Positions 1 through 64,000 of a DNA stretch of 64,000 nt are shown here, piece after piece. A program made the position numbers and the translations under genes. How positions within the stretch are numbered: position 1 is the stretch's first letter; each line of letters opens with the position of its first letter. The notes beneath the pieces were generated by a model. It was not told the DNA's origin. It ran no database searches and was given only the letters and a program-made list of their open reading frames with translations. The stretch comes from a phage: the sequence record NC_103192.1; one strand, given 5' to 3'.

Positions 1-786
1 TTGAGAGACAACCCAGAATACCTTGCTTTCCTTGAAGGTCTGCCAGAACTGGAAAAAGCTCAGCTTCTTCATGGCAACTGGTTTGCCAAACCTGAGGGTG
101 CGAACTATTTCCAAAGATCTTTCCTTCGTGATGCCGATAGAGTGCCCCTTGGATCAGTATCTTGCAGGGCATGGGATAAGGCAGGAACAGAGAGAACTTC
201 CGGTAATAAATTTCCTGACTTTACCGCCAGTGTTAAGGTAAGTAAAGATAGCGACGGTTTTTATTACCTGTCCGGGGATTATTGTCCTGAGAACGTGGAT
301 GACGGTAGGTATTCCACAGGTCTGGAAGGCAAGTTCTGTAAAAAGGCTGGGGAACGAGATGTGATCATCAGGAAACAGGCGCAGTTTGATGGAGATGATT
401 GCATAATCGTATTCTCTGTGGACCCTGGTCAGGCAGGTAAGAGTGAGTTCTTAACCTCCTCCAGATCCTTACTCGCCGAAGGGTTCAGGGTTGAAGAAGA
501 CCCAATGCCTTCCAACAAATCTAAACTGACAAGGTTCTCACCTTTTGCCAATCTTGCACAACAAGGAATGGTGAGGATTGTAAAATCCAGTTTCCATCCT
601 GATACTCTGGAAGCATTTCTGACTGAACTTGAAAAATTCAACGGGGAAAGATCAACATTTAGCAGAAAAGACGACTGGGCAGACTGTGTAGCTTCTGCGA
701 TTAATTTTCTGGAGAAAGAGGAGGTAGCACTTCCTTGTGTGATTCCATCAATCTCATCACCTTCTATGTTCAAGCGTTTTATCTAA
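1..786 (+). CDS. terminase large subunit, C-terminal nuclease part (5' end outside window)
   Basis: ORF open from base 1; acidic Asp motifs (WDKAG..., SVDPGQAG, KDDWADCVASAI) resemble the RNaseH-like terminase nuclease domain; sits immediately upstream of the portal-sized gene. Confidence 0.6.
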   Translation: MRDNPEYLAFLEGLPELEKAQLLHGNWFAKPEGANYFQRSFLRDADRVPLGSVSCRAWDKAGTERTSGNKFPDFTASVKVSKDSDGFYYLSGDYCPENVDDGRYSTGLEGKFCKKAGERDVIIRKQAQFDGDDCIIVFSVDPGQAGKSEFLTSSRSLLAEGFRVEEDPMPSNKSKLTRFSPFANLAQQGMVRIVKSSFHPDTLEAFLTELEKFNGERSTFSRKDDWADCVASAINFLEKEEVALPCVIPSISSPSMFKRFI

Positions 787-789
787 GTG

Positions 790-818
790 TTGCCAATCTT
801 AATTAGATGTGGTAGAAT
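790..818 (+). promoter_or_regulatory. sigma70-like promoter TTGCCA-17-TGgTAGAAT
   Basis: -35 at 790-795, extended -10 at 810-818, 17-nt spacer, read directly from sequence. Confidence 0.45.
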
Positions 819-837
819 AGAGTAATCGGAGATACTA

Positions 838-866
838 GCCCTCTAACACGAGGGCTATTTTGTTAT
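838..866 (+). terminator. stem-loop AGCCCTC/GAGGGCT followed by AUUUUGUU in the portal 5' leader
   Basis: 7-bp inverted repeat 838-857 with U-rich tail; lies downstream of the predicted promoter and upstream of the portal RBS. Confidence 0.35.
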
Positions 867-888
867 ACTGTTTTGAGGGGTAAAGCTT

Positions 889-2445
889 GTGTCCAAAAAG
901 AACCGCAGGAAACACAACGCCACAGCCAAAACTGTGAATAAATCTGGGAACGCAGGCGCACCAACTCATAATGTTCGTATGAGTGAGATCGGTTCTGGCG
1001 CACTTTCCCAAATTATGGCAGAATCGCAATCTATGATGGTTGAGGAATTGCGTTGGCCTCAGCTGATTGCTACAGTGGAGACTATGAAATGTGATTCCAC
1101 AGTTGCTACTGCCTTAGATACAAAATATGTTTTCATCACGAAAGCATTCAATGATTTTAAGATCCTTTATAATGTTAAAAGTGAAGACTCTAAGAAAGCT
1201 GCAGAGCTTATAGAGTATTCTTTGCGTAATTTGGCAAACCAACAAACTCTTCGAGATATTGCAAGAAGCGCAGCTACCTTTAACGAGTATGGTTTTTCAC
1301 TGTTTGAGAAAGTATACCGCAGAGAGAAAGAAGGTAAATACGCCGGGATGCTTCTTATTGATAAAATTGCATTCCGACCTCAGGCCAGTTTGTCCAGATC
1401 AGAGCCGTTTGTCTTTGACAAGAACAGTAGAACACTGACAGGTATTTATCAGTCACCTAATGCATTTCTAAACACTCAGAATGCACGCTGGGCTGGACCT
1501 CTTGCCGCAATGCCTTCAAAAGGCTTTAATGAGCCTGAAATTTTCATCCCTGCTAAAAAGCTTATGCTCATGACCCTGTCAGGAACAGAATCTAACCCTG
1601 CAGGTGTGTCACCTATGATAGGTTGCTACAGATCTTTCCGTGAGAAAGTTCTGATTGAAAACCTTGAGGTTGTTGGCTGTTCCAAAGACCTTGGTGGTGT
1701 GCTTGAGCTGAAAATTCCTTCCAATATTTTGAACAAGGCCAGCATTGACCCGAATTCAATGGAAGGGAGAATGGTTGCAGACCTTATGCTTGACGCAGCA
1801 AACGCCCATAGTGGTGAGCAAAGTTTCTTTATACTTCCGTCTGATAGAGATAAGTCTGGTAAAGAGCTTTACTCCATGACCCTGAAGGGGGTTGACGGTA
1901 TGGGTAAGCAGTATTCCACTAAAGATTTGATTGATGCCCGTAAGAAGGCGATTCTTGACCGTTTCGGTGCTGGCTTTATTAACCTTGGTAACGATAACGT
2001 TGGATCCTTCTCTCTGTCTGAGTCAAAACAATCTATCCATGGTCATTTTGTTCAGCGTGATATAGATATTATCACTGAGGCCTTCAATAAAGATCTTATT
2101 CCACAGCTTCTGGCATTGAATGGTATCATCCTTGAAGATGATGATATGCCTAAACTGAAACCTGGTCTGATTGAAGAAGTGGACATGGAGAGCTTCTCCA
2201 AGTTTGTCCAGAGGATCGGTGCTGTAGGTTACTTGCCAAAAACTCCTGCAGTAATTAATAAGATTCTTGAAGTAGGCGGGTTTGATGAAAGATTTGACGA
2301 AGACATGGATCAGGAAGATCTGATGAAGCTCTTGGGCCAGGACATCAGTAGGGCTGGTGATGGAATGGCTGCAGGATCCACTGGTAACGGCACTTCTAAG
2401 ATGTCATCAACCAGAGATAATTCCATATCCAACATGGAAAATTAA
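889..2445 (+). CDS. portal protein
   Basis: 518 aa, GTG start with GAGGGG RBS; size and position between terminase and scaffold/capsid genes; acidic C-terminus. Confidence 0.6.
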   Translation: MSKKNRRKHNATAKTVNKSGNAGAPTHNVRMSEIGSGALSQIMAESQSMMVEELRWPQLIATVETMKCDSTVATALDTKYVFITKAFNDFKILYNVKSEDSKKAAELIEYSLRNLANQQTLRDIARSAATFNEYGFSLFEKVYRREKEGKYAGMLLIDKIAFRPQASLSRSEPFVFDKNSRTLTGIYQSPNAFLNTQNARWAGPLAAMPSKGFNEPEIFIPAKKLMLMTLSGTESNPAGVSPMIGCYRSFREKVLIENLEVVGCSKDLGGVLELKIPSNILNKASIDPNSMEGRMVADLMLDAANAHSGEQSFFILPSDRDKSGKELYSMTLKGVDGMGKQYSTKDLIDARKKAILDRFGAGFINLGNDNVGSFSLSESKQSIHGHFVQRDIDIITEAFNKDLIPQLLALNGIILEDDDMPKLKPGLIEEVDMESFSKFVQRIGAVGYLPKTPAVINKILEVGGFDERFDEDMDQEDLMKLLGQDISRAGDGMAAGSTGNGTSKMSSTRDNSISNMEN

Positions 2446-2512
2446 AAATTATCAACACAGGGGGTTGCAAAACCTCCTTTGGCGTGATAAAATAATCCAC
2501 ATGGGGAATAAG

Positions 2513-2932
2513 ATGCCACAGGAAGAAATGATTTCCTACGAAATCATCTACGAGCCTGACACTAAAGATGCTCACGGTGAGTGGATGAGTAAAGACACCA
2601 TCAAAAAGGCTAAAGATAACTGGGACGCAGCATACGCCGCAGGCCTAGTTTCTGAAAACCTTTTCCACTTGACCTCTACAGATGCTTTCACCATTGAAAA
2701 GACGTGGATTCAAGAAGAGTTTGATGTTGTAGTAATTGGTACTGAGCAGGTCATCAAGGCTGGCTCTTGGGTTGCTAAAGTTAAATATAACAATCCTGAA
2801 TTATGGGAAGCTAAGAAGGCTGGCATTGTTGGTGGACTAAGCATTCAGGCAACTGGTAATGTTGATGAAGAAACTGGAGAGATCACCAACGTAAACTTCG
2901 GGATCAGTGTTGTAGAAGAGGGCAATGAGTAA
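2513..2932 (+). CDS. XkdF-like protein (putative prohead protease or scaffold-associated)
   Basis: motif YEIIYEPDTKDAHGEWMSKDTIKKA resembles the XkdF/DUF2213 phage family; start uncertain (ATG at 2501, 2513 or 2528); stop overlaps next ATG (TAATG). Confidence 0.35.
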   Translation: MPQEEMISYEIIYEPDTKDAHGEWMSKDTIKKAKDNWDAAYAAGLVSENLFHLTSTDAFTIEKTWIQEEFDVVVIGTEQVIKAGSWVAKVKYNNPELWEAKKAGIVGGLSIQATGNVDEETGEITNVNFGISVVEEGNE

Positions 2933-3912
2933 TGTCTGAAAAAACAATCACTATTAAAGAGAAAGGGATTGCCCTGTGCCATAAGGCGCAAGGCTATAGC
3001 GCTAACAATCGGCCTGTATCTCTTTTAATGAAGAGCGATCTTAAGCCTGAGCAGTTAACAGACGATATTGTTAAGGCACTTCGCCAAGTTACTGTGGAGC
3101 TCAGTTTTGAAGAATACCTGCGTCGTTTTTTCGATATGTGGTATGACGATGCTAAGGCACTGGCTCACCTGCTTGGGTTCGAGATTGAGGAAGAAGCTTG
3201 GGCAAAAGAACACCCAGATTGGGAGTGGGCACAGGCTGATGCAGAGGCTTGTGTGCAGTGGTTAGAAGAACGTTGTGATAACGTAACCATTCACAAAGCT
3301 GCTAAAGAAGGTAAAGATTTAAGTATTGTTGACCAATACACTCTGCTGAAAACCCAACAAGTTTTTGAGCAGATGACCGCTGATCTCTTCGATGAAGAAG
3401 GGAAACTTATTAAAGCGGCACAGGAAACCACAGAAGAAGTTGTTACAGACGCTGTGGACAATGTTGATAAATCCGCAAATACCGAGGAGAATCCGGTGGA
3501 AGACGTAACCAAGTCTCAAGAGTACCTGGACCTGCTGAAACAGTTCGAAGAACTGAAGGCTACCAATGAAAAAGCTGAAGAAATCATCAAGGCTCAGGTA
3601 GAAGTTGAAAAAGCTAAAATGCTGGAAAAAGCTCAAGCGTTAAGCTTCGCTACTGAAGAAGATCACACAACTCTGGTCGAATTCATGCTGGACAAAGCTA
3701 ATGCTTCTGTTGTTGCATTGCTGGAAAAAGCCCAAGCTCGTATTGCTGAACTGGAAGCTGAAGTTGAAAAAGCTAAAGATGAGTTCGCAACTACCGAGCA
3801 AGGCAAAGATGGTGATGTCGTAGTAGATGACATTGCTAAATCTGCTGAAGATATTATTGCTGAAAACGTCGCTAAAGCTCTGGCTCGTGCACGTAAAGAA
3901 TCTAATAAATAA
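2932..3912 (+). CDS. scaffolding protein
   Basis: 326 aa, highly acidic, long Glu/Lys/Ala coiled-coil stretches (AEEIIKAQVEVEKAKMLEKAQ...), located between portal and capsid genes. Confidence 0.55.
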   Translation: MSEKTITIKEKGIALCHKAQGYSANNRPVSLLMKSDLKPEQLTDDIVKALRQVTVELSFEEYLRRFFDMWYDDAKALAHLLGFEIEEEAWAKEHPDWEWAQADAEACVQWLEERCDNVTIHKAAKEGKDLSIVDQYTLLKTQQVFEQMTADLFDEEGKLIKAAQETTEEVVTDAVDNVDKSANTEENPVEDVTKSQEYLDLLKQFEELKATNEKAEEIIKAQVEVEKAKMLEKAQALSFATEEDHTTLVEFMLDKANASVVALLEKAQARIAELEAEVEKAKDEFATTEQGKDGDVVVDDIAKSAEDIIAENVAKALARARKESNK

Positions 3913-3933
3913 TCTGCTTAATAGGGGAAAATA

Positions 3934-4308
3934 ATGATCACCACTCAATATTCTGATATCGTGCTCGGCAAAGTAGATGCAAGCGATGCAGGTTTCAACT
4001 TTAAAGAGATTGAAATTACCCTTACTGCTGATCACGTTGCTGGCGCAGTAGTTACCAAAACTGGCACTCTGGCTAATCAAGATGGCACAGATACCTTTGG
4101 TGTACTGGTTGACCGCGCTCTTCTGCCTGACGATTCTGGTAAAGTTAATCTGGCAGAGCCTCTGAAAGTTGGCGAGAAGTATAAACTGGTTGTTGCTGTT
4201 CGTGGCGTTACTTTCGCTAAAAAACATCTTAAAGTGGCTGGCGGCACGGCTGCACCTGCTGCAGTTCTGGAAGCTCTCGAAGCCAAAGGCAACAAAGTTC
4301 AGGAATAA
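3934..4308 (+). CDS. head decoration-like protein
   Basis: 124 aa, Gly/Ala/Val-rich small protein immediately upstream of the major capsid gene, lambda gpD-like position. Confidence 0.4.
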   Translation: MITTQYSDIVLGKVDASDAGFNFKEIEITLTADHVAGAVVTKTGTLANQDGTDTFGVLVDRALLPDDSGKVNLAEPLKVGEKYKLVVAVRGVTFAKKHLKVAGGTAAPAAVLEALEAKGNKVQE

Positions 4309-4354
4309 TCCTAGATCTTTGGGAAACAAATTTTAAAGTTATTTGGAGAAAATA

Positions 4355-5356
4355 ATGCGTAAAGATGATTTTGGTATTGTTGATTTAGGTGCTACTCTTG
4401 AACTGGTTCCGCGCCAATATCGCCTGATCACTGGTATGGATCTGTTTGAAACCCATCTCGGCACCTCAACAATCGCACAGATCGAACGTGTTGATGAAGT
4501 GGTTGGTGATATCGCCGCTCGCCGTCGTGGTGGTGAACGTAACTACGTTGATAGTGAACGTGCACAGATCAAAAACCTGAACATCCCGTTCTTCCCGCTG
4601 GATAAGGGCATTACTGCTGCGGACGTTCAGAACTTTCGTCGCTACTTCACCCCAGATGCACCGAAAACTGTGCAAGACGTGGTTACTCGTGTAGTTCGTC
4701 GTATTCGTCTGAGCCACGAAACCCTGCGTGAAAAAGCTCTTTTTTCTGCAATTCTGGGTAAATCCTATGCACCTGGTGACAAAACTTGCCAGTATGACTA
4801 TTACAAACTGTGGGGCGTTTCCCAGAAATCTATCGAAATCGATCCTAAAAATGCAGCACAGGACCCGATGGAAGTAATCGAAGATGCACGTCTGCACATT
4901 GCTCTGCAGGCTGGCGACAACGCTGGTGCTTACAACATCATCGCGCTGTGCTCTCCGAAATTCTTCTCTGCACTGGTTCATCATCCGCTGGTAGAGCTGG
5001 CTTACACCTACTACAGCTCTTCTCAGGAACCGCTGCGTCGTCGTCTGGGTGCAGGTGGCGAACAGAGCATTTACCGTGTGTTCGAACACAAAGGCATGAC
5101 CTTCATCGAAGACATCTCTGGTAACATTCCGGACGGTGAGGCTCGCCTGATGCCTATGGGTATCGATCAGATGTTCCAGCTGCACTTTGCTCCAGCTGAC
5201 ACTGTGGAAGATGCAAATACCCCAGCACAAGAACTGTATATGTGGTATAAACACTCTGCCTACCTGAGAGAACAGAAAATCGAATCTGAAACCTCTATGC
5301 TGGCAGTTAACACCCGTCCAGAGCTGGTTGTTAAAGCAACTCTGAAAAGTGAATAA
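4355..5356 (+). CDS. major capsid protein
   Basis: about 333 aa, ATG 4355 with GGAGA RBS (ORF track start 4343 is TTG); strongly biased codon usage; followed by the strongest intrinsic terminator in the window. Confidence 0.7.
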   Translation: MRKDDFGIVDLGATLELVPRQYRLITGMDLFETHLGTSTIAQIERVDEVVGDIAARRRGGERNYVDSERAQIKNLNIPFFPLDKGITAADVQNFRRYFTPDAPKTVQDVVTRVVRRIRLSHETLREKALFSAILGKSYAPGDKTCQYDYYKLWGVSQKSIEIDPKNAAQDPMEVIEDARLHIALQAGDNAGAYNIIALCSPKFFSALVHHPLVELAYTYYSSSQEPLRRRLGAGGEQSIYRVFEHKGMTFIEDISGNIPDGEARLMPMGIDQMFQLHFAPADTVEDANTPAQELYMWYKHSAYLREQKIESETSMLAVNTRPELVVKATLKSE

Positions 5357-5380
5357 TCACTACGGTGATTCATCCCATAT

Positions 5381-5413
5381 GGGGAGGGGGTTCTCCCCCT
5401 CCCCTTTTTATTT
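5381..5413 (+). terminator. rho-independent terminator
   Basis: perfect 10-bp stem GGGGAGGGGG/CCCCCTCCCC, loop TTCT, then TTTTTATTTATT. Confidence 0.8.
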
Positions 5414-5437
5414 ATTAGGGTTTAACAGGAGTGTCCC

Positions 5438-6286
5438 GTGAAGCGAACCGTCTACCCAGTTGAGTATGATCCTCTATTAAGAGTTTTCAACAATCAGTTA
5501 AGTTTTTATCAATTTTTAGCACAATATAACCCAGAAATCAATGTTGGCTTATCAGCCCTGCTGCCACCAACAGAATTCGTTATCGGCAGTGTTCACTATC
5601 CGTGCAGAACGATTGTAGACTTCTTCGAGAAGATTGCAAAACATACAGGCCTGCCAATTGATACTGGTATTTCAACTATCCGTATGGGTGTTATTCTTCT
5701 GTTCTTCACAGAGAACCTTGATGAAAGCACTTTAACACTGCAAAGCGGGGATGTCAATATTACACTCACCCCGTCAGTGTTTAAAGAGGTAGACGCTGCT
5801 TTCCAAGTTTCCGTGGCAGAGGGCCATCTATGGGACCCTGTAGGGATGCCTAAAAAAGTGACCATAAACGATGAGCAATGCAACATTGTTTATGAAGAAG
5901 ATACCCAAACTTTCACCATTGAGTGGCCTAAGAAACGTTCTCAGGTTGTGAATCTTGGGCTGACCTCTACGGTAGCTCCACCGCCTGAACCAGAGCCGGA
6001 GCCGCCTGTAGGTCCTACTGAACCTGGTGGTGGCGGTGAGGAATCCCAAGGCCCGACTGTACCTGAGGAAGGCACTGAGCAGGATCCTGAACAGGCACAA
6101 GAATCAAGATCTTCTCACGGCGATGTTGATGCCATACTGCAGCAAGCCGCAGCTCTTAACAACGAAGATGACAAGAGTGGTTCGAAAGATGCACTCCAAA
6201 CCTTCGCTAAAGAGCACGGTGTTACCTTAAGTAAGGCAAAAACTTTCCAAAATATGATGAAAGATTTTGAGGCTGCACTGGCATAA
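5438..6286 (+). CDS. hypothetical virion protein with Pro/Glu-rich linker
   Basis: 282 aa, GTG start with AGGAG RBS; low-complexity PPPEPEPEPPVGPTEPGGGGEE segment. Confidence 0.45.
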   Translation: MKRTVYPVEYDPLLRVFNNQLSFYQFLAQYNPEINVGLSALLPPTEFVIGSVHYPCRTIVDFFEKIAKHTGLPIDTGISTIRMGVILLFFTENLDESTLTLQSGDVNITLTPSVFKEVDAAFQVSVAEGHLWDPVGMPKKVTINDEQCNIVYEEDTQTFTIEWPKKRSQVVNLGLTSTVAPPPEPEPEPPVGPTEPGGGGEESQGPTVPEEGTEQDPEQAQESRSSHGDVDAILQQAAALNNEDDKSGSKDALQTFAKEHGVTLSKAKTFQNMMKDFEAALA

Positions 6287-6345
6287 TTTTGTTAAGGCCC
6301 CTTCCAAATCAGGAATGGGGCTTTATTTTTACGAGGTATTTTCAA

Positions 6346-6966
6346 ATGGCATGGTATGAAGATGAAGAGATTATCCCGTCACCGCCTAACCATGATGGTG
6401 TAGTCGATACCCCAGAAGAACCCCCAAAAGAAGATCCTGTGCCTCCGGAACCTGATCCAGACCAACCTCTTATTGACATTATGAGGTTATTGCTTGGCAA
6501 TGTTGATGAGGAAACACTCCCTGATGAGGTAATTAAAACATTCCTTGACATGGAGAAGCTGAAACTGAACTATCCGGCGGACCCTGATAAGCTACCCCTG
6601 CTTAAGTACAATGTGCTTGTGCAGCTTGTGCGGTGGCTGATGATGCAGGAAGTGTCCAGTGGTAATGCAAGTATAACTTCCCGTCTGGAAAAAATAGGTG
6701 ATGAGACCATAGAGATTCGTGGTGGATCTACCTACTCCCAATGGAAGGATTTCCTTGATTGGCTGCTGGCACACCCAGACTATGTAGATTCTGAGCTAGA
6801 TGCTTACAGCAGAATGATTATCATTGGTGGTGTTCGTGTAGACGAAGGGATTCGGGTTAAATTTAATAAAAACAGCAACGGACCGTTCGATGTCCAGGGG
6901 ATTACACCTATCAGTGGTCTAAATAACCAACCTCCTCGACACCCAAGACGCAAACGCAGTTTTTAA
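6346..6966 (+). CDS. putative head-tail connector / head completion protein
   Basis: ATG 6346 with GAGG RBS (track start 6289 is TTG inside a hairpin); position after capsid genes; acidic Pro-rich N-terminus. Confidence 0.4.
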   Translation: MAWYEDEEIIPSPPNHDGVVDTPEEPPKEDPVPPEPDPDQPLIDIMRLLLGNVDEETLPDEVIKTFLDMEKLKLNYPADPDKLPLLKYNVLVQLVRWLMMQEVSSGNASITSRLEKIGDETIEIRGGSTYSQWKDFLDWLLAHPDYVDSELDAYSRMIIIGGVRVDEGIRVKFNKNSNGPFDVQGITPISGLNNQPPRHPRRKRSF

Positions 6967-6972
6967 AAATTG

Positions 6973-7001
6973 TTGCTTTTGATGTATCTTTGTGGTAAAA
7001 T
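6973..7001 (+). promoter_or_regulatory. promoter TTGCTT-17-TGgTAAAAT
   Basis: -35 at 6973-6978, extended -10 at 6993-7001. Confidence 0.5.
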
Positions 7002-7019
7002 ACATTAGTGAGGGATATA

Positions 7020-7478
7020 ATGCTAAAGGTTAAATGTCAAACAAGGTTCAACCTAAAGCGTTTAGATCGCTTCTACAAAGAACTTGTGAGACTTGAAAGT
7101 AAAATAATAACCTACGGCTTTTATGATGAACCTCACCCGTCAGGCTTAAATATGGCAACATTGGCAGCTATTCACAACTTCGGTTGGAACGGGCTGCCTG
7201 TTCGCAATTTCATGGAGACGGCCTTTGCATTTCACAGCACGCAACTACAGACCTTGACAGAAAAATTGTTGAGAGCTATGGCTAGAGGATCAAGTGCAGA
7301 GGCTGTTCTTAGGCAGATGGGGGACACAGGGGCCAAAGCTATCCAGTTTGTTATTGAGGCTGGTCAGTTTAGTAACCCTACTGTTAGTGAGCAGTGGGCA
7401 CAAGAGAAGGGCTTCAACGAGGCTATGCGGCATTACGATGTGCTGCTTGAATCTGCAACCTTTAAAATTGGACAGTAA
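7020..7478 (+). CDS. putative neck / head-closure protein
   Basis: ATG 7020 with GAGGG RBS; synteny only. Confidence 0.35.
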   Translation: MLKVKCQTRFNLKRLDRFYKELVRLESKIITYGFYDEPHPSGLNMATLAAIHNFGWNGLPVRNFMETAFAFHSTQLQTLTEKLLRAMARGSSAEAVLRQMGDTGAKAIQFVIEAGQFSNPTVSEQWAQEKGFNEAMRHYDVLLESATFKIGQ

Positions 7479-7497
7479 AAAATAAGGGGGTGGTTGA

Positions 7498-7923
7498 GTG
7501 GCAGCAGGTTATAAGCTGATAGGAAAGAACAGGCTAATACCTCGTAAAACATTCAAAGGTCGCCACAGAGTGTATAACAAAACAGTTGGCAGTCCTTTTG
7601 CTAACGAGGGGTTAGAACTTGAGTATGAAGAGTTTGATGTCTTAGAGTGTGTTGTGCAGCCGTTGACAGGAAGAGCAGCTAAAGATTACTCCTCCCAGAT
7701 AAATCCTGAGGGTGACAGACAGTACGAGGCTTTTACAGTTTACTCCTCAACCAAGTTGTATAGTCCGGACGAAGGAACATATGCAATGGCTGACCAAATT
7801 CAGCTGCCTGACATCCGTGGTGACTTGAAATGGTTTACCGTTTTAAAATGCGATGCATATGTTACCTCTGGTGGTGGGAGATATAGATTTTTTGTGGTAG
7901 AAGAGCCTGAAGGAGAAAACTGA
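7498..7923 (+). CDS. putative tail completion / neck protein
   Basis: 141 aa, GTG start with AAGGGGG RBS; synteny only. Confidence 0.35.
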   Translation: MAAGYKLIGKNRLIPRKTFKGRHRVYNKTVGSPFANEGLELEYEEFDVLECVVQPLTGRAAKDYSSQINPEGDRQYEAFTVYSSTKLYSPDEGTYAMADQIQLPDIRGDLKWFTVLKCDAYVTSGGGRYRFFVVEEPEGEN

Positions 7924-8474
7924 TGGAAGCTTTCGAAAAAGTTTTTTCTGATCTTGAAACAACCATTGCTAAGCTCGTCAAGGTTGCCACAGGAAGAACT
8001 GTAGTTCTGGCAGAAAGCTCTACCATACCGAAGCCGGAAGGTGAGTTTGTACTTTTACAAACCTTGGCGATCAATCCCACCACTTGGGAAGATAATGAGT
8101 TTCAAGATGCGGAGGGTAATGCTTACGTCACCCACAGCTACACTGTTACCTATCTGCTAACAGCCTATCGTGGCAGGGCATATGCTGCACTTAGCAGAGT
8201 ATTGCAAGCAATAAACCTTCCAATGTTTTATGATAAGTATTTCCCTCTGGGATCGTGCTTTGCCTACTCTAACAATTCAACAATCTCACCTCAAAGAGTG
8301 CCGTTGAATAAGCAGACGTATGAAAATAGAGCCACTGTGATGCTGACATTTAACGTAAGGTTTGTTGAAACAGACATTGGGGCTTTTGAGGATCTTGAGG
8401 GAATTAAGGCTGAAATAACCACACACTTCCCTTCACCCAATTCTGGTAAAGCGGTTACAGACAGTGGTCAGTAA
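7923..8474 (+). CDS. putative tail completion / sheath-stabilising protein
   Basis: 183 aa, ATG overlaps previous stop (TGATG), AAGGAG RBS; synteny only. Confidence 0.35.
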   Translation: MEAFEKVFSDLETTIAKLVKVATGRTVVLAESSTIPKPEGEFVLLQTLAINPTTWEDNEFQDAEGNAYVTHSYTVTYLLTAYRGRAYAALSRVLQAINLPMFYDKYFPLGSCFAYSNNSTISPQRVPLNKQTYENRATVMLTFNVRFVETDIGAFEDLEGIKAEITTHFPSPNSGKAVTDSGQ

Positions 8475-8484
8475 TCGTTATAAT
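8455..8484 (+). promoter_or_regulatory. candidate promoter TTACAG-18-TATAAT
   Basis: consensus -10 TATAAT at 8479-8484; weak -35. Confidence 0.35.
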
Positions 8485-8489
8485 TGTGT

Positions 8490-8506
8490 AGTGTAATGAT
8501 TACACT
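8490..8506 (+). promoter_or_regulatory. 17-bp palindrome AGTGTAAT-G-ATTACACT (candidate operator)
   Basis: perfect 8-bp inverted arms around one central base, starting 6 nt after the TATAAT. Confidence 0.3.
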
Positions 8507-8546
8507 GCGTGTTTGATATCCGTGCACAGATATTAAGAGGAAACAA

Positions 8547-9923
8547 ATGCCATATTTAGATAAAGTGGTAGATGTTACAGTTAACCTCGGAACCCAACCT
8601 ATTGACACTGTAGGTTTCGAAACTCCCCTGTTCATCGCTATCCACAACAACTTTACTGAGCGAGCTCGTGTATATGCGGAGCTGGATCAGATGGTGGAGG
8701 ATGGTTTCGCACAAGGCTCTGCGGCGTATGAGTTTGCAGCAAAAGCTTTTGGTGGTGTATTCCCTCCACAATACGTTATGATCGGCAGACAGGCTAAAGA
8801 AAAAACCACCGTAGATTTTAAAGGTATTGCTGCTGCAGCCGATACCGATGTCGTAATGACTATTGCAAAAGGTGGCTACAATACTTCTTTGATAGTTCCT
8901 ATCTCTGGTGGGACAGGTGCAACTCAGATTGCAGAATCAATGAAGACTAAAATCGAAGCAGATGATAACTTGAACGATATCACTGTAGAGGCTGCTGATG
9001 GTGTTATCACCATCACTGGTGACTGTACTGTTGGTTATCATACTGGTAACTATACAATCAAAAATATCGCCAGTTCTGAAAAACCTTCTACAGTAGTTGA
9101 TAAGATCAATGCTGAGCGTGATAATTGGTACTTCCTGTGCCATGAAGACCACACCGACATTGAAGCATGTGCTAAGTGGGCTCAGGCCAATTATAAGCTG
9201 CACGTCTACTCTACTGCAGAAGATGTGACTGGCAAAGATAGTAACATCGCTACCAAACTGAAAGCTGCACAATATGACAGTGTTGGCATGTACGATCCTC
9301 GTGCAGATAAGGACTTCCCGGAGGGTGGTATCATAGGTGCTATGGCATCCAACGATCCGTCCTACGGTGACAGCTTGCACCTAAAACAGATGCCAGGTGT
9401 GATTGCACCATCTCTGACTTTAACTCAGCGTATGGCGATTTGGGAAAACCACGTTAACTTCTACAGAATGATTAACGGTGTTGGCGCTTTCTGGGAAGGT
9501 AAGTGTGCTTCAGGTCAGTATGCAGACGCTATTCGTTTTGCACACTGGATCAAGTTCAGATCTGAAGAATCCATGTTTGGGTACATGCATCGCCGCTCCA
9601 ATATGGGTTTAAGTATGAAGATGTCTGATGATGATCTTCCGGTTATCAAGTCTGTTCTGATGAACAACCCGATCAATACTGGCATTAAGAATGGCGCGAT
9701 CCTGACAGGTTTTGACGAAGACAACAATGTGTTCTACGACCCGATCATCACAGTTCCTAAACGTGCAGAGATCCCAACCAATCAGTTGGCTGCTCGTGTT
9801 CTGGAAGGTGTGAAAGTAGAACTGGTGTATAATAACGCCCTGCACTTCGTTCGTATCCGGATCAACGTCCTTCTGGACAAAGTTGGTTCTAAATCCACCA
9901 ATGCTGTTGCAATGACTGAATAA
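8547..9923 (+). CDS. putative tail sheath protein
   Basis: 458 aa, strong RBS; immediately followed by a 157-aa tube-sized gene, then chaperones and tape measure (myovirus order); no diagnostic motif verified. Confidence 0.5.
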   Translation: MPYLDKVVDVTVNLGTQPIDTVGFETPLFIAIHNNFTERARVYAELDQMVEDGFAQGSAAYEFAAKAFGGVFPPQYVMIGRQAKEKTTVDFKGIAAAADTDVVMTIAKGGYNTSLIVPISGGTGATQIAESMKTKIEADDNLNDITVEAADGVITITGDCTVGYHTGNYTIKNIASSEKPSTVVDKINAERDNWYFLCHEDHTDIEACAKWAQANYKLHVYSTAEDVTGKDSNIATKLKAAQYDSVGMYDPRADKDFPEGGIIGAMASNDPSYGDSLHLKQMPGVIAPSLTLTQRMAIWENHVNFYRMINGVGAFWEGKCASGQYADAIRFAHWIKFRSEESMFGYMHRRSNMGLSMKMSDDDLPVIKSVLMNNPINTGIKNGAILTGFDEDNNVFYDPIITVPKRAEIPTNQLAARVLEGVKVELVYNNALHFVRIRINVLLDKVGSKSTNAVAMTE

Positions 9924-9933
9924 GGAAGCCTAG

Positions 9934-10407
9934 ATGGAAACTCAAATTTTAACTCCTTATGCGTATGACCCTAAAAAGGTCAAACTGTATCTGATGCAGC
10001 AGCGTGTCACTGGCTTCGCTGCTGACACCAAGATTGTTGTTTCAAGAAACGAAGACAACATCTACCCTCATGTTGGTGTGGATGGCGAAATGTCTGCAGC
10101 CCTGTCTCGTAACCAATCTGGTGTTATGACTGTGTCTTTGCAGAACACTTCTGTATGGAACGCTTACCTTTCTGACTGGCAGAAACAGGCATCTATTACT
10201 GGTCTGGTATTCTTCCCGGTTCTACTGGAAGGTAGCCAGGGTCCTGGTATTGCTACAATCGGTTGGATCCAGAAACAGCCTGACCTGACTTACGGAACTG
10301 AAGTAGGTCAACTGGACTGGGATATCGGTATTCTGGATGCATGGCTCAACCGTGACAACATCACTGGTGCTCTCACTGGCCTCGCAGGTCTTGCAGGTAT
10401 TATCTAA
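9934..10407 (+). CDS. putative tail tube protein
   Basis: 157 aa, position between sheath-like gene and chaperones; followed by strong terminator. Confidence 0.5.
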   Translation: METQILTPYAYDPKKVKLYLMQQRVTGFAADTKIVVSRNEDNIYPHVGVDGEMSAALSRNQSGVMTVSLQNTSVWNAYLSDWQKQASITGLVFFPVLLEGSQGPGIATIGWIQKQPDLTYGTEVGQLDWDIGILDAWLNRDNITGALTGLAGLAGII

Positions 10408-10423
10408 GAGCACACCATAGCAT

Positions 10424-10456
10424 AGGCCTCACCTTCGGGTGGGGCTTTTTGCTTTT
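10424..10456 (+). terminator. rho-independent terminator with UUCG tetraloop
   Basis: stem GCCTCACC/GGTGGGGC (one G-U pair), loop TTCG, then TTTTTGCTTTT. Confidence 0.75.
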
Positions 10457-10462
10457 AGGGTT

Positions 10463-10496
10463 TTGACATATTTGTTTGTTTTTAGTATCCTATAAT
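10463..10496 (+). promoter_or_regulatory. promoter region with consensus -35 TTGACA
   Basis: TTGACA 10463-10468; -10 ambiguous (TAGTAT at 15-nt or TATAAT at 22-nt spacing). Confidence 0.4.
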
Positions 10497-10512
10497 AAAG
10501 GAGGAGACAGTC

Positions 10513-12135
10513 ATGGCTAAATTGAGTGCAGAAAGGTTTATCGAAAAAGCTCGTAGGGTTCACGGAGATAAGTACGACTATTCTCTTATAGAATACAAAA
10601 CATGCAAAGATAAGATAGAAATAGTCTGCAATACCTGTGGTAACCACTTCAACCAGACACCGGATAACCATATAAATCTAAAAAGAGGGTGCCCTGTTTG
10701 TGGAGCTGAGAGATCTGCAAAATCAAGAAAGGGTAAGAAATTCCCCCATGAGCGTGGTAACAGGTGCACTACAGAAGAGTGGATCAAGAAGGTACTAAAA
10801 AGATACCCTGAAAATGCTGAAAAGTATGATTATAGTCATGTAGTGTACAAGACCTCTGGAGATAAGGTTGAGATTCATTGCAAAATGTGCGGAAGAATAA
10901 TGCACCAGAAACCTAGCAAGCATTTATCAGGGCAAGGATGCAAGACTTGCGCAGCAAGATCTGTTTCTGCGAAAAAAGTTCCTAGCTTCCAAGAAATAGT
11001 TGAGAGATGTGTAGAAGTGCATGGTAGTGATTATGAGTATTTTGAAGACTCTTATGTGAACACCTCAACACCTATGATGATGCGCCACAAAGAGTGTGGG
11101 AATATCTTCATGCAGCGTCCTGAATTCCATTACGGGAAAGGACAAGGATGCCCTCGTTGCTGTCGAAATCAGTCTAATGGTGAGAAAGAGCTCCTGACGT
11201 TCATTAAAAGTGTGTATAGCGGCGATATTGAAGAGAACGTGCGTATTCTGGACAACTTTAAGGATCCTTCCAAGAAAAAGATGGAGCTGGACATTTATGT
11301 TCCGGAGCTTAAGCTTGCTGTGGAATATAATGGTGCCTACTGGCACTCTGTAGACAGTAAGGGGAAATGGTACCACATCCTGAAAAGGAAGGCCTGTGAA
11401 AAACAAGGTATTCGCATGTTGTCTATCTGGGATTGTGATTGGCAGGATGCTCGGAAAAGACCTATCATTGAGAGATATCTCAAGAATGCTTTAGGAGTCA
11501 AAGACGAGAAGACCGTCTATGCCAGAAAGTGCACAGTTAAAGATGTGGACAATAAAACTTACCGTGACTTTATGGAGAAAAACCACATTCAAGGGTATGC
11601 CCCCGCCAAGGAAGTGAAGAAGGGTCTGTTTACATCTGACGGCGAACTGGTAGCTTGTATGAGTTTTAAAATACTGAAAAACAGAGATCAAAAGGTAACC
11701 CCTTTCGTTATGTGGGATATGGTAAGGTATGCAACAAGCTGTAACGTTCCCGGTGGGCGTAGTAAGCTGTTTAAGCATATCCGAGAAGAGTTTAAGATGG
11801 ATCATGTTCAATCCTTCCTTGACAGAGATTACTTCACAGGCGTGTCCTATAAGGAGGATGGCTGGATTTTGGCAGAGGACGATCAGGTGTCTACTAGCTT
11901 CTGGAGCTACCGTGGTGGCAGAATGCCGAGGCAGGCGTGGTGGAAGTCAAACATCCCAGAGACACTGAAGCATCTCGGGTTGGACGAGTCCTTATACGAT
12001 CCTGAGAAAACACAAGAGTGGAATGCCAAAAATGCAGGCTGCTATATCCTTGAAAACAGTGGCAACTCCCGCTTTGAATGGCACAGCGATGAAGGTAAAA
12101 ATGATCCTGCATACTTGGATTGGTTGAAAGGTTAA
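10513..12135 (+). CDS. free-standing homing-endonuclease-like protein
   Basis: 540 aa; three N-terminal repeats each with paired CxxC motifs (CNTCGN...GCPVCG; CKMCGR...GCKTC; HKECGN...GCPRCC); central ELDIYVPELKLAVEYNGAYWHS resembles a PD-(D/E)xK (Vsr-like) nuclease core; own promoter and terminator. Confidence 0.5.
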   Translation: MAKLSAERFIEKARRVHGDKYDYSLIEYKTCKDKIEIVCNTCGNHFNQTPDNHINLKRGCPVCGAERSAKSRKGKKFPHERGNRCTTEEWIKKVLKRYPENAEKYDYSHVVYKTSGDKVEIHCKMCGRIMHQKPSKHLSGQGCKTCAARSVSAKKVPSFQEIVERCVEVHGSDYEYFEDSYVNTSTPMMMRHKECGNIFMQRPEFHYGKGQGCPRCCRNQSNGEKELLTFIKSVYSGDIEENVRILDNFKDPSKKKMELDIYVPELKLAVEYNGAYWHSVDSKGKWYHILKRKACEKQGIRMLSIWDCDWQDARKRPIIERYLKNALGVKDEKTVYARKCTVKDVDNKTYRDFMEKNHIQGYAPAKEVKKGLFTSDGELVACMSFKILKNRDQKVTPFVMWDMVRYATSCNVPGGRSKLFKHIREEFKMDHVQSFLDRDYFTGVSYKEDGWILAEDDQVSTSFWSYRGGRMPRQAWWKSNIPETLKHLGLDESLYDPEKTQEWNAKNAGCYILENSGNSRFEWHSDEGKNDPAYLDWLKG

Positions 12136-12136
12136 A

Positions 12137-12165
12137 TTGACAATGCACTATAATCATGGTAAAAT
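12137..12165 (+). promoter_or_regulatory. promoter TTGACA-17-TGgTAAAAT
   Basis: consensus -35 at 12137-12142, extended -10 at 12157-12165. Confidence 0.6.
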
Positions 12166-12208
12166 ACACAAATATGGTGCACAACATGACTAATAAGGAT
12201 GCTATAAA

Positions 12209-12682
12209 ATGGCTATAAACTTTAGACCTACAACAGAGATTGATTTAGCAGGGCACAACTTTGTGATCACCCACTGGGGACCGATGAAGGCAATGAAAAA
12301 CATGCCTAAAATCGGTAAGATTGTAGCTGTCCCGCTAGGTGCTATCGGTGGATCTATTCTCTCAGGCGGTCAGAATATGGCAGAGGTACTTCCTACAGCC
12401 CTGGCTTACCTGTTTCAAGAACTTGATGATAACTCTATTGAAGAGTTATTTAAAATCTTGTTCGAAGATATTACCGTGGATGGTGTGGATAAGCTTAACC
12501 CTGATGTTGTGTTTGCAGGGCATCTGCTGGAGATGATTAAGCTGGCAGGTAAGGTTCTGGAGGTTAACTACGGCTGTTTTTTCACACAAGACGGTTTAGG
12601 AAGCCTTCTGGAGATGTTACAGCAGATGGGTATGATTCAGCAGGTGAACAGTCTGGATCAGACTCCGGAAGAGCAGGAATAA
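12209..12682 (+). CDS. tail assembly chaperone (G-like)
   Basis: 157 aa directly upstream of the tape measure gene; contains slippery heptamer; acidic C-terminus. Confidence 0.6.
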   Translation: MAINFRPTTEIDLAGHNFVITHWGPMKAMKNMPKIGKIVAVPLGAIGGSILSGGQNMAEVLPTALAYLFQELDDNSIEELFKILFEDITVDGVDKLNPDVVFAGHLLEMIKLAGKVLEVNYGCFFTQDGLGSLLEMLQQMGMIQQVNSLDQTPEEQE

Positions 12683-12942
12683 GCAAGGTTGTTGTGAGGG
12701 CCAGTGAGTGGGCAGCCAAGAACAGTTCACTTAACTGGTTCGACTTTCTTTGGTGCAGGGTGCTCAAGAATTTCAAAGGGGAAAATTTTGAATCGCTAAA
12801 TCTTGCAGATATGGCGTATTTCCTGAAGCTCTGTGAGTATCTTGATATCGAAGAATTCCTAGATACCGTCCAAAACAGGGAAATGGAGCGGGAGCAGAAG
12901 GCTGCCGCAGCTGCTGCGAAAGCTAAGCGCAGGAGAGGATAA
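12209..12942 (+). CDS. tail assembly chaperone GT-like frameshift fusion (join 12209..12583, 12583..12942)
   Basis: predicted 244-aa product by -1 slip at 12577-12583; downstream part ends in Ala/Lys-rich tail (QKAAAAAAKAKRRRG). Confidence 0.5.
12577..12583 (+). other. -1 programmed ribosomal frameshift slippery site T_TTT_TTC
   Basis: X_XXY_YYZ heptamer in the zero frame of the chaperone ORF; the -1 frame opens at 12568 (TAA at 12565-12567) and stays open to 12942. Confidence 0.6.
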
Positions 12943-12947
12943 TCTAA

Positions 12948-12985
12948 GGGCCGGATTCCTTTTCTGGGATCTGGCCCTTTTTATT
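12948..12985 (+). terminator. stem-loop with U-tract between chaperone and tape measure genes (possible attenuator)
   Basis: GGGCCGGAU/AUCUGGCCC 9-bp stem (one G-U), 12-nt loop, then TTTTTATT. Confidence 0.4.
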
Positions 12986-12996
12986 ATGAGGAAACC

Positions 12997-15333
12997 ATGG
13001 CTACAAACAAAATAGTTGCCACAACAGTCAACAAGATTGGCTTTGAGATAGAGAACTCCTCCTACAAAAAAGCTGTAGAGAAAATTCGCAGTATTGGGAG
13101 GGAGTTCAGGAAACTAGGTGAGGATTTTAACTCAGCCAACCCCATGAGTAGATGGCAGGCGGTAGCTGTTAAAACCCAGCAGACAATGCAGCGGGTTGCC
13201 AGACAGCAATCTCAGGCAAATGCTAAACTGCACAGGGAGAGCGTAGCACAGGCCAAGAAAGAGGCTGCAGTAAGGGCTGCAATAGAACGTAGGGAGAATG
13301 CGAGACGTAAACAAGCTGTAGGTAATCTTACCGCTAAAAATCCAGAAATGGCTAGGATGCGTAAGTTCTACCAGCAGCAAGCTAAAGAGGCCAAAAAGGC
13401 TGCCAAATCTGCACCAGTGTCTTACGGCGGTTATAAGGCACCCAAGGCAAGAGTTTTGGCTAATGCCAAATCTTTCAAGTATATCCCAGGTAACCCTAAT
13501 ATGGGTGGTGTGGCTTCCGACCCTAACCTTGTGAAAGCTCAGACAGCCGCTATGAATCGTTATCATAGACAGCTAAGAAGAGACAGTAAAGCTGGTATGG
13601 ATAATAAGCTTATGTCGGATCGTGAGGCAAGGAGAACCCACCTCTACAACTCTGCGATAAGACTTTCTGCCAAGTACGGAGCCGGATTCCGTGGAAGCTT
13701 GCCAGGATACTCAGAGTTAGAGTCCAGGTTTGCTCGCGGGGAGATGAAAAAGTCAACCTTTAACGCCCACCTGTCAGCTCTGCAGTCCGGATTTAAAAGC
13801 GCCACCAGCCAAACGCTTACACTGGGTGATGCCATGAGAGACTTACGTAGGTCTGTTATTAATGCAACAGCTGCGTACACGGCTTTCTCTGGATTTACTG
13901 CTGTGAACAGATCTGGTCACATGATGGAGGGGGCAAGTGCTGCTCTTACTGCTGTTACTGGAGATCCAAACAAAGCCAACAGTGAGGTTGCGTTTGTCCA
14001 GCAAGAGGCTATGCGTCTTGGCTTTGATCTCAAATCTGGTCTTCAAGGTTACGCCCAAATGTCGGTAAACGCCAAAAACCAGATGACAAATCAGGAAGTG
14101 CATGAGCTGTTTTCTGCATATTCCCAGTATGCTGCTGCTTATGGTGCCGATGAGGTAAAATACCAGCGCGGTATTATGGCAATCCAACAGATGCTTGGCA
14201 AGGGACAAGTAATGTCCGAAGAACTGAAGCAACAACTTGCTGAAGCATTGCCCGGTGCATACGAACCTTTTATCAAGGCCACCAAAGAGGCTTTTGGTCT
14301 TTCTGAACTATCCATGGATCAGTTCATGGATATGATGAAGAAAGGTGAGGTTAAGACAGCCAAGATCATGAAGTATGTGGCTAAGTACATGAACGAGGCA
14401 TCTGCAGCTGGTTATGAAAGAATGCAGAAGTCTAACGTGCTGGCAGAAAACAGACTGAAAACCTTCATCGAACTGACTCGTCAGAAACTGTTCACTCGTT
14501 GGTCTGACGAACTAACAGAGTTCTATTATACACTAATCCGCACTGGTGAGACTCTGCAATTTGTGTGGGATGCCTCTGGTGATTTTGTTAGCGGGTTTGT
14601 GAGAGGCCTTAACTGGGTAGTTGGTGAACTAAACAACACTATAGTCAAGATCCGCATGTTTTTCCTTGAATGGGGGATTAAATGGGGATTCATAACAGCT
14701 AAGACGAAGGAATATTCTGAAGAGCTTCATGACACCTTTAGCTATGCTAAATGGGCAGGGTTTGCTGCTGCCATCATGCTGGTAGTCAACGCCCTAACAA
14801 AAGGTTTTGTCATGGCATCCATGCTTGTAAAAACCTTTAAATTCCTTAACTCTCTAAGGGGTGCAGCTGGAGCAGCAGGTGCCGCTACTACAGAAGGATC
14901 TGGTGGTGGAGCTCCGGCAGGAAAAGGTGGAGGTGGCCTCAAGACACCTGGTGGCAAAGTTGGTCTGCTCGGTAAGCTGGGCATTATCGGTACAATACTA
15001 AGCGCCGGGGAATTATTTAATGACCGTTACAACCCACTAAGTGAAAGAAATCAGCAGCTGGATACTATCAGCGATATGATTCGCAAAGATATCATATCGG
15101 GAGGTAACGGGTTTGTTAATCCTTTGGACACCTTACCGGGAGGGACTCTTCCGTTGCCAGGTGGCCCTGGTTTTGCCTCTCAATTAAGAACTATGGAAAT
15201 GCTACCTTTAGAGATCAGTGATGGGAAAATCACGCTTTCCATAGATGAGGGCGAGTTTAGCAAAATACTTGATGCAAAACTTGAGTGGGAGAACAGTAAA
15301 GATATCAACTTCATGTCTACCGACCTTTGGTAA
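12997..15333 (+). CDS. tail tape measure protein
   Basis: 778 aa, helical Ala/Gln/Lys-rich N-half, Gly-rich segment (GAAGAAGAATTEGSGGGAPAGKGGGG), directly downstream of frameshifted chaperones. Confidence 0.75.
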   Translation: MATNKIVATTVNKIGFEIENSSYKKAVEKIRSIGREFRKLGEDFNSANPMSRWQAVAVKTQQTMQRVARQQSQANAKLHRESVAQAKKEAAVRAAIERRENARRKQAVGNLTAKNPEMARMRKFYQQQAKEAKKAAKSAPVSYGGYKAPKARVLANAKSFKYIPGNPNMGGVASDPNLVKAQTAAMNRYHRQLRRDSKAGMDNKLMSDREARRTHLYNSAIRLSAKYGAGFRGSLPGYSELESRFARGEMKKSTFNAHLSALQSGFKSATSQTLTLGDAMRDLRRSVINATAAYTAFSGFTAVNRSGHMMEGASAALTAVTGDPNKANSEVAFVQQEAMRLGFDLKSGLQGYAQMSVNAKNQMTNQEVHELFSAYSQYAAAYGADEVKYQRGIMAIQQMLGKGQVMSEELKQQLAEALPGAYEPFIKATKEAFGLSELSMDQFMDMMKKGEVKTAKIMKYVAKYMNEASAAGYERMQKSNVLAENRLKTFIELTRQKLFTRWSDELTEFYYTLIRTGETLQFVWDASGDFVSGFVRGLNWVVGELNNTIVKIRMFFLEWGIKWGFITAKTKEYSEELHDTFSYAKWAGFAAAIMLVVNALTKGFVMASMLVKTFKFLNSLRGAAGAAGAATTEGSGGGAPAGKGGGGLKTPGGKVGLLGKLGIIGTILSAGELFNDRYNPLSERNQQLDTISDMIRKDIISGGNGFVNPLDTLPGGTLPLPGGPGFASQLRTMEMLPLEISDGKITLSIDEGEFSKILDAKLEWENSKDINFMSTDLW

Positions 15334-15344
15334 TAAACTGTGTA

Positions 15345-15368
15345 GGGGGCTCTGGCCCCCCTTTACTT
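15345..15368 (+). terminator. hairpin GGGGGC-TCTG-GCCCCC with weak U-tract
   Basis: 6-bp GC stem read from sequence. Confidence 0.45.
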
Positions 15369-15376
15369 CATCAGTG

Positions 15377-15405
15377 TTGTAAAAACGGCTATTTTATGAT
15401 ACAAT
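15377..15405 (+). promoter_or_regulatory. promoter TTGTAA-17-TGaTACAAT
   Basis: -35 at 15377-15382, extended -10 at 15397-15405. Confidence 0.5.
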
Positions 15406-15411
15406 ATTTAG

Positions 15412-16323
15412 ATGGTATCGGAGTGTCCTGGAGAGGTTATGCAAAGTAATATAGTTGATGAAAAAGACCTGTACAAGCCTCGAGAGGTTAAATCTCCAAA
15501 GGCTGAAAAGGCAGAGCAGCAAACCGAAAGCGATGTAAAGTACACCATGTTTGTCAGCGGTCTTAACTATGGCGGTCGCAACATAGAGATGAAGGGTAAA
15601 AACTTTACTAACGATCTTGCCATTATCTTCGATCAGGTTGAGAATTACTCTTTCAAACATTCTGTTGATAAGACGGGGTTTGCGGTGGAAGATAAATCTA
15701 CCCTGTCAGACCACGCTGTAATTAAAGATGGTGTATTTTCTTTTACTGGTAGGGTAAATACATCTCCACATATAATCTATGAGCAAAACTACATCGATAG
15801 GAATACTGACTCTAAAAACCCTGCAGCATCTATGCGACCAGGCGCTGCACTGGAGGCTTTGACTGAGATCATTAATAAGCGCCAGTTGGTTTCTTTGGTT
15901 ACCGAGGAGAGACTCCTTGAGAACTATATCATAACCAGCCTTTCTGCCAGTAAGTCCGTTGGTGAAGGTGCTGCGATGGTGTTTGATGTAGAACTTACAG
16001 AGTTCCGCACATTCTACTTGAACAAGGTTGTTAATGCAACTGTATACAGCAACCCTAAGAAAGTAGGCAAGACCCAGCAAAAAGGTGCTGTCAACGATTG
16101 TAAGAATGGCAGTAACGTAGGTAACAAGAGGGACACAGGGGCATTTGCAGACACTGCATCCACAAATGCTGCAGAAGAGTGGCAGCCATACAAATCTATG
16201 ATGTGGACGGATGAAAACGGTGTTACCCAATCTGCTGCGGATTGGTATTATCAGGAATATGGAAGACCTTCTACCATAGTCCCATCTGAGCAGGGAAACT
16301 ACAACAAAGTTAACGGAAAATAA
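15412..16323 (+). CDS. hypothetical tail/baseplate protein
   Basis: 303 aa; start ambiguous (ATG 15412 leaderless-like, or ATG 15439 with GAGAGG RBS); synteny after tape measure. Confidence 0.4.
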   Translation: MVSECPGEVMQSNIVDEKDLYKPREVKSPKAEKAEQQTESDVKYTMFVSGLNYGGRNIEMKGKNFTNDLAIIFDQVENYSFKHSVDKTGFAVEDKSTLSDHAVIKDGVFSFTGRVNTSPHIIYEQNYIDRNTDSKNPAASMRPGAALEALTEIINKRQLVSLVTEERLLENYIITSLSASKSVGEGAAMVFDVELTEFRTFYLNKVVNATVYSNPKKVGKTQQKGAVNDCKNGSNVGNKRDTGAFADTASTNAAEEWQPYKSMMWTDENGVTQSAADWYYQEYGRPSTIVPSEQGNYNKVNGK

Positions 16324-16335
16324 GGGGAGCGTGTA

Positions 16336-16716
16336 ATGGAGCTTAAAGATTGGTGCATAATCACCTTTGTGTGGGACATTGACGGCTTTCCTGATCAAAC
16401 CATGCGTGTTGTTTTAGACAATGAGACGTATGAAATGCGTATGCAATGGAATGAGAGGGACGAGTCCTGGTGGTTATCTCTTGGTCCGGTAGGTGACAGC
16501 CCTTTAGTAACCAGAAAAGTAACAGCTTGTCAAGATATTTTAGACGGACTGCATTACAGAGATGATTTACCGAAAGGAAGACTGATGGTGCTGTCGTTTA
16601 AAGACGATCAATATTGGGGTAGAGTTGGAAGATATAACCTTGGGGCGAGATCTGAGCTACAACTTGTATACGGCACCCCGGTTGATCTTTACAAGGAACA
16701 GCAAGGGTTAGAATAA
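16336..16716 (+). CDS. hypothetical tail protein
   Basis: 126 aa, AGGGGAG RBS. Confidence 0.4.
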   Translation: MELKDWCIITFVWDIDGFPDQTMRVVLDNETYEMRMQWNERDESWWLSLGPVGDSPLVTRKVTACQDILDGLHYRDDLPKGRLMVLSFKDDQYWGRVGRYNLGARSELQLVYGTPVDLYKEQQGLE

Positions 16717-17714
16717 TGGCAGAGTACAGACGTAGAACATGGCGATTATTGTTTGGTCGTCCGGTAGAGCATGGTGGTAAATCAAAAACCAATATCCCAA
16801 AATCTGTTGAAAAGAAAGGGGAGAGTGATTCCGGAGTTTATGAAGTTAGCTCAGACACTGGTGCTGCCAATATAGAGTTTGACATACAAAAGGACAATAC
16901 CAAAGAGCCAAACAAAGGTTATGTGACAGTTTACAACCTGTCTGACGATACAGTTAACTATCTGGATATGCATCAGGCTGATGCCCTTGCAGTTATGTTT
17001 GAAGCTGGCTATGATAATGAGAACCAGTTGATATTCTCCGGAACTGTGGAGTTTGTTGAAGACAGATGGGAAGGTCCGACCAGAAAAACTAAGTTCATCT
17101 TTGGAGATGGCACTGAGAACATCATTAAGTGCCAAAGCACAAGATCTTATCAGAAAGGCACACCTCTGAACTCTGTGCTTAATGACCTGCTGAAGGATAT
17201 GAACTTGCCAAAAGGTAGGGTTGTTGGTTTTGGAAACCAGACTTTGCAATACTCTATGGCTTTCTCTGGAAACACTGCAGAGAACCTCCGCAGGTTTGCA
17301 AGGCTGACAAACTCAACATTTAGCGTTCAGGATGGGGCTTTATATTGGACCAAGGTTGGAAAAAGGTTCAAGGACTCTGTATTTGAAATAAGTGCAGAAT
17401 CTGGGATGCACGGATCACCTACTCCTAAAAACCCAGAACCTGCTAAAAAACGAAAAGCTAAAGCTGCTGCGAAAGGTGGCACAAGTAAGAAAAAGAAAAA
17501 CCCGAGAGAGGATGTTGGTCTTACTGTAACAACATGCCTTAACGGAGCTATCCTCCCAGAGTCCACCATTTATCTTAAAAGTAGGCAATACACAGGTTTC
17601 TATAAGGTGATCACGGTGCACCATAAGGGCACCATAGAAGGCGGTGATTACACTACAGAGCTTGGCCTTGGGGAAACAATAGGTGGAGTTGTTGACAAAA
17701 CTGAGGAGGTATAA
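16716..17714 (+). CDS. putative baseplate hub protein
   Basis: 332 aa with Lys-rich segment (PAKKRKAKAAAKGGTSKKKKNP); position directly upstream of the gpV-like spike. Confidence 0.4.
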   Translation: MAEYRRRTWRLLFGRPVEHGGKSKTNIPKSVEKKGESDSGVYEVSSDTGAANIEFDIQKDNTKEPNKGYVTVYNLSDDTVNYLDMHQADALAVMFEAGYDNENQLIFSGTVEFVEDRWEGPTRKTKFIFGDGTENIIKCQSTRSYQKGTPLNSVLNDLLKDMNLPKGRVVGFGNQTLQYSMAFSGNTAENLRRFARLTNSTFSVQDGALYWTKVGKRFKDSVFEISAESGMHGSPTPKNPEPAKKRKAKAAAKGGTSKKKKNPREDVGLTVTTCLNGAILPESTIYLKSRQYTGFYKVITVHHKGTIEGGDYTTELGLGETIGGVVDKTEEV

Positions 17715-18391
17715 TGGCAATAAATAGGAAAGATGCTGCCGTAAGATCCTTTATAGAAAAAATAATGAGGGACTACCACACCAGTATCAGGGCTAGAGTT
17801 GTCAGCGTAGATTACAGTATCCCTTCCGCAGCCGTGCAGCCAATAGCTGAAACCACGTTTGATGACGGAGATGTTGAGAGATACCCTCTTATCTATGATG
17901 TGCCAATCCAGGTGATGTCTGCAAACAGTGGGAAGGCAAGGTTAACACTCCCTATTAAGGCTGGAGATGTTGTAGGATTGCAGTTTTCAGAGAGAAATGA
18001 AAACAATAATGATGATCAACAAACTCACGGCCTGTTTCCGGGGTGGGCAATCACCTCTGTTCATTCAGACTCAAACGCCTTACAGATCGATCCTGATAAC
18101 GTAGAGTTATGGAATGATAGGGTTTATTTTAAACTGACACCTTCTGGCGATTTTGAGCTTCAAACACCTGGTGGGACATTACGGTGCGACAGCAGCGGGG
18201 AGTTTTCTTTCACTAACGGGGCTGCCAATTTGCGAGCTGCTGTGGATGGGAATATCAGAATGAATGGTGCTACAATAGACCCATCTGGTAGAATTATAAC
18301 TGCTGCTGGCGTGGATTTGGATTCATTCTATGCAGAATATAAAGGTCATACCCACTCTTGCCCTGATGGCGAGACAAGTGGACCGCACTAA
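17714..18391 (+). CDS. baseplate spike protein (gpV-like)
   Basis: 225 aa; C-terminus GHTHSCPDGETSGPH matches, from memory, the HxH...G..TGSP apex motif of P2 gpV-type spikes. Confidence 0.55.
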   Translation: MAINRKDAAVRSFIEKIMRDYHTSIRARVVSVDYSIPSAAVQPIAETTFDDGDVERYPLIYDVPIQVMSANSGKARLTLPIKAGDVVGLQFSERNENNNDDQQTHGLFPGWAITSVHSDSNALQIDPDNVELWNDRVYFKLTPSGDFELQTPGGTLRCDSSGEFSFTNGAANLRAAVDGNIRMNGATIDPSGRIITAAGVDLDSFYAEYKGHTHSCPDGETSGPH

Positions 18392-18403
18392 TAGAGGGCT
18401 TTC

Positions 18404-19120
18404 ATGGCTACGCTTTATAGTGATATATTGATGGACCCACAGACAGGCGATTTGGCGATAGACAAAGGTCTTGAGTTGATAGATTCAAACCAAGTAAGTC
18501 TGCGCCAGCGCTTGTGGATGAGGTTTAATACGTGGAAGGGGAGCTGGTACTTTGACGAGTTGTTTGGCTTCCCTTATATGGACTTTCTCAGTAAGAAGGT
18601 CATGAAGACTGTTCTTGATAACAAGATTATGGAAGTGGCAAGACAAGAGCCGGATGTGCTAAACATCGTAAACTTCCAGTCTACCATGGATCGAAGATCG
18701 AGAACATACCAAGCGTTCTTTGAGGTTGTTACCAAAGAGAACGAGATTGTAAGGCTGGCTTTTGTAGGTCTTGATCAGTTTACCTACCCACAGCCCGATT
18801 CTGGGACAACCTCTCTCTGTGATGATGAAGGTTGGATTAAGTGGGCTAATAAACTGTACTACCTGATCAACTTCAGATTGCCTAGAACCGGAGATGCCAC
18901 ATGGTGGAACCAGTATGCTGGTCCTGAGATGGAAAACCCGATCCCTGTAGGCTCTCTGTTGACTCAGGATAAAGATCTGCTGATGACTGAGGCAGAACAA
19001 ACCATTAACCGCAATACCTGGACGCTTGCTCCAGATGAGCGCGAATACTCTGGTGTTATTGCTACCTCTAATGATGAGGCTATTGCCAACCAGTCTGGTC
19101 GTGCTATTGATGTTAACTAA
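18404..19120 (+). CDS. baseplate wedge protein (gpW/gp25-like N-terminal domain)
   Basis: N-terminal pattern DILMDPQTGDLAID...LRQRLWMRFNTWKGSWYFDELFGFPY resembles gpW/gp25; 238 aa, so carries an extra C-terminal extension. Confidence 0.45.
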   Translation: MATLYSDILMDPQTGDLAIDKGLELIDSNQVSLRQRLWMRFNTWKGSWYFDELFGFPYMDFLSKKVMKTVLDNKIMEVARQEPDVLNIVNFQSTMDRRSRTYQAFFEVVTKENEIVRLAFVGLDQFTYPQPDSGTTSLCDDEGWIKWANKLYYLINFRLPRTGDATWWNQYAGPEMENPIPVGSLLTQDKDLLMTEAEQTINRNTWTLAPDEREYSGVIATSNDEAIANQSGRAIDVN

Positions 19121-19129
19121 GGAGAAATC

Positions 19130-19798
19130 ATGGCTGTAGCTTATCCTACAATACCAATCCCAGATCTTGAAGATGCAGAAACAGTCTTGAGTGATGACTT
19201 CTTGGTTGTCAACCAGACTGACGGGACAAGAAAGGCTAAGATTGATGATGTTGTCAATGATCTTAGCATTACTAAAATAGTTTATTTCACAGAGGGCGGT
19301 TATCTTAAGAGCAAGAAGGATTTTGCTTATGATCCGGAAACTAAGCGCTACTACACATGGAATGGAGATTATCCTAAAATAATTCTCCCAGATTCCACTG
19401 TAGAGGGTGCCGGAGGTGTGTCTGCAAAAGCATGGTCTGTTTTTGGAGAGCTTGCTGCAACTTCTTCAGGTAGGATAGTTGATTACGGCTCTATTGGTGG
19501 TCAACTTGACATGGATCTTGACGTTGCAGACACGTTTAAAGTTCGGCTCACTTCAAACACCACAATCTCTTTTGAAAATCAAACAGAAGGGCTCGACGGA
19601 GTGGCAAGAACTATAACTGTATGCATAACGCAGACCTCTGGTGGTAACAAAGTTTATTGGCCTGACAATGTTAAATGGGCCTACGGAAGAGATCCTATCC
19701 TAACATTTACAGCTGGCGCAACAGATATTTTCAAGTTGGAAACCTATGATAATGGGCTAACTTGGTACGGGGCATTGATCATCGCAGGAGCTATCTAA
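19130..19798 (+). CDS. short fibre/adaptor protein with conserved N-terminal anchor domain
   Basis: first ~100 aa (DDFLVVNQTDGTRKAKIDDVV...FTEGGYLKSKKDFAYDPE...AKAW) are clearly paralogous to the N-terminus of the 22434 gene product. Confidence 0.45.
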   Translation: MAVAYPTIPIPDLEDAETVLSDDFLVVNQTDGTRKAKIDDVVNDLSITKIVYFTEGGYLKSKKDFAYDPETKRYYTWNGDYPKIILPDSTVEGAGGVSAKAWSVFGELAATSSGRIVDYGSIGGQLDMDLDVADTFKVRLTSNTTISFENQTEGLDGVARTITVCITQTSGGNKVYWPDNVKWAYGRDPILTFTAGATDIFKLETYDNGLTWYGALIIAGAI

Positions 19799-19799
19799 G

Positions 19800-22397
19800 A
19801 TGCGTATTCAACACAACATTGATAACGTATTTCAGATGATCGAGGGGCACAGGAAGTGCCTCGATAACAACACAGGTATTACCAATCTCCCTACACAGAA
19901 CAAACTGGTAAACCAGGATGGACTTATAGCGTCAGGTTGGTCAGGGAGTAAGATAAACAATGATTGGGCAATGCATGAGTCCCAAGCTGTGTTGATTCTG
20001 GGATACATTGAGGCATACAGGGCATCAAAAAGCGATTTTTATCTAGACAGGGCCAAAGAGGCTTGGGAAGCCTACAACAGTCATCTTCTGGGCGTATATG
20101 CAGTAGAAAGTAAAATGCAAAGATTGTCCCACTACCCGTTATCCACAGATGGTGTTCCATCACATGGTGGGTTTAAAGATGTGGTTGTGTCTTTTAACAA
20201 AGGTAGAGGAAAAATCCCAGCAGGATCCCCGACATGGGGAGAATACTTGGACAAGGCTTTTCAGGCGTATAACGGTGTTTTAGGAAGAAACACTGTAGAC
20301 TCTGATGTTTACGGCGGCACAGATGCTAATCCTAATTGGACAACTTCCGGATTAAGTTGGTGGGTTGAGTGGTATATAGCATGGGATGGTAACCGCTATT
20401 GGGCCAACGGTAGCATAGCCGACAGTGGTCATACGTCTGCAGAGTTCGGCACAATCCAACTGCAAGATAAGGGTGTTACAGGCAACCACAAGGTTACCTA
20501 TTGTGTGAGATTGCCTCAAGAGCAAGGCGGATCGGTGATACCTGCTGGATCCCCTGTAATTGTAAATCCTATAAACGTGGTTGCAGACAATCAAGCCCCA
20601 GAGTTAGACGGGGAAGAGATGTGGTGTGACGCTTGTTATCAACTCTATACCTTAACAGGCGAGGAAAAGTATTACACCGCGTTTAAACAGTCTTACAATA
20701 AGTTGCTTAATTTCAGCGATATAAACGCCTACGACAAGCTGTTCAGAAAGACTACGTTGATTAAGGCACCGTTCACAGATGGCACTTGTCTAGTTGCAGG
20801 AACAGTACCTGTCATGAGTAGGGACAGTGACGGATATATCAATTTTAGAATGAACGCACGTCAGCCTTGCGAAATAATCCAAAAAGGGACTACATACAAA
20901 ATAGGCAGAGATGCTGAAATTGTTATGAATTTCGGAGGGGAAGGGGTTCTGTTCCAGCCACATTTCATCCTTAATGATGGCAACAATAACAAAAAACAGT
21001 ACAGAATAGGTGTCCCTTTTGGAGGAGCAGAGGTAACAGAAACAGTTGCCAAGGTTACTGATTTTGTAGAGGTGGTTGGTAAAGACGGTAACCCATATCT
21101 CTTGCCAAAAGAGGAAAACATTGCCGTAAGCGGTGGCGCTAGTGTCAGTATGCAGTATGATACCGACATTTACAACCACTCTGACAACTTCACCCGTTGT
21201 AATATAGCAAGAGGTAAAGTAACTTTCAATTTTGGGAGAGAGATTTCTTTAAACTCAGTAACTTATCGATCAGATGATGAGATGGTAAGGGTCAAATTTC
21301 TTGACAAAGACAGGTGGTTATGGTATGCTGATCTATATGCCACTAATGGACAATGGATAACAGAAACTCTTACTCTAGGAGATTTCAAATTAGATCCGAC
21401 ACAACCTCATCACACCGAAGAAGAGATTAAACCTTTCTTTGCTAATCCTAAGGGGCTCACCTCTGTAGATTTCAGCCTAAGCGACAGGCAGATAGGTAAT
21501 GGCTTGTTTGATCTGTATTGCGTCAACACACTGCCGCAATTTTATATTGCAGATAGAGATGCTTATCTAATCTGGTTTAGCGTATGGATGGCAAGCAAGA
21601 CAGAATCAACCGCTAAGGTTGGCGATTGCTATGTCAGAAACTACAAGCAAGGTGCATACAGGCACACACCAGGTGTGTTCCCTGCCGGAAAGGTGATAGA
21701 TAAGGAAAACTATCTCTTAGAGGAAAGGCCAAATTGGCCCTACCCTGGCATGCAATACCCAGCAGTCTACTGCATGGGTGCAGAAAACATAGATCGCCAT
21801 AGATTGTCAAATACAATAGGCTTTCTGTATGACGCTCAAGTCTGGTATAATAATACATTTAAGACAGAGGGTCCAGTTGCCTCACGTTATGTATGGCAGA
21901 GAGGTAATGAAGGATTAACTGGTTGGTGGGAGATGGTAGATAACTCTAAGCTCCAGTCAAGATCTTTTGTTGCTGCGTGCCGCACAATATATGAGCTCAA
22001 GAAACATAAAGAACCTGTTGATGAAAGACTATTCCTGTTCTGCCAGAAATGGGCATGGTTCCTCAACAGATTCCAGTCATCTCATTCAGGAAATTTGCCT
22101 ACAGACTTTAACACCTCTGGTGGATACTCTTATCAAGATAGAGGAGATAGGATGTGGGTGGTAGGTGAATGGCTTGCAGGTTGCTGCTGGCTAGGTCTGT
22201 GCGGGTATTCAGAAACAATACCTCAAATAGATATTGTTGTAGAAGCCTGTATGAAGCTACTGCAAAAGCACCACTTTATTAATGGGGATAATGTTTTAAA
22301 TGGCTGCTGGGCAGTTTCTGATCCGGTAGGCTATCACTCTGGCGAAATCCTTCGCGGTCTGGGCCTTTATGCTCAATACCGTGGATTGTACCTTTAA
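19800..22397 (+). CDS. tail-associated protein, possible glycan-degrading enzyme
   Basis: 865 aa; aromatic/Trp-rich segments that could fit an (alpha/alpha)6-barrel hydrolase, unverified. Confidence 0.4.
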   Translation: MRIQHNIDNVFQMIEGHRKCLDNNTGITNLPTQNKLVNQDGLIASGWSGSKINNDWAMHESQAVLILGYIEAYRASKSDFYLDRAKEAWEAYNSHLLGVYAVESKMQRLSHYPLSTDGVPSHGGFKDVVVSFNKGRGKIPAGSPTWGEYLDKAFQAYNGVLGRNTVDSDVYGGTDANPNWTTSGLSWWVEWYIAWDGNRYWANGSIADSGHTSAEFGTIQLQDKGVTGNHKVTYCVRLPQEQGGSVIPAGSPVIVNPINVVADNQAPELDGEEMWCDACYQLYTLTGEEKYYTAFKQSYNKLLNFSDINAYDKLFRKTTLIKAPFTDGTCLVAGTVPVMSRDSDGYINFRMNARQPCEIIQKGTTYKIGRDAEIVMNFGGEGVLFQPHFILNDGNNNKKQYRIGVPFGGAEVTETVAKVTDFVEVVGKDGNPYLLPKEENIAVSGGASVSMQYDTDIYNHSDNFTRCNIARGKVTFNFGREISLNSVTYRSDDEMVRVKFLDKDRWLWYADLYATNGQWITETLTLGDFKLDPTQPHHTEEEIKPFFANPKGLTSVDFSLSDRQIGNGLFDLYCVNTLPQFYIADRDAYLIWFSVWMASKTESTAKVGDCYVRNYKQGAYRHTPGVFPAGKVIDKENYLLEERPNWPYPGMQYPAVYCMGAENIDRHRLSNTIGFLYDAQVWYNNTFKTEGPVASRYVWQRGNEGLTGWWEMVDNSKLQSRSFVAACRTIYELKKHKEPVDERLFLFCQKWAWFLNRFQSSHSGNLPTDFNTSGGYSYQDRGDRMWVVGEWLAGCCWLGLCGYSETIPQIDIVVEACMKLLQKHHFINGDNVLNGCWAVSDPVGYHSGEILRGLGLYAQYRGLYL

Positions 22398-22400
22398 CAT

Positions 22401-22424
22401 AGGGGGCTGTTTGCCCCCTTTTCA
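22401..22424 (+). terminator. hairpin AGGGGGC-TGTTT-GCCCCCT + TTTT
   Basis: 7-bp stem read from sequence. Confidence 0.55.
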
Positions 22425-22433
22425 GGAGAAAGA

Positions 22434-25400
22434 ATGGCTGATATTAAAGTTGTCAGAATTGAATCTCTTCCTGCCACTACTGCAGTGACAGAGGATGATT
22501 ACCTGGTTGTTCAACAACCAGACCTGACCCGTCGTGTAAAAATTGGCGATGTTGTCCATGTGGATGGGACTGTTTCTCATGTAATCTCCTTTAAGGAAGG
22601 TGGTAAGTTAAACGGCCCAATGGATTTTGCCTACTTCGAAGAGGAAGACCTCTACCTGCGTTGGAAAGGCGAATTTCCGCACACCGTTCCTGCACTGTCT
22701 TCACCTTACGCTGATGGTGGGATTACCGATGCTGCATGGATGGTATATACAGATCCGTCCTTAAGGGAGGAGCTGGAGTCTACCATTGGCGCATCTATGA
22801 TCATGACAGCCGAAGGGCAGTCTGTCCAGGATGTAATGGATGTTACGGTTCAGACAGCCAACGATGCTAAAGCACTTGCACAGCGGGTAGATTTTGGTAC
22901 AGTGCATACTGTAGGCGATGTTATTCACCTTGTCAACTTTGTTGGTCCTGCAGTTATTGAAGAGGGAAGAACTACTAACTACCCTTCTGTAGCAGCTGGT
23001 GAAAAATTTCTGAACGGTGTGGTATCTCGTCGTGATACTACAACTGTTGATGGTATTTTCCGTGGTGCTACCTCTGGAGCCATGTATACCATTGCAGTAA
23101 CCAATGGTGTGGCAACAACAAAAAGAATAGCCCTTCGTGATGAATTTAAACGCCTGGAGGCAAACAACCCAACAAGAACAATTATCCGTGCCGGAGATGA
23201 TTTAAACACGGCAGGGTACTTGCAGCTTGATGCAACAGGTCGTTGGGGTATGTGGAACCAACAAACAGCCTCGTGGCAACCTCTTGCTATAGAGCAAGGC
23301 GGCACAGGGGCCAGAGATGCCGCAGGTGCACGCATTAATTTAGGGGCTTTCTATAAGCAACGTGCAGCCCTTGAGTCAAATTTTAATATCAATAACTTGA
23401 CTGGTAATCAGGATGGTATATACTACCAGCCGATGACTGCTTATGCAACTGAGGCAAATGGTTACCCTGCAGGTTCTGGTGCTGGTCACTTGATTGTCTG
23501 GCAGAACAATGCTAACGGCGGTACAGGTTGTCGTCAGGAATACTATCCATTCTCTAACGTAGATGTTTGGTATTTGAGAACCTATCAGGCCAACACAAAT
23601 CAGTGGACCGCATGGCAGCCGATGGTCAGACCTCGTAACGATGAGACCTTTAGATCGCACATCGGTCTTGGGTCTAGGAATTCTCCTACCTTCGGGAACC
23701 TTTACTTATCTCAAAGTTCTGCTAATGTTAAGTCGGCATCTGGCATTGTTAACGGGGACAAATACAGTGCTGACGGTGTCCTTGAGCATGGGTATAGGAT
23801 CTATTCCGAGGTAAGAGACGACAATAAGGCGTGGTTAACAATCCACCTGCACAAAGGGGCAAAAGGGTCTGAAACTCATAAATATTTAGGTTTCCGCGAA
23901 GACGGTGTATTAGACTGTCCTAAATACATGCAGGTTGGGGATCTTACTGGTCAGTTGACAAACTGGGGACTTGGAGAGTGGATTCGTAGCTCAGGAGCAG
24001 AAAGAGGCTTCTGGGGGTCCAAGAAAGCCGCCAAGATGGTCATCTGGGATGGTGGGATGGATGAGTCTGGTAACGGCACTCTGGAATGGGGTGTTTATAA
24101 CAACCGGAAGGCCAAGTGGGAACCTTTACCTCACGCCGCAGGTGGTACTGGGGCTACAACTTTAGCAGAAGCTCAAAACCTGTTTAGAATACCTATGGCA
24201 GGTGGGGTTAAGGATTTCTTAACTCTACCAAGAACAGCAGCCATGGTAGATGGTAAATATTACCCTATTATTGTAAGAACAGATCCGTACTATGCATCAG
24301 CTGTTGGGACAGATATTACAATAGTTACAAGATCCTCTGCTGGCGACGACCCTATGAACTGCGCAACACTCCAGTGTCATTACAGAACTGGTGGTTGGAC
24401 AGATCGTGGAGACTCTTTTACTGGTGTTGTAAACTTCTACCAGAACGAAAGAGCAATACTTGGCTGTGTTTCTCCTACTCGCGGAAAACAAGAGTATGTT
24501 GCTTTTTATGTAGAGGCTAGAGCTTTCCCGGTAAGCGTATATACAAGCCGAAACGTGCTTGAGGTATTTACCAGAGAAAATGACTGGCAGGTAGGGAATG
24601 TAACTGATAATCAGGACGGTGTTAAGTTTTGTGCTCCGTTAGAGTCGGCAGACTTAAATCTTGCGATCAAGGGTGGTGGTGTAACAAACACCAGACCTCT
24701 GGTTGAGTTCAAGGGAACACCTGGGTTCTATACAGGCGGTAGTACAGATCGGCACTATGTAGGCACACCTGACAGAATGGTTCTAATGAGTAAGACAGAA
24801 ATGCCTCCTGTAGAGATGTGGTACAACGGTCTTAACTACATTTGCCCAGGCAGCCAAACCACCAGGAAAGCACTGTTCTCTAACGCAGGGTTCCAAGCTG
24901 CATCGGAAGGAACAGAGGATCTGATCAACAATACCTTTACCTCTAAATGCGGTAATGGCGCTGGTCTCAAAGGTCAGGCAGAGTTCAGATCTACTCCAGA
25001 GGCTGGTCAAGTTATTGTTCGTGATGTTGTAGGTTCTGCTCACAGATTCTACAATTTCAATAAAGATGGTACTTTCTCAGCTCCTGGTGGTTTTGTATGT
25101 CATACTGGTGCAGACTGGAACAACCAGTTCGGGCCTAACAACCCGTCAAAAATAATGGCTGGCAACGTCAACGGGCCAGAAGGTTCGATGGTTGTTGGTG
25201 GACTGTCTGTGGCGTTTTCTGGGAATTATGCTTTCCAGATAGCTGGTCGCCTTGATCAGTTGTATACCAGATCTATCGAAGGTGGTACTCATAGACCGTG
25301 GAACAAAATCTTCTCACACAAAGGTGCAGGTCTTGACTCTACAGACCTAAACACTTACGATGGTACTCGTGAGGGCATTTACCACCAACCATTCGATGCC

Positions 25401-26249
25401 AACTCAACATCTGAAAGACATTACCCGGCACCATATGCTGGTCACCTAATTGTTTACCAGAACAATACAAACAATCCGAGAGGCTGCGTACAGGAGTACA
25501 TTACACGTTTTGGTGACAGATACACGCGTGTTGGTAACATGGATAGAACTGGTTCCACTTATATGTGGGAAGTTTGGCGGCATGATTCTGGTAAAGCTAT
25601 CCAGTTACGCCCGAACCGCAATGTTGATGAAACAGATAAAGAGCTGTGCATTCATGTTGGTGGTTCTGAAAATCCCAGCAACAACGGTAACTTACCTAAG
25701 GATAATGCTGTGCTCCATTATTGGGGCAACGGCAGCACAGGAAATCGTCCAAACGTGTTAGAGTTTAAGGTTCTTGACGATTCTCAAGCAAATTGGGTAT
25801 GGCATTGTGGTACCTTGCCGGATAAATCAAGATATCTTTCTGTAAACGGTGCAGTAAACTGTGTATCCGTGAACCAAAACTCTGACCGCGACCTGAAGGA
25901 TAACATAGAAGTTATTCCTAACGCGTTAGAAGCTATCCGGAAGATGAATGGCTATACCTACACTTTAAAAGAGAATGGTATGCCTTACGCAGGGGTAATT
26001 GCTCAAGAGGTTATGGAAGCATTACCTGAAGCGGTTGGATCTTTCGTGCAAAGGAAAGAGGCTCCTGATCCCACTCAAGATGGAACTCCTTTGATAACAG
26101 AGGAAAGATTCTACAGCGTGGATTACGCAGCTGTGACAGGCTTGCTTGTCCAAGTTTGTAGGGAACAGGATGATAAAATAACCGCCCTTGAGGAACAGGT
26201 TAAAAAATTGACAGAGGTTGTTACTGGGTTGCAAGAGAAACTGAAGTAA
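22434..26249 (+). CDS. long tail fibre with C-terminal intramolecular chaperone (peptidase S74-like) domain
   Basis: 1271 aa; N-terminal anchor shared with the 19130 gene product; C-terminal ~140 aa (...NQNSDRDLKDNIEVIPNALEAIRKMNGYTYTLKENG...) matches the self-cleaving chaperone domain of endosialidase/T5 L-shaped fibre type proteins. Confidence 0.7.
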   Translation: MADIKVVRIESLPATTAVTEDDYLVVQQPDLTRRVKIGDVVHVDGTVSHVISFKEGGKLNGPMDFAYFEEEDLYLRWKGEFPHTVPALSSPYADGGITDAAWMVYTDPSLREELESTIGASMIMTAEGQSVQDVMDVTVQTANDAKALAQRVDFGTVHTVGDVIHLVNFVGPAVIEEGRTTNYPSVAAGEKFLNGVVSRRDTTTVDGIFRGATSGAMYTIAVTNGVATTKRIALRDEFKRLEANNPTRTIIRAGDDLNTAGYLQLDATGRWGMWNQQTASWQPLAIEQGGTGARDAAGARINLGAFYKQRAALESNFNINNLTGNQDGIYYQPMTAYATEANGYPAGSGAGHLIVWQNNANGGTGCRQEYYPFSNVDVWYLRTYQANTNQWTAWQPMVRPRNDETFRSHIGLGSRNSPTFGNLYLSQSSANVKSASGIVNGDKYSADGVLEHGYRIYSEVRDDNKAWLTIHLHKGAKGSETHKYLGFREDGVLDCPKYMQVGDLTGQLTNWGLGEWIRSSGAERGFWGSKKAAKMVIWDGGMDESGNGTLEWGVYNNRKAKWEPLPHAAGGTGATTLAEAQNLFRIPMAGGVKDFLTLPRTAAMVDGKYYPIIVRTDPYYASAVGTDITIVTRSSAGDDPMNCATLQCHYRTGGWTDRGDSFTGVVNFYQNERAILGCVSPTRGKQEYVAFYVEARAFPVSVYTSRNVLEVFTRENDWQVGNVTDNQDGVKFCAPLESADLNLAIKGGGVTNTRPLVEFKGTPGFYTGGSTDRHYVGTPDRMVLMSKTEMPPVEMWYNGLNYICPGSQTTRKALFSNAGFQAASEGTEDLINNTFTSKCGNGAGLKGQAEFRSTPEAGQVIVRDVVGSAHRFYNFNKDGTFSAPGGFVCHTGADWNNQFGPNNPSKIMAGNVNGPEGSMVVGGLSVAFSGNYAFQIAGRLDQLYTRSIEGGTHRPWNKIFSHKGAGLDSTDLNTYDGTREGIYHQPFDANSTSERHYPAPYAGHLIVYQNNTNNPRGCVQEYITRFGDRYTRVGNMDRTGSTYMWEVWRHDSGKAIQLRPNRNVDETDKELCIHVGGSENPSNNGNLPKDNAVLHYWGNGSTGNRPNVLEFKVLDDSQANWVWHCGTLPDKSRYLSVNGAVNCVSVNQNSDRDLKDNIEVIPNALEAIRKMNGYTYTLKENGMPYAGVIAQEVMEALPEAVGSFVQRKEAPDPTQDGTPLITEERFYSVDYAAVTGLLVQVCREQDDKITALEEQVKKLTEVVTGLQEKLK

Positions 26250-26256
26250 CTGTTTT

Positions 26257-26286
26257 GCCCTCGCTTCGGCGGGGGCTTTTTGTTTG
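26257..26286 (+). terminator. rho-independent terminator with UUCG tetraloop
   Basis: GCCCTCGC-TTCG-GCGGGGGC then TTTTTGTTTG; shares 13-mer CGCTTCGGCGGGG with the terminators at 31768 and 58128. Confidence 0.75.
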
Positions 26287-26288
26287 TA

Positions 26289-26317
26289 TTGCGTATTAAC
26301 TTAAAATCTGGTAAAAT
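26289..26317 (+). promoter_or_regulatory. promoter TTGCGT-17-TGgTAAAAT
   Basis: -35 at 26289-26294, extended -10 at 26309-26317. Confidence 0.55.
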
Positions 26318-26348
26318 AACTATCATGATTGTTTAACCTGGAGGCACA

Positions 26349-26939
26349 ATGTTTTTATGGGAAAGGCCTAGATACCTTCCGGATATTAGATTGGAGCTGC
26401 TGGCAGATATTGTTACGTTTAAAAGTCCGTTTACAGGTAAAACGCAAAAAGTAACCTATGCCACACCTAATTGGAAAGGCACTTTGACGGTCTCTAATAT
26501 TAGCGAGTCACAGTTACTAGAGCTTAAGAGCTTTGTTGATCAGGTGTATAAAGATGGAAACATCTTTCTTATTAAAACTTACGGTCACTCAGTAACAGCT
26601 AATGAGCCAATCGCCCTTGGGCCTACTGGTAACGACGATTTTTTGAAGACGGTTGGGTGGGAGCCGAACAGAGACATAGCCAGAGCTGGGGATAAAATAT
26701 CTGTCAATGATGAGTTGAAAGTGGTAACAGCTCCAGTACGCAGCGATGGTGTGGGGGCTGCTGTTATAAGCATATCTCCAAGACTTAGAAAACCTATTGC
26801 CGCAGGGGATACTATGAAGATAATAACTCAATCTCCGAAGGGCAGGTTTCATATCAGGGATATTTATAAAATTAAGCAAAAAGTCGATGCTATGCAAAAA
26901 GGTGATAATATAGTTATCAACTTCTTTGAGGATTTCTAA
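26349..26939 (+). CDS. hypothetical tail tip protein
   Basis: 196 aa, GGAGG RBS; first gene of a four-gene block ending with the J-like protein. Confidence 0.4.
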   Translation: MFLWERPRYLPDIRLELLADIVTFKSPFTGKTQKVTYATPNWKGTLTVSNISESQLLELKSFVDQVYKDGNIFLIKTYGHSVTANEPIALGPTGNDDFLKTVGWEPNRDIARAGDKISVNDELKVVTAPVRSDGVGAAVISISPRLRKPIAAGDTMKIITQSPKGRFHIRDIYKIKQKVDAMQKGDNIVINFFEDF

Positions 26940-26940
26940 G

Positions 26941-27492
26941 ATGATTAGAGCGCCATTAGATAATTTATTTCTTGAAAAGCTGGAGCTTGATGGTGTTGAG
27001 ATCTTAATTGCTGCAAAGTTGGAGCTACCGACAGGAACTGTCAGGGTGTGTTCAGGAACCGGTGTTGTAGTAATTGAGGGGCAACATTTTATAGGGATAG
27101 GTGGATCAGCAACATTAACTGCTGTGTCTGAGAAAGATGCCACCAACTTCGGATCTGTGGTAGCGACATTGAACGGGTTTGATCCTAAGTATGTGGGTGA
27201 TCTACTGAAGACGGAGTATTCTGGTTGTCGTGCCACGTTGTACATTACCGCTATGGAGAATGGTCTGCCTGTTACAACCAATGGCTTGTTTGACGGCCTT
27301 ATAACAGATATGGCTATTCAGACAGGTGAGAATAGTGCTTTGTCCATATCCATCTCTTCCATCTTCAACAGTTGGTTAAGAGGTTTTCCTTATCGGTACA
27401 CGGAGGAAAGCCACAGCTCAAGAAACGATAATGACAGATTTTTTAAATATGTGGATCAGGTGGCGAGCCGCCCGATCATTTGGGAGGTTTAA
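26941..27492 (+). CDS. hypothetical tail tip protein
   Basis: ATG 26941 with GAGGA RBS (track start 26926 is TTG). Confidence 0.4.
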   Translation: MIRAPLDNLFLEKLELDGVEILIAAKLELPTGTVRVCSGTGVVVIEGQHFIGIGGSATLTAVSEKDATNFGSVVATLNGFDPKYVGDLLKTEYSGCRATLYITAMENGLPVTTNGLFDGLITDMAIQTGENSALSISISSIFNSWLRGFPYRYTEESHSSRNDNDRFFKYVDQVASRPIIWEV

Positions 27493-27917
27493 TGAGCACA
27501 CGCCCTCGTTTAGTGGATTGGCAAGAAAGATTGTGGAAAGTGTTTGACGAAGAGGCCACCATACCTTTTGAATGGGGATTCCACGATTGCTGCACCTTTG
27601 CAGCTAAGTGTGTTGATGCCCAATACGGAACAGATTTTCTTTCTAACTTCGAAGGAACGTATAAAACAGAGTTGGAAAGCAAAAGATGGTGCATGCTCCG
27701 TTTCAAAACCACACACCTGCCTACTATTTTTGATCTCTTTATGACTCGACTAGATACTCCTAAACAGGTTCAGCGTGGCGATATTGTTATCTTCGAGGGT
27801 CTGAACGGGCTCACCGCTGGTGTGTTCTGGAACAACCAGATTTGGGCGAAAGGTGATAAAGGGGTCTTTATGTTCGATATGAAAGATTCTATCGTTGTTG
27901 ATGTCTGGAGGTATTAA
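27492..27917 (+). CDS. NlpC/P60-like tail protein (gpK-like)
   Basis: 141 aa; Cys motif WGFHDCCTFAAKC and later GDIVIF...G resemble the papain-like NlpC/P60 catalytic core; ATG 27492 with GGGAGG RBS. Confidence 0.45.
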   Translation: MSTRPRLVDWQERLWKVFDEEATIPFEWGFHDCCTFAAKCVDAQYGTDFLSNFEGTYKTELESKRWCMLRFKTTHLPTIFDLFMTRLDTPKQVQRGDIVIFEGLNGLTAGVFWNNQIWAKGDKGVFMFDMKDSIVVDVWRY

Positions 27918-30900
27918 TGCCAATTGCAATGATTGATAACATCGTTGCTTCTGCAAGATCTTCAAGTTATGACTGGAACGCATCCAAGGCAGCTCTGGCT
28001 GACAGCCTGAACACTGTTACCACCAGAACTCTGGATAAGATTTTCGAAGGAAACAAATCTTACAGGAGTCAGCAAGATAGACAAAAACTTCTCAGATCTT
28101 CTGCTGCACCTTGCTCTGTAGTGTATGGGAAGACACGCACATCTGGGTTGCTTGCGTTTTTGGAGCAGGACAGGGACAGAACCCTTCATTGTGCTATTGT
28201 TCTTGCCAATCATCCCTTGGAAGGTATAGAAGATATACTTATCGACGGTAATCCTATTTCTTCGTATGGCGATTTGGTATCGTGGGAGTTACATACCGAC
28301 AGGAAAACCTCTGATCCTTTCATGGGCACACACTGCCCTTCATGGTCACCAGACATGATAGGCAGAGGGATCAGTTGGCTACGTGCCAGCTTCAAGTTTG
28401 ACCCTAACAAGTTTCCTTTTGGGTTGCCAAACGTTACACTTGTCAAGGTTGGTAAAAAATGCTATGATCCTCGTATCAGTAAAGAGGTGTATACCAATAA
28501 CGCGGCCTTGGTGATCCTAGACTATTTAAGAACGTACCTCAAATGTCCTGACGAAACCATTAACTGGGAGTCCTTCAAGGAGGCTGCCAACATATGCGAC
28601 GAGGCGGTAAAAAACGCTGACGGAACCAGTGAGCGACGTTACACCATTAACGGTGAGTTTGACATGGATGAGGCCCCAGCAAGCATTATGGCAGAAATGC
28701 TGAAAGCTTGTGGTGCAGATCTCAGCTATGTAGCTGGTAAGTATGGTTTGCTGGTTGGTGCATACTATGGCCCGGCAACAATGACACTGAGTGAGGATTG
28801 TGTCTGTGGTGAGGTCAAGATCTATCCGGAAGCCTCATTTGACAAAAGATCCAACACAATAACTGGCAGATTCACCAGTCCTACCAAAGGGTATTCTGAA
28901 ACAGATTTTCCATCAGTGTTTGTCCCAGAGTGGATAGAGAAGGATGGAGAAAGAAAGATAATCGATATAGACTATCGCTTTGTTACCAGCCCTTATCAAG
29001 CTCAGCGTGTTTCTGCAATCTTCTTAAGACGTGCCAGAGCTGGCAGGATTATTGAAGTCACCTGCAATATGCGAGGTTTTAAATTTAAGCCTGGCCGTTA
29101 TGTTACAATGGACCTCCCAAGTATTGGTATAGTGGGCCAAGAAATGAGGGTTCTTGAATGGGAGTTTACCAAAAAGGGTGGTGTCAAGGTAAAACTCCGT
29201 CAAGATGCTAAAGAGTGGAATGATGCCACAGGGCAACTTCCGGATTCTGGCGATGTAGATATTCCGATATCTCCATCTGGTGTAGCTCAACCGCAAAACT
29301 TCAGATATTCCGTTCTCCAAGCTGGAGAAGTAACTCACGGTGTTTTGGCTTGGGACAACGTTGGGACCTACGCTCAAAATATTGTGCAGGTAAGAAAGAA
29401 CGGAGAGATTGTTTGGACAGCACAAACAGTTGAGCAGTTTGTCCGAGTAGAAGGCTTGACCAAAGGGTCATACACAGCAACCGTGGTTGCAACATCTTAT
29501 AAAGGTGGCGTATCTCCGGAAGCATATTGTGAGTTCAACATTCAGGCACCTGAAGCTCCTGTTTCTGTAGAGGTTAAGCAAGGATACTTTGCTATCACCT
29601 TGATTCCGCATAGTAGGGATTTAGCAAGTGTTAGCACTCAGTACGACTTTTGGACATCTGGGATGACAAGATTGCCAGATACCAGTGATGCAACCGTTAC
29701 TTCAAAAGCCACCCGCATGGGTGTTGGTTCAACTTGGACATCTGAAGGTCTGCAGAACGATAAGATTTATTATTGGTATATTCGAACCACAAATGCTTTT
29801 GGTAGTTCTCAGTTTGTAGAGTGTGCTGCACGCTGCTATACCTCCATTGAAGATTTGATGCCTCAGATAGATGCTGAATTTAAAAAGACAGAAACTTATA
29901 AAGAGTTGATGAGCACTTTAGATTCCTCTATTGAAGAGGTTGAAAATCGTGTCACAGAACTTAACAAGTACATGGACGGAAGGGTAGATGAGGCATTCCA
30001 ACAACTTGGGGATAGGATAGGTGCTGTAGTTACAGAGACAACTCAGAAGTTTGAGGATGTCAATGGCAATATTACAGCGCTGGATAAGAAACTTGTTGCT
30101 GCACAGAACAAGTTCACCAACGATCTGAACACTGAAAGTGGAAGACTGGCATCCCTGATTGAGACAACCAATAAAGCAACCACTGATCTTCTGAACAAAA
30201 AGACAGAGGCTTTAGACGAGAAATTGGTTGCAGCCAAAGGGGAGTTGGTAGAACAAATAGGTGGAGTGGAGAGCGGATACCTTGCCGGAGATAAAACTCT
30301 GGATGGCAAGATCAATACCCAGAGAACAGAACTTGACGCAAGCATCTTGAGCACCAATAAGGCGACAGTGGATCTTCTTAACAGGACCTCTGAAACTCTG
30401 GATCAAAAGATCAGTCAGACAAACGCGACGGTATCTAAGAACTATACCACCCTTGACGGTAAGATAACTACCGCAAAAACTGATCTCAATACCTTGATTG
30501 CCAATACCAACAAGGCTACCACAGATTTGTTGAATCAGAAAACCTCTGCACTGTCAGAGCAGATAACTTCTGCACGTGGGGAGATTTCTACCAACAAACA
30601 GGCGATTAAGGATTTGGATGGGAAGCTGACCTCCACAAAAACAGCACTGGACGCTACAATCTCCGATACCAACAAAGCAACTGTGGATCTTATTAACGGC
30701 ACAGCGTCAGCTATTCGTCAAGAACTTGCTGTTGCTAAGCAGGAGATCATTAATGATGTTGGGGATGTATCAGAGCTAAGAGCTGCAGTGGCTACAACAT
30801 CTAAGGCTGTGACCGACTTAGAGGGCAAAGTAAATGCTCAATGGGGCACAAAAATACAGGTAGACTCCGCAGGGAATAAGTATGTGGCAGGTATCCAATT

Positions 30901-31756
30901 GGGCATGGAAGGCTCTGGAGGCCAAGTTCAATCATACTTCATGGTTAGTGCAAACAACTTTGCGGTATACAACCCCGGAAATGGAACAGCAACCCTTGCT
31001 TTCGCAATCAAGAACAACCAAGCGTTCTTGAAAGATGCTTTTATAGAGAACGGGACGATCTCTTCTGCCAAGATTGCACAAGAAATTTCGTCAAACAACT
31101 ACGATGGCAACGGGTACCATAAATACGGTCGGTATATTAACAAGAACGGGCACGCCCAGTTTATGGATGTGTGGGTGAAAGGTAATATCAACGCTAGTGC
31201 AGGTAACTTCACAGGGGCAGTTAACGCCACCAGTGGTACCTTCCGTGGAGATGTTTATGCCAATAATGGTAGCTTTAGAGGCACCATAGATGCAACAGGA
31301 GGTACATTCCGTGGACGTGTAGAAGCTTCCGTTATCCGTGCTAACCAGTTCGAAGGTGCAATCGTTGCACATAGGACCTATGGTGACTGCCCTCCGGTAT
31401 ATAACTCGCAGCAGAGGGTTTGCCGTTGGAGGTGGAGATATGTGGACAACGTGCAAGGCCAAGGTAAAAACGTAACATTCTTCTTTAAACTGAACGGTAC
31501 TCGTGCCAACTCTCAACTAAATGCGTGGATAGCTGGTCACCAATTACTTGCTGGCAAGAAGTACGGAAACGATAACGATGGCATGTGTGCAGTTGGGATA
31601 ACAGGTCTAGGTGAACAAACTATAGACATTATTATCGAGATTTACACACCATGGTCAACAGGGAACGTGACAGGCATTACAATATCTTGTCCTACAGTCG
31701 TTGTAAGTCGTTCTAACTCAAGTTTCCAAGGTCCTTGGAATGAGTCTCACGACTAA
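27917..31756 (+). CDS. lambda-J-like central tail fibre / host specificity protein (Phage-tail_3 domain)
   Basis: 1279 aa; N-terminal region (SVVYGKTRTSGLLAFLE...LHCAIVLANHPLEGIEDILIDGNPI...GRYVTMDLPSIGIVGQEMRVLEWEF) matches the gpJ-type domain pattern; central tandem coiled-coil repeats; Gly-rich C-terminus. Confidence 0.65.
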   Translation: MPIAMIDNIVASARSSSYDWNASKAALADSLNTVTTRTLDKIFEGNKSYRSQQDRQKLLRSSAAPCSVVYGKTRTSGLLAFLEQDRDRTLHCAIVLANHPLEGIEDILIDGNPISSYGDLVSWELHTDRKTSDPFMGTHCPSWSPDMIGRGISWLRASFKFDPNKFPFGLPNVTLVKVGKKCYDPRISKEVYTNNAALVILDYLRTYLKCPDETINWESFKEAANICDEAVKNADGTSERRYTINGEFDMDEAPASIMAEMLKACGADLSYVAGKYGLLVGAYYGPATMTLSEDCVCGEVKIYPEASFDKRSNTITGRFTSPTKGYSETDFPSVFVPEWIEKDGERKIIDIDYRFVTSPYQAQRVSAIFLRRARAGRIIEVTCNMRGFKFKPGRYVTMDLPSIGIVGQEMRVLEWEFTKKGGVKVKLRQDAKEWNDATGQLPDSGDVDIPISPSGVAQPQNFRYSVLQAGEVTHGVLAWDNVGTYAQNIVQVRKNGEIVWTAQTVEQFVRVEGLTKGSYTATVVATSYKGGVSPEAYCEFNIQAPEAPVSVEVKQGYFAITLIPHSRDLASVSTQYDFWTSGMTRLPDTSDATVTSKATRMGVGSTWTSEGLQNDKIYYWYIRTTNAFGSSQFVECAARCYTSIEDLMPQIDAEFKKTETYKELMSTLDSSIEEVENRVTELNKYMDGRVDEAFQQLGDRIGAVVTETTQKFEDVNGNITALDKKLVAAQNKFTNDLNTESGRLASLIETTNKATTDLLNKKTEALDEKLVAAKGELVEQIGGVESGYLAGDKTLDGKINTQRTELDASILSTNKATVDLLNRTSETLDQKISQTNATVSKNYTTLDGKITTAKTDLNTLIANTNKATTDLLNQKTSALSEQITSARGEISTNKQAIKDLDGKLTSTKTALDATISDTNKATVDLINGTASAIRQELAVAKQEIINDVGDVSELRAAVATTSKAVTDLEGKVNAQWGTKIQVDSAGNKYVAGIQLGMEGSGGQVQSYFMVSANNFAVYNPGNGTATLAFAIKNNQAFLKDAFIENGTISSAKIAQEISSNNYDGNGYHKYGRYINKNGHAQFMDVWVKGNINASAGNFTGAVNATSGTFRGDVYANNGSFRGTIDATGGTFRGRVEASVIRANQFEGAIVAHRTYGDCPPVYNSQQRVCRWRWRYVDNVQGQGKNVTFFFKLNGTRANSQLNAWIAGHQLLAGKKYGNDNDGMCAVGITGLGEQTIDIIIEIYTPWSTGNVTGITISCPTVVVSRSNSSFQGPWNESHD
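30064..30790 (+). repeat. tandem ~50-aa coiled-coil repeats inside the J-like gene
   Basis: repeated unit ...LDGKI.T.KT.L...I..TNKAT.DLLN... at least four times at protein level, with correspondingly similar DNA units. Confidence 0.5.
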
Positions 31757-31763
31757 CAGTAAA

Positions 31764-31790
31764 GCCCCGCTTCGGCGGGGTTTATTTTTA
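31764..31790 (+). terminator. rho-independent terminator with UUCG tetraloop
   Basis: GCCCCGC-TTCG-GCGGGG then TTTATTTTTA. Confidence 0.75.
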
Positions 31791-31798
31791 TGCTCAGA

Positions 31799-31827
31799 TT
31801 GACTATTGTTACAAAATTTGGTAAAAT
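31799..31827 (+). promoter_or_regulatory. promoter TTGACT-17-TGgTAAAAT
   Basis: -35 at 31799-31804, extended -10 at 31819-31827. Confidence 0.6.
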
Positions 31828-31860
31828 ACCTTGTAGAGATTTTCATACCGGAGGAGTGAC

Positions 31861-33351
31861 GTGGCTAAGTATGGATTGACAGAGGCTGGTTTCGTTATAC
31901 CAACCCTAAATGACCTAATCGTTGAAACTAAGCAAAGCCTGATCCGTGCTTTTGGCGAAAACTTCAACGTACAGAGTAACTCCGTTGCAGATAAGCTGAC
32001 CACTATCTTCAACGAGCGAGAGTATCAACTTATTCTTATGGCAGCATCTGTATACGCATCGCAGACGCTGTATGGGGCAGAAGGTATTTACCTGGATGAG
32101 CTTCTTGGAAGACAGGGTATTTACCGAAGAGGCCGTTCTAAATCATCAGGTACCTGCCAGTTGACAATCAACACAACTGTGCCGTACAATATGATTTATG
32201 ATTCCAAAACTTATACGCTGGACAGTGGCAACTTTGTTCTTAGCAACGATGTGCAAGTAGCAGGGAATCTTATTGCTCACAGAATAAATGCTCCAGACCT
32301 AAGGATTGGGAAATACAACTTTCAAATTACCAACCAGACAGATGGAAGCATCAAAACAAAAAGTCTGGTTTTAACCGATAAGTCTCTGGACTCTTCTGAT
32401 TTACCAAGCTTTTACGGCGAGATTAAGCAATTCATTGTAGATAATACAACCCTGTTGAACGACGATTTGATTCAGATCGATATGTTGACAGGAACGTTGT
32501 GGATAGGATACAATTCGAATCTTGATCAAGTTGGGCTTAATAGCAGAGTAGATTTCAGAGTATCCCCGATTGTAGGTGAAAGAACTATCACCCTAGATGT
32601 TATCGCTAACGAGGCTGGTGAGCTGTCAAGAGAGGCAGAAACCGTGACAACAATGTCGCCTACTCCCAGCGGATTTATCAAGCTTACCAACCGAGAAAGA
32701 TTCAATGAGGGCAGGGATGTTGAGAAGGACTCAGAGTATCGCTTAAGAGCTTCCAGCACTAAACAGTTGACATCTAAAGCTACCCGTCCTGCAATCCTTA
32801 GCGCTGTAAGCGAGGTGAAAGGTGTTGAGAAAGTAAGAGTGTTCTCTAACAACACCGATAAAACGGATGCGAAAGGTATACCACCTTATAAGTTTCAAGT
32901 GGTGGTGTTTGGTGGTGCAACAGAGGATATCTGTCAGGCGCTGTATCAAACCATAGCTTGCACAAACAGAACTTATGGGAATATCTTCTACGATATTACC
33001 ACATCAGACGGTCAAACTGAAAGGATTTATTACTCCAAGGCAAATACCTACCGCCTAGATGTAAGAATTACCTACTCAGGTGCTGCGCTTTCCACAACCG
33101 AAAAAGATGCCATTACAGAGGCTCTTTTGCAGGTTGTTAACGGCTTGGATGTTGCCGATACGTTGTACAATATCCAATTGGTCGGTGCTGCATCAGCTGC
33201 TGTGTCAATAGGCAGATTTAACAGACTGGTAATTCAAGTTAAACCTGTTGGAGCCTCTGATGAAGCTTACACTACAAACGATATTGTTGCGAACATGACC
33301 GAGGTGTTTGACCTCGATGAAAGTAATATAACTTTCCAACAAACTATTTAA
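31861..33351 (+). CDS. baseplate J-like protein (gp6/gpJ family)
   Basis: 496 aa, GTG start with GGAGGAG RBS; N-terminal pattern (...GFVIPTLNDLIVETK...GAEGIYLDELLGRQGIYRRG...) recalled as baseplate-J-like. Confidence 0.5.
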   Translation: MAKYGLTEAGFVIPTLNDLIVETKQSLIRAFGENFNVQSNSVADKLTTIFNEREYQLILMAASVYASQTLYGAEGIYLDELLGRQGIYRRGRSKSSGTCQLTINTTVPYNMIYDSKTYTLDSGNFVLSNDVQVAGNLIAHRINAPDLRIGKYNFQITNQTDGSIKTKSLVLTDKSLDSSDLPSFYGEIKQFIVDNTTLLNDDLIQIDMLTGTLWIGYNSNLDQVGLNSRVDFRVSPIVGERTITLDVIANEAGELSREAETVTTMSPTPSGFIKLTNRERFNEGRDVEKDSEYRLRASSTKQLTSKATRPAILSAVSEVKGVEKVRVFSNNTDKTDAKGIPPYKFQVVVFGGATEDICQALYQTIACTNRTYGNIFYDITTSDGQTERIYYSKANTYRLDVRITYSGAALSTTEKDAITEALLQVVNGLDVADTLYNIQLVGAASAAVSIGRFNRLVIQVKPVGASDEAYTTNDIVANMTEVFDLDESNITFQQTI

Positions 33352-33362
33352 GGCGGCGGGAT

Positions 33363-34049
33363 ATGGCAGAGATTAAGTCGGATGTTAACCACATCCACAC
33401 TCTGCCAGATTTTGTTCAGGGGGGTCTTGATTACCTCCCTGGGGATTTTCTGGCTGAGAAGGTTAATTTAGTCACATTCTTAACCGTATACCTTAAAAGG
33501 TTGGAGAATGTTGATAAAATGCTGGTAGGCTTGGCTGAAGGAAGATTGCTTAACAATGCCAGCGGGAGATACCTTGACGAAGTTGGTAATCAACTTGGTA
33601 TTCTTAGGAATGGTCTTTCAGACGCGGATTTTCGTGCTACGCTGATTATTCAGCAGGCAGCATCATCAAGAGGTGGTACTCGCGAAGATGTCATCTCCAC
33701 CTTGCGACAATTGTTCGGAAGAGACAATTTCGATACGTGGAAAGGTGACAACTTTAGATTTGACATAAATATTAGAAAAACTTGCTTCGACATATTACAG
33801 TCCATCGATCAGATCTTAGATATGCTGCCATTGCCTTGTCATTTGCGTCTTACAGAATCGCAAGGGCAAGCTTTTGGTTTTGAAGGAGACTCTACAGCTC
33901 TTGGCTTCGGATCAGTGTGGGAAGAAAACCAGTTCGGAGTTGGTGGGCTGGCTACTTTGCTGTATGTTCCTGACGTAAGACCTGATTGGGACACCACAAC
34001 TATTTATTGTGAAAGTATTACAGTAAACGCAACTAGACAGGAGGGTTAA
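33363..34049 (+). CDS. putative baseplate wedge protein (gpI-like)
   Basis: 228 aa, immediately downstream of the J-like baseplate gene; synteny only. Confidence 0.4.
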   Translation: MAEIKSDVNHIHTLPDFVQGGLDYLPGDFLAEKVNLVTFLTVYLKRLENVDKMLVGLAEGRLLNNASGRYLDEVGNQLGILRNGLSDADFRATLIIQQAASSRGGTREDVISTLRQLFGRDNFDTWKGDNFRFDINIRKTCFDILQSIDQILDMLPLPCHLRLTESQGQAFGFEGDSTALGFGSVWEENQFGVGGLATLLYVPDVRPDWDTTTIYCESITVNATRQEG

Positions 34050-36121
34050 TGGCAACAGCTGTTTTTAAACCTTACCGTGATTACTCTACGATGGCTGCAC
34101 GGTTTCATTACCGCACAGTTCAGGATACTGCAGTTCCAGGTAGGGATTATGATCATGTTGAGGGAGATGTAACTATCCCGGTTGGAGCAACCAGTATTGA
34201 GATCCCTGTAGAAATTGTTGACAAATTGCCAAACAGGTTGCCAAGAAGCTTCTTTATGGAGTTTTCATCAAACTCCCAAGGGGTTATGATTGGAACACAA
34301 AGAGCGAAATGTACAATAGTTTCAGATGAGAATCTTGACAGAATATCTTGGGATACCGTTGAGGAGAGAATGTTTCACCCAAGATATTGGGTTACAACCA
34401 CACAGCAGACTGAAAGCACCTGCATTGTTGCGGATAATAACTGCTGTATTAACCGTTTAGTGTCAAGAACATATGGAGGCATGGCTGGGTGCATTTGGGA
34501 AACAGTTGACAAGTATGACCATTTCGGCATTGGATTTGATGATCACTACGAGATGAGAAACACCAAGCTTTGGTTCAGAATGTCAATAACCAATGCCAGC
34601 AACTTCTCCACCCCTGAAAAGATGATTATGACTGTAGACCTTGTTGACGGCACAATCATCTATGTTCCTTTAGCTCAATATGCTGTCAGCATCTCAGAGG
34701 ATAAGAATGTTGCAGAAATTCATATTGATTTCGAGGACTGCGTCGGGATGGACCAGAACAACAATATGATGGGTGTTGATCCTCGGCAGGTGAGAAAGAT
34801 TTTAATACCGCTTATGCCTAAAGATTGGGTAAGTAATAGCACAGACCCAAGAACGGAAAATGTAGAGTGCGAGTTGCGTCTAGATCTGCTTCAGCCGGAC
34901 ACAGGCTGGAAAATGATGCAACTTAACAATATCCAGGTGAAAGAGCACGACGTCGGGATCTGCACAGCATATGACGATATGTGGAACGTATCCCCTTTAA
35001 GGGTGTTGAGCAATATCAAGCGTCTGGGCTATACCGGAACCATAAATCATTATGTTGGTATGAGTCATTATTATGACTACACATGGTCAGGAACCCAATG
35101 GTCTATAAACAAAACAGGGGCTCTAAACGCTGCAGCTTATAAATGGCATGATGATTTTATGTACAATGCCAAACGACATGACTTCGACGTTATGCAGTCT
35201 GTAAGCTTCGAGCTTTATAGCGATGCCTGTCCGTTGGAATGGACCCAGAGAGACTGGAACGATAACTACGCTAAAACAGGATATACACCTTGTAGCTACC
35301 TCCTGTCTCCAACCATTGAAGAGGGTATGAATTTCCTTACTGCAGTATTTAAGAATTTTGCATCAGCCGCTATGAGAAACAACCTGCCAGTGATTATGCA
35401 GGTTGGTGAACCGTGGTGGTGGTACAATACCGATACTCGTAGACCTTGTATTTATGATTACCCTACAAAGCAGGCGTTTTATGATGAGACAGGTGAGTAT
35501 GCATTAGATATTGGGACTATTGACGATCCTAAAACTGGTGGTGTTTACGACAAGTATGTAGCATTTTGTCGTGGTAAGCTTGGCGCTCGTATTGCGGCTA
35601 TTTCAAAGGCAATAAAAGCACACGCTGCATCGGCTCAGATGACAGCTTTACTGTTTTTCCCCACTATTATGGAAACCGAGCTTACGCAAAAACTGAACCT
35701 TGCTGACCAATATAAAAAGGAAGCAGGCGCTCTTGATTTCTTCTGCACTGAGTGCTACGATTGGGTGATGCAGGGAGGTATTGAAAAGGCAAAAGAGTCT
35801 GTAAACATACCTATCGTTAAGTTAGGTTGGAAACCGTCTGAAATACAATACCTTGCAGGGTTCGTTCCTAGCAAAGAGCTTGCTCCGGTATATGGCTACG
35901 ACCCAACCAGGAATTACCAAGAATTTTTATGGAGATGTATTTGCGGAAACATGGCAACCATAGAGTATAGATACCCTGAGGTAAAACAGTATGTGTGGGC
36001 ATACCCGCAAGTAATGTCTGACAGCATCACTGTTACCGCCAGAGATTCTACCGTGCTTCATATGGGACAGGTTGCTCTGAAAGGGTATGTAGAAGATGTT
36101 GTCCCGCCAGACTTCTCATAA
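34049..36121 (+). CDS. tail fibre/spike protein with N-terminal Calx-beta-like domain
   Basis: 690 aa; residues ~15-95 (FHYRTVQDTAVPGRDYDHVEGDVTIPVGATSIEIPVEIVDK) fit the Calx-beta pattern; Trp/Tyr-rich C-terminal body. Confidence 0.5.
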   Translation: MATAVFKPYRDYSTMAARFHYRTVQDTAVPGRDYDHVEGDVTIPVGATSIEIPVEIVDKLPNRLPRSFFMEFSSNSQGVMIGTQRAKCTIVSDENLDRISWDTVEERMFHPRYWVTTTQQTESTCIVADNNCCINRLVSRTYGGMAGCIWETVDKYDHFGIGFDDHYEMRNTKLWFRMSITNASNFSTPEKMIMTVDLVDGTIIYVPLAQYAVSISEDKNVAEIHIDFEDCVGMDQNNNMMGVDPRQVRKILIPLMPKDWVSNSTDPRTENVECELRLDLLQPDTGWKMMQLNNIQVKEHDVGICTAYDDMWNVSPLRVLSNIKRLGYTGTINHYVGMSHYYDYTWSGTQWSINKTGALNAAAYKWHDDFMYNAKRHDFDVMQSVSFELYSDACPLEWTQRDWNDNYAKTGYTPCSYLLSPTIEEGMNFLTAVFKNFASAAMRNNLPVIMQVGEPWWWYNTDTRRPCIYDYPTKQAFYDETGEYALDIGTIDDPKTGGVYDKYVAFCRGKLGARIAAISKAIKAHAASAQMTALLFFPTIMETELTQKLNLADQYKKEAGALDFFCTECYDWVMQGGIEKAKESVNIPIVKLGWKPSEIQYLAGFVPSKELAPVYGYDPTRNYQEFLWRCICGNMATIEYRYPEVKQYVWAYPQVMSDSITVTARDSTVLHMGQVALKGYVEDVVPPDFS

Positions 36122-36133
36122 TCAGGAGATAAA

Positions 36134-37174
36134 ATGTCAAAACCTAGTTTTCCATTAGAGATTTGGGCAGAGGAGGATCAGGTTCTGCCTAACACCCACA
36201 GACAGAACAGGCTACGCCCGATTGATGATTTGTGGAGAAAAGGTTGGGATCTTGGTCAAAAGCCATCCTGTGAAGAACTTAACTATATTTTCAATATGCT
36301 CGGGACTTGGGCAAAATACATTGCTGACGAGCAGATCCCCGCTCAAGAAGGCCGTTATCTGGTACGTGATAATAACTTGAGTGATCTTTTGAACATCCCT
36401 GTTGCCCGTAGAAACCTTGGTATTATTACTAAGGAAGAGGCAGACGCCAGGTATGTGAAAGTTGCAGGTGATACAATGACAGGCCCATTGGGTTTGCAAC
36501 GTATCAACTTTAAAGCTGCCGATACAGATAAGGCTTGGATAGAGACAACTATTGGCCCAGATAAGACAACCCTTGACTTTGGGTTAAGTGATAATATTGG
36601 GGCGTTCGATGATGGTGGCACATCTACAGTAGATGCGTTCCGTTGGAGATTCCAGCCAACTCAGCCGGACATTAACCCAGAGTTCACTCTGATGTACCTG
36701 AACGCAATCACGGCTAATCGTGCGTTGTTGAAAGTGGTGGGCAATGTTGAAGTTGTTGATAACATGCGATGTAATAACCTCACCATTAGCAGCACAGCAA
36801 CATTCACCAACTGCAATGTAGCTAGTCAGTTGACGGCTGGGTCAGTATATGTCAATGGTGGTGCAAGTTGTGACAGTATGGTTGTAAGAAGCCAGCATTG
36901 TGTTGTCGGTAACAGAAATGTGGTGCGCTCTGTGAATGGAGTGACGGCTAACGGCAACGGAGATGTAACGATCACCATCCCGCAGACAGGTGTACAGGAT
37001 ATCAGAATCGGTGCAAGACTTGTTGACGGTGTTTCTGAATCTCCGGTTCGCAACGGTTATGTTGTCACAGGTTGGCATTTTGGTGATAAAAAAGAGATGC
37101 GTGGTTCAACCTACTGGGCAGGACCTTTACAAAAACTTGTAAATGGTCAATGGATCACTGTTAATTATGCGTAG
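36134..37174 (+). CDS. tail fibre protein, paralogue A
   Basis: 346 aa; contains GDTMTGPL fibre motif; ends ...YWAGPLQKLVNGQWITVNYA; paralogous along its whole length to the 38189 gene product. Confidence 0.6.
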   Translation: MSKPSFPLEIWAEEDQVLPNTHRQNRLRPIDDLWRKGWDLGQKPSCEELNYIFNMLGTWAKYIADEQIPAQEGRYLVRDNNLSDLLNIPVARRNLGIITKEEADARYVKVAGDTMTGPLGLQRINFKAADTDKAWIETTIGPDKTTLDFGLSDNIGAFDDGGTSTVDAFRWRFQPTQPDINPEFTLMYLNAITANRALLKVVGNVEVVDNMRCNNLTISSTATFTNCNVASQLTAGSVYVNGGASCDSMVVRSQHCVVGNRNVVRSVNGVTANGNGDVTITIPQTGVQDIRIGARLVDGVSESPVRNGYVVTGWHFGDKKEMRGSTYWAGPLQKLVNGQWITVNYA

Positions 37175-37188
37175 ATCGGAGGACTAGC

Positions 37189-37773
37189 ATGAAAATACTT
37201 CAAGAGTTTAAACTTTACCAGCCGGGATCTGGCGAATACTACACCAACAAGGAGACCAAGGAGCTGACTCCTCAGGAGGTTGAGGATTACACAGCATACA
37301 CTGGATATTTTTTACGTAATGATGATGGCGATTGGTATGTGCAATCACGAACACTGCGACAAGAAAATCCAGGCTGTATCTTCCTACTTGTTGACGAGAA
37401 GGGTATTCTTAAGACATCTACAGAAGAACCTGATGCCTTGTGGCCTGCTCCAGGTCTTCGTGTGGTTATCGCCAAAAAAGAAGAGGTACCAGAAAACATT
37501 ATGCTCCACCACGACGCTTTGCGTTTAGTTGGTGATGAATTTGTCACAGACAATGAATTCTTTGTTCAACAGGCAGAGGGTGTCATAGAGACAGAACTTG
37601 CTTGGGCTACTGCTAGAATTGGTGCCTATCAAGACATGATTGACCTTGAATACGATCTTACTGATGACCAAAAACGCAACATCAGAGATTTGAAAATGTA
37701 CAGGGTAAAACTTCTTGAAATAGATACATCTAAAGCCCCTGACATTTTCTTCCCGGAACGACCTACCCTCTAA
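37189..37773 (+). CDS. tail fibre assembly chaperone (Tfa-like)
   Basis: 194 aa; C-terminal ...AWATARIGAYQDMIDLEYDLTDDQKRNIRDLKMYRVKLLEIDTSKAPDIFFPERP fits the conserved Tfa C-terminal pattern. Confidence 0.55.
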   Translation: MKILQEFKLYQPGSGEYYTNKETKELTPQEVEDYTAYTGYFLRNDDGDWYVQSRTLRQENPGCIFLLVDEKGILKTSTEEPDALWPAPGLRVVIAKKEEVPENIMLHHDALRLVGDEFVTDNEFFVQQAEGVIETELAWATARIGAYQDMIDLEYDLTDDQKRNIRDLKMYRVKLLEIDTSKAPDIFFPERPTL

Positions 37774-37784
37774 GAGGAGGTGTT

Positions 37785-38099
37785 GTGGAGTTGGATTTGG
37801 CGGCATTGTACGGTATCTGCATGGGTACCGTTGTCCCGATCTGTGTATGGGCTTTCAACCAGTGGCACACCAAATGGAAAGGCATTTCCAAGAGGTTGGA
37901 TGAACTGGAGAAAGACCTCATCTTAGTGAAAAACAGTATGGTTACAAAAGATAAACTTGATTCCGTTATAGAGACCCGGTTAAGCAAGCTAGAGGCCGAT
38001 ATTAACGACCTTAAGCAGGATGTCAGGACAGATGTCTCCGGTATCCGAGCCGATGTACAAAAGATTTTGCACATGCTCGTAGAGCATAGTAAAAGGTAA
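37785..38099 (+). CDS. small membrane-anchored coiled-coil protein (spanin-like?)
   Basis: 104 aa; N-terminal hydrophobic helix then heptad-like region; GTG start 4 nt after GAGGAGG. Confidence 0.4.
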   Translation: MELDLAALYGICMGTVVPICVWAFNQWHTKWKGISKRLDELEKDLILVKNSMVTKDKLDSVIETRLSKLEADINDLKQDVRTDVSGIRADVQKILHMLVEHSKR

Positions 38100-38108
38100 A
38101 CAAAGGTC

Positions 38109-38141
38109 AGAACGGAAAGGACTCCGTTCTTGCATTTTGTT
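38109..38141 (+). terminator. hairpin AGAACGGA-AAGGAC-TCCGTTCT + TGCATTTTGTT
   Basis: 8-bp stem; U-tract overlaps the next promoter's -35. Confidence 0.5.
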
Positions 38142-38158
38142 CCCTAAAGTGTTAAAAT
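38130..38158 (+). promoter_or_regulatory. promoter TTGCAT-17-TGtTAAAAT
   Basis: -35 at 38130-38135, extended -10 at 38150-38158. Confidence 0.55.
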
Positions 38159-38188
38159 AGTCCTAAGGAATTTTCTCAGGAGAACGTG

Positions 38189-39232
38189 ATGACTAAACCA
38201 GTTATCCCTCTTGATATTTGGGCCAATCAGGATGTTGTGCTTGAAAATACGGGAGAGTTGAATAAGTCTCAACCAAAAAAAGAAGAGAGATTGAAAGGTT
38301 GGGATATGACACAAAGAGTGGCATGTGAAGTTGTTAACTTTGAACTTCACATGCTTTCTGCGTGGTTAAAGCATTTAACAGAAGATGTTGTCCCAGGATG
38401 GGATAATAGATTCTTAAGGGTCACTAATAATCTAGCAGACGTTCCAGACAAAGCTGCTGCACGTCAAGTTCTCAATGTATACTCGCCTGAAGAAATGGAT
38501 GACCTTTATGTTGACAAGACTGGAGACACAATGATCCAGACTCAAACTTTAGGTCTTCAAAGAATTGAGTTTGCATCTGCGTCAACAGACAATGCGGCGA
38601 TATACACCACCATAACTCCAGACAAGACGATGATGGATTTCTGGATTATGGACAACATTGGTGGCGCTGACGGCACAGACCTTGATGATCCTTCTCACCA
38701 AATAGACGGTTTCCGTTGGAGATTTCAACCTTCTGGTGGGCAGCCTGTGTTTTCGGCTATGAAGCTCAATGCTATAACTGCCAACCGTGCAAGACTGGCT
38801 ATCCAAGGAAATCTTGAATGCAATGATGCAAAAAGCTCCTCTGCAAATGCCAATGCGGTAACGATACCAAGAGCCACTGTTAATGGACAACAATCCTGCG
38901 GCAGCGCTCAAATAGGTGGAAGAGTAGATTGTAACGATAAAACCGCCAGGGGTCAATATGCAACAGTTGGTGGAAGAAACGTGGTCCGCAGGGTAAATGG
39001 TAGTAGCGCAGATAGCAGTGGTAACCTTACCATCCCTATGCCTAGTAGAGGTGTTGAGGATGTAAGGATAGCAAACCGTTTCAGAACCACCTACAGAGAA
39101 TCGAGAGTATACCCTGGGCATGTAATGTGCTCCGGCAATTACGCCTATAAACACCCGTATCAGGGCGACTATTGGACTGGTGCTATTCAAAAATTTGTAA
39201 ACGGTCAATGGATCACTATATCTTATGCTTAA
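38189..39232 (+). CDS. tail fibre protein, paralogue B
   Basis: ATG 38189 (MTKPVIPLDIW, parallel to MSKPSFPLEIW of paralogue A); GDTMIQTQTLGLQRIEF motif; ends ...YWTGAIQKFVNGQWITISYA. Confidence 0.6.
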   Translation: MTKPVIPLDIWANQDVVLENTGELNKSQPKKEERLKGWDMTQRVACEVVNFELHMLSAWLKHLTEDVVPGWDNRFLRVTNNLADVPDKAAARQVLNVYSPEEMDDLYVDKTGDTMIQTQTLGLQRIEFASASTDNAAIYTTITPDKTMMDFWIMDNIGGADGTDLDDPSHQIDGFRWRFQPSGGQPVFSAMKLNAITANRARLAIQGNLECNDAKSSSANANAVTIPRATVNGQQSCGSAQIGGRVDCNDKTARGQYATVGGRNVVRRVNGSSADSSGNLTIPMPSRGVEDVRIANRFRTTYRESRVYPGHVMCSGNYAYKHPYQGDYWTGAIQKFVNGQWITISYA

Positions 39233-39241
39233 AGAGGGTAA

Positions 39242-39508
39242 ATGAAATTAACTCAGTTTTTATGGGGACTGGTTGCAGCATCTGATGACCCTACAAAAGT
39301 GTCCCAATCTAAGCTATGGTCAAACATAGGCATGGCAGTGATGACTGGGGTGTTTATTCATATGGGGTATAATGATACGCTTCCTGAATGGTATGCGTGG
39401 ATATACGCACCTTCGGTAGCTTGCCCCCAGCTTATTAGCAAATTCATCTCGCTCCGGTGGGGTTGCCAACACCCTGACCACGTTAAAAACGAAGAGCAAA
39501 AAGCTTAA
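39242..39508 (+). CDS. small membrane protein (holin-like or exclusion-like)
   Basis: 88 aa with two predicted hydrophobic helices; strong RBS. Confidence 0.4.
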   Translation: MKLTQFLWGLVAASDDPTKVSQSKLWSNIGMAVMTGVFIHMGYNDTLPEWYAWIYAPSVACPQLISKFISLRWGCQHPDHVKNEEQKA

Positions 39509-39517
39509 GGAGAAATC

Positions 39518-41263
39518 ATGGCGCAAGACATGACAAGCTTCGAGCAGGCGGTAGATCAAGTAATTGTTGATTCTGAACGTTTGCACTTGATTGTCAACGG
39601 TAACGCTGTGGATGAAGTTGTCGTAGAGGATGGGACCACTATCCCTACGGTACGAAAAGCCATGCTTGACACCCTTTATTTTAAAACGCCGCCGATCCCT
39701 TGGGCGTATGGTGCATCCACAACAGTTTTTAACCAGTTGTATGAGTTTAAAGGAGATACGGGCACTCAGTGGTGGTACGCCCCAGCAGCATCAAAATCTA
39801 ACCCAGTTAGGATGCCAGCAGATCCTTCAGAATCTCCGAACTGGAGATTATATACCGATTCTGCAGTAATGGCAAAATACTACGCAAAACTTAACAGTCC
39901 AAGGTTCGAAGGTGACCCGAGAGTACCTACACCTCCAATGGACGATAAGTCCGAGTCTATAGCAAACACAGAGTTTGTTGTTGACTATGTGGATAGTATA
40001 TTCAAAGCCATGGAGGGGATGAAAGTAACTGTAGGGTCTTTGGTGGTAAAAGGTCTTACAGAACTTGCTAACACCATAGTTGGTGGCACCCTTACCTTGC
40101 ACGGGCCTGTTAATGGAGCGGATTCTACTGCACGCTTCAGGAACCTAATCCTTACTGCAAATACTTCTACATTGACTTTTGCGTGGAGCGATCCTAAGCA
40201 TGCAGACTGGAGAAGCACAGAGCTGCAACCTCATGAAGTATCCACCCACAGAGTTATAGCTGACACTATAACTTCTGGGAAACCAGTGGCTAATAACAAC
40301 GATGTGCATTTTGATGGTCTAGGTAATAACTTTTTTGACTACGTGTACATTCGTGGTAATGCCATGAAGGCAGCCACCGAACCGACATTGCAGGTTGATG
40401 GGACCACTAGGGTTAAGAACCTTGAGGTGACAGGCACCGTTACAGGGATAACCTACTCTGTAGATGGCACCATGATCTACCCTAGCTATATTGAAAGCAC
40501 GGGAGATGCACTGATCAATGGAGATTTAGAGGTTGGCGGGTCTGTAGTCATTCGTGGCACAGCATCTGTCCAGAACATATCTTTAAATACTCTGAGGGTG
40601 AATGAGCGTGCCACTTTTGAAGGAGAGGGGCTTACAGCCAACAAAGGTGTAATTACCGAGCTGACAACCACCACTCTAACTGCAACAACTGCAAACTCTG
40701 AAAACTGCAACGTTACCAGAAACTTGCAGGTAAATGGAGATGTTAGTTTAAACACAGCAGGGACGGGCACTACCCACCTTCACAACCTTGAAATATCAGG
40801 TACAGTGACTGGGTGGCTGCCAGACTTCTCTAATGTCAACTTTGTCTGTAATGGCATTAACTCCAGTGGCAAGATAACCACCTCTCAAGAAATTGAAGCT
40901 GGTAAAACTATTACTGCCCCTGCTTTCCATGCAGGGAAGGTGGAGTTTGACTTAGAGGAGGCTGACGCATCTAGTGGGACATGGACACCTAACGGGCAGG
41001 CCAATATGTATGTTGTCCACGCGAAAGGGGATTTTACAATAGGGCAATGGCCTGGAACATCGGCTGAAGATAAACCTTACCCGTTCACTGCAATCATCTA
41101 TGTCATTCAGGATGCTGTAGGCCACAACGTGACCTTACACGATAAATATGCCATACTGTCGGCTACTCCTGTTATTAACAACAAAGCCAACAGTGTCACC
41201 TTGCTACAATTGACATATTGTGGTGTTGGTGATATTGTGGATGTGGTTATTGCACAACGTTAA
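39518..41263 (+). CDS. tail fibre protein with beta-helical repeats
   Basis: 581 aa; repeated NLEVTGTVTG / NLEISGTVTG type motifs typical of fibre shafts. Confidence 0.5.
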   Translation: MAQDMTSFEQAVDQVIVDSERLHLIVNGNAVDEVVVEDGTTIPTVRKAMLDTLYFKTPPIPWAYGASTTVFNQLYEFKGDTGTQWWYAPAASKSNPVRMPADPSESPNWRLYTDSAVMAKYYAKLNSPRFEGDPRVPTPPMDDKSESIANTEFVVDYVDSIFKAMEGMKVTVGSLVVKGLTELANTIVGGTLTLHGPVNGADSTARFRNLILTANTSTLTFAWSDPKHADWRSTELQPHEVSTHRVIADTITSGKPVANNNDVHFDGLGNNFFDYVYIRGNAMKAATEPTLQVDGTTRVKNLEVTGTVTGITYSVDGTMIYPSYIESTGDALINGDLEVGGSVVIRGTASVQNISLNTLRVNERATFEGEGLTANKGVITELTTTTLTATTANSENCNVTRNLQVNGDVSLNTAGTGTTHLHNLEISGTVTGWLPDFSNVNFVCNGINSSGKITTSQEIEAGKTITAPAFHAGKVEFDLEEADASSGTWTPNGQANMYVVHAKGDFTIGQWPGTSAEDKPYPFTAIIYVIQDAVGHNVTLHDKYAILSATPVINNKANSVTLLQLTYCGVGDIVDVVIAQR

Positions 41264-41272
41264 TATATCTGA

Positions 41273-41297
41273 CCGCTCCTGACGGGGCGGTTTTCTT
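41273..41297 (+). terminator. hairpin CCGCTCC-TGAC-GGGGCGG + TTTTCTT
   Basis: 7-bp stem (one G-U) read from sequence. Confidence 0.55.
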
Positions 41298-41311
41298 ATC
41301 TGGAGAACACA

Positions 41312-44300
41312 ATGCTTCCAATCCCTTTGCTAAAACTTGGTCGTCATTTCCTCGATAAGAGGGGTGGAGTTAAGGAACTTGCTGTTCTGTCATACCCAAT
41401 AGACAACAGTGACGGTACAAGCACTACAGTAGCTTATGTAAATAGCTTAGCTATACTTTTTGACGACGGTCAGCTTAATATTACTGGCTATAACAAGTTC
41501 GGGGAGTGTCGCACTGGGGATCGTAACCCTATAAACTACCCGAGCGAGACGGCCTGGAATGTTGATCATGTGTGGAGAGCAGACCGTGCGTTTGTGATCC
41601 GGACTTTTGATAACCAGTTTTTCTACATCGGTTGCACTGCAGGTCTTATCGGATCCACTGCGGCAGGTGGTAACGATGTTTGCGTAAACGAGTGGACACC
41701 TCTTCCGGAACAGATTGTTCAAGGATTGCACCTTGACACCCACCCAGAGCGCCTTATCGAGGTAATGGGTGGTATTAACAACACTGTTTGGGTTATGGCA
41801 GAGGCTGAGGGTGACGGCATTTTACACCTGTACGGGTCTGGTAACAACACCTACGGATCTTTACATGTAGATAAGAACCAGCATGCAACTCCTGTAAAGA
41901 TTGGTGAAACATCAGAAAATCCTGAAACAGGCCCTTGGAAAAACCCAAGTATCAACTGCGAGGTGCATGACAACTCTGTTATTTTCGGTGGGCCTAGAGG
42001 TTTTTGGATTGCTGGATACGACTTTCTGAGAAACAACAGTAGAAACGACCTTGTTTGGCCCCCTGCTCAGATTACTCGCAACGATTTGAAAGGCATTCCT
42101 GCAGATGAGGAGTGGAAAGGATTCATGTGTGGTCCGAACGGGGCAGTGGTTGCAACACAAAGAATGCACAGACCTGATGACCAACAACTTGTTAACGTAT
42201 TTTATGGTCAAAACGTTTGGGGGGATGATACCTGGCGTGCTTTGAATATAACCTACACCCATGAGGTGATAATGGCTCGTGGGTACGGCACAAGTGGCAT
42301 TTTCTTCAACAATGGTACTAAGCAGTATCGTGGCTTCTCTCGAAACCTGTGCAACGATATTGGCGCACAATCTGCAAACAATAACCCCCGTGCCGATTTT
42401 GTTCATTACCAGGCCCTTGCTACGGCTAAATACGTTGAGCAACGCCTCCCAGTTAGCTGGACAGAGAGTGTTTATTTCCAAGGCATTCACAGAGAAGGTT
42501 TCTTAGGGACCTTTACTGTTGTTAATGGTAAACTTTGGTGGTCAGGCATCCCAAGGGGAAGTTTTGCAGGTTCTAATAACCTGTTTGGTGGCAGACTTAA
42601 TAGTCAAGGGTTCACAGAGGTTCCTGAGAATTGGTATAAAAATGTCCCAGTAGATAGTTGGGGTGTTGATGATATTTTTGACGTTAACGGTGTTAGCAGC
42701 GTTAGCAATATCTACATTGGTGACACGGTAAAGATGAAATTGAAGCCTCAGCCAGAGGGAGCTACGTTCATTATTGACAAGATTGAACTGGTAAATGCTG
42801 CAGGTACGGTTGTTACAGATGCAAATTACCAATTCTCCACCAACTGGAACCACGGCGGGGCCAACGAAGTTGTTGTTACTCAGTATAACAGGAATGTGAA
42901 CAGACGTGGCCTGTACTCTGTAAAAATAACCTATCATGACAAGCATGGCACAGGCAGAACGCACACGACAAGGAACTTGAACTGGAACACCATAGTTCCT
43001 GCGTATCCTTCTGACGGTAAGTGGCATACTGTCGGTAGAAACAAACAGTTCCATGTTAATGACACTGTATACTTCGGGCTGAATGGGACTCAGCCTGCGG
43101 TAGAAGGAGATACATCGTATATGGTCCGACTCCACAGAATGGATGGTGGATCAGTCACTTATGATGTTACCCAAGAGATTTATGATCAGAGACGAAATAC
43201 CTACAACAACTTAGTGCAGACACAGGCCGTATGGGAGTTCAACCCTAACGGCAGAGGTGGTAAAATGTTGCAGGTTAACGAGCAAAACGGAACGTCGTTG
43301 ACTGTCCACGAACACCCAGACCCTTGGCCTGATCCTGGAAAACCTCACCCAGGTGCTCGTACACTGAAAATTGTCAGCCATGATGCAGGATATTTCGGAA
43401 TACGCTGGGAAGCCACAGTAAGATATGCCGACGGGACAACAAACAACATAGGGATTACACTTGGGGGCACCAGTGAGGATAACTCACTGAAAATTGCCTA
43501 CACCCCTAGAGGCATCTCTATTGACAATATGGATGTTGTTCGCAACGGTTACGGAGATGTGAACATCAAAGTTACTCTTGGTGAACATCTTGGCGGGGAA
43601 AGGATCATCATGTACGCCTTTGATCACGACCCACGCACTGACGGAACCTATGCAGACCAAGCGTGGAGCTACCTGATAAGCGCACCTGAGCCAAATACCA
43701 AAGAATTCTACTACGGTATGAAACGGGATGTGTGCAAGAAAACAGGGACACATGACTGGATTGCAATCTGCGTTAAAGATGAACGTACCGCTTGGGACGA
43801 GCCTGTTAACAGATGGTTCATAGGAATTCCCACTCGAAGTGATAAATACGTTGAAGAATATATTGTATGCATGGGCGGCACCAACCTCAACATGTGTTGG
43901 AACGAGGATGCAAACAAATACTCTGATTACGATTATATGAGGGATTACTCTTGCAATCAATGGTTTAACCAAACCGGGTATGCTAATCGACAGTCAAGAG
44001 TAAACCCTGCAATCTTTACAGATACGCAGGTTTTCTTGACAAAACAGGCCAACGAGGTTCAGACCTTCAAGAACAAATACGACCCTAACAAGTGGTTTTA
44101 TAACTGTTATGGCGCATTTTTCTGGGGGCCAGGGGAACTGCCTAACGGGGGATCTTGCTTCGAGGCTGCAACTTACGCCAGTGACAGGTTCATGGGGCAG
44201 GTTAAGAAGTACAAGATAATCCCCGGGCCTGAAACTTTAGGCAACGCTGTTGACCCATATATCATCATGACAGCACTAAGATCGAACATGGACGGAACAT

Positions 44301-46945
44301 CCCTATCTATGCAAGTTCCAGTAACAAACGGGTACAAACGTGTTGTGATGATCATTAAGTGCGACTTAATAGGTAAGCAAGTTCTTGCAGAAAACGGAAC
44401 CTCAACACATCTATTCGAGACTGCTCTGCATTATCAGTTTGCTGATTCACCTTTTGCAGGGGATAAGAGAATATCTGATACAGACAATACTCGATGCAAG
44501 AAATTTATGCTTGGTGGTGGATGGTGGTGGTATGAATTTGATTTAACAGACAAATTCACTGACACGTCTAAAGTGGTGACAGGGCTTCGTCTAGATCTTG
44601 GCGAAAACATGCACAAAAGTGTTTGTGATGGCACCTACGGTGACCCAACAATCTACTTAAAGTATGTCTCTTTTGAGCATCCGGAAGATGTTGTTTACGG
44701 TCCAAAACTGAGATTGTTTGGCAGTTGGATTGCAAAAGACAGGGTAGGCATGGGTAAAAAGGTAAGAGGGTTCTTGGTTGATGCAGGAACAGAAGACATG
44801 CTGGTTAATGCAGTGTGGCCTGAATTACCTGGGACTCAGTGGGATAACTCAGCCAAGTCCATAAACTGGTTCAACATTCACAGAGCTATGTGGACAACTA
44901 ACTGCTACCTGTGGAAAGAGTTGAATGACGGCGCTTTCGGGTTTACAGGTGGCAGAAGAATGGCAATCATTTGCTGGACAACGCTGCAAAGATGTTATGA
45001 CCATGACTACGAGATTGGGGGTAGGGCATGGAAAAATATTAGGGATAGAATCATAACTAACTTCGCAGACCCTAATGGTGGTGGAGCGTATGGCTTCGAC
45101 TGCAGCAGGCTCATCCATTTGAACGGGTCCTCTGCATATAAGAAAGAGGGTTACTCTGGATCTATGATTGAGTGGGGCCTGGTGAAAGATGCTCGCGTAT
45201 TGATGGGTCAACAACTTGCTGCTGCAATAGGACCTAACGCAGTGCAGTCTGTTAAACCAGCGTGGTTCGATATCCCAATATGGTCATCTGGAACACCAGG
45301 AACTGCGGCAATCAACCCTACCACTGGGGATCTGGAAATCTCTTGGGAGGACTTGAAGCAGGTTGGTGGCTGGGATAAGACAGGCTACCAGGTACAATGG
45401 TGGAGATCTGACGGATCGTTAGCGGCTGATGAGTTTGTTAAGGACAATTTCTACACTATGTCCTCTGCAAAAGCACAGCAATTGTTTGGTCAGGCAACTC
45501 CGTCAACGATCACCATGTCCATGTGCTGTAAAGACAACAGGACTGGAGCCTTGGGACCGAGGGTTGCTAAAGTTTTCTCAGGTATTAAATGGAATCTCCC
45601 TGTTCAAAGTGTTTCATGGAAGCAAATAGGTGATAACAAGCTGCTGGTTACTCCTGCCTGTCAGTTCAACGCAACTCTTAACGTTGATCCTGCTGTTGCG
45701 GCAAACTCAGCTAAAGCTTCTGACTTCTCTGTGTCTAACACTGCTATGGCAGATGTGAGGAAGATTGACACACTGAACGCCAGAATTACCTGTAAAAACA
45801 CTTATGGCACATTCCAGATCATCAACAACTTCACAGATGCTGATTCTAAGGTAGTGAGGACAGCAAGCCAGACTATGCAGTTGGGCACTCTGGCATACTC
45901 TGCCCGGATCACTGAACAATCTCCTACTCTTCAGGGTGGGGGTGTTGGTAAGTTGATCACAACACCTGTGTGGAAGCCAAATGAGTGGGTTGTGTTTGAT
46001 TTGACTGTAGACTTCTCCAGTGACAATAACTGGACATGGGTAAGGAATTGCTTGTCACAGTTGATGGGTGGTCCAAGCTCTGTTAGTGATAGCCACGACT
46101 CTACTGACCCCAGCGTGTTCCAGGTTGGTAAAACTCACCCAGAGACGGGAGCAACGTTGCCTGACAGGAAGTATGCTTTGGTTTGCATCTCTTACGGAAA
46201 AGCAGATGTCACCTTCTCAGGGACGCACACTTATAACGGAACTTACAACTTCTCAAGGAAGTATAGTCTCAAGGCAGGTAACATTATAGATGAAGTTGGT
46301 GCGTTGTATAACCCAGGTAACGGCATAGGGATTGTGGGTGGTAAACTGCAGATGCAGGAACCTTCTATTACCCCTTCCAATGTGTCTGGGATTAGAAAGA
46401 CTTGGGAAAGCAGTAATACCAACATTGCAACAGTGGATGCCACCACAGGACTGGTAACATTTAAAGCTACTGGGAATGTCACCATAAAGTTTGTAGTTAC
46501 TGATGATGCAGGGCGCAAAACGTCTTCAACATCTTTTACTGTCAAACAGATGGCACCACAGTGGAGAATGTGGATAGGTACAGCAACAAACGGGGCATAC
46601 CCTAATCCGGCAGGTACTTCTGGTATGAAGACTTTCTCTACAAGCAAACCGATGGAGTACGGCAGCGGTCCTAAGGTAGGGCAGATGGTGTACTTTGGTG
46701 CGTATATTCCTGAAATTATAGGGCTTCCGAGAAGTCAGCTTCAGTTGCTGTTTGGGGCTGGTGTTGACGATCTTGCCACTTTCGGGTATAGCGACAACAT
46801 CGAGGCTGCAAGGAGTTCAGGATGGGTAGGGTTCAGAATGGAGTCTGGAAAGGAAGGCAGGATTCTAGGGACAGCCTCTATAGGTGTTATGTTCCCTGGT
46901 GACCAGCAGTATCGTCTGGGAGCCTACGCGACTTTCTCTCTTTAA
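41312..46945 (+). CDS. giant virion-associated protein (1877 aa) with possible N-terminal beta-propeller and C-terminal Big_2-like Ig domain
   Basis: single uninterrupted ORF with TGGAGAA RBS; N-terminal repeats resembling RCC1-type blades (LFDDGQLNITGYNKFGECRTGD; HLYGSGNNTYGSLHVD); Ig-like segment near residue 1700 (SNVSGIRKTWESSNTNIATVDATTGLVTFKATGNVTIKFVV). Confidence 0.6.
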   Translation: MLPIPLLKLGRHFLDKRGGVKELAVLSYPIDNSDGTSTTVAYVNSLAILFDDGQLNITGYNKFGECRTGDRNPINYPSETAWNVDHVWRADRAFVIRTFDNQFFYIGCTAGLIGSTAAGGNDVCVNEWTPLPEQIVQGLHLDTHPERLIEVMGGINNTVWVMAEAEGDGILHLYGSGNNTYGSLHVDKNQHATPVKIGETSENPETGPWKNPSINCEVHDNSVIFGGPRGFWIAGYDFLRNNSRNDLVWPPAQITRNDLKGIPADEEWKGFMCGPNGAVVATQRMHRPDDQQLVNVFYGQNVWGDDTWRALNITYTHEVIMARGYGTSGIFFNNGTKQYRGFSRNLCNDIGAQSANNNPRADFVHYQALATAKYVEQRLPVSWTESVYFQGIHREGFLGTFTVVNGKLWWSGIPRGSFAGSNNLFGGRLNSQGFTEVPENWYKNVPVDSWGVDDIFDVNGVSSVSNIYIGDTVKMKLKPQPEGATFIIDKIELVNAAGTVVTDANYQFSTNWNHGGANEVVVTQYNRNVNRRGLYSVKITYHDKHGTGRTHTTRNLNWNTIVPAYPSDGKWHTVGRNKQFHVNDTVYFGLNGTQPAVEGDTSYMVRLHRMDGGSVTYDVTQEIYDQRRNTYNNLVQTQAVWEFNPNGRGGKMLQVNEQNGTSLTVHEHPDPWPDPGKPHPGARTLKIVSHDAGYFGIRWEATVRYADGTTNNIGITLGGTSEDNSLKIAYTPRGISIDNMDVVRNGYGDVNIKVTLGEHLGGERIIMYAFDHDPRTDGTYADQAWSYLISAPEPNTKEFYYGMKRDVCKKTGTHDWIAICVKDERTAWDEPVNRWFIGIPTRSDKYVEEYIVCMGGTNLNMCWNEDANKYSDYDYMRDYSCNQWFNQTGYANRQSRVNPAIFTDTQVFLTKQANEVQTFKNKYDPNKWFYNCYGAFFWGPGELPNGGSCFEAATYASDRFMGQVKKYKIIPGPETLGNAVDPYIIMTALRSNMDGTSLSMQVPVTNGYKRVVMIIKCDLIGKQVLAENGTSTHLFETALHYQFADSPFAGDKRISDTDNTRCKKFMLGGGWWWYEFDLTDKFTDTSKVVTGLRLDLGENMHKSVCDGTYGDPTIYLKYVSFEHPEDVVYGPKLRLFGSWIAKDRVGMGKKVRGFLVDAGTEDMLVNAVWPELPGTQWDNSAKSINWFNIHRAMWTTNCYLWKELNDGAFGFTGGRRMAIICWTTLQRCYDHDYEIGGRAWKNIRDRIITNFADPNGGGAYGFDCSRLIHLNGSSAYKKEGYSGSMIEWGLVKDARVLMGQQLAAAIGPNAVQSVKPAWFDIPIWSSGTPGTAAINPTTGDLEISWEDLKQVGGWDKTGYQVQWWRSDGSLAADEFVKDNFYTMSSAKAQQLFGQATPSTITMSMCCKDNRTGALGPRVAKVFSGIKWNLPVQSVSWKQIGDNKLLVTPACQFNATLNVDPAVAANSAKASDFSVSNTAMADVRKIDTLNARITCKNTYGTFQIINNFTDADSKVVRTASQTMQLGTLAYSARITEQSPTLQGGGVGKLITTPVWKPNEWVVFDLTVDFSSDNNWTWVRNCLSQLMGGPSSVSDSHDSTDPSVFQVGKTHPETGATLPDRKYALVCISYGKADVTFSGTHTYNGTYNFSRKYSLKAGNIIDEVGALYNPGNGIGIVGGKLQMQEPSITPSNVSGIRKTWESSNTNIATVDATTGLVTFKATGNVTIKFVVTDDAGRKTSSTSFTVKQMAPQWRMWIGTATNGAYPNPAGTSGMKTFSTSKPMEYGSGPKVGQMVYFGAYIPEIIGLPRSQLQLLFGAGVDDLATFGYSDNIEAARSSGWVGFRMESGKEGRILGTASIGVMFPGDQQYRLGAYATFSL

Positions 46946-46952
46946 CAAGGGG

Positions 46953-46988
46953 TAAATAAAAAGGGGCCAAACGGCCCCTTTCTTTTTA
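46953..46988. terminator. bidirectional intrinsic terminator between convergent operons
   Basis: stem AGGGGCC-AAAC-GGCCCCT flanked by an A-run upstream and T-run downstream. Confidence 0.7.
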
Positions 46989-46991
46989 TAA

Positions 46992-47192
46992 TTAGTAGTA
47001 TTCCCAACACGACCCATCTTCAGACGGCTGGACACGCTTACCTTCATGATCGACATAGGTGTAACCACAGCCTTCACAAATAACAGGTGCTGCATAGCCT
47101 TCCTTCCACTGATCCTCAGTGATCAATCCTTTCAGATCTCCGCAGTCACTACCAAACAACTCTTCAGAACAGTCTTTACAAAAATCAGCCAT
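46992..47192 (-). CDS. small Cys-rich protein (zinc-ribbon-like)
   Basis: 66 aa with CxxC...C and CEGCGY motifs; GGAGA RBS. Confidence 0.45.
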   Translation of the reverse strand: MADFCKDCSEELFGSDCGDLKGLITEDQWKEGYAAPVICEGCGYTYVDHEGKRVQPSEDGSCWEYY

Positions 47193-47261
47193 CTCTATCA
47201 GTCTCCATATTTAACCAATCTATATTACATATTGCCGAAGAAACAGTATTTCATTTCATCA

Positions 47262-47480
47262 TCACAGATCTCCAACAACTTCCCAAATACCCCAGTGAGC
47301 ATCTATATCCTTGATAAAGTATCTTTCTCCACGGTTTGTCCACACACCTATCCCAACTTTACCATCTATCCCATTGTATACATCTGCCTCATACTCTTTG
47401 CCCGGTGTAAAGTGTACACCCATCATAAGGGCTGTTATTCCATTAGGATTTTTAAATTTAACAAATTTTACTTTGCTCAT
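47262..47480 (-). CDS. hypothetical protein
   Basis: 72 aa, AAGGA RBS, tightly packed with neighbours. Confidence 0.4.
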   Translation of the reverse strand: MSKVKFVKFKNPNGITALMMGVHFTPGKEYEADVYNGIDGKVGIGVWTNRGERYFIKDIDAHWGIWEVVGDL

Positions 47481-47481
47481 A

Positions 47482-47811
47482 TTACTTAATCCTTGCAGTT
47501 ACAGTAGCGCTATACCCTATGTAGTTATGAGACATAAAGAATGTAAGCCCTTTAAGTTCAGGATTCTTTCTAAGAAATCGTTTCAATTTTCGAATGCAAT
47601 TAACACCATGATCATAATTTGAGAAATTAAATTTAATACCCTGCTCCATCATAGTACACACTTCTTCATGGGTATGCCATTGTCTATCGTGGTCACAAAA
47701 CCAGTAACCAATACCTTCTTTTTCTTGGATATGCAATCCCCAAAATACTTTATGCATTGGATATTTTGGTTTTCTACCATGATAATGTAGTTTAATATTC
47801 ACATGTGCCAT
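47482..47811 (-). CDS. hypothetical His-rich protein
   Basis: 109 aa, GGAG RBS. Confidence 0.4.
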   Translation of the reverse strand: MAHVNIKLHYHGRKPKYPMHKVFWGLHIQEKEGIGYWFCDHDRQWHTHEEVCTMMEQGIKFNFSNYDHGVNCIRKLKRFLRKNPELKGLTFFMSHNYIGYSATVTARIK

Positions 47812-47844
47812 TTTTTGTTACTCCGTTCTGTATCTGTGATAATG

Positions 47845-47874
47845 AGAATAGCAAACTGGGGTGTGTGCTGTCAA
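47845..47874 (-). promoter_or_regulatory. internal promoter on minus strand TTGACA-18-TATTCT
   Basis: reverse complement of 47869-47874 is TTGACA; -10 is reverse complement of 47845-47850. Confidence 0.4.
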
Positions 47875-47979
47875 CAACATTTTTAAGCGTTTTGGGGAAG
47901 TTTTTTGAAAGGTGGGTGTAATCACAAGAGAGGGTGGAGTTGTTGAAGGCACAGGCCTCTTTTGAGGCCTTAAAATCGA

Positions 47980-48360
47980 TTATGACACTTTGACGTAGCG
48001 CTCTGACAGAGCTGGAAAGCCAAAAGCAGTACCTATACTACCGTATGCTACCCACCATTGAAGTTCATCGTGACACCATTTTCCGATCAGGAAGGTGCTG
48101 GGGTAGCGGGTCAGTATTTTGGCATAAGCTTTAGGATCTGCATCCTCTGGGATAATGATACTTGGAACATCTTTGTTATGACCACAGCAGCAGTTTAGAG
48201 TTTTCAATCCTGCCGCCCATAGACTCATGATAGGCTTAGCCATGCACTTATCAAGGCACACACGTTTTTTGCCGTCACGGAGCTTTTTAGGCACATCAAC
48301 GATAACATTTTGATGCTTGGCACCTTTCACTTTCCAATTATAGGATTTACACTTGCACAT
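47980..48360 (-). CDS. Cys-rich hypothetical protein
   Basis: 126 aa with CKCK...C.DKC...CCCGH motifs suggesting metal binding; GGAGA RBS. Confidence 0.45.
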   Translation of the reverse strand: MCKCKSYNWKVKGAKHQNVIVDVPKKLRDGKKRVCLDKCMAKPIMSLWAAGLKTLNCCCGHNKDVPSIIIPEDADPKAYAKILTRYPSTFLIGKWCHDELQWWVAYGSIGTAFGFPALSERYVKVS

Positions 48361-48518
48361 TTAATCAGTCTCCATCTAGAAAGCAATACTTTACTTAAAG
48401 TCTTTATCACCTGCCACGATTGCATGAATCCACTCATTGTGATGCTCAATAGCGGTGAGATGTAACATGATGTAGTGATCGTCATTGCCAAACATGATAT
48501 GATAGGCTTTGGCAGCAT
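48327..48518 (-). CDS. possible small ORF overlapping the previous gene's 5' end
   Basis: ATG with GGAAG RBS but 34-nt overlap and no recognisable features. Confidence 0.2.
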   Translation of the reverse strand: MLPKPIISCLAMTITTSCYISPLLSITMSGFMQSWQVIKTLSKVLLSRWRLIKCASVNPIIGK

Positions 48519-48566
48519 TTTGATATAACTTCCACATCAGGTAATGATATCTTCGCCTCATGGCTC

Positions 48567-49031
48567 TTACTCCGGTTCAGGATCTGGGTAATCTTCGATA
48601 ATAAAGGGCCATCCGTTCCGCTTAGCCGCAGACTTATACTCGATCTCCTTCATTGCAAACTCTAACTGATTCTTAGCCGGAATACATGCCGGAGAATCAT
48701 CAATCCAGATATCTGGGTAGATATCAAACTGCGCCAGATAGGCTGCCTTCTGGACACCACCAGTATAAAACACACCAACATCGAGATCCTTACGCCAATA
48801 CTCAATGTCTACATTATCTTGAGTAATGAATCGGAAAGTCACAAGGTATACTGTCCACCCTTCCTTTTTCAAGTCCCTAATCAGGCGGGAGAAGATGAAA
48901 GGACTCGCATTAAATGTTCCATCAAAGTCAATGGCAATGATGTGTGTGCCGTGGCGTGTCTCATATGGATTGCTTGTGGTAAGATTGCTGTAGTTAAAAG
49001 GAACTTCTTCCCCGCAGTAGCTGTAGTCCAT
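48567..49031 (-). CDS. HAD-superfamily phosphatase (nucleotidase-like)
   Basis: motif I IAIDFDGTF (DxDGT) and later WIDDS; ATG 49031 with GAAGGTG RBS (track start 49037 is GTG). Confidence 0.5.
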   Translation of the reverse strand: MDYSYCGEEVPFNYSNLTTSNPYETRHGTHIIAIDFDGTFNASPFIFSRLIRDLKKEGWTVYLVTFRFITQDNVDIEYWRKDLDVGVFYTGGVQKAAYLAQFDIYPDIWIDDSPACIPAKNQLEFAMKEIEYKSAAKRNGWPFIIEDYPDPEPE

Positions 49032-49033
49032 AT

Positions 49034-49309
49034 TCACACCTTCTCGTTGATAAATTTACGGGCGGTTTGGTGAGTTGTTTCTGCTGTCTTCAGAATGATA
49101 TTAATCTTATTGTCAAGATCATTCATCTCTGCAGTTAATTCAGGAATCTCTCCGGCATGCATAGTGAAATCATACATAGACATGCCCAGAATCTCATTGA
49201 TTCGGCGGTTGCATTCTGCAGCACGCTGGTTCATTTTCCAAGCTAACACCAGAGCCTCTTGCGTAGCCTCCAGTGCAAAGTCTAATACGTCAGCTTCTTC
49301 TTTCGTCAT
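49034..49309 (-). CDS. hypothetical small helical protein
   Basis: 91 aa. Confidence 0.4.
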   Translation of the reverse strand: MTKEEADVLDFALEATQEALVLAWKMNQRAAECNRRINEILGMSMYDFTMHAGEIPELTAEMNDLDNKINIILKTAETTHQTARKFINEKV

Positions 49310-49364
49310 CTCAGTCTCTCTTGTTGTATTGTTGGTAGGTGCATGAACACCTTATATCTCACTT

Positions 49365-49931
49365 TTATTCAAACTGCAATAGCAAGTCCACCACCGCACT
49401 AGGCCTGTCAACAAATTCCCCAGGCCCACATGCCCATAGAGGGTATCCATCAACATACCGCCATATCCAACCTGCAGTGTGAAGCTCAAGCAGGGCAGTG
49501 CCGTCCTTACTGTCAACCACCCTTTCCCACAGTGTTGGGCAGCGAAGCTTGAGAATCGGGTCCCCGCCCTTATACCCGTCCATGTAGATACCCATTGCAA
49601 AGTTCAGCATCATCTTTTTGTGCACTGATCTTTTACTGAGGGTGCTCATCACTTCCTCTTTGTGAATGTTTGTAAGCTTCTCTTTGGCTACCCGCAGATC
49701 ATTGCAACCATTGTTCAGCAGATCTTCCAGACACTTGATCCGAAGGTCGTGAATGTCTTTGTCGTGTACCGTTGGCACAGGGTCGTAGCGGTATAGCACT
49801 GTTGATACAAGGTTGCTCGGGTGTGGGTCTGACAGCAACCCATAACCCCAATACTCCTCTGTATCTGAAAGGACAAGACACCCAATGTCTCTGTCAAGCT
49901 TTCCTGTGTTGTAAGCCACATTGACCGCCAT
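49365..49931 (-). CDS. hypothetical protein
   Basis: 188 aa, GGAG RBS; no motif recognised. Confidence 0.45.
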   Translation of the reverse strand: MAVNVAYNTGKLDRDIGCLVLSDTEEYWGYGLLSDPHPSNLVSTVLYRYDPVPTVHDKDIHDLRIKCLEDLLNNGCNDLRVAKEKLTNIHKEEVMSTLSKRSVHKKMMLNFAMGIYMDGYKGGDPILKLRCPTLWERVVDSKDGTALLELHTAGWIWRYVDGYPLWACGPGEFVDRPSAVVDLLLQFE

Positions 49932-49933
49932 GA

Positions 49934-50179
49934 CTATAGCTCCACTAGCAAAGTGCTTTCAAAGTGCCGTTCATGCAAACCATTGTAAGGGACCACTTCT
50001 ACAACGCCATCACGGACATATGGGGCCATCATAGTGGTATAATCTCCAAACGGGTTGGTATTGTCACTAACCACAACCACCTTCTGCCCTTCCTTGGCAG
50101 AGTGCCAAATAGATCTGCACTTCATCAGGTGTTCGAGAGCTCCAGGTAAAATTTTGTTACGTTCTTTACGAGTCTTCAT
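49934..50179 (-). CDS. hypothetical protein
   Basis: 81 aa, AAGGAG RBS; start overlaps upstream stop (ATGA). Confidence 0.4.
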   Translation of the reverse strand: MKTRKERNKILPGALEHLMKCRSIWHSAKEGQKVVVVSDNTNPFGDYTTMMAPYVRDGVVEVVPYNGLHERHFESTLLVEL

Positions 50180-50625
50180 AACAGGTATAGCTCCTTATGA
50201 AAGTGATCTTTTAATTTCTCACTGAGAAACTTCTTGATACCTTCCTCTAAAGTGTTTTCGATGTAGTCCAGCTTAACTGCTTCGATGGACATATCATAGA
50301 TCGCCAGCTCTAAGCTGTCAAGTCCCATCATAGCATGAACCATAAGATTTTCATCTTCAGATACATTCAGGGGGCTTCCTATAACATCTGGAGGCAGAAT
50401 AGTTTCCCAATTATTCTGGGTGGTAGTTCTCCCTCCCTCTACTTTACGGCGCAGTTCGAATGTGTTCTTAGTGTAGAACACTTCATAAGAAACGATACGA
50501 CTGTCGCTCTCATAATAAACGAAGTTCAGGTAGGAGCCTAGCCGCAGTCGGCAAACTTCCACCCCAAACCATTGTTTCTTATAAGAATTCAGGCTAATGC
50601 TGTCGCATTCACGTTTGCTCAACAC
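50176..50625 (-). CDS. hypothetical protein
   Basis: 149 aa, GTG start with AAGGAGAG RBS. Confidence 0.4.
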   Translation of the reverse strand: MLSKRECDSISLNSYKKQWFGVEVCRLRLGSYLNFVYYESDSRIVSYEVFYTKNTFELRRKVEGGRTTTQNNWETILPPDVIGSPLNVSEDENLMVHAMMGLDSLELAIYDMSIEAVKLDYIENTLEEGIKKFLSEKLKDHFHKELYLL

Positions 50626-50641
50626 GGCTCTCTCCTTCTTG

Positions 50642-50875
50642 TTAATCTTCGTAAATAATGATTTCTGCTTTAGGTTTTCGTGCTTTCAGGTCCAGCTCTA
50701 TCCAGTGCACCATCGCTGTTTCAAGAAAAACAGCCTGGATGCATCCGTCTTCAGCGTGCCCTACCAGCATAACAAGATCTTCACATTCATCATCTGCATC
50801 ACGGACATACAAGATCTCTCCAGATTCAAAGTCTTTCACAACCTGATTGCTGGATAATTTACGAATTTTTGCCAT
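50642..50875 (-). CDS. hypothetical acidic protein
   Basis: 77 aa, GAGGG RBS. Confidence 0.4.
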   Translation of the reverse strand: MAKIRKLSSNQVVKDFESGEILYVRDADDECEDLVMLVGHAEDGCIQAVFLETAMVHWIELDLKARKPKAEIIIYED

Positions 50876-50876
50876 A

Positions 50877-51140
50877 TCAGAAACCCTCTAAAAAGCTCTT
50901 GTAGAAAATAATCTCAGTATCCACACCAGTCACGATCTTGTCGTTCCAGATTTCATCTGTAAGATAGGTGTCAAAACGCAGCACCTGTGTGGTATTGTCA
51001 CACATCCACTCGGCTGTGACCATGGCAAAAATCTTGGCATCTTCATTATCTGGTGTGAATGTTACCACCTCGCCGCACTTAAACTTTTCGATAGGTTGAG
51101 TGTTAGCTTTCGGTTCTGCGATAGTGATTTTCGTGGTCAT
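50877..51140 (-). CDS. hypothetical protein
   Basis: 87 aa; TAATG overlap with upstream gene. Confidence 0.4.
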   Translation of the reverse strand: MTTKITIAEPKANTQPIEKFKCGEVVTFTPDNEDAKIFAMVTAEWMCDNTTQVLRFDTYLTDEIWNDKIVTGVDTEIIFYKSFLEGF

Positions 51141-51397
51141 TACTCTTCCTCCATAGTTTCACCAAATACTTCGATACGAGCATCGAGCTCGGTTGCTTTC
51201 AGCTCACCAACAAAATCTTTTAGTTCTTTCTCGTCCAGATCGTAAGCCCACACACAAGAAGAACATGCAGATTTCACAATCAGCAGCGTAGATACACGAC
51301 CTGACTCCGTGATCATGCTCACAATGGTTCCTACAGGGAACGTGTTGATAGCTTTTTTAACTGGGCGTTCAGCTTTGATTACTACCTCTGTTGCCAT
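51140..51397 (-). CDS. hypothetical protein
   Basis: ATG at 51397 with GAGAGGA RBS preferred over track start 51406. Confidence 0.4.
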   Translation of the reverse strand: MATEVVIKAERPVKKAINTFPVGTIVSMITESGRVSTLLIVKSACSSCVWAYDLDEKELKDFVGELKATELDARIEVFGETMEEE

Positions 51398-51412
51398 AAA
51401 TAACATCCTCTC

Positions 51413-52873
51413 TTATTTAGCGTACCCGATCAATTCTACAGTTTTCCCAAAGCTTGGGATATAATTTTTATTATACCCTTCGGTGAGAACCCATAAAGTA
51501 TCGTACTTTTTCCACTTGTTGTCAACAACCTTTTGTTCAAAGTTGTGCTCAAAGTAGAGGTCGGTCAGGACGATGACATCTTTTGCATTTGGTATGTTAG
51601 CGTCCAGATACTCGAACACGCAAGCGGCTGTTGTGCCCCATGTTGAGTGGACCTCGTAGTTGATCATCTCGTCGATGTTCCCGCGAGTGTATACTTTAAC
51701 CTCTCCAACCTCAGTTGACCAACAGAACATCGTAACCTTGAACTCTTTATACAGATTGCACAACCCAGTGATCTCATTGAACATTTTCTTTAAAGTTCTT
51801 TGTGAGATCGATCCAGAAACGTCTAAAGCCACCACAATATCTATAGTGTTTTCCGGATTACGACCAGGAACAACAACGTGCTGATTCTTGTTTATAGCTC
51901 CAACTTTTCGCATTGTGCTGGTCAAAGACCCAGATCGGCGACCAGGTTTTCTGTAGGTTAGTTCAGCCTTTCGTTTAGACAGCATACGTTGCTTAATGAT
52001 GTCTATATAATTGATTACAGGCTTGCCTCTGTTTTTGACAAACTCGCGCACAGCCTCAGGGCAACGACCTCCGGAAGCTTGCATTGCTGCTTCCAACATG
52101 TCACCAGAGTCCTGCATGGCCTGATCTTTATCAGATTGACTGATCACGGGTTGTGGCTGATCATACCCCATAGCCTTTCCAAGATCGTCACTTGTGCCAC
52201 CGTTCCCACTCATGTGATCATCGGTTTGTCGTTTATCTCCTTGAGAGTTCTCGCCTTTACCGTTCTTACTTTTACCACTATTCTGATCTCTTTGCTTATC
52301 AAGAACTGCATAGACGTTCTCAGCAATCCATCCATGGAACCTCATGTCACAGTAGCAACTAGCTAAGAAGCCAAAAGGCTTACCTTTTACGAACGTAGTG
52401 CTTTTCCCCTTCGGAAAGAAAACACAAGGGGGCTTGCTAAAGTCAACCACAAGACCTGTGTTGATAACATGATCACAGGCAATATTGAACAGTTCCGGCT
52501 CAAAGCTTTTACCACGGACCAGATGATCGCAGATAATATGCCCCACTTCATGCGATAGAAGAAAGGCCACCTCTTTCACAGATTTGGGGGAATAGAAAAC
52601 CTCAGCCATCTCAAACTGCTCGTCAGTCAGAGATGCTTTAAGAATGGTTTTGCGCTCATCAGCCAGTCCCATAATGAACTCGGGACTGTAATAAATGCGT
52701 TTATGGTCTGTTGCCATGGTGGAGCACCATGTGTGGTTTTCTACGAACTGCAGCCCTGACAATAGTGTGCCATAAAACGGCAGTTTTTCAAGAAGATACA
52801 TGCGTGCTGCCTGCAGCATTCGCAAGGCGTCATCTTTTTGTGCGGCAATGATTTCTGAACTTCTGCTATCCAT
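51413..52873 (-). CDS. VWA-domain protein with N-terminal HExxH metallopeptidase-like domain
   Basis: zinc motif SHEVGHIICDH; C-terminal MIDAS-like VVALDVSGSIS; ATG 52873 with GGAG RBS (track start 52894 is TTG inside a hairpin). Confidence 0.6.
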   Translation of the reverse strand: MDSRSSEIIAAQKDDALRMLQAARMYLLEKLPFYGTLLSGLQFVENHTWCSTMATDHKRIYYSPEFIMGLADERKTILKASLTDEQFEMAEVFYSPKSVKEVAFLLSHEVGHIICDHLVRGKSFEPELFNIACDHVINTGLVVDFSKPPCVFFPKGKSTTFVKGKPFGFLASCYCDMRFHGWIAENVYAVLDKQRDQNSGKSKNGKGENSQGDKRQTDDHMSGNGGTSDDLGKAMGYDQPQPVISQSDKDQAMQDSGDMLEAAMQASGGRCPEAVREFVKNRGKPVINYIDIIKQRMLSKRKAELTYRKPGRRSGSLTSTMRKVGAINKNQHVVVPGRNPENTIDIVVALDVSGSISQRTLKKMFNEITGLCNLYKEFKVTMFCWSTEVGEVKVYTRGNIDEMINYEVHSTWGTTAACVFEYLDANIPNAKDVIVLTDLYFEHNFEQKVVDNKWKKYDTLWVLTEGYNKNYIPSFGKTVELIGYAK

Positions 52874-52885
52874 TAAAACTCCAGA

Positions 52886-52902
52886 AGGGGCCAACGGCCC
52901 CT
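52886..52902 (-). terminator. hairpin between minus-strand genes (partial terminator/processing site)
   Basis: AGGGGCC-AAC-GGCCCCT inverted repeat with U-run downstream on the minus strand. Confidence 0.35.
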
Positions 52903-52906
52903 GTCA

Positions 52907-53896
52907 TTATTTAACGTGCTTGAAAATACCAGCCAACTCGGTCATTGTCATGCGAGTGGTCTTCATAAGGTCTGTCATAGCCTTCTCCATAATTGGAGAT
53001 ACTACCATAAAGTTACCTTTGGTGAAACCTTTATTCCAGTCGGTCACTAATAACGGTTTAAGTCCTGCCCCGAAACGCTCACCAGTTAAAGCACAGCATT
53101 TTCGAATGTACGTGCTCTTAAATTGGCTGAATGACAGATCAACTTTCATACCTGCATCGTAGAACGTCTGGCAATAGAAAGTGTAGGCTTTAGCAATCTC
53201 AACATCGTCAGGCAGTGCAGGAACCTCTTCTGTAAGCCCTTCTTCGACCTTTTGAGGCTCTTTTTCCTCTTCGTGAGCCTGTTGCGTCATTTCTTCAATC
53301 TCTTCTGTTACAGGCTCATTTACGATGTCAGAAATGTGCTTGTTGGCTTCACGATTAGCCATGAAGTTTTTAAAATCCTGCATTGGTGACATATCTTCCT
53401 CCCATTCTTCGTCAAAGAGTGCCAGTTTATCCTCTTCCGTTCCATATTGCAAGATGAAATCTTCAAAAGTGTAATCACCTTTCAATTTCTCCATGCGCTC
53501 TTCGCTCAGGTGAAGCATCATCTGCTGGACAATTTTTCGATCAGTTTTGTCTTTAATCAAGACTGCGGTCTTTTTATCTACCAGACAGTCCTTCAGGGAG
53601 TTGCACCTTAACCCAACCACACAACAGTTATCAATTGCGTAAGGACCTTCATCATCTATCCGCTCTAAGGATGGATAGAAAGGATTGCCCAACCCGTTTT
53701 CATCTGTGTGCATGTCAAAAGGTATAAGGGTATAGTCGCACACCCCCTCTCCTAAAAGTTTTTTACCAAATAGGAGGTATTCTTCCCATGACAGGTTGAA
53801 CTCTATATCTCGTTTCCGTGCATTATTTTGTTTGCGTCTGTATTTTTTGAGCAGGCGCTCTAACTCTTCTGGTGTATAATATTTTTCAAGATTCAT
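52907..53896 (-). CDS. HNH-like nuclease-domain protein (two Cys-rich modules, acidic linker)
   Basis: segment GVCDYT...HTDENG...SLERIDDEGPYAIDNCCVVGLRCNSLK fits an HNH-like C...N...CxxCN..K pattern; second Cys module near C-terminus; ATG 53896 preferred (53962 is TTG without RBS). Confidence 0.4.
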   Translation of the reverse strand: MNLEKYYTPEELERLLKKYRRKQNNARKRDIEFNLSWEEYLLFGKKLLGEGVCDYTLIPFDMHTDENGLGNPFYPSLERIDDEGPYAIDNCCVVGLRCNSLKDCLVDKKTAVLIKDKTDRKIVQQMMLHLSEERMEKLKGDYTFEDFILQYGTEEDKLALFDEEWEEDMSPMQDFKNFMANREANKHISDIVNEPVTEEIEEMTQQAHEEEKEPQKVEEGLTEEVPALPDDVEIAKAYTFYCQTFYDAGMKVDLSFSQFKSTYIRKCCALTGERFGAGLKPLLVTDWNKGFTKGNFMVVSPIMEKAMTDLMKTTRMTMTELAGIFKHVK

Positions 53897-53927
53897 AAGT
53901 CGTCTCTTGTGCTTTGTAGGTGAAGAA

Positions 53928-53956
53928 ATCTTATCAAGTGCCTCAACAGATGTCAA
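53928..53956 (-). promoter_or_regulatory. leftward promoter TTGACA-17-TAAGAT
   Basis: -35 is reverse complement of 53951-53956, -10 is reverse complement of 53928-53933. Confidence 0.5.
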
Positions 53957-53969
53957 CCTCAAAAACGTG

Positions 53970-53998
53970 TTGACTTTACTCTAAATCCACGATATAGT
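53970..53998 (+). promoter_or_regulatory. rightward promoter TTGACT-17-TATAGT
   Basis: -35 at 53970-53975, -10 at 53993-53998. Confidence 0.5.
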
Positions 53999-54038
53999 GC
54001 ACCCATTCTAAAGAAAACGAACACAGGATCACTTAATC

Positions 54039-54938
54039 ATGTCAAATCTTAACAGCTTTAGCACTCGGTGGAAACAAGATATCACAACCAATCTCTCAGC
54101 AGGGGATATCCTTTCTGCAATTTACGAGGCCTTGGATGATAAAGCTACTTCAAAATCGGTCTGTACCAACCCGCTAATTCCTATAGTAATGAAGGTGATT
54201 GAACGTAGGTTGGTATCCGGATCTGATAAGTGGACATATCTGGATAATGGAGGCCACACTTACTCCAACGGATATGTTGATATAAAAGTGGAATACGCAG
54301 TATCATATCGCCGGAGCGGCTCTGTAACTTTCAACTTCTCTGGTGGTTTCCGATCTCTGGCAACTTCACCTTTTGTTTCCTCAGAGGAGAAGTTTGAACT
54401 TCCGTTCCTTTGGATGATGGCTAACGCGACAGGCAAAACCCCTGTAAGCATTCGCGTAAAATACAACTACAACGGATCTAGTAAGATCTATGCCGAGAGT
54501 GTCTCAGCAAGTTTTTATTTTGTGATGGGAGATGGAATCCTCAAACATATAAAGATGTGTGATATGCATGATGTTATAAATGAAGTAACTGATAAGAATG
54601 TTCTAGTAAAAGACCTCAACAATTTTTATACACCTGGAGACTATTACGTCAACCGTCCACTGTGCATCTTTAATGCCGCACACCCTTTAGGTGAGTATTT
54701 GATCGCCAATAGCGATATTGCCAATAACCGCTTCGAGGTAGCAAGAGTACAGAATGAGGTGTTGACATCTTGCAAGAGTGGTGATAAGTTTACCGAAGAA
54801 GAGATGAGTGTTTTAGAAATGATGGGATATAAGTGTAGCCTTTGGGTAGATGAGGTGTTTAATGACGGCATCTATGGACAGGATATTTACCCGTTAAAGA
54901 AGTATACTGATTCCAGTTTAATTTACGCGGAGATTTGA
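54039..54938 (+). CDS. hypothetical protein
   Basis: 299 aa, first gene of the rightward operon. Confidence 0.45.
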   Translation: MSNLNSFSTRWKQDITTNLSAGDILSAIYEALDDKATSKSVCTNPLIPIVMKVIERRLVSGSDKWTYLDNGGHTYSNGYVDIKVEYAVSYRRSGSVTFNFSGGFRSLATSPFVSSEEKFELPFLWMMANATGKTPVSIRVKYNYNGSSKIYAESVSASFYFVMGDGILKHIKMCDMHDVINEVTDKNVLVKDLNNFYTPGDYYVNRPLCIFNAAHPLGEYLIANSDIANNRFEVARVQNEVLTSCKSGDKFTEEEMSVLEMMGYKCSLWVDEVFNDGIYGQDIYPLKKYTDSSLIYAEI

Positions 54939-54940
54939 CT

Positions 54941-55213
54941 ATGATGAAGTCATGTGGTAGTGTATATTATGTTGGTGAGGATGTTCAGGCAGATAGTGTG
55001 TGGAAATCCATTAAGTCCACCACCGACGATGCCTTCTTGAGCGGGTTATGTTTCCCCAATCCAGGAGACATTCTCCCTCACCCTGGAGATTTTGTTGTCA
55101 ACAAGACGGACGGTTATACCGTGTGCCTGATGGTTGAAAAAATCTTTTTAGACACTAGACACAATCACCGTCTTGTGCTAAAATTTCAAGAATGTAAAAT
55201 GACAGTTGCCTAA
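54941..55213 (+). CDS. hypothetical protein
   Basis: ATG 54941 with GGAGA RBS (track start 54935 is TTG). Confidence 0.35.
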   Translation: MMKSCGSVYYVGEDVQADSVWKSIKSTTDDAFLSGLCFPNPGDILPHPGDFVVNKTDGYTVCLMVEKIFLDTRHNHRLVLKFQECKMTVA

Positions 55214-55226
55214 GGAGGCCTTACCG

Positions 55227-55583
55227 ATGTCCAAAGTTACTTATCGTGCAGCTATTTACTGCAATGAACAACCAATCAATAATGACGGTCACTGCCTTTT
55301 TAAAGAAAATCAGTTGGGCTGTATTGTCCTCCCTGATGAAGGGGAAGGTTATCTGATTGCATTGACAGGGTTTGAGCCTGAAGCCTTGGAAGCCAATCTG
55401 GACTACCTGGTAGAGAAGGGTGCTGCAGACCTGGTTGCCAATGGCCTCTCCATAAGCCTTGAAGAAGTGGAGCGCTTCATGGGCAATTACCGTGTAGTGC
55501 GTGAGTTTACTGTCGAGGTGGAAACTCCAGAGTGGGGTAGCACTGAAACTAATGCTGAAGAAAAAGAAGAGGAGGTAGAATAA
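55227..55583 (+). CDS. hypothetical acidic protein
   Basis: ATG 55227, 8 nt after TAAGGAGG. Confidence 0.4.
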   Translation: MSKVTYRAAIYCNEQPINNDGHCLFKENQLGCIVLPDEGEGYLIALTGFEPEALEANLDYLVEKGAADLVANGLSISLEEVERFMGNYRVVREFTVEVETPEWGSTETNAEEKEEEVE

Positions 55584-55840
55584 TGAAAGTGCAAATCTTG
55601 ACTAATGCCGAGAAGATGTTTATCGAAGATACGCCTTTTGAAACTGGTGAGCTACAGTTTGTATATTTTGTTGACTTAGATAAGGTTTTTCCTGCGCTGA
55701 ATCTGGGTTTGGAGAAAGTACCTTATAAAACTCTATGCCAGGTTGTCCGTGCCTTAGCGGCAGATGGGGAGTTCCGCACCCTTGAAGATATCCAGACCTG
55801 TGGGTATCTTGAACTGCAACGAGAAGAAGAGGTGGACTGA
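55583..55840 (+). CDS. hypothetical protein
   Basis: 85 aa, GGAGG RBS, TAATG coupling. Confidence 0.4.
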   Translation: MKVQILTNAEKMFIEDTPFETGELQFVYFVDLDKVFPALNLGLEKVPYKTLCQVVRALAADGEFRTLEDIQTCGYLELQREEEVD

Positions 55841-55842
55841 TA

Positions 55843-56223
55843 ATGGCCCAGTGGAAGACAACAGTTGACCTTCATGATCAGTGGTTAGGACGCATCACCG
55901 AAGACGGGAAACTAGTGGAGTGGGACAACAAGCATGTTAGCGAGTTGGCAAGCATTGTGGCTGGTAAATTACGCTCCAAGTTCCCTGAACAACTGGATCC
56001 TGATAGTTCAAAGTTCGATCCTGAGTTGGAGGATGTTGTATACTACTTCGACACCGTTGATGACTACGACGCGTGGTTTGCAGCACGGGAGCTTTACCCA
56101 CAAGGCTCTGCTATGCGCCAGATGGAAGAAGATTATCCTCCGTGTGAGCAATTCAATAGTGCAATGACTTGCCTCTATGATTGGGCAGATAAGAACCTTG
56201 TCTGGATTCGGACTGCATTTTAG
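55843..56223 (+). CDS. hypothetical acidic protein
   Basis: 126 aa, GAGGTGG RBS. Confidence 0.4.
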   Translation: MAQWKTTVDLHDQWLGRITEDGKLVEWDNKHVSELASIVAGKLRSKFPEQLDPDSSKFDPELEDVVYYFDTVDDYDAWFAARELYPQGSAMRQMEEDYPPCEQFNSAMTCLYDWADKNLVWIRTAF

Positions 56224-56267
56224 TGGGCAGGAATGGCGGCAAGGATGCTGCTTAAGGAGTAGTAGAG

Positions 56268-56537
56268 ATGTTATACCAGCAATATGAACTTCGTGCAGAA
56301 AAAGAGTTAAATTTTGACAAAGATATTCACAGATATTATTATGGGAAAGTTAGAGGGCAAGCAAGAAAGTGTACTCCAACACTCTTTTATGCCAGCAGAC
56401 GACTAGCGCCAGAAGAGGCAACAGCAGAAAGGGTTGCATATGGCTGGAGAGTTGCGTATGATATTGACAGATCCGATGTGATGTCTGTTTTGGAAAACTT
56501 TGAAAACACTTACACACAAGTAGAGGACTTTTACTAA
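56268..56537 (+). CDS. hypothetical protein
   Basis: 89 aa, AAGGAG RBS. Confidence 0.4.
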   Translation: MLYQQYELRAEKELNFDKDIHRYYYGKVRGQARKCTPTLFYASRRLAPEEATAERVAYGWRVAYDIDRSDVMSVLENFENTYTQVEDFY

Positions 56538-57721
56538 TGTCAAGAAACGTATTCGAAAGTGGTCAAATCACTGTCCGCGAGTTGCCAGCTATTATTCAAT
56601 TTGCCCAGCGTCATAACCGATCTGTCCTGATTTTAGGACCGATGGGTGTGGGGAAGAGCCAGGTGATGAAGCAGATTGCTGATAATATGTTCGGTGAGCG
56701 AGATGACAACCTGGTTGACGTGCGGCTGTCAGATAAAGATCCTGCTGACTTGTCTGGACTACCTATCCCTGTAGAGGCAGATGGAACTACACGCACAGTG
56801 TTTGCAATTCCAGAATTTTGGCCTGCAGACTCGGACTGGAGCGGAATTATCTTTCTGGATGAGCTTACTCATGCAGATAACTACCTGCAGAAGGTTGCAA
56901 TGCAAATTATGCTCGACCACAAGTGCGGCACCTATGCATTTCCTAAGGGCTCTGTTTTTGTAGCTGCAGGTAACCGTTCTACAGATGGTACGGTTCTTTC
57001 GGCGCTCGAAGCTCCTCTGGCTAACCGCTTTATCATTGTAGAAGTTACAAGCAATGCAGAGGTGTTTATTGAGGACTATGCATTCCTTAATGGGGTGCAC
57101 TCCTCTGTAATTGGATATTTGAAAAGAGTTCCATCAGCTATTGATAATTATGAGGCTATGGCTGAGATTAATTGTCCATCTTTTGCCACACCGCGATCTT
57201 GGGTTGCTGCATCTGATATCTTGCACGATTTTGACAGCGGTATTATTTCTGACGCTATGGCCCGTGTTCTTCTGCAAGGTGCTATTGGTCACACTGCAGC
57301 GGTAGAGATCTGGACTTACCACACCAAGAAACGCAATTTACCGGAAATCGGTCGGATTATGGCAGGTGGCTGCAAAGAATACGTAGGTCCTAAGCAGCCA
57401 GACATTTTGTGGATTCTTGGATCTGAAGGTTGTATCGCTATTCGTAATATGATGGAAAATGCAAGTATCTCAGACGAAGATCTTGTCAGCTGCGTGGCAA
57501 ACTTCCTCGATTTCCTTTGGGAAAACTTCAAGGACGAGAACCGAGATTTTGTATTCTCAGTCTTTATGGCGATGATGAAACCTAATGCCTTAGGAAATGC
57601 CTTGCTTATCGGTAAAGGGCGTGACAAGATTGTTGCTCAGCTGATCAAAGCATACCCAAACCTGATGAAGATTGTAAAAGAGTTTGGTGAAGAGTTTAGC
57701 GCCATTTTGGCTAAAGCTTAA
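56537..57721 (+). CDS. MoxR-like AAA+ ATPase (AAA_5 type)
   Basis: Walker A LILGPMGVGKSQ, Walker B IIFLDELTHA, sensor-1 FVAAGNRS, Arg-finger region LEAPLANRF. Confidence 0.65.
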   Translation: MSRNVFESGQITVRELPAIIQFAQRHNRSVLILGPMGVGKSQVMKQIADNMFGERDDNLVDVRLSDKDPADLSGLPIPVEADGTTRTVFAIPEFWPADSDWSGIIFLDELTHADNYLQKVAMQIMLDHKCGTYAFPKGSVFVAAGNRSTDGTVLSALEAPLANRFIIVEVTSNAEVFIEDYAFLNGVHSSVIGYLKRVPSAIDNYEAMAEINCPSFATPRSWVAASDILHDFDSGIISDAMARVLLQGAIGHTAAVEIWTYHTKKRNLPEIGRIMAGGCKEYVGPKQPDILWILGSEGCIAIRNMMENASISDEDLVSCVANFLDFLWENFKDENRDFVFSVFMAMMKPNALGNALLIGKGRDKIVAQLIKAYPNLMKIVKEFGEEFSAILAKA

Positions 57722-57730
57722 GGGGGTTGT

Positions 57731-58111
57731 ATGGCTAAAGTAGGTAAGCGGGGAAACTACCTGGTGGTATTGACCGAGGAGCCGGAGAAGGAGTACGAAT
57801 GCAGCTCCACTTGCGTGATCGATATCCGAGAAAAAGATGTAGATGAAATCTGGTTTAAAATATTGGACGCTTGCGATAGCAGTGATTATTTCTTCATCTA
57901 TGTCAACGATAAGGCTGGGTTCTTCCATGACGACGGAGAGTTGCCGTATGAAATCTATGAACTTGTAGAGGCTTGCCATCGTGGAGATGCGGAGTTATTT
58001 GGCTTACGGCTGAAAAGCGGTAAATTCTTCTACCAAGACGAGTGCATGAATCTTCACAACTTCGTAGAGGGAACTTGCAACGATGGAGAGATTTTGGCAC
58101 ACTACGACTAA
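57731..58111 (+). CDS. hypothetical Cys-containing acidic protein
   Basis: 126 aa, AGGGGG RBS. Confidence 0.4.
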   Translation: MAKVGKRGNYLVVLTEEPEKEYECSSTCVIDIREKDVDEIWFKILDACDSSDYFFIYVNDKAGFFHDDGELPYEIYELVEACHRGDAELFGLRLKSGKFFYQDECMNLHNFVEGTCNDGEILAHYD

Positions 58112-58123
58112 TTTCTAAGACCA

Positions 58124-58151
58124 CCCCCGCTTCGGCGGGGATTTTCTATTT
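58124..58151 (+). terminator. rho-independent terminator with UUCG tetraloop
   Basis: CCCCCGC-TTCG-GCGGGG then ATTTTCTATTT. Confidence 0.7.
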
Positions 58152-58160
58152 GGAGCTATT

Positions 58161-58661
58161 GTGAAAATTAAAATCTTTGCTATTATTTTGAGCGCATTTT
58201 TATCGCTGCCTGTTGTTGCAGCACCCAAACAAAAAGTATATCACACCTGCAAGCCATCGGATACTAAGGAGAACATTCTGGCATGCAATATCTACAGGGA
58301 AGCCAGAGGAGATGGCACGATGGGTATGCTGGCATCAGGGTTTGCCACACTAAACAGGAAATCTCACCCCAAATACCCGGACACCATAAGAAAGATTGTC
58401 TACCAACCTAACCAGTTTTCGTGGACAAACCACGGCAAAACTTTTAAGGTGACAGAAAAAGATTCATGGGATCACGCTAAAAGTCTTGCAAAGATGCTTC
58501 TAAAGGTCTATAATAACAACCATGTTGCATACATGGCTATGGATATAACAGGTGGAGCAACGCACTATCATACAACAAAAGTACGACCGAAATGGGCAAA
58601 AAAGATGCAGAGGACAGCTCAATTCGGGAGTCATATCTACTACAAGGAGCGCAATAAATGA
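58161..58661 (+). CDS. secreted SleB-like cell wall hydrolase (endolysin candidate)
   Basis: N-terminal signal-peptide-like MKIKIFAIILSAFLSLPVVAAP; core NIYREARGDG...ATLNR...PDTIRKIVYQPNQFSW fits the Hydrolase_2 (SleB) pattern. Confidence 0.6.
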   Translation: MKIKIFAIILSAFLSLPVVAAPKQKVYHTCKPSDTKENILACNIYREARGDGTMGMLASGFATLNRKSHPKYPDTIRKIVYQPNQFSWTNHGKTFKVTEKDSWDHAKSLAKMLLKVYNNNHVAYMAMDITGGATHYHTTKVRPKWAKKMQRTAQFGSHIYYKERNK

Positions 58662-60640
58662 TTGTAAACAGTAATGAAACTAAAGCAGTACTAACCGGAA
58701 ATATGGAGGTCACCAGGGGCTCAATTTCTCTGAACAAAGAGACTTTTGGGCTAATCATTAAAGGGATTTACGAAGATAAGGTGCTGGCAAGCTGCCGTGA
58801 ACCAATCTTCAATGCCGTGGACTCCCATGTTGAGTCTGGACGAGGTGATGTACCGATCATTATTCACTCTCCTACAGACCTTGAACCATACTTCTTTGTG
58901 CAGGACGTTGGATTGGGCATGTCAGAAGAGATGGTCCGCAACACTTTCATGAACCTCGGGGAGTCAACCAAGCGCAACAGCAACGCTCTGGTAGGTAATA
59001 AAGGTGTAGGTTCAAAGGCCCCGTTCAGCATGGTGGACACTTTCGATGTGATCAGTGTGCACAACGGTGTTGAAAGCACATATCTGTTGTTCTTGGATCA
59101 GGGTATCCCAAACGTTACCAAGATCCGCGAGCGGAAGACTGAAGAGCACAACGGGGTAAAAGTTCAGTTCCATGTTAAGAAAGAGCATGTCCTGAAATAT
59201 CGCACTGCTATTGCATCGTGCTTACGCTATGCGAAGTTTCCGTTCACCGTCACCGACCCTATGACCAGTAAAATGCTGGAAGGTGACAAGGTTGAGGCGC
59301 AGTATCACTACGAGAAAGATGGTTGGAAAATGACTATCCTAAAGGGCTATACCAGCTCTGACGAGAGTCGTGTGGTAATGGGGCACCAACCTTACCGATC
59401 TAAATTTCTGGAAACATTGACAGACTACCCTGCAATCTGTGTAGAGATCCCTATCGGGGATTGCAATATTAACCCAGGGCGTGAATGGACTATAGAGGGT
59501 CACGACGATGGTGGATTCCAAGAGCGTCTGGAGGCTTTTGTCAAAGAGGGTATCCGCCTACGTGGGGCAGAAGTTGTTGCGGAATTAGAGACAGCAAAAA
59601 CATCCTCAGAAGCACGCGAGATGATGAAGAACAGTGGAGTGTTCGGGCACATCTTCGGTAAAAATTTTATGTGGGAACGATGGGAAGAGACAGGACTAGG
59701 AAGCTTGGGAGATTGCGAGATCTTCGCTGGCGGCTTAAATAAAGGCCGTATAGGTTACGCCTGCTACGGAAAGGTAGAATTCTTACGGGGAGTCTATTTA
59801 GTATTTAACGACGGAGACGGCAAATATAACCGAAATAAGTGTAACTACTTAAGCGAGATCACCGGACGCAACGTTTTCTATTGCCGAAACACGGATCTGG
59901 TGAAAGAGTTTAAAGAGGCGGCACACCATCCTTTCTTTGCAGATACGGTCAAATTGTTATCAGAGCTCCCTCGCCGACCTGCGAAGAAAGGTGAAACAAA
60001 AACTCATTATGAGCCAGGCTATTGGGTTAAAAAACTTGAGAAGGATGGTTACTTCCGTCGTGAGCGTATTACTAAGGCAGAGTTCAAGAAGATTAAGCAC
60101 TGCATTCCTTATGAGGGTGATATCCAACGTGGAAGTTGTTGGCTGGGACAGCTAAGTAACATCTACCAGCAAAATTATGACCGTGTGCGTGCGGCACTCC
60201 AGATTCCTGAAGGGGAAGATCTGTACCTGGTATCAGAATCTCGTCTGCTTTGGACTGATCCTGATTGCCAGTATGTTACAGAGAAAAATGTGGAACATTT
60301 GTTGAAAGAGGACGCCTGGAAATTCTTACTGACTCGCGCAGCAAATGAAACTTCATATGACAGCCTGTATAGACAATTAGGGAAAATTATCCCCATGCAA
60401 GATTTTGGAAATTATCGGCCACATTTTCACAAGTGGGAAGGTAACACCGCGTGGAAGCACAGTGAGCTAAATCATCGTGCCAAAATCTTAATCGCCAACC
60501 GAGTCAAGTGCGGGAAGGCCTATATTGCAAGATTGGAAAAGAAATATCCACTTTTGAAGCATGTGGGCTTGAAATATTGGGACACTCCTGCTATGATTGA
60601 ATACCGTGAACTGATCGACGCAAAGAATAACACCAAATAA
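58658..60640 (+). CDS. rIIA: rIIA-like protein with N-terminal GHKL-type ATPase fold
   Basis: 660 aa; N-box-like EPIFNAVDS, G1-like FVQDVGLGM, G2-like GNKGVGSKAPF; ATGA overlap with upstream gene. Confidence 0.55.
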   Translation: MIVNSNETKAVLTGNMEVTRGSISLNKETFGLIIKGIYEDKVLASCREPIFNAVDSHVESGRGDVPIIIHSPTDLEPYFFVQDVGLGMSEEMVRNTFMNLGESTKRNSNALVGNKGVGSKAPFSMVDTFDVISVHNGVESTYLLFLDQGIPNVTKIRERKTEEHNGVKVQFHVKKEHVLKYRTAIASCLRYAKFPFTVTDPMTSKMLEGDKVEAQYHYEKDGWKMTILKGYTSSDESRVVMGHQPYRSKFLETLTDYPAICVEIPIGDCNINPGREWTIEGHDDGGFQERLEAFVKEGIRLRGAEVVAELETAKTSSEAREMMKNSGVFGHIFGKNFMWERWEETGLGSLGDCEIFAGGLNKGRIGYACYGKVEFLRGVYLVFNDGDGKYNRNKCNYLSEITGRNVFYCRNTDLVKEFKEAAHHPFFADTVKLLSELPRRPAKKGETKTHYEPGYWVKKLEKDGYFRRERITKAEFKKIKHCIPYEGDIQRGSCWLGQLSNIYQQNYDRVRAALQIPEGEDLYLVSESRLLWTDPDCQYVTEKNVEHLLKEDAWKFLLTRAANETSYDSLYRQLGKIIPMQDFGNYRPHFHKWEGNTAWKHSELNHRAKILIANRVKCGKAYIARLEKKYPLLKHVGLKYWDTPAMIEYRELIDAKNNTK

Positions 60641-60650
60641 GGAGACAGCT

Positions 60651-61856
60651 ATGATTTTCATCTACGAACATTTCAAAACTCGTAAAGAAGCACGTGACCG
60701 CCGTGCAGAGCTTGAGAAGAAGGGTTTCACATGCGCTATTGAGAAAGGTAACACAACCTGGACACTGGCAGTGGGTGCCCCAGAGTTGTTCGATCCTGAC
60801 CGTGACAGCGTCTGCTACACCCGTGAGGATTTTGAAACCCGTGAAGAGGCCCGTTTATTTCGATATGGGCTGGAAGATAACGGTAAGTACGCCATGATCT
60901 TAGACTTAGGAGAAGGTTCCGTTAAACGTTGGGGCGTGGTATATCCGCTGTGTGTTGTTCACGGTGTAGGGTTCACTGGGGTAGCAATCAAGTCAGAAGA
61001 ACCTTTAGTAGAAGTAAAAGACCCGGTGCTGGAGGTGGTGAGCAGTGTGTCTCAGCAACAGACCCGAAGCATCGAGCCTTTGGTGGTTATTTGCGGAGAA
61101 CTCCTCCAGATCACCTGTAACGAAGGCATTTTTGAAATTCGCCGCAGTGAAAGTGAGGAAGTTTACCAGAAAGTTTTCGACCATATCTCTGTTCAGGAAT
61201 ATGATGAGGCAATTGGTGAAATCCTTGTCTGGCTGGAACGCAAGAATGAGTTCACCACACTTGCAGACAACCTGATCATGAAAGATGGCAAGCTCTACTA
61301 CTACGGTGTAGAGATGCGATCCACCATTGCAAAGAAAATTGAGAAAGATTATGCAGATGGAACACTGGATGACCGCTATGTGAAATTCCTCGTTCGCCTG
61401 CTACGCAATCCTTCTGCAAAATCTGTAAACATGCTCTACGATTTTATGCAGGCCAACGATATCCAGATTGCAGAAGATGGTCGAATCATTTGCTACAAAG
61501 GGGTTCAGTTTAACGGCAGCAAATGGGTGGATTGGCACAGTGGTAAAGTTCCACAATACCAGGGTGCTTTTGTATCCATGCCTCGTAACTTTGTAGAGGA
61601 TGATCCGGAAGCTGCGTGCTCCTATGGCTTACACTGCGCCAGCAAAGAGTATGCAAAGAGCTACGGCACTGTAATGATGGTTATGGTTGATCCTGCAGAT
61701 GTGGTTAGTGTGCCATACCAACACAATAGCGCTAAGTGCCGTGCATGCCGCTATGAGATTGTGGTAGCTCCGGAAGCACGCAAAGATGGAGACCCTATCG
61801 AATATGTAGTTGATCGTGACGGTAACACTATCGACATTCTTTACGAGGAGGCGTAA
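60651..61856 (+). CDS. rIIB: rIIB-like protein
   Basis: 401 aa; C-terminal region (LYDFMQANDIQIAEDG...GLHCASKEYAKSYG...VMVDPADVVSVPYQHNSAKCRACRYEIVV) resembles the conserved rIIB core as recalled from T4; adjacent to rIIA-like gene. Confidence 0.55.
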   Translation: MIFIYEHFKTRKEARDRRAELEKKGFTCAIEKGNTTWTLAVGAPELFDPDRDSVCYTREDFETREEARLFRYGLEDNGKYAMILDLGEGSVKRWGVVYPLCVVHGVGFTGVAIKSEEPLVEVKDPVLEVVSSVSQQQTRSIEPLVVICGELLQITCNEGIFEIRRSESEEVYQKVFDHISVQEYDEAIGEILVWLERKNEFTTLADNLIMKDGKLYYYGVEMRSTIAKKIEKDYADGTLDDRYVKFLVRLLRNPSAKSVNMLYDFMQANDIQIAEDGRIICYKGVQFNGSKWVDWHSGKVPQYQGAFVSMPRNFVEDDPEAACSYGLHCASKEYAKSYGTVMMVMVDPADVVSVPYQHNSAKCRACRYEIVVAPEARKDGDPIEYVVDRDGNTIDILYEEA

Positions 61857-63226
61857 TGGAAAAAGGGCAGTATGATGTAGGCACAGATGCTGCCCTCGTT
61901 GCAATCATGAGTGGTGAGAATGTCTTCGTTTCAGGACCTGCAGGTTGTGGGAAGACGTATCTCATCAACATGATCCAGTCAATGTATGGAGACTCTTGCA
62001 TAACGGTTGCCCCGACAGGGGTAGCCGCTTTAAACGTTAATGGAGCAACAGCACACCGAACATTCGATCTTGCAGCAGGTGTGAGCATGGAGTCGGACTG
62101 GACCGCAATAAGGGCAAAAACAGCAAAGCCTTTGAAAAGCAAGGCATTTACCATCCTAATTATCGATGAAATCTCTATGATCCGTGCTGATAAGTTTATA
62201 GAGATGGATAGGAAACTCCGCTTCCTTCGAAAAAATGACAAACCTTTCGGAGGCATACAGGTCATATTGTTTGGCGATTTTTACCAGGCACCTCCTGTTG
62301 TCTCTTCTATGGAGAAGGAAGCCTACTTCAACTTCTACCATACGGACCTGTGTTGCTATACCGAATCTTGGAAAGAGCTTGACCTCCACAACATAGCCCT
62401 AGTAGATCAGTTCCGACAGGAGTCTATTCGATTTGCCACAATGCTCAACTGTGTTCGTGAGGGTCGTCGCATAAAAGAGGTTGTAGCAGAACTTAATGCT
62501 CGCTGTTACAAAGGCGGTGTACCAACAGACGCTCTCACAATTTGCGCTACCAACAAACAAGCGGAGGAAGTGAACAGAAGGTTCTATGATGCCATCAACG
62601 CCCCAGAGAAGGTATACACTGGTGAAATGAAAGGTAAGTTTCCCTCCACCCTGCCAGTTGAGCAGGAGATGAAGTTGAAAATTGGCATGAAGGTCATGAT
62701 AACCGCTAACGATGTTGACCCGACTCACAAAGTACCTTATTATGTTAACGGAACACGTGCCACAATTGTTAAATTTAAGAACAAGGCGGTGGTGGTAGAG
62801 CTTGAAGATGGAACACAGGTTGACATAGAGCAGAGGTTGTGGGAGAATAACGAGTATAAGCCATCTCAGAGATACAACATTGCAGAAAGGAAGATGGAGA
62901 AGTTTATAGAGAGGGTAGTGATTGGGTCATACAAGCAACTTCCTCTGAAATCTGGGTACGCCGTAACATCTCATAAAAGTCAAGGACTTACGCTAGATTG
63001 TTACAACCTAGACCTTGGAAAGAACGGGGCTTTCTCTCCTGGGATGACGTATGTTGCTTTGAGTCGAGTTAAGACAATACAAGGAATAAACTTGTTGCGT
63101 CCACTAAGAGAAGTTGACATTATTGTTGACCCGCGAGTCGTAGAGTTTTACAATACAACATTCCCTGACTTAGACAAAATTGTCAGGAAAGATTTTGAAA
63201 CCAGAACTGAAGAGGGGGACGTATGA
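61856..63226 (+). CDS. SF1B DNA helicase (Dda/PIF1/RecD-like)
   Basis: Walker A GPAGCGKT, Walker B IIDEISM, motif ILFGDFYQAPPV. Confidence 0.65.
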   Translation: MEKGQYDVGTDAALVAIMSGENVFVSGPAGCGKTYLINMIQSMYGDSCITVAPTGVAALNVNGATAHRTFDLAAGVSMESDWTAIRAKTAKPLKSKAFTILIIDEISMIRADKFIEMDRKLRFLRKNDKPFGGIQVILFGDFYQAPPVVSSMEKEAYFNFYHTDLCCYTESWKELDLHNIALVDQFRQESIRFATMLNCVREGRRIKEVVAELNARCYKGGVPTDALTICATNKQAEEVNRRFYDAINAPEKVYTGEMKGKFPSTLPVEQEMKLKIGMKVMITANDVDPTHKVPYYVNGTRATIVKFKNKAVVVELEDGTQVDIEQRLWENNEYKPSQRYNIAERKMEKFIERVVIGSYKQLPLKSGYAVTSHKSQGLTLDCYNLDLGKNGAFSPGMTYVALSRVKTIQGINLLRPLREVDIIVDPRVVEFYNTTFPDLDKIVRKDFETRTEEGDV

Positions 63227-63564
63227 GTTTGTGGAGAAATATAGTTAACTACGTGTGCGGCAATCCAACTCCTGAAGAGAAGGATGTTGTGATTCACGAT
63301 TTTACTAAAAGATCTCGTGAAAAAGATCTACTGCTAACAAAGGTGACTGATAAAGATCCTGCAGTAGGGGACTGGGCAGGTTTTGCGTTCACATCGGACA
63401 AATACACCTTTAACAAAGGTGACTATCTTGTTGTGGATTTTAACGAGGACATCGAGGGTGCTGAACCTTACTATCAGACCCTTATCGTTGCAGGGTGTGT
63501 TAATCTCTCTGCAGGTATGCACAGTTTGATTCTTTTTGAGCTTGACTCTGAAGACCTCCAGTAG
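63223..63564 (+). CDS. hypothetical protein
   Basis: 113 aa, GAGGGGGA RBS, ATGA overlap with helicase gene. Confidence 0.4.
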   Translation: MSLWRNIVNYVCGNPTPEEKDVVIHDFTKRSREKDLLLTKVTDKDPAVGDWAGFAFTSDKYTFNKGDYLVVDFNEDIEGAEPYYQTLIVAGCVNLSAGMHSLILFELDSEDLQ

Positions 63565-63625
63565 TAAGATGTGAGTATAAAGGGGAGGCACTCCTCCCCA
63601 CAAAAACTAAGGAGAGCACCAAACG

Positions 63626-64000
63626 ATGAGTAAAACCAAATTAGAACTTACCTGGATAGGTAAAAACGAGCGCAAAAAGTTAGAGCCGCACATTTTGTTA
63701 GAAGATTCTAGCAAGTCTTACCACAGCCAGAAAGTGACCGAAAACGATATTTTTGATAATAAACTGATTTTTGGAGATAACTTATTAGCATTGAAGGCGC
63801 TAGAGCAAGAGTATGCAGGCAAAGTGAAGTGTGTTTACATAGACCCACCATTCAATACTGGAAGGGCTTTTGAGCACTACGATGATAGCCTTGAGCATTC
63901 CATTTGGCTGGGCTTAATGAGGGATAGGTTAGAAATAATTCGTAATCTTCTAAGTGATGATGGGGTAATATTCGTTCACTTAGATGATTGCGAGATGGCG
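63626..64000 (+). CDS. N6-adenine DNA methyltransferase, Type III Mod-like (3' end outside window)
   Basis: N-terminus LTWIGKN...LIFGDNLLALK...KVKCVYIDPPFNTG...HYDD...HSIWLGLMRDRL matches the Mod-type layout with DPPF/Y motif IV. Confidence 0.65.
   Translation, partial: MSKTKLELTWIGKNERKKLEPHILLEDSSKSYHSQKVTENDIFDNKLIFGDNLLALKALEQEYAGKVKCVYIDPPFNTGRAFEHYDDSLEHSIWLGLMRDRLEIIRNLLSDDGVIFVHLDDCEMA

What the first reader, a model, noticed from the sequence alone, without database searches (positions are those of the whole stretch)
12565..12942. Canonical -1 frameshift in the tail chaperone with a precisely opening shifted frame
The heptamer T_TTT_TTC at 12577-12583 lies in the zero frame of the chaperone ORF. 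The -1 frame has a stop at 12565-12567 and is open from 12568 to 12942, so it opens 9 nt before the slip site and extends 260 nt past the zero-frame stop. The predicted fusion is 244 aa with an Ala/Lys-rich tail, matching the conserved G/GT strategy upstream of tape measure genes.
Basis: seen in the sequence. Interest (0 to 1): 0.5.

Follow-up and report, generated by a model that had tools for sequence, protein, structure and literature searches.

The report
Tail chaperone -1 frameshift site
This rV5-like E. coli phage almost certainly makes a long form of its tail assembly chaperone by a ribosome slipping back one base on TTTTTTC, the standard phage G/GT trick: real and strongly conserved, but ordinary, though public records of this phage group do not annotate it.

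Summary
The window is an rV5-like Vequintavirus. ORF 12209-12682 is a tail assembly chaperone (Pfam PF21822) lying between the tube gene and the tape measure gene. T_TTT_TTC (12577-12583) is in zero-frame register. The -1 frame is open from 12568 to 12942, and the fusion is 244 aa.

Comparative evidence supports a programmed -1 shift:
- The in-register heptamer is present in all 47 loci that carry the Tyr-x-x-Phe-Phe site (28 distinct sequence contexts, chaperone identity down to 28%), and its synonymous positions never vary.
- Rheinheimera phage Barba5A has G_GGA_AAG three codons downstream instead.
- The -1 product is conserved from the first codon after the slip (RFR motif, Gly/Ser linker, about 85-aa helical domain).
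- Most relatives have no start codon ahead of that domain.
- The +1 frame never extends.

The site is homologous to the frameshift already annotated in Citrobacter phage Moogle. I found no conserved downstream stimulator for this genus. A GGAGG lies 13 nt upstream and may help. No examined public record annotates the fusion for rV5-like phages. Verdict: a new member of a well-known kind, of low interest.

The parts
12137..12165 (+). Sigma-70-type promoter of the chaperone transcription unit (TTGACA-17 nt-TAAAAT, with TG)
   Evidence: 11 of 12 consensus matches. The rV5 record annotates the equivalent site as promoter P51.
12209..12682 (+). Short chaperone form (G-like, TAC-N), 157 aa, zero frame
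   Evidence: PF21822 Phage_TAC_15 E=1e-23; phrog_3840 E=9e-69. AlphaFold model: mean pLDDT 69; the model helix spanning residues 106-125 ends at the slip-site residues 124-125; the zero-frame tail 126-157 has falling confidence (block means 59 to 33).
12559..12563 (+). Shine-Dalgarno-like GGAGG with a 13-nt spacer to the heptamer; possible upstream stimulator (inferred)
   Evidence: Read from the sequence. A GGAGG, GAGG or GGAG core lies at 13-14 nt in 21 of 27 distinct contexts, and in Moogle at 13 nt. It overlaps conserved Leu-Glu-Val codons, so it may be a by-product of coding.
12565..12567 (+). Last stop codon (TAA) in the -1 frame before the slip site
12577..12583 (+). Slippery heptamer T_TTT_TTC; both the P-site and the A-site tRNA are tRNA-Phe
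   Evidence: Invariant in 28 of 28 distinct contexts, including the synonymous third positions. U_UU.U_UU.C is listed among shift-prone E. coli motifs in PMC4066793.
12583..12684 (+). First part of the -1 frame: conserved RFR motif directly after the junction, then a Gly/Ser-rich linker of variable length
   Evidence: Alignment. Residues 1-21 and 25-30 of the T part have pLDDT below 50 and there is no secondary structure before residue 35.
12685..12942 (+). T-like C-terminal helical domain, basic Ala/Lys/Arg tail and the -1 frame stop (TAA 12940-12942)
   Evidence: phrog_10409 E=8.5e-51. Conserved across all lineages. Helices at residues 35-47, 52-63, 69-74 and 77-118 of the T part, pLDDT 73-92.
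12946..12979 (+). Intrinsic terminator-like hairpin (14 pairs) plus T-run, between the -1 stop and the tape measure start
   Evidence: annotated as a terminator in rV5. Equivalent hairpins with different stem sequences occur in the other Vequintavirinae genera and in Aeromonas phiA009.
12997..15333 (+). Tape measure protein gene (778 aa)
   Evidence: phrog_5255 at 1132.7 bits; PF20155 TMP_3.
9934..10407 (+). Tail tube gene (context; sheath gene at 8547-9923 upstream)
   Evidence: phrog_280 and PF11681; sheath phrog_205.

Best explanation
A programmed -1 ribosomal frameshift of the lambda G/GT type.

Mechanism proposed (inferred steps marked):
1. Most ribosomes translate 12209-12682 and release the 157-aa chaperone.
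2. A minority slip back one base when tRNA-Phe occupies both the P site (UUU) and the A site (UUC) on U_UUU_UUC at 12577-12583. Both tRNAs re-pair with UUU UUU.
3. These ribosomes continue from CAC at 12583 in the -1 frame to the TAA at 12940-12942. The product is a 244-aa fusion: the chaperone core (residues 1-125), a disordered Gly/Ser linker, and a helical domain of about 85 residues with a basic tail.
4. By analogy with lambda gpG/gpGT (inferred, not tested here), the shared N-terminal part coats the tape measure protein. The extra C-terminal domain recruits the tube protein. The low slip rate fixes a high short-to-long ratio.

The slip is probably driven by the heptamer itself. The GGAGG 13 nt upstream may help (inferred). 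No conserved downstream structure was found for this genus.

Shown here: the sequence anatomy, the family membership of the chaperone and the tape measure protein, and the evolutionary conservation of the site and of the -1 product.
Inferred: that the fusion is actually made, its amount, and what the C-terminal domain binds.
For: (1) Anatomy confirmed.

(2) Gene identity and order are sheath, tube, [homing endonuclease], chaperone, tape measure.

(3) In-register T_TTT_TTC is present in 13 of 14 GenBank representatives, 33 of 33 IMG/VR loci and 4 of 4 metagenome loci. These span chaperone identities from 28% to 99%.

(4) Across 28 distinct 78-nt contexts, the three heptamer codons never vary at synonymous sites: Cys TGT 18/18, Pro CCT 9/9, Ser AGT 1/1, TTT 28/28, TTC 28/28. 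In L051 the preceding codon is Ser TCT. The residue before Phe-Phe changes but its third base stays T. The neighbouring Tyr, Val, Leu and Lys codons vary freely. Genome-wide usage is about 50:50 for these codon pairs.

(5) Barba5A lacks Phe-Phe and instead has G_GGA_AAG three codons downstream. Its -1 product rejoins the alignment there (VFRIPSG against RFRKPSG).

(6) The -1 frame always extends 224-296 nt past the stop and ends just before the tape measure gene. The +1 frame extends at most 61 nt.

(7) The -1 protein is conserved from the first codon after the slip.

(8) In most lineages there is no ATG, GTG or TTG in the -1 frame ahead of the conserved domain. The first such codon is at aa 83 in Seu621, aa 67 in the Erwinia phage and aa 63 in POP15. 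In nieznany I read no start codon between the upstream -1 stop and the heptamer in the sequence shown.

(9) Database gene calls for the T part are fragments of 43-102 aa with inconsistent starts, and none is a fusion.

(10) Moogle, whose record annotates the slippage, has the same heptamer. A BLASTP alignment of the two fusions runs through the junction (E=2e-8).

(11) U_UU.U_UU.C is shift-prone in E. coli (PMC4066793).

(12) The same strategy, with a conserved GTTTTT motif, is reported for the sister families Vandenendeviridae and Andersonviridae (PMC12846349).

(13) The terminator follows the -1 stop rather than the zero-frame stop, so the T ORF lies on the same transcript.
Against: - There is no experimental product. 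The rV5 genome/proteome paper (PMC3606486) contains none of the searched terms ('frameshift', gp50/gp51, ORF50/'ORF 50', 'tape measure').
- No significant downstream stimulatory structure was found in this genus: z = -0.95 and +0.72, RNAalifold -3.2 kcal/mol, and a small hairpin at 12593-12605 without covariation.
- The upstream GGAGG is only partly conserved and overlaps conserved codons.
- In this window alone a separate start cannot be excluded. GTG 12694 sits near the start of the conserved domain, and CTG 12574 lies 10 nt after GGAGG.
- Synonymous invariance of the heptamer could in principle also arise from dual coding of Phe-Phe in both frames.
Confidence: 0.88

Rival explanations
1. 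The -1 ORF is an independent small gene, as GenBank records annotate it. Translation would start at GTG 12694 (82 aa), or at the near-cognate CTG 12574 that lies 10 nt after the GGAGG (122 aa, as rV5 ORF50 is annotated). No fusion would be made.
For: All 17 public records examined annotate a separate 'hypothetical protein'. rV5 ORF50 is annotated from the CTG. Some relatives have ATG (Erwinia phage, L018) or TTG (L027) at that triplet, and one database protein starts MFFQERFR. GGAGG could serve as a ribosome binding site.
Against: There is no conserved start. The triplet is CCC in Stephanstirmvirinae, ATC in L051 and GAG in phiA009. Most lineages have no ATG, GTG or TTG ahead of the conserved domain and no SD there. 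Annotated starts differ from record to record and cut into the conserved domain. The residues directly after the heptamer are conserved even where no start precedes them. GTG 12694 has only a weak AAGG upstream.
Confidence: 0.05
2. The long form arises by transcriptional slippage. RNA polymerase would add one extra U in the T6 run, and standard translation of that mRNA would give the same 244-aa protein.
For: A one-base insertion in the run yields exactly the same amino-acid sequence (C-F-F-H...), so the protein sequence cannot distinguish the two routes (my inference from the sequence). Homopolymer runs are known slippage sites (review PMC5009743). [quoted passage not shown]
Against: From general knowledge of bacterial RNA polymerase slippage (not tested here), a run of only six T is short of the 8-9 or more usually needed. 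The conserved feature is the exact in-register heptamer including the final C, not run length. Barba5A uses G_GGA_AAG, a ribosomal slip motif with no long homopolymer.
Confidence: 0.05
3. Chance: a non-functional slippery heptamer that happens to lie next to an open -1 frame.
For: In-register heptamers are common, 49 in this window. A second in-register TTTTTTC at 3126 has no -1 extension.
Against: Conservation of the site, the register, the -1 ORF length and the -1 protein sequence across at least five virus subfamilies or genera-level groups.
Confidence: 0.02

Closest known systems
Citrobacter phage Moogle 'tape measure chaperone' with annotated translational frameshift (KM236239, CPT_Moogle67/68; PMC4319497)
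   Same: Same heptamer T_TTT_TTC in register. Same GGAGG 13 nt upstream. Same peptide context (LEANFGSFF against LEVNYGCFF). The -1 extension of 236 nt ends at the tape measure gene. BLASTP of the two fusions gives E=2e-8 and aligns through the junction.
   Different: A different subfamily (Ounavirinae), only 24% identity, and a shorter fusion (212 aa). In Moogle the slippage is annotated. In rV5-like records it is not.
Conserved -1 PRF with GTTTTT motif in the chaperone locus of Vandenendeviridae (Pakpunavirus Adele) and Andersonviridae (PMC12846349, 2025)
   Same: Same strategy. [quoted passage not shown] The downstream ORF is likewise mis-annotated as a hypothetical protein. The argument there also rests on an uninterrupted -1 frame.
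   Different: That study analysed the chaperone locus only in those two families, not in Vequintavirinae or Stephanstirmvirinae. Here the exact register, the synonymous-site invariance, the absence of start codons and a relocated alternative heptamer are shown as well.
Phage lambda gpG/gpGT (Levin 1993; Xu, Hendrix & Duda 2004, 2013, 2014, as summarised in PMC5009743)
   Same: Two overlapping ORFs just upstream of the tape measure gene. A -1 slip near the end of the first ORF gives a minor fusion protein. No strong RNA stimulator is needed. Barba5A even uses lambda's heptamer G_GGA_AAG.
   Different: A myovirus rather than a siphovirus. The heptamer is U_UUU_UUC rather than G_GGA_AAG. There is no detectable sequence similarity to gpG or gpT. 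The roles of the domains are only inferred here.
E. coli dnaX -1 frameshift
   Same: A -1 slip on a homopolymeric heptamer with a Shine-Dalgarno-like element upstream (13 nt here).
   Different: dnaX also has a strong downstream hairpin and yields a truncated rather than an extended product. Here no downstream structure is supported, and the SD-like element is not proven to act.

Membership tests
G/GT-type tail assembly chaperone with programmed -1 frameshift (Xu, Hendrix & Duda 2004) | Two overlapping ORFs located between the major tail/tube gene and the tape measure gene | tested here: met
   Tube 9934-10407, chaperone 12209-12682, -1 ORF to 12942, tape measure 12997-15333. An HNH endonuclease gene is inserted between tube and chaperone in this window. 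In rV5 the two are adjacent.
G/GT-type tail assembly chaperone with programmed -1 frameshift (Xu, Hendrix & Duda 2004) | [quoted passage not shown] | tested here: met
   T_TTT_TTC at 12577-12583, codons 124-125 of 157.
G/GT-type tail assembly chaperone with programmed -1 frameshift (Xu, Hendrix & Duda 2004) | Slip site and shifted ORF conserved among diverged relatives | tested here: met
   All 47 loci carrying the Tyr-x-x-Phe-Phe site have the heptamer (28 distinct contexts). Barba5A has G_GGA_AAG instead. The -1 extension is 224-296 nt in every full-length locus.
G/GT-type tail assembly chaperone with programmed -1 frameshift (Xu, Hendrix & Duda 2004) | Second ORF lacks its own conserved start codon and ribosome binding site | tested here: met
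   most lineages have no start codon ahead of the conserved domain. In this window only GTG 12694, without a good SD. Gene-caller fragments of 43-102 aa have inconsistent starts.
G/GT-type tail assembly chaperone with programmed -1 frameshift (Xu, Hendrix & Duda 2004) | Fusion protein made at a low fixed ratio and required for tail assembly | not testable with these tools
   Needs proteomics, a reporter assay or genetics. The rV5 proteome paper contains none of the searched terms for this locus or for a frameshift.
Pfam PF21822 Phage_TAC_15 | Whole-protein score above the curated gathering threshold | tested here: met
   84.5 bits against a cut-off of 22, E=1.1e-23, residues 15-129. All 73 database homologues carry PF21822.
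Tail assembly chaperone fold (solved structures) | Predicted structure matches a solved chaperone structure | tested here: inconclusive
   The model has pLDDT 69. The best PDB match is 5ir0 (Vibrio PLE ORF19) at E=0.46, TM 0.43/0.60. No sequence hit to any solved chain.
dnaX-like stimulated -1 frameshift | Shine-Dalgarno-like element about 10-14 nt upstream of the heptamer | tested here: inconclusive
   GGAGG at 12559-12563 with a 13-nt spacer. An SD core lies at 13-14 nt in 21 of 27 contexts and in Moogle. It coincides with conserved Leu-Glu-Val codons and is absent in Certrevirus and Mydovirus.
dnaX-like stimulated -1 frameshift | Stable hairpin or pseudoknot 5-9 nt downstream | tested here: not met
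   z-scores -0.95 and +0.72. No consensus structure. Lineage-specific folds only. The small hairpin at 12593-12605 shows no covariation. The long-range helix seen in sister genera is not formed here. Pseudoknots were not searched exhaustively.
Transcriptional slippage sites | Long homopolymer run (usually 8-9 or more) conserved as a run rather than as an in-register heptamer | tested here: not met
   The run is six T followed by an invariant C. The register is conserved. Barba5A has GGGAAAG.

The most novel reading that the evidence does not exclude
The frameshift site is one ancient, homologous recoding signal: Leu-Glu-x-Asn-Tyr/Phe-Gly-x-Phe-Phe, encoded as GGAGG, a 13-nt spacer, then U_UUU_UUC. 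It would be shared by Vequintavirinae, Stephanstirmvirinae, Ounavirinae/Andersonviridae and related myoviruses.

Its stimulators would differ by lineage. Several sister genera appear to use a long-range RNA helix that starts 6 nt after the heptamer and pairs with the sequence immediately after the short form's stop codon. Vequintavirus would have lost this helix and would rely on the upstream SD-like element alone. A long-range, stop-codon-spanning stimulator would be unusual for a phage G/GT site.
Probability: 0.25. Interest if true: 0.45.

Novelty: new member of a known kind. Interest (0 to 1): 0.2.

Why it matters
Practically, it corrects annotation. None of the rV5-like, phi92-like and related genome records examined lists the fusion, nor does any of the homologous proteins returned from a 5.8-billion-protein database. 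They list the long chaperone form as an unrelated 'hypothetical protein' with arbitrary starts. rV5-like phages are used in phage therapy and biocontrol collections, so correct structural-gene annotation has some value.

Biologically, it extends the conserved G/GT recoding strategy to another large group of myoviruses. It shows the same U_UUU_UUC signal preserved at the same codon over very deep divergence. It does not change any concept.

Tried and rejected
- Local downstream hairpin or pseudoknot in 12584-12640 and 12584-12683: energies are no better than shuffles.
- RNAalifold on ten Vequintavirinae sequences: -3.2 kcal/mol, with only a weak long-range helix.
- Per-lineage folds of the 45 nt after the heptamer: no common structure.
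- Small hairpin GGUUU-AGG-AAGCC at 12593-12605: 84% of cells paired but no compensatory change, and the control slid by one column gives 75%. Rejected as unsupported.
- Long-range pairing of 12589-12607 with 12850-12871: 16 bp, -18.5 kcal/mol, p about 0.1 against shuffles. It is not conserved in the nearest outgroup L051. Rejected as probably chance.
- Rfam scan of 12100-13100: only sub-threshold noise.
- Solved-structure sequence search with the fusion: nothing.
- Fold searches: the T domain matches only its own family plus weak hits to the Moogle chaperone (E=1.0) and a PAK_P5 small protein. The N-terminal domain has no significant PDB match.
- Search for naturally in-frame fusions of the two domains: none among 1.84 billion representative proteins.
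- Vladimirov et al. 2022 on T4-like chaperones could not be read.

Full report
**1. What the window is**

The 1-kb stretch around the finding is 98-99% identical to Escherichia phage rV5, HMD-6 and more than 100 other Vequintavirus genomes. The local gene order on the plus strand is:
- tail sheath, 8547-9923 (phrog_205);
- tail tube, 9934-10407 (phrog_280, PF11681);
- a 540-aa HNH homing endonuclease, 10513-12135 (phrog_559);
- tail assembly chaperone, 12209-12682 (PF21822 Phage_TAC_15, 84.5 bits against a cut-off of 22; phrog_3840, E=9e-69);
- an ORF in another frame ending at 12942 (phrog_10409, 'unknown function');
- tape measure protein, 12997-15333 (phrog_5255, PF20155);
- baseplate genes.

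**2. Check of the observation**

- TTTTTTC is at 12577-12583. Zero-frame codons are TGT, TTT, TTC, so the register is T_TTT_TTC.
- The -1 frame has TAA at 12565-12567 and is open from 12568 to the TAA at 12940-12942.
- A slip gives 125 + 119 = 244 aa, ending ...EQKAAAAAAKAKRRRG.

A slippery heptamer in register is not rare by itself. The 47 plus-strand genes of the window hold 49 of them, and TTTTTTC is not enriched. But among 54 genes, this is the only one where such a heptamer lies inside an overlap with a -1 ORF that continues past the stop. A second in-register TTTTTTC at 3126 runs into a -1 stop after five codons.

**3. Comparative evidence**

I collected the locus from:
- 14 GenBank phages covering five Vequintavirinae genera, two Stephanstirmvirinae genera, Aeromonas Plateaulakevirus and Rheinheimera Barbavirus;
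- 33 IMG/VR contigs;
- 4 metagenome contigs.

The results are as follows.

(a) The heptamer is present and in register at the same codon in all 47 loci that carry the Tyr-x-x-Phe-Phe site. Chaperone identity among them falls to 28%.

(b) Across 28 distinct 78-nt contexts, the heptamer codons never vary at synonymous positions: TGT 18/18, CCT 9/9, AGT 1/1, TTT 28/28, TTC 28/28. The amino acid before Phe-Phe changes (Cys, Pro, Ser) but keeps T as its third base. The flanking conserved Tyr, Val, Leu and Lys codons vary freely. This phage uses TTT/TTC and TGT/TGC about equally.

(c) Barba5A has lost Phe-Phe. It carries G_GGA_AAG, lambda's own heptamer, three codons downstream, and its -1 product rejoins the family alignment exactly there. 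A relocated, different slippery site is hard to explain except by selection for ribosomal frameshifting.

(d) The -1 frame always runs 224-296 nt past the stop and ends shortly before the tape measure gene. The +1 frame never runs more than 61 nt.

(e) The -1 translation is conserved as protein from the first codon after the slip. It has an Arg-Phe-Arg motif, then a Gly/Ser-rich linker of variable length, then a conserved domain (…KNSSLxWFDYLWCR…LKLNEYLDxEEF…) and a basic tail.

(f) Most lineages have no ATG, GTG or TTG in the -1 frame ahead of that domain. The first such codon is at aa 83 in Seu621, aa 67 in the Erwinia phage and aa 63 in POP15. In Stephanstirmvirinae I read no start codon between the upstream -1 stop and the heptamer in the nieznany sequence shown. 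The domain therefore cannot be expressed there by separate initiation.

(g) Gene callers produce fragments of 43-102 aa with inconsistent starts. No fusion-length protein was found:
- all 73 homologues returned by the 5.8-billion-protein search are short forms of 149-159 aa;
- no fusion-length phage protein appears among the 1.84 billion representatives.

**4. Structure**

AlphaFold models are of moderate confidence, built from shallow alignments.
- In the chaperone model (pLDDT 69), a helix spanning residues 106-125 ends at the slip-site residues 124-125. The zero-frame tail 126-157 has falling confidence, with block means from 59 down to 33.
- In the -1 part, residues 1-21 and 25-30 are below pLDDT 50. 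Four helices follow (35-47, 52-63, 69-74, 77-118) with pLDDT 73-92.
- This matches the G/GT architecture: a shared core, then either a short tail or a linker plus an extra domain.
- Fold searches gave no significant match outside the family. The best outside hit for the T domain was, weakly, the Moogle 'tape measure chaperone'.

**5. Link to what is known**

Citrobacter phage Moogle (Ounavirinae) is annotated with a joined 'tape measure chaperone' CDS, and its announcement mentions a translational frameshift.
- Its sequence reads …ttGGAGGcaaacttcggaagTTTTTTCgag…. That is the same heptamer in register, the same GGAGG 13 nt upstream, and the peptide LEANFGSFF against LEVNYGCFF here.
- BLASTP of the two conceptual fusions gives E=2e-8. 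The alignment runs across the junction into the -1 frame (FFHTRRFRKPS against FFRGKHFQKPN).

A 2025 paper describes the same strategy and a conserved GTTTTT motif in Vandenendeviridae and Andersonviridae (PMC12846349). It analysed the chaperone locus only in those two families, not in Vequintavirinae. The rV5 genome paper contains none of the searched terms for this locus or for a frameshift. rV5 ORF50 is annotated from a CTG immediately before the T-run. None of the 17 records I opened annotates a join. In E. coli, U_UU.U_UU.C belongs to the shift-prone H_HH.U_UU.Y class and is used by IS elements (PMC4066793).

**6. Stimulators**

- Local folds are no better than shuffles.
- The alignment fold is negligible.
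- Folds differ between lineages.
- The small hairpin at 12593-12605 shows no covariation.

An SD-like GGAGG lies 13 nt upstream of the heptamer. From my own knowledge of the dnaX literature (not checked here), that spacing is within the range that stimulates -1 shifts. A core of at least 4 nt is present at 13-14 nt in 21 of 27 contexts and in Moogle. However, it overlaps conserved Leu-Glu-Val codons and is absent in two genera, so its role is only a hypothesis.

In sister genera (Mydo-, Seuna-, Henuna-, Certrevirus and allies) I found a long-range helix. It begins 6 nt after the heptamer (GACGGT, GGCGGT or AGCGGT) and pairs with ACCGTC, ACCGCC or CCGCT immediately after the zero-frame stop. 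83% of cells are paired against 21-51% in slid controls, two pairs show compensatory changes, and 0 of 500 shuffles reach the observed value. This helix is not formed in the window or in its nearest outgroup. The window's best alternative partner (12850-12871, p about 0.1) is not conserved.

**7. Rivals**

- Separate initiation is contradicted by points (e) to (g) of section 3.
- Transcriptional slippage would give the same protein, but it is disfavoured. The run is short, the conserved feature is register plus the final C, and Barba5A uses GGGAAAG.
- Chance is excluded by the conservation.

**8. Verdict**

This is a real, conserved, canonical -1 frameshift site of the G/GT kind. It is homologous to one already annotated in a related subfamily, but unannotated in rV5-like genomes. 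It is a new member of a known kind and of low interest. The lineage-specific stimulators are a modest open question.

Noticed in passing
window 10513-12135: A 540-aa HNH/DUF723-type homing endonuclease gene sits between the tube gene and the chaperone promoter. rV5 lacks it (162 nt between tube and chaperone). HMD-6 has an ORF at the same position, annotated 'hypothetical protein'. The 75%-identity gut-metagenome relatives (L051, L052) have a DUF723/DUF4379 ORF at the same place, which suggests a mobile insertion.
   Followed up: partly
window 12946-12979 (and 12137-12165): A strong intrinsic terminator lies directly after the -1 frame stop and only 18 nt before the tape measure start codon. 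A near-consensus promoter lies just upstream of the chaperone gene. Equivalent hairpin plus T-run elements with different stem sequences occur in all other Vequintavirinae genera examined and in Aeromonas phiA009, but not in Stephanstirmvirinae. This may be an attenuator that keeps chaperone transcripts in excess over tape measure transcripts.
   Followed up: partly
L003, L004, L006-L009, L018, L025, L030, L034, L035, L048, L053 (sister genera); not the window: A long-range RNA helix starts 6 nt after the slippery heptamer and pairs with the sequence 1 nt after the short form's stop codon, about 90 nt away. It shows compensatory changes (GACGGT:ACCGTC, GGCGGT:ACCGCC, AGCGG:CCGCT). In A5-4 the pairing is 12 bp continuous and includes the stop codon (-21.9 kcal/mol, p=0.005). 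It may be a lineage-specific frameshift stimulator. It is absent in Vequintavirus.
   Followed up: partly
window 3126-3132: A second T_TTT_TTC lies in zero-frame register inside ORF 2932-3912. The -1 frame stops five codons later, so a slip there would only truncate the protein. It is probably not functional.
   Followed up: yes
L002 1961-2329 (rV5 ORF50) and other GenBank records: The downstream ORF is annotated inconsistently: a CTG start abutting the T-run in rV5 (122 aa), GTG (82 aa) in HMD-6 and FFH2, 43-80 aa in other genera, and not annotated at all in Seu621 and nieznany. This is a symptom of the missed frameshift.
   Followed up: yes
L011, L013, L014, L033, L036-L047 (Stephanstirmvirinae-like): These phages carry a 10-nt double slippery sequence C_CCU_UUU_UUC. 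Both C_CCU_UUU and U_UUU_UUC are in register, which might raise or tune slip efficiency.
   Followed up: no
L051, L052 and proteins P0005-P0045: A group of roughly 140-kb contigs from human-gut and other metagenomes encodes a chaperone about 75% identical to this window's. It fills the gap between Vequintavirus (98%) and the other genera (about 55%), and may be an undescribed Vequintavirinae genus.
   Followed up: no

Follow-up and report, generated by a model that had tools for sequence, protein, structure and literature searches.

The DNA analyzed here, a phage sequence of 64,000 nucleotides (NC_103192.1; hereafter the window), encodes a complete Mu/P2/phi92-type contractile baseplate and, in the same operon, a complete siphovirus tail-tip cassette (26349-31756) of four genes for a Dit-like protein, a split hub N-terminal domain, a protein of predicted NlpC/P60 fold and a J/megatron-like protein (Table 1). 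We consider it moderately probable that an rV5-like baseplate acquired this cassette and co-opted it as an accessory adhesin. The coexistence of contractile baseplate genes with a lambda/GTA-type tip module, proposed in an earlier sequence-only reading of this DNA, is thus borne out, and the module is a genuine siphovirus cassette.

Over 14,948 bases (the whole 15 kb), with 98-100% coverage, the window shows 92-93% nucleotide identity to rV5, Bas59 and others, and its tail and adsorption locus corresponds one-to-one and in full synteny with rV5 ORF44-ORF35, identifying it at the sequence level as an rV5-like Vequintavirus, an E. coli phage with a contractile tail. At least 80% of the 14,948 bases are covered in 113 records. 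The four-gene cassette is a fixed Vequintavirus trait, a standard and already annotated locus in more than 110 records, so the composite apparatus is not the unusual one that had been suspected; the cassette genes and their homologies were likewise on record before this analysis. The mosaic appearance could by itself suggest a chimeric myovirus-siphovirus contig, an assembly artefact whose likelihood we regard as negligible given that 113 independent records, among them the BASEL phages and the finished genome of rV5, show identical junctions, that composition is uniform across the junctions, and that the flanking regulatory cassettes are of resident type.

Table 1. Features of the tail and adsorption locus (window positions, or residues for segments of gp37)
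Feature	Position	Strand	Basis or content
Tail sheath	8547-9923	+	PF11863 DUF3383 E 8.1e-12; phrog_205 'tail sheath' E 1.1e-118
Tail tube	9934-10407	+	PF11681 E 4e-9
Tape measure	12997-15333	+	PF20155 TMP_3 E 2.5e-18
Tube initiator	15412-16323	+	central baseplate (15412-18391 group, with Dit_like E 3.7e-22 and Pam3_gp18 E 8.2e-19)
Plug	16336-16716	+	central baseplate (15412-18391 group)
Baseplate hub	16716-17714	+	phrog_196 'baseplate hub' E 2.1e-83
Central spike, gp138-type	17714-18391	+	PF18352 spike N-domain E 1.4e-9
Sheath initiator (gp25/gpW class)	18404-19120	+	phrog_120 E 6.4e-21
Adaptor, Tail_spike_N	19130-19798	+	Pfam, PHROGs
865-aa fiber	19800-22397	+	Pfam, PHROGs
1271-aa fiber, Tail_spike_N and S74 chaperone	22434-26249	+	PF13884 E 5.6e-15
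Upstream regulatory cassette	26257-26345	+	terminator hairpin (GCCCTCGCTTCGGCGGGGGC and T-run), TGGTAAAAT extended -10, GGAGG ribosome-binding site
Module gene 1, Dit-like, 196 aa (rV5 gp40)	26349-26939	+	phrog_1302 'distal tail protein' E 4e-50
Module gene 2, split hub N-terminal (attachment) domain, 183 aa (rV5 gp39)	26941-27492	+	phrog_2048 E 8.9e-68
Module gene 3, DUF6950, predicted NlpC/P60 fold, 141 aa (rV5 gp38)	27492-27917	+	PF22262 E 2.7e-33
Module gene 4, J/megatron-like, 1279 aa (rV5 gp37)	27917-31756	+	Phage_Tail_Tip E 8.3e-37; Ig_J_second E 1.8e-31; phrog_31 'central tail fiber J' E 3.8e-162
gp37 hydrophilic N-terminal segment	residues 1-63		
gp37 hub domains	residues ~66-435		
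gp37 two FN3/Ig domains	residues ~455-652		
gp37 variable coiled coil	residues ~653-956		
gp37 Phage_Tail_Tip	residues 957-1097		
gp37 genus-specific distal domain	residues 1098-1279		
Downstream regulatory cassette, upstream-like	31762-31855	+	terminator (CCCCGCTTCGGCGGGG), TTGACT-17-TAAAAT promoter with TGG, GGAGG
Wedge, Baseplate_J-type	31861-33351	+	PF04865 E 2.2e-9; phrog_6 E 4e-45
Second wedge protein, gpI-type partner	33363-34049	+	phrog_4056 E 2.3e-103

The contractile baseplate and its lateral-fiber genes

Every gene listed in the sequence-only reading lies where it had been placed and has significant profile support, including the gpJ/gpI-like wedge genes, the S74 fiber and the two small tail proteins. 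The genes starting at 8547 and 9934 are sheath and tube, as had been assumed, not a siphovirus major tail protein pair, and are so annotated in Bas59 and rV5. After the tape measure come the tube initiator, plug, hub, spike, sheath initiator, 12.6 kb of other genes and two wedge genes, so that sheath, tube, hub, HxH-apex spike, sheath initiator and Baseplate_J wedge with its partner are all present. The HTH...GETSGP apex predicted for the spike is literally found at its translated C-terminus (...YKGHTHSCPDGETSGPH), where HTH forms the iron-binding apex. Two of the Pfam families put forward as markers, Phage_base_V and GPW_gp25, gave no match, and the spike and sheath initiator were instead recognized by PF18352 and phrog_120. 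The sheath initiator has no Pfam match of its own in the window, its L009 ortholog (92% identical) matches PF10934 Sheath_initiator, and it is 71% identical to the SSE121 ortholog, compared with 60% and 62% for the wedge genes. Hub, spike and wedge have the same dN/dS as the module genes, with hub and spike intact and under strong purifying selection.

The 12.6 kb preceding the wedge genes had been taken as an interruption of the baseplate genes, a description that fits only its second part. In each of the five relatives compared (Seunavirus SSE121 and FENT2, Mydovirus VIK251, Serratia phage Kashira, phAPEC8-like Eryne), the lateral-fiber genes (19130-26249 in the window; 7.1 kb) come after the sheath initiator and before the wedge genes, with homologs at the equivalent position in SSE121 and Eryne, and the fiber genes of phi92 are likewise found between sheath initiator and wedge (PMC13450770). 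Since the placement of the fiber genes is constant across these relatives, this stretch of the gene order is ancestral, and the comparison indicates a normal arrangement for the lineage; only the 5.4 kb of the cassette is foreign. The fast-evolving gene of the locus is that for the 1271-aa fiber, with 86-87% amino acid identity to rV5 and Bas59 and a dN/dS of 0.13-0.16.

The four genes of the tail-tip cassette

The cassette opens with a Dit homolog, as GTA/T5-type tips do: gp40 (rV5 numbering) matches phrog_1302, is 31% identical to the gene right after the tape measure in Seuratvirus VogelGryff, and can be aligned with proteins annotated as Dit in Pseudomonas PSA-2T and Mesorhizobium P1. Neither sequence nor profile searches of the PDB with gp40 gave a match, and its putative Dit fold is indicated by the PHROG profile and synteny. 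The second protein, gp39, is 38% identical to its VogelGryff counterpart; a profile of its family (58 sequences) matches residues ~15-179 of DT57C and T5 pb3 (E 2.3e-8 and 1.4e-5), and PF09931 is weakly detected in 3 family members. Thus a hub with a tube-like N-domain (gp39) and a large hub/fiber protein (gp37), a further hallmark of GTA/T5-type tips, is also present. Both gp39 and gp40 hardly differ from their rV5/Bas59 counterparts (99.5-100% conserved).

The third gene stands where RcGTA has its g14 peptidase. The sequence-only reading called its product NlpC/P60-like, which held for the modeled fold and not for the sequence, where Pfam assigns DUF6950 and no NlpC_P60 match appears even at E<=10. 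The AlphaFold model of gp38 (pLDDT 88) matches MepS/Spr, LytE and RipA in Foldseek searches (best E ~2e-5 with TM 0.58; range E 1.8e-5 to 1e-2, TM 0.5-0.6), predicting an NlpC/P60 fold. In the family alignment, Cys33 is invariant and there is no invariant His; Thr108, in the strand after the QRGD motif, stands at what we take to be the expected catalytic His position, judged by eye rather than by structural superposition. This protein diverges fastest of the four between lineages (61% amino acid identity to L009).

For the 1279-aa gp37, the lambda-J-type domain claimed earlier is well supported: in addition to the profile matches in Table 1, sequence comparison with the PDB finds lambda J (8iyk_J, E 3e-28, C-terminal part), and an AlphaFold model of the N-terminal 660 residues retrieves lambda J (8k35, E 1.4e-36) followed by T5/DT57C pb3, T1, JBD30, Chi and RcGTA in Foldseek. 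Over 684 aa, it shares 54% of its residues with the J-like protein of VogelGryff. Ig_J_second and Phage_Tail_Tip score above their Pfam cut-offs, with Ig_J (24.8 versus 29) and Phage-tail_3 below; the latter, another of the markers put forward, reaches only E 0.1 in the window copy and is carried by most gp37 homologs of 40-57% identity. Orthology to lambda J was rejected, as gp37 scores 152 bits against a cut-off of 1950 for NCBIfam NF049904 (lambda_TipJ equivalog); domains are shared with lambda J. Within the genus, the distal domain is conserved, not hypervariable.

A hydrophobic, Gly/Ala-rich N-terminal segment of ~45 aa is present in 27 of 27 siphoviral or prophage homologs with an intact N-terminus (maximum 19-residue Kyte-Doolittle hydropathy 1.2-2.5), whereas the gp37 N-terminus in the window has a hydropathy of 0.31 and 15 charged residues. 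By this comparison, the iris/penetration segment has been lost uniquely in the window protein; the first 65 residues resemble nothing else in the window, and the derived segment is 86% conserved in L009. In RcGTA, megatron residues 1-46 form the iris that blocks and gates the tail channel, and this segment is thought to enter the membrane and was proposed to form a pore there (PMC7296036).

Similar regulatory cassettes flank the module. The TGGTAAAAT promoter motif occurs 5 times, always intergenic and on the + strand, versus 0.63 occurrences expected. The downstream cassette restarts transcription into the wedge genes from a predicted promoter, and the module-free SSE121 and Kashira have one equivalent cassette before the wedge gene. 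The tip cassette, with its own promoter, is now a separate late transcription unit.

Distribution, selection and proposed role

A tblastn search (E<=1e-3) of 35-kb tail regions found no homolog of the four-gene module in five myoviruses outside the genus: SSE121, FENT2, VIK251, Kashira and Eryne, the last being the phi92-like relative sampled. The module sits at one and the same position in the window, in rV5 and in L009, a more diverged phage whose wedge is 92% identical to that of the window in amino acids and whose module proteins are 83/87/61/74% identical (genes 1-4). The four genes have dN/dS values of 0-0.047, and the cassette is kept intact by strong purifying selection. Foreign origin and restriction to one genus could be expected of a decaying or selfish remnant of siphovirus recombination without function for the myovirus; these selection data effectively refute that explanation, which is also made highly improbable by four reading frames intact in more than 110 genomes, retention in place in a lineage whose wedge has diverged by 8%, a phage-type promoter and tight gene junctions, and gp37 peptides in purified rV5 virions.

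We propose that the genus ancestor gained the whole tip cassette of a GTA/T5-type siphovirus beside its fiber genes, the closest living relatives of the donor probably being Queuovirinae (Seuratvirus, Nonagvirus), and that it was co-opted as one more receptor-binding appendage of a multivalent ('Swiss army knife') adsorption apparatus. A small closed C3/C6 tip complex would probably form from the four products, and a trimeric fiber with FN3 domains, a ~300-residue coiled coil and the conserved distal domain would project from it. The complex would have given up its role as a DNA conduit, because no second tube or tape measure gene is present and a hydrophilic segment replaces the iris segment.

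Published mass spectrometry of rV5 virions recovered gp37 with 4 peptides and 5 spectra, including one strong tryptic match only, and did not detect gp38-gp40; the data are shallow, with 19 proteins in all and 15 spectra for the sheath, and the absence of gp38-gp40 is therefore uninformative. Taken at face value, the detection of just gp37 among the four would suit a single virion fiber attached via a remodeled N-terminus or hub domains, with the Dit-like, hub-N and DUF6950 proteins acting as off-particle scaffolds or chaperones. Such a role would agree with the requirement for the g14 peptidase in RcGTA tail assembly (PMC7296036) and with gp38 being the fastest evolving of the four and apparently without a canonical catalytic His. 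We nevertheless judge this arrangement unlikely, since in every solved relative Dit and the hub N-domain belong to the structure in stoichiometric numbers, and the near-identity of gp39 and gp40 to those of rV5/Bas59 is as expected for tightly packed structural proteins.

The J-like central fiber envisaged in the sequence-only reading would put one Dit6-hub3-J3 complex in an axial position, where it caps the gp138-type spike or encloses it, and would have to be shed or opened before the spike punctures. The module proteins are homologous to axial tip proteins, a Dit ring with a C3 hub by its nature sits on the axis in one copy, 5 spectra for the 140-kDa gp37 would suit 3 copies per virion, and RefSeq itself calls the protein 'central tail fiber J'. 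The axis, however, is already held by a complete, intact and constrained hub and iron-tipped spike, as in phi92, functional without the module (PMC13450770); gp37 has lost the channel-gating segment of its relatives; module-free relatives share the central baseplate at 46-60% amino acid identity (27-39% in the more distant Eryne); and no central fiber was reported in Bas49/Bas54 baseplate maps (PMC12143355) or rV5 micrographs. A central position is thus quite improbable.

A point against the accessory adhesin is that, to our knowledge, myovirus baseplates offer no docking partner for a Dit ring. It is conceivable, at somewhat less than even chances, that the whole tip complex (Dit hexamer, split hub trimer, NlpC/P60-fold protein and J-like trimer) self-assembles without a tube or tape measure protein and is mounted on the contractile baseplate as a receptor-binding appendage. 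Bas49 and Bas54 cryo-EM resolved only three fiber types at the baseplate and did not place the gp37-type protein (PMC12143355); unassigned density distal to one lateral fiber in these maps is a possible mount. If so, a tip complex for DNA delivery would have lost its channel-gating segment and been reused in its entirety as an adhesin.

Comparison with known systems

The closest counterparts are rV5, the Vequintavirus type species (ORFs 44-35), and BASEL phage Bas59 EduardKellenberger, which match the window locus gene for gene, with rV5 module proteins 97.7-100% identical to those of the window. The window differs by carrying an extra HNH endonuclease, inserted between the genes for tube and chaperone, and by a different S74 fiber allele (86-87% amino acid identity). 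Prior names vary: the original rV5 GenBank notes liken ORFs 37-40 to Yersinia phage PY54 tail proteins, RefSeq has 'distal tail protein' for gp40 and 'central tail fiber J' for gp37, and BASEL lists a 'lateral tail fiber protein with fibronectin type III domain' and a 'cell wall hydrolase protein'. For the contractile part, phi92 and phiTE, solved baseplates of the wider lineage, have core parts and operon order in common with the window (PMC13450770, PMC11972413); phi92 gp135-gp138 are the same parts as its tube initiator, plug, hub and spike, and gp145/gp146 are the equivalent of its wedge pair (PMC13450770).

For the cassette, Queuovirinae siphoviruses (Seuratvirus VogelGryff, bas25_0017-0020; Nonagvirus JenK1) have the same four genes, order and tight junctions, colinear at 31/38/45/54% amino acid identity (genes 1-4), and the hub, FN3 and Phage_Tail_Tip parts of their J-like protein align end to end with gp37. 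In these siphoviruses the module directly follows the tape measure and closes a non-contractile tube, whereas in the window it starts 11 kb after the tape measure, behind the complete myovirus central baseplate and three fiber genes, and the sole tube gene is paired with a sheath gene. Besides its hydrophobic Gly/Ala-rich start, the siphoviral J-like protein differs in its distal end, in a coiled coil far shorter than that of gp37 and in a total length ~400 aa below. The four-gene order recurs in Pseudomonas PSA-2T and in the GTA-type phage Mesorhizobium P1, whose counterparts align with all four window proteins and are annotated Dit, hub, peptidase and megatron. Compared with T5/DT57C pb9-pb3 and lambda gpM-gpL-gpJ (7zhj, 8hqz, 8k35, 8iyk), gp37 shares the hub fold and FN3 domains (Foldseek E 1e-36 to 1e-29) and the gp39 profile matches the pb3 N-terminal domain, but the window hub is split over two genes and no siphovirus tube or tape measure gene accompanies the cassette. 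Finally, RcGTA g12 (Dit), g13 (hub), g14 (peptidase) and g15 (megatron) have the same architecture and gene order (PDB 6tba, PMC7296036), and the gp37 model matches a 6tba chain (E 1.2e-13). The RcGTA hub has a 4-Cys iron-sulfur domain, while gp39 is shorter and has 2 Cys; the RcGTA megatron has its N-terminal iris/penetration domain and a fiber-binding domain, in place of which gp37, without the iris segment, ends in a lambda-J-type fiber.

Contractile tail genes and relatives of the phage

Profile searches recovered, at significant scores, every part named in the sequence-only reading of this locus (see table), which had claimed that contractile-tail baseplate genes were interrupted by a lambda/GTA-type tip module. 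The genes at 8547 and 9934 matched sheath and tube families rather than a siphovirus tail-protein pair, the two wedge genes were found where they had been placed, and the spike, which has a phi92-type N-domain, ends in ...GHTHSCPDGETSGPH, exactly the apex that had been quoted. On the 3′ side of the tape measure gene come, in turn, a Dit_like tube initiator, a plug of the Pam3_gp18 type, the hub and the spike. For the sheath initiator, PF10934 is carried by the 92% identical orthologue on a diverged contig, L009.

Tail, baseplate and associated features of the window, with their positions and supporting matches
Feature	Position	Match or note
Tail sheath	8547-9923	PF11863, E 8.1e-12; phrog_205 'tail sheath', E 1.1e-118
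Tail tube	9934-10407	PF11681, E 4e-9
HNH/homing endonuclease, 540 aa	10513-12135 (+)	phrog_559, E 8.5e-112
Tape measure gene	12997-15333	
Hub	3′ of plug gene	phrog_196, E 2.1e-83
Sheath initiator	18404-19120	phrog_120, E 6.4e-21
Adaptor, 222 aa	first after sheath initiator	Tail_spike_N domain
865-aa fibre	second after sheath initiator	
1271-aa fibre	22434-26249	Tail_spike_N and S74 chaperone
gp40	26349-26939	phrog_1302, E 4e-50
gp39, 183 aa	26941-27492	
gp38, 141 aa	27492-27917	DUF6950
gp37, 1279 aa	27917-31756	Ig_J_second, E 1.8e-31; Phage_Tail_Tip, E 8.3e-37 (Pfam)
Wedge gene	31861-33351	Baseplate_J, E 2.2e-9
Second wedge gene	33363-34049	phrog_4056
Mu-S-type short tail fibre genes	36134-37174; 38186-39232	two paralogues
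Chaperone gene	37189-37773	between the short tail fibre genes
TGGTAAAAT extended -10 copies	6993, 12157, 26309, 31819, 43258	all five on +; intergenic, upstream of structural gene blocks

A nucleotide database search with a 15-kb region of the locus matched 125 phage records, and 113 of these covered at least 80% of it at 90-95% identity, including Escherichia phage rV5 (V5), the BASEL phages EduardKellenberger (Bas59) and MaxBurger, navn and FV3. On this similarity the window is assigned to Vequintavirus, as part of the roughly 137-kb genome of an rV5-like myovirus, and its ORFs correspond gene for gene to the deposited Bas59 and rV5 annotations. Recurrence of the locus in 113 records led us to reject a chimeric assembly. 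Few coliphages are isolated as often or lyse as broadly as those of the rV5 type, which are candidates for therapy and O157 control.

Eighteen GenBank records (MG065644-MG065690) titled 'Campylobacter phage', with Campylobacter jejuni as host, are 92-93% identical to the E. coli Vequintavirus locus, and their host labels look doubtful, perhaps through coliphage carry-over or mislabelling. L009 is a 74-kb contig (JZQG01000004.1, locus at 54305-73738) within E. coli genome assembly GCA_002973135.1; it represents a diverged vequintavirus-like phage whose wedge protein is 92% identical in amino acid sequence to that of the window. Elsewhere in the locus, the endonuclease ORF lies within a 1.64-kb insertion (10408-12208) flanked by the tail tube gene on one side and a tail assembly chaperone gene on the other, where the spacing in rV5 and Bas59 is only about 160 bases. 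Among 117 matching phage records the full insertion occurs only in HMD-6 (98.8%), with diverged copies (82-84%) in three others; the remaining matches listed cover the flanks only.

A tip cassette beside resident fibre genes

From sheath initiator to wedge, the window encodes the adaptor, the 865-aa fibre, the 1271-aa fibre, two small tail proteins, a DUF6950 protein and the 1279-aa protein. We compared this region in five relatives from outside the genus (Seunavirus SSE121 and FENT2, Mydovirus VIK251, Serratia phage Kashira and the phAPEC8-like Eryne); in all five, sheath initiator and wedge flank fibre genes, and counterparts of the adaptor and 865-aa fibre occupy the same position at 35-41% identity. 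The layout described in the cryo-EM study of phi92 is equal, with the gp139 sheath initiator followed by gp140-144 and then the gp145/146 wedge (PMC13450770). Because the five relatives and phi92 share this arrangement, fibre genes inside the baseplate operon are the ancestral state of the lineage. By comparison, the proteins of the last four genes (gp40 to gp37 in rV5 numbering) had no tblastn match at E<=1e-3 in the 35-kb regions of the same five relatives. They are present in rV5 and in L009, whose version of the tip cassette is a distinct allele: its proteins are, in gene order, 83%, 87%, only 61% (the DUF6950 protein) and 74% identical to those of the window. Since the fibre genes are shared with the five relatives and the cassette proteins find no match there, the foreign element is the 5.4-kb cassette at 26349-31756 alone; the proposed interruption holds for this segment, whereas the fibre genes before it were already resident at the site.

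Within the locus, the S74 fibre is the only fast-evolving gene relative to rV5 and Bas59 (86-87% amino acid identity, dS 0.60-0.64, dN/dS 0.13-0.16), a pattern that would fit an exchange of alleles of a receptor-binding fibre. Over residues 1 to about 134 the S74 fibre is similar to the N-terminal parts of the 222-aa adaptor and of SSE121's third fibre. Further downstream, the Mu-S-type short tail fibre gene is duplicated in the window and single-copy in the relatives outside the genus.

The four-gene order recurs in siphoviruses. In Seuratvirus VogelGryff, four genes of 194, 194, 144 and 879 codons come after the tape measure gene and align pairwise with those of the window at 31%, 38%, 45% and 54% identity, and the same order is found in Pseudomonas phage PSA-2T and Mesorhizobium phage P1. 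Relative to rV5 and Bas59, the cassette genes have dN/dS of 0-0.047 at dS 0.07-0.31, which cannot be told apart from the values for hub, spike, sheath initiator and wedge; these low ratios led us to reject a decaying remnant, and the cassette shows signs of being integrated and functional. We also rejected the idea that the J module has taken over from the myovirus hub and spike, as the resident hub and spike are intact and constrained and the apex motif is kept.

Two similar regulatory cassettes bracket the module, each with a GC-rich hairpin, a T-run, a TGGTAAAAT extended -10 and a GGAGG site, and the two hairpins have the 13-mer CGCTTCGGCGGGG in common. In relatives that lack the module, only one cassette of this kind is present, upstream of the wedge gene, so the module has a copy of the resident promoter type to itself. 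Against a chance expectation of 0.63, the window contains five occurrences of TGGTAAAAT, which probably marks a class of promoters, belonging to the phage itself, for structural operons; SSE121 and L009 have the variant TGATAAAAT at the equivalent place.

The J-like protein and its small partners

The J-type domain attributed to the protein starting at 27917, gp37, was borne out by its Ig_J_second and Phage_Tail_Tip matches. Its N-terminal 500 residues are 56% identical to a Seuratvirus 'J-like tail tip protein' and 44-50% to Nonagvirus counterparts, as opposed to only 20-30% for 'megatron' proteins of the GTA type and hub proteins of the T5 type. Residues 1-660, modelled with AlphaFold (pLDDT 78), matched lambda J (8k35) at E 1.4e-36, as well as T5/DT57C pb3, the T1, JBD30 and Chi tips and RcGTA. 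All 27 aligned siphoviral or prophage homologues with an intact N-terminus open with about 45 residues that are hydrophobic and Gly/Ala-rich (maximum 19-residue hydropathy 1.2-2.5) followed by a conserved ERKQxLR motif, whereas gp37 has a hydrophilic segment instead (hydropathy 0.31, 15 of 60 residues charged) that is 86% conserved in L009. In the RcGTA megatron, the corresponding residues 1-46 form an 'iris' that blocks the tail channel and are proposed to enter the outer membrane as a DNA pore (PMC7296036). A search for a docking clue found no similarity between the remodelled N-terminus and any other product of the window.

Distal to the hub, gp37 has two FN3 domains, a coiled coil of about 300 residues, the Phage_Tail_Tip domain and a distal domain, an arrangement that fits a fibre. 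The coiled coil differs between lineages in sequence and length and accounts for the 80 aa by which the L009 protein is shorter; the distal domain is genus-specific and 92-99% conserved, and comparison of the distal 180 aa with known receptor-binding domains gave only 30% identity to the end of a Nonagvirus J.

Sequence searches of the PDB with each of the three small partners found nothing, and Pfam and NCBIfam scans at lenient thresholds yielded no match to GTA, lambda L/M/K or NlpC_P60 families. Word-indexed searches were insensitive, with three matches for gp39 and eight for gp38; exhaustive HMMER searching gathered 627 gp39 relatives. A 58-sequence profile of the gp39 family matched the N-terminal 180 residues of pb3 hubs (DT57C, E 2.3e-8; T5, E 1.4e-5), which identifies gp39 as a split-off hub attachment domain, like RcGTA g13. 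The corresponding Dit-like and DUF6950 family profiles returned nothing credible from the PDB, and gp40 is a putative Dit on its phrog_1302 match and gene position. For gp38, the 'NlpC/P60-like' description stood at the level of fold, with an AlphaFold model (pLDDT 88) matching MepS/Spr (E about 2e-5, TM 0.58), but not at the level of sequence. The Cys is invariant and an invariant His is absent in both alignments, with Thr108 presumably at the place of the catalytic His. RipD is among the fold matches, and gp38 may be a comparable non-catalytic or non-canonical family member.

Place in the virion and comparison with known systems

Because the gating segment is lost, no second tube or tape measure gene is present and the phage's own hub and spike are intact, the cassette would no longer serve as a DNA conduit and would have been co-opted as an adhesion device. 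Purified rV5 virions yielded four gp37 peptides, one of them convincing, in thin data that did not detect gp38-gp40 and were too shallow to tell 3 copies from 18 (PMC3606486). The BASEL authors list the gp37 counterpart as a lateral fibre and consider it unclear which genes build which of three visualised fibre sets (PMC8594841); rV5-like phages have roughly nine fibre-like proteins (PMC8594841, PMC12143355). The RBPseg study describes a Vequintavirinae fibre with a beta-sandwich-rich N-terminus 'common in central tail fibers', resolves only three other fibres on Bas49 and Bas54, and reports extra density, unassigned there, beyond the head of one of these (PMC12143355). The complex could be mounted laterally, possibly on that density, or axially, around the spike; we weakly favour an off-axis position.

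As a sequence feature the cassette is already known, since its genes, their PY54/J-type similarities and names such as 'distal tail protein', 'central tail fiber J', 'cell wall hydrolase' and 'lateral tail fiber with FN3 domain' are on record in GenBank, RefSeq and the rV5 paper. What had been called an unusual composite is thus the ordinary, deposited and annotated state of the genus. In the literature searched, which covered few subscription journals, we found no description or localisation of the module in vequintaviruses, and no statement that the four genes together constitute a single, complete and colinear siphovirus tip cassette, that it is restricted to Vequintavirus sensu stricto, that it has its own promoter cassette, or that the J-like protein has lost the iris/penetration segment; with that coverage, absence of these four points is weak evidence. 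The puzzle posed by the cassette is real, well posed and modestly surprising, but it comes from a phage group that has been well sampled and does not amount to a novel type of system. Treating gp40-gp37 as one co-inherited siphovirus tip cassette instead of four loosely annotated 'tail' genes gives a concrete testable unit, and a free-standing tip complex on a myovirus, if true, would be a clear case of module-level exchange between tail morphotypes and a natural template for engineering added receptor specificities onto contractile phages. In Mesorhizobium phage P1, the counterparts of the four genes carry the annotations Dit, hub protein, peptidase and megatron, names taken over from RcGTA.

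Follow-up and report, generated by a model that had tools for sequence, protein, structure and literature searches.

Two genes in the tail region of this phage encode proteins that start with homologous N-terminal modules and continue as unrelated polypeptides. The analysed window, a 64,000-nucleotide stretch of phage DNA, covers tail and baseplate genes of a Vequintavirus, an rV5-like E. coli myophage, among them those of the sheath initiator (18404–19120) and of wedge proteins (31861–33351 and 33363–34049). The proteins in question are a 222-aa protein and a 1271-aa long tail fibre, and the gene for an 865-aa protein lies between theirs. In the reading that we consider fairly probable, one type of plug mounts a complex of the 222-aa and 865-aa proteins and the 1271-aa fibre simultaneously, and the 222-aa protein is an adaptor, not a receptor binder.

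BLASTP aligned residues 8–105 of the 222-aa protein with residues 7–105 of the fibre, with 38/99 identities (38%), 55% positives and one gap (E = 2e-18); all remaining aligned segments had E > 2. When 300 six-frame ORFs of the window were scanned by phmmer with either N-terminus as query, the two were reciprocal best matches (E = 2e-17 and 1e-18) and the next-best ORF gave E values of 0.09–0.4. The Smith–Waterman score of the two 110-aa N-termini was 176, compared to 27.7 ± 4.9 for 2000 shuffles (z = 30). Chance similarity or compositional bias is rejected by this E value and z score, as well as by the reciprocal matches and the placement of both N-termini in the same curated Pfam family. Comparison of the remainder of the 222-aa protein to that of the fibre was not significant (z = 2.6; phmmer domain E = 1.7). 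Both open reading frames lie where the first-pass annotation had put them and its quoted peptides were correctly read; its claims that the first ~100 residues are homologous and the remainders unrelated were likewise borne out. No further copies of the plug or of the C-terminal domain (C-domain) of the 222-aa protein were found elsewhere in the window.

Table 1. Features of the 222-aa, 865-aa and fibre genes, in window coordinates.
Feature	Position	Strand	Remark
222-aa protein gene (rV5 gp43 orthologue)	19130..19798	+	ORF; plug and C-terminal handle, proposed adaptor
Docking peptide, 222-aa protein residues 1-45	19130..19264	+	motif P-DL...DDFLVVNQTDGTRKAKIDDVV
Tail_spike_N beta-sandwich, 222-aa protein residues 46-105	19265..19444	+	PF18668
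C-domain, 222-aa protein residues 108-222	19451..19795	+	conserved beta-domain; proposed handle for 865-aa protein
865-aa protein gene (rV5 gp42 orthologue)	19800..22397	+	ORF; proposed cargo of 222-aa adaptor
GC-rich hairpin GGGGGC-tgttt-GCCCCC, then TTTT	22402..22422	+	between 865-aa and fibre genes; weak terminator-like
1271-aa long tail fibre gene (rV5 gp41 orthologue)	22434..26249	+	ORF; phrog_6578
Docking peptide, fibre residues 1-44	22434..22565	+	paralogous to peptide of 222-aa protein
Tail_spike_N beta-sandwich, fibre residues 45-105	22566..22748	+	PF18668
Peptidase_S74 intramolecular chaperone, fibre residues 1150-1201	25881..26036	+	PF13884

The two proteins would carry paralogous virion-attachment modules of ~105 aa, each composed of a ~45-aa docking peptide and a Tail_spike_N domain. 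PF18668, the TSP1/Gp66 N-terminal domain family of Pfam, matched residues 51–104 of the 222-aa protein with 40.4 bits and residues 46–103 of the fibre with 38.8 bits (cut-off 25 for both). In single-chain AlphaFold models, the module has the fold seen at the N-termini of CBA120 TSP1/TSP3 and G7C gp63.1. Within the docking peptide of the 222-aa protein, a beta-hairpin (residues 24–37) followed by a helix (38–44) is predicted. The peptide aligns with that of the 1271-aa fibre, as well as with 4MG gp049/gp047 and PaulScherrer 0024/0027, and an HMM of it matched only two ORFs of the window, the 222-aa protein and the fibre (E about 5e-22).

The docking peptide is separable from Tail_spike_N and is reused on different proteins. 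In phage 4MG and the phi92-like PaulScherrer, too, a plug is common to a short protein and to a spike that varies; the PaulScherrer short protein retains only the peptide. By score, the 222-aa plug is closer to 4MG gp049 and AV124 p840 than to the plug of the 1271-aa fibre; the two plugs of this phage are therefore not each other's closest relatives. In divergent lineages, the adaptor peptide is nearest to that of a fibre encoded nearby in its own genome: in ST-3, it scored 83 against the neighbouring fibre of the same genome and at most 47 against the peptides of other genomes, and in L010 the corresponding values were 112 and at most 50.

It is already an established principle that exchangeable receptor-binding proteins have conserved N-terminal anchors and docking peptides (PMC8825819, PMC11414711, PMC13352976), so the anchor module is not novel; taken alone, the shared anchor that was first noted is little more than a further example. 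In KP32-type Klebsiella podophages, a short conserved N-terminal peptide is a transferable dock for the secondary receptor-binding protein (PMC13352976). The peptide described here is separable and reused, as in the Klebsiella podophages (KP32/K11/KP34) and the two-tailspike fibres of K1-5/K1E, but it and the KP32-type peptide are alike solely in position, length and proposed role. The KP32 peptide, about 29 aa, docks on a T4gp10-like branching domain of RBP1, and none was found here by sequence: Pfam searches at E ≤ 5 detected no gp10-like branching (XD) domain in the 222-aa C-domain or in the 865-, 581-, 228-, 238- and 346-aa proteins, and no gp9/gp10-type families were present in the window tail proteins scanned at E ≤ 0.01. 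The same difference applies to CBA120 TSP1–TSP4 (Ackermannviridae), a branched tailspike complex, since the window has no sequence-detectable XD domain. Moreover, unlike in CBA120, the ~45-aa peptide precedes Tail_spike_N and can occur alone (phi92-like gp140), one carrier is a 222-aa protein without an enzymatic body, and the virion has a Vequintavirus baseplate. G7C gp63.1/gp66 and Shigella phage B2 Gp48/Gp49 are two-protein tailspike assemblies of N4-like podoviruses, each of two large enzymes, whereas this phage is a myovirus with a mini-adaptor and an 865-aa protein alongside a 1271-aa fibre.

The 222-aa and 865-aa genes are translationally coupled. Their junction reads TAAgATG, with the start codon one base past the upstream stop, and homologous small/large gene pairs elsewhere have 1-nt overlaps. 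The hairpin behind the 865-aa gene is terminator-like, though weak, and closes the 222-aa/865-aa unit; the orthologous position in phage Murica is annotated as a terminator, and a consensus terminator scan did not call it here because the T tail is only 4 long. Word-indexed homologue searches gave as few as 4 matches to the 222-aa protein and 6 to the 865-aa protein, therefore an exhaustive representative search was used. An 865-aa homologue was present in 524 phage records and the C-domain in 523, with a nearly equal taxon breakdown. The gene-neighbourhood comparison of C-domain proteins covered 13 contexts, and in 11 of them the small gene is directly upstream of the 865-aa homologue (Vequintavirus, 4MG, PaulScherrer, BP63, ST-3, a Burkholderia prophage, and the contigs or loci L010, L013, L014, L015 and L016). 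In the other two, the C-domain terminates long proteins (772 and 1705 aa) and the downstream genes encode an RCC1-like repeat protein and a GH26-like protein; the C-domain is thus not always a partner of the 865-aa family. Two parts stay conserved across the 11 contexts with an 865-aa homologue: the C-domain, and the start of the large protein, NIDNxxQ(L/M)(I/V)xGH...NTG. The small protein differs by lineage in its N-terminal half, which can be a plug, a plug with Tail_spike_N, a coiled coil, SPRY-containing or tail-tube-like. No fusions of small and large proteins were found among 159 retrieved proteins.

The C-domain (~110 aa) had 3191 relatives at E ≤ 1e-3 and no Pfam match at E ≤ 5; a relative is annotated 'Phi92_gp140'. 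As an isolated domain, its predicted fold appears nearest to fibre-joining domains (gp9/gp10-XD), with modest likeness. The resemblance to T4 gp9, the long-tail-fibre socket, and to the gp10 family is at the fold level only, and a profile of 98 homologues run against PDB sequences gave matches to the N-terminal module only, and none to gp9, gp10 or TSP4-N. We read the 222-aa protein as an adaptor because its C-domain and the 865-aa family co-occur, adjoin and are coupled while its N-terminal half varies, and also because the C-domain fold appears nearest to fibre-joining domains.

The first-pass annotation had described two different receptor-binding proteins that serve as alternatives at one baseplate site. 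The N-terminal module common to both proteins fits this description, as does the label 'tail fiber protein' that the 222-aa protein carries in PHROGs (phrog_7760, E = 2.6e-118) and its homologues carry in many database records. The C-domain also forms the very C-terminal end of many fibre-like proteins, the usual position of a receptor-binding tip, and has a weak fold likeness to glycoprotease accessory domains. However, the C-domain tracks the 865-aa family across unrelated phages, which an autonomous tip would not need, and it behaves as a conserved partner of the 865-aa protein instead of an independent head. The 222-aa and fibre genes are jointly conserved in all Vequintavirus records found. 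Mass spectrometry of the total rV5 phage proteome detected gp43 (222 aa), gp42 (the 865-aa homologue) and gp41 (1272 aa) (PMC3606486), therefore these proteins are presumably co-mounted on at least two sockets and are not alternatives at one site. We regard two independent, alternative receptor binders as quite unlikely.

In the adaptor reading, the plug of the 222-aa protein would fix it to the tail, and its C-domain would hold the N-terminus of the 865-aa protein, which would have no anchor of its own. The 1271-aa protein itself is a long receptor-binding fibre of the conventional kind, and its S74 chaperone is self-cleaving; PF13884 matched its C-terminal region with 55.8 bits (cut-off 22). 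The complex and the fibre may then occupy two equivalent or paralogous sockets, at the baseplate periphery or in the fibre network. Counting against this reading, Pfam gave no gp10-like branching domain among the tail proteins of the window, two of the 13 contexts have a different downstream gene, and the 222-aa plug is closer to plugs of other phages than to that of the fibre. The 865-aa protein belongs to phrog_2871 'tail protein' and had no match in Pfam (E ≤ 5), NCBIfam or PDB sequences. A 'glycosidase' label for it comes solely from the annotations of other records.

The arrangement could also be inverted, with the 865-aa protein as a baseplate-bound scaffold on which both plugs dock and the C-domain as a distal knob. 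It would then be expected that the small protein and the 865-aa family occur together and that plugs within a genome co-vary. It is also in line with phi92, in which fibre I is L-shaped, the endosialidase gp143 is proposed at the arm tip and fibre II branches from the base (PMC13450770). However, in BP63, L009, L013 and L015 the small protein has a coiled coil, SPRY or tail-tube-like N-terminus in place of the plug, yet it keeps the C-domain and adjoins the large protein. Since plug-less small proteins keep both domain and position, it is the C-domain and not the plug that stays with the 865-aa family. In addition, four AV124 proteins bear a plug, yet the 12.5-kb AV124 locus compared has no 865-aa homologue. 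Together, these observations make a scaffold role for the 865-aa protein unlikely. A further arrangement places the XD-like C-domain as the socket for the fibre plug, with the 865-aa protein attached elsewhere; this would be analogous to TD1 of CBA120 TSP1/TSP3 docking on XD3 of TSP4/TSP2. The fold similarity of the C-domain is modest, though, and the tight coupling is with the 865-aa gene. Furthermore, the BP63 and Burkholderia loci compared have the cassette with no detectable plug-bearing second fibre. Such a chain of small protein and fibre is unlikely.

Returning to the adaptor, we tentatively suggest, at somewhat less than even confidence, that the 222-aa/865-aa genes are one case of a widespread, undescribed two-gene cassette of adaptor and cargo, in which the C-domain is the handle that holds a protein of ~860–1160 aa. 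The adaptor N-terminus would be swapped by lineage, so that different virions could show the cargo in different places, and in several lineages the adaptor plug would be the lineage-specific plug of the neighbouring long fibre. A described counterpart is phi92 gp140–gp141–gp143 (Stephanstirmvirinae), whose genes are syntenic in the phi92-like PaulScherrer. Unlike the 222-aa protein, phi92-like gp140 (157 aa) lacks the Tail_spike_N sandwich, and the distal spike is of endosialidase type or a hydrolase instead of a 1271-aa S74 fibre. The N-terminal similarity of gp140 and gp143 in phi92 may have been noted earlier, by Schwarzer et al. 2012.

The very broad host ranges of Vequintavirinae and phi92-like phages have been put down to a 'Swiss army knife' of many fibres. 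BASEL 2021 calls the assignment of genes to these fibres 'far from clear', and the 2026 phi92 cryo-EM study keeps gp140 among the unplaced fibre candidates and leaves fibre II and the fibre I arm unassigned (PMC13450770). If the cassette reading is true, gp140/gp141 and gp43/gp42 would account for the density that is unassigned in the fibre network of phi92 and rV5 (fibre II or the fibre I arm). Proteins of the gp43/gp140 type would be the adaptors on which those of the gp42/gp141 type are mounted, with a plug common to the gp41/gp143-type fibre, and this wiring could be checked in existing maps (EMD-51868, EMD-51869 and the phi92 maps). The wedge and fibre sections of the Bas63 cryo-EM paper mention no cassette homologue. 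Chain 9cuy_i of the phiTE baseplate (Foldseek probability 0.41) was set aside, as the fibre section of the phiTE paper describes a different, helical-bundle fibre attachment; that section mentions no homologue of these proteins.

For these therapeutic phages, the module indicates where receptor-binding proteins could be swapped: at ~residue 45 if the peptide is exchanged, and at ~residue 105 if the module is exchanged as a whole. In three Vequintavirus genomes, the first 110 aa of the 222-aa orthologues are 99% identical (217/222 over the full length). Fibre orthologues are present in about 120 Vequintavirus records. Compared to three of them in 50-residue blocks, identity of the fibre is almost always ≥94% to about residue 550, with one 74% block against Murica within this proximal part, and the distal half is variable.

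The 222-aa protein and the 1271-aa fibre are encoded where the first-pass annotation placed them, the peptides it quoted are correct, and the N-termini are homologous, as it had claimed. BLASTP aligned residues 8–105 of the former with 7–105 of the latter at 38% identity over 99 residues (E = 2e-18), and showed nothing significant between the two proteins beyond this N-terminal segment. When all 300 six-frame ORFs of the window were searched, either N-terminus matched solely the other protein (E ~1e-17 to 1e-18; next >0.08). The local alignment score lies 30 SD above 2000 shuffles, which together with the BLASTP E value excludes chance similarity, while the remainders of the proteins are unrelated (z = 2.6 versus shuffles).

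The shared segment, termed the plug, is composed of two elements. In both proteins, residues ~46–105 score above the curated threshold for Tail_spike_N (Pfam PF18668, "Tail spike TSP1/Gp66 receptor binding N-terminal domain"). The first ~45 residues stand apart from this domain and have the motif ..(S/P)DLP......DD(F/Y)LVV.Q.D.TR(K/R).KI.DVV. and a predicted β-hairpin plus helix. In the phage database the 222-aa N-terminus matches 188 records and the fibre N-terminus 953, among them Ackermannviridae, Kayfunavirus, Jerseyvirus-type tailspikes and phi92-like phages. The module is therefore a bona fide member of Tail_spike_N, an extensive and already known family of attachment domains found at N-termini. 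That exchangeable receptor-binding proteins carry conserved N-terminal anchors and docking peptides is well documented, for example in CBA120 (PMC8825819, PMC11414711), G7C, KP32/K11/KP34 and K1F (PMC13352976).

The plug-in anchor of the first-pass annotation is supported as a probable attachment module, but its proposal that the two proteins are alternatives, with different distal domains, for one baseplate site conflicts with the rV5 total phage proteome, in which mass spectrometry detected gp41 (1272 aa), gp42 and gp43 (222 aa) together (PMC3606486). Since gp41 and gp43 co-exist, we infer that both plug-bearing proteins share the particle and need separate putative sockets. In low-resolution cryo-EM of two Vequintavirus phages, a modular fibre class with a terminal peptidase S74 domain was located at the baseplate wedge (PMC12143355), and the 1271-aa fibre apparently belongs to this class. 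Pfam detected no gp10-like domain, a candidate socket, in the tail proteins of the window. In the published phi92 maps, neither fibre II nor the arm of fibre I is assigned to a gene (PMC13450770).

Local alignment of the first 46 residues showed that, in divergent lineages, the peptide of the putative adaptor is closer to that of a neighbouring fibre in the same genome than to any elsewhere. In-genome pairs score 83 in ST-3 (versus ≤47 with any other genome), 112 in metagenomic contig L010 (versus ≤50), 120 in 4MG and 75 in the window. This is the pattern expected if adaptor and fibre plugs were co-evolving with a common, lineage-specific socket. The L010 and ST-3 peptides (MATALKKTRLHELDSYAG... 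and MAKAVKKIRLHDLRPYAG..., for example) are unlike the Vequintavirus plug, yet the arrangement is the same.

[quoted passage not shown] HMMER, run exhaustively against 1.84 billion representatives (E ≤ 1e-3), returned 3191 relatives, most matching residues ~110–221, usually at the extreme C-terminus of the matched protein; the C-domain matches no Pfam family even at E ≤ 5. By tblastn it matches 523 phage records, at a single site in each, and the 865-aa protein matches 524, with nearly identical taxon breakdowns (C-domain versus 865-aa: Escherichia 239 vs 242, Salmonella 99 vs 101, Vibrio 58 vs 62, Erwinia 33 vs 33, Campylobacter 23 vs 23, Cronobacter 12 vs 12, Aeromonas 7 vs 7, Klebsiella 6 vs 6). 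Where records list both coordinates, the small match is directly upstream of the large (for example in nepoznato, AV127, PJNS034, rV5_ev156 and the 157-kb Vibrio phages). HMM searches confirmed the pair in Rosemountvirus BP63 (gp28/gp29), Kolesnikvirus ST-3 (244 aa/1157 aa), a Burkholderia vietnamiensis prophage (473 aa/911 aa) and five metagenomic or genomic contigs (L010 and L013–L016). With Vequintavirus, 4MG and PaulScherrer counted in, pairing is seen in 11 of the 13 contexts examined. The two genes are translationally coupled, by TAAgATG in the window and by a 1-nt overlap in 4MG, PaulScherrer, BP63, ST-3 and L015.

Coordinates of features in the window and in related loci
Feature	Sequence	Position	Description
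540-aa ORF	window	10513–12135 (+)	between tail tube gene (9934–10407) and tail assembly chaperone gene (12209–12682)
222-aa protein	window	19130–19798 (+)	rV5 gp43 orthologue
865-aa protein	window	19800–22397	rV5 gp42 orthologue
Hairpin	window	22402–22422 (+)	weaker, GC, only four T; 3′ of 865-aa gene
1271-aa fibre	window	22434–26249	rV5 gp41 orthologue
Hairpin	window	26257–26276 (+)	strong, intrinsic-terminator-like (8 pairs, 7 GC, T-run); 3′ of fibre gene
Lambda-like tail-tip block	window	26349–31756 (+)	196-aa, 188-aa, 145-aa DUF6950 proteins; 1279-aa gpJ-like protein (Phage_Tail_Tip, Ig_J)
690-aa protein	window	34049–36121 (+)	"non-contractile tail sheath protein" TIM-barrel and N-terminal domains (PF23845, PF23844); Calx-beta
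Plug-bearing proteins	AV124 (L003)	2392–10231	547-, 559-, 840-, 277-aa, consecutive or nearby; same docking peptide
Fibre orthologue	FFH2 (L004)	5001–9772	1479 aa; complete divergence past ~residue 950
C-domain protein and long fibre	ST-3 (L008)	3978–6230	lineage-specific N-terminal peptide shared
C-domain protein and long fibre	L010	5539–13566	lineage-specific N-terminal peptide shared
C-domain on long protein	L011	1730–4745	772 aa, PTL_trimer
C-domain on long protein	L012	2696–8718	1705 aa, Phage_phiTE_241_C
C-domain on 560-aa protein	L015	5001–9505	prophage on 5.48-Mb chromosomal record

In the two exceptions, both distant members, the C-domain ends long proteins (772 and 1705 aa); immediately downstream lie genes for an RCC1-like repeat protein and for a protein with weak GH26 likeness, respectively, rather than an 865-aa homologue, and the handle may accept other partners. 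Across the 11 paired contexts, the C-domain and the large-protein N-terminus, NIDNxxQ(L/M)(I/V)xGHxxFLxxNTGxT, are constant, while the N-terminal half of the small protein varies: plug with Tail_spike_N or plug alone in some, a coiled coil in BP63, a region of 360 aa that contains SPRY in Burkholderia, and a region with a faint tail-tube-protein match in L015. The L015 gene lies directly after capsid genes and is followed by one for a 940-aa homologue of the 865-aa protein, and in BP63 the gene pair is upstream of the sheath gene. These locations suggest that in some phages the pair may be mounted away from the baseplate.

Because the conserved half tracks a conserved large protein while the variable half goes with the lineage, the simplest interpretation is that the 222-aa protein, first annotated as receptor-binding, is probably an adaptor. 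The C-domain would act as a handle for the 865-aa-family protein, and the N-terminal half as a lineage-matched anchor. A hub arrangement, with both plugs docked onto the 865-aa protein, is weakened by adaptors that lack the plug and still pair with the 865-aa family. Modest fold similarities of the C-domain include the Acinetobacter phage Solidus tailspike (7.0), CBA120 TSP4 residues 1–335 and 1–250 (6.7), which include gp10-like XD docking domains, a gp9 baseplate protein (6.2) and the Pa223 capsid spike (6.2), the last in line with a likeness between predicted gp140 and Pa223 gp52 that the phi92 authors point out (PMC13450770). These data would allow the fibre plug to dock on an XD-like C-domain, in the manner of TD1 on XD3 of CBA120, but the conserved partner of the C-domain is the 865-aa family.

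The same arrangement recurs in relatives. Seunavirus 4MG encodes 224-aa, 929-aa and 712-aa ("colanic acid degradation" spike) proteins in the same order, with the plug common to the first and third. PaulScherrer, a phi92-like phage, encodes proteins of 157, 958, 719 and 624 aa, of which the first and last have the peptide in common; in the 157-aa protein, the orthologue of the 222-aa protein, it is fused directly to the C-domain and so can exist without the Tail_spike_N sandwich. Mydovirus AV124 has four plug-bearing proteins, encoded upstream of a 497-aa gene that occupies the wedge position, and no 865-aa homologue in the 12.5-kb locus. Compared with three Vequintavirus orthologues in 50-residue blocks, the fibre is nearly always at least 94% identical to ~residue 550 (one 74% block in Murica) and variable from ~550 to ~1150, in FFH2 beyond ~950. 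In FFH2, where a separate 110-aa ORF follows, this fibre has an alternative distal end inside the genus. The module boundary at ~105 can therefore be seen on comparing genera or paralogues, but not inside the genus.

The two hairpins suggest that the 222- and 865-aa genes and the fibre gene are separate expression units; the Murica record has a terminator annotated at the position orthologous to the hairpin after the 865-aa gene. We found no report of a shared plug in Vequintavirus in the literature covered, the 2012 phi92 description lying outside it, and both the adaptor–cargo cassette and in-genome plug sharing appear undescribed there. Together they offer a testable wiring hypothesis for the fibre network. 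That the cassette is a general display device across phages we suggest tentatively, with doubt slightly outweighing confidence.

Window positions 19000–23000 are 95–97.5% identical in nucleotide sequence to ~120 rV5-like myophages of E. coli (genus Vequintavirus), including ECP26, B9-1, RudolfGeigy and V5. The genes lie in the order annotated for RudolfGeigy: tape measure, tube initiator, hub, spike and a 238-aa "baseplate protein" (at the place of the sheath initiator, judged by synteny with phi92 gp139), followed by the 222-, 865- and 1271-aa genes, the lambda-J-like block, and wedge genes with more fibres. The lambda-like block, set within a myovirus baseplate cluster, is absent from the corresponding position in 4MG and PaulScherrer. 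The 540-aa ORF is whole in 1 of 117 related phage records (HMD-6) and partial in 3, the others matching its flanks only. It has a weak treble-clef zinc-finger match (DUF4379, under cut-off) and resembles a mobile element inserted sporadically, such as a homing-endonuclease-type gene. In BASEL the orthologue of the 690-aa protein is annotated as a lateral tail fibre bearing domains for glycosidase and deacetylase activity, and a deacetylase fibre of this kind is described there as the putative ECA-targeting fibre.
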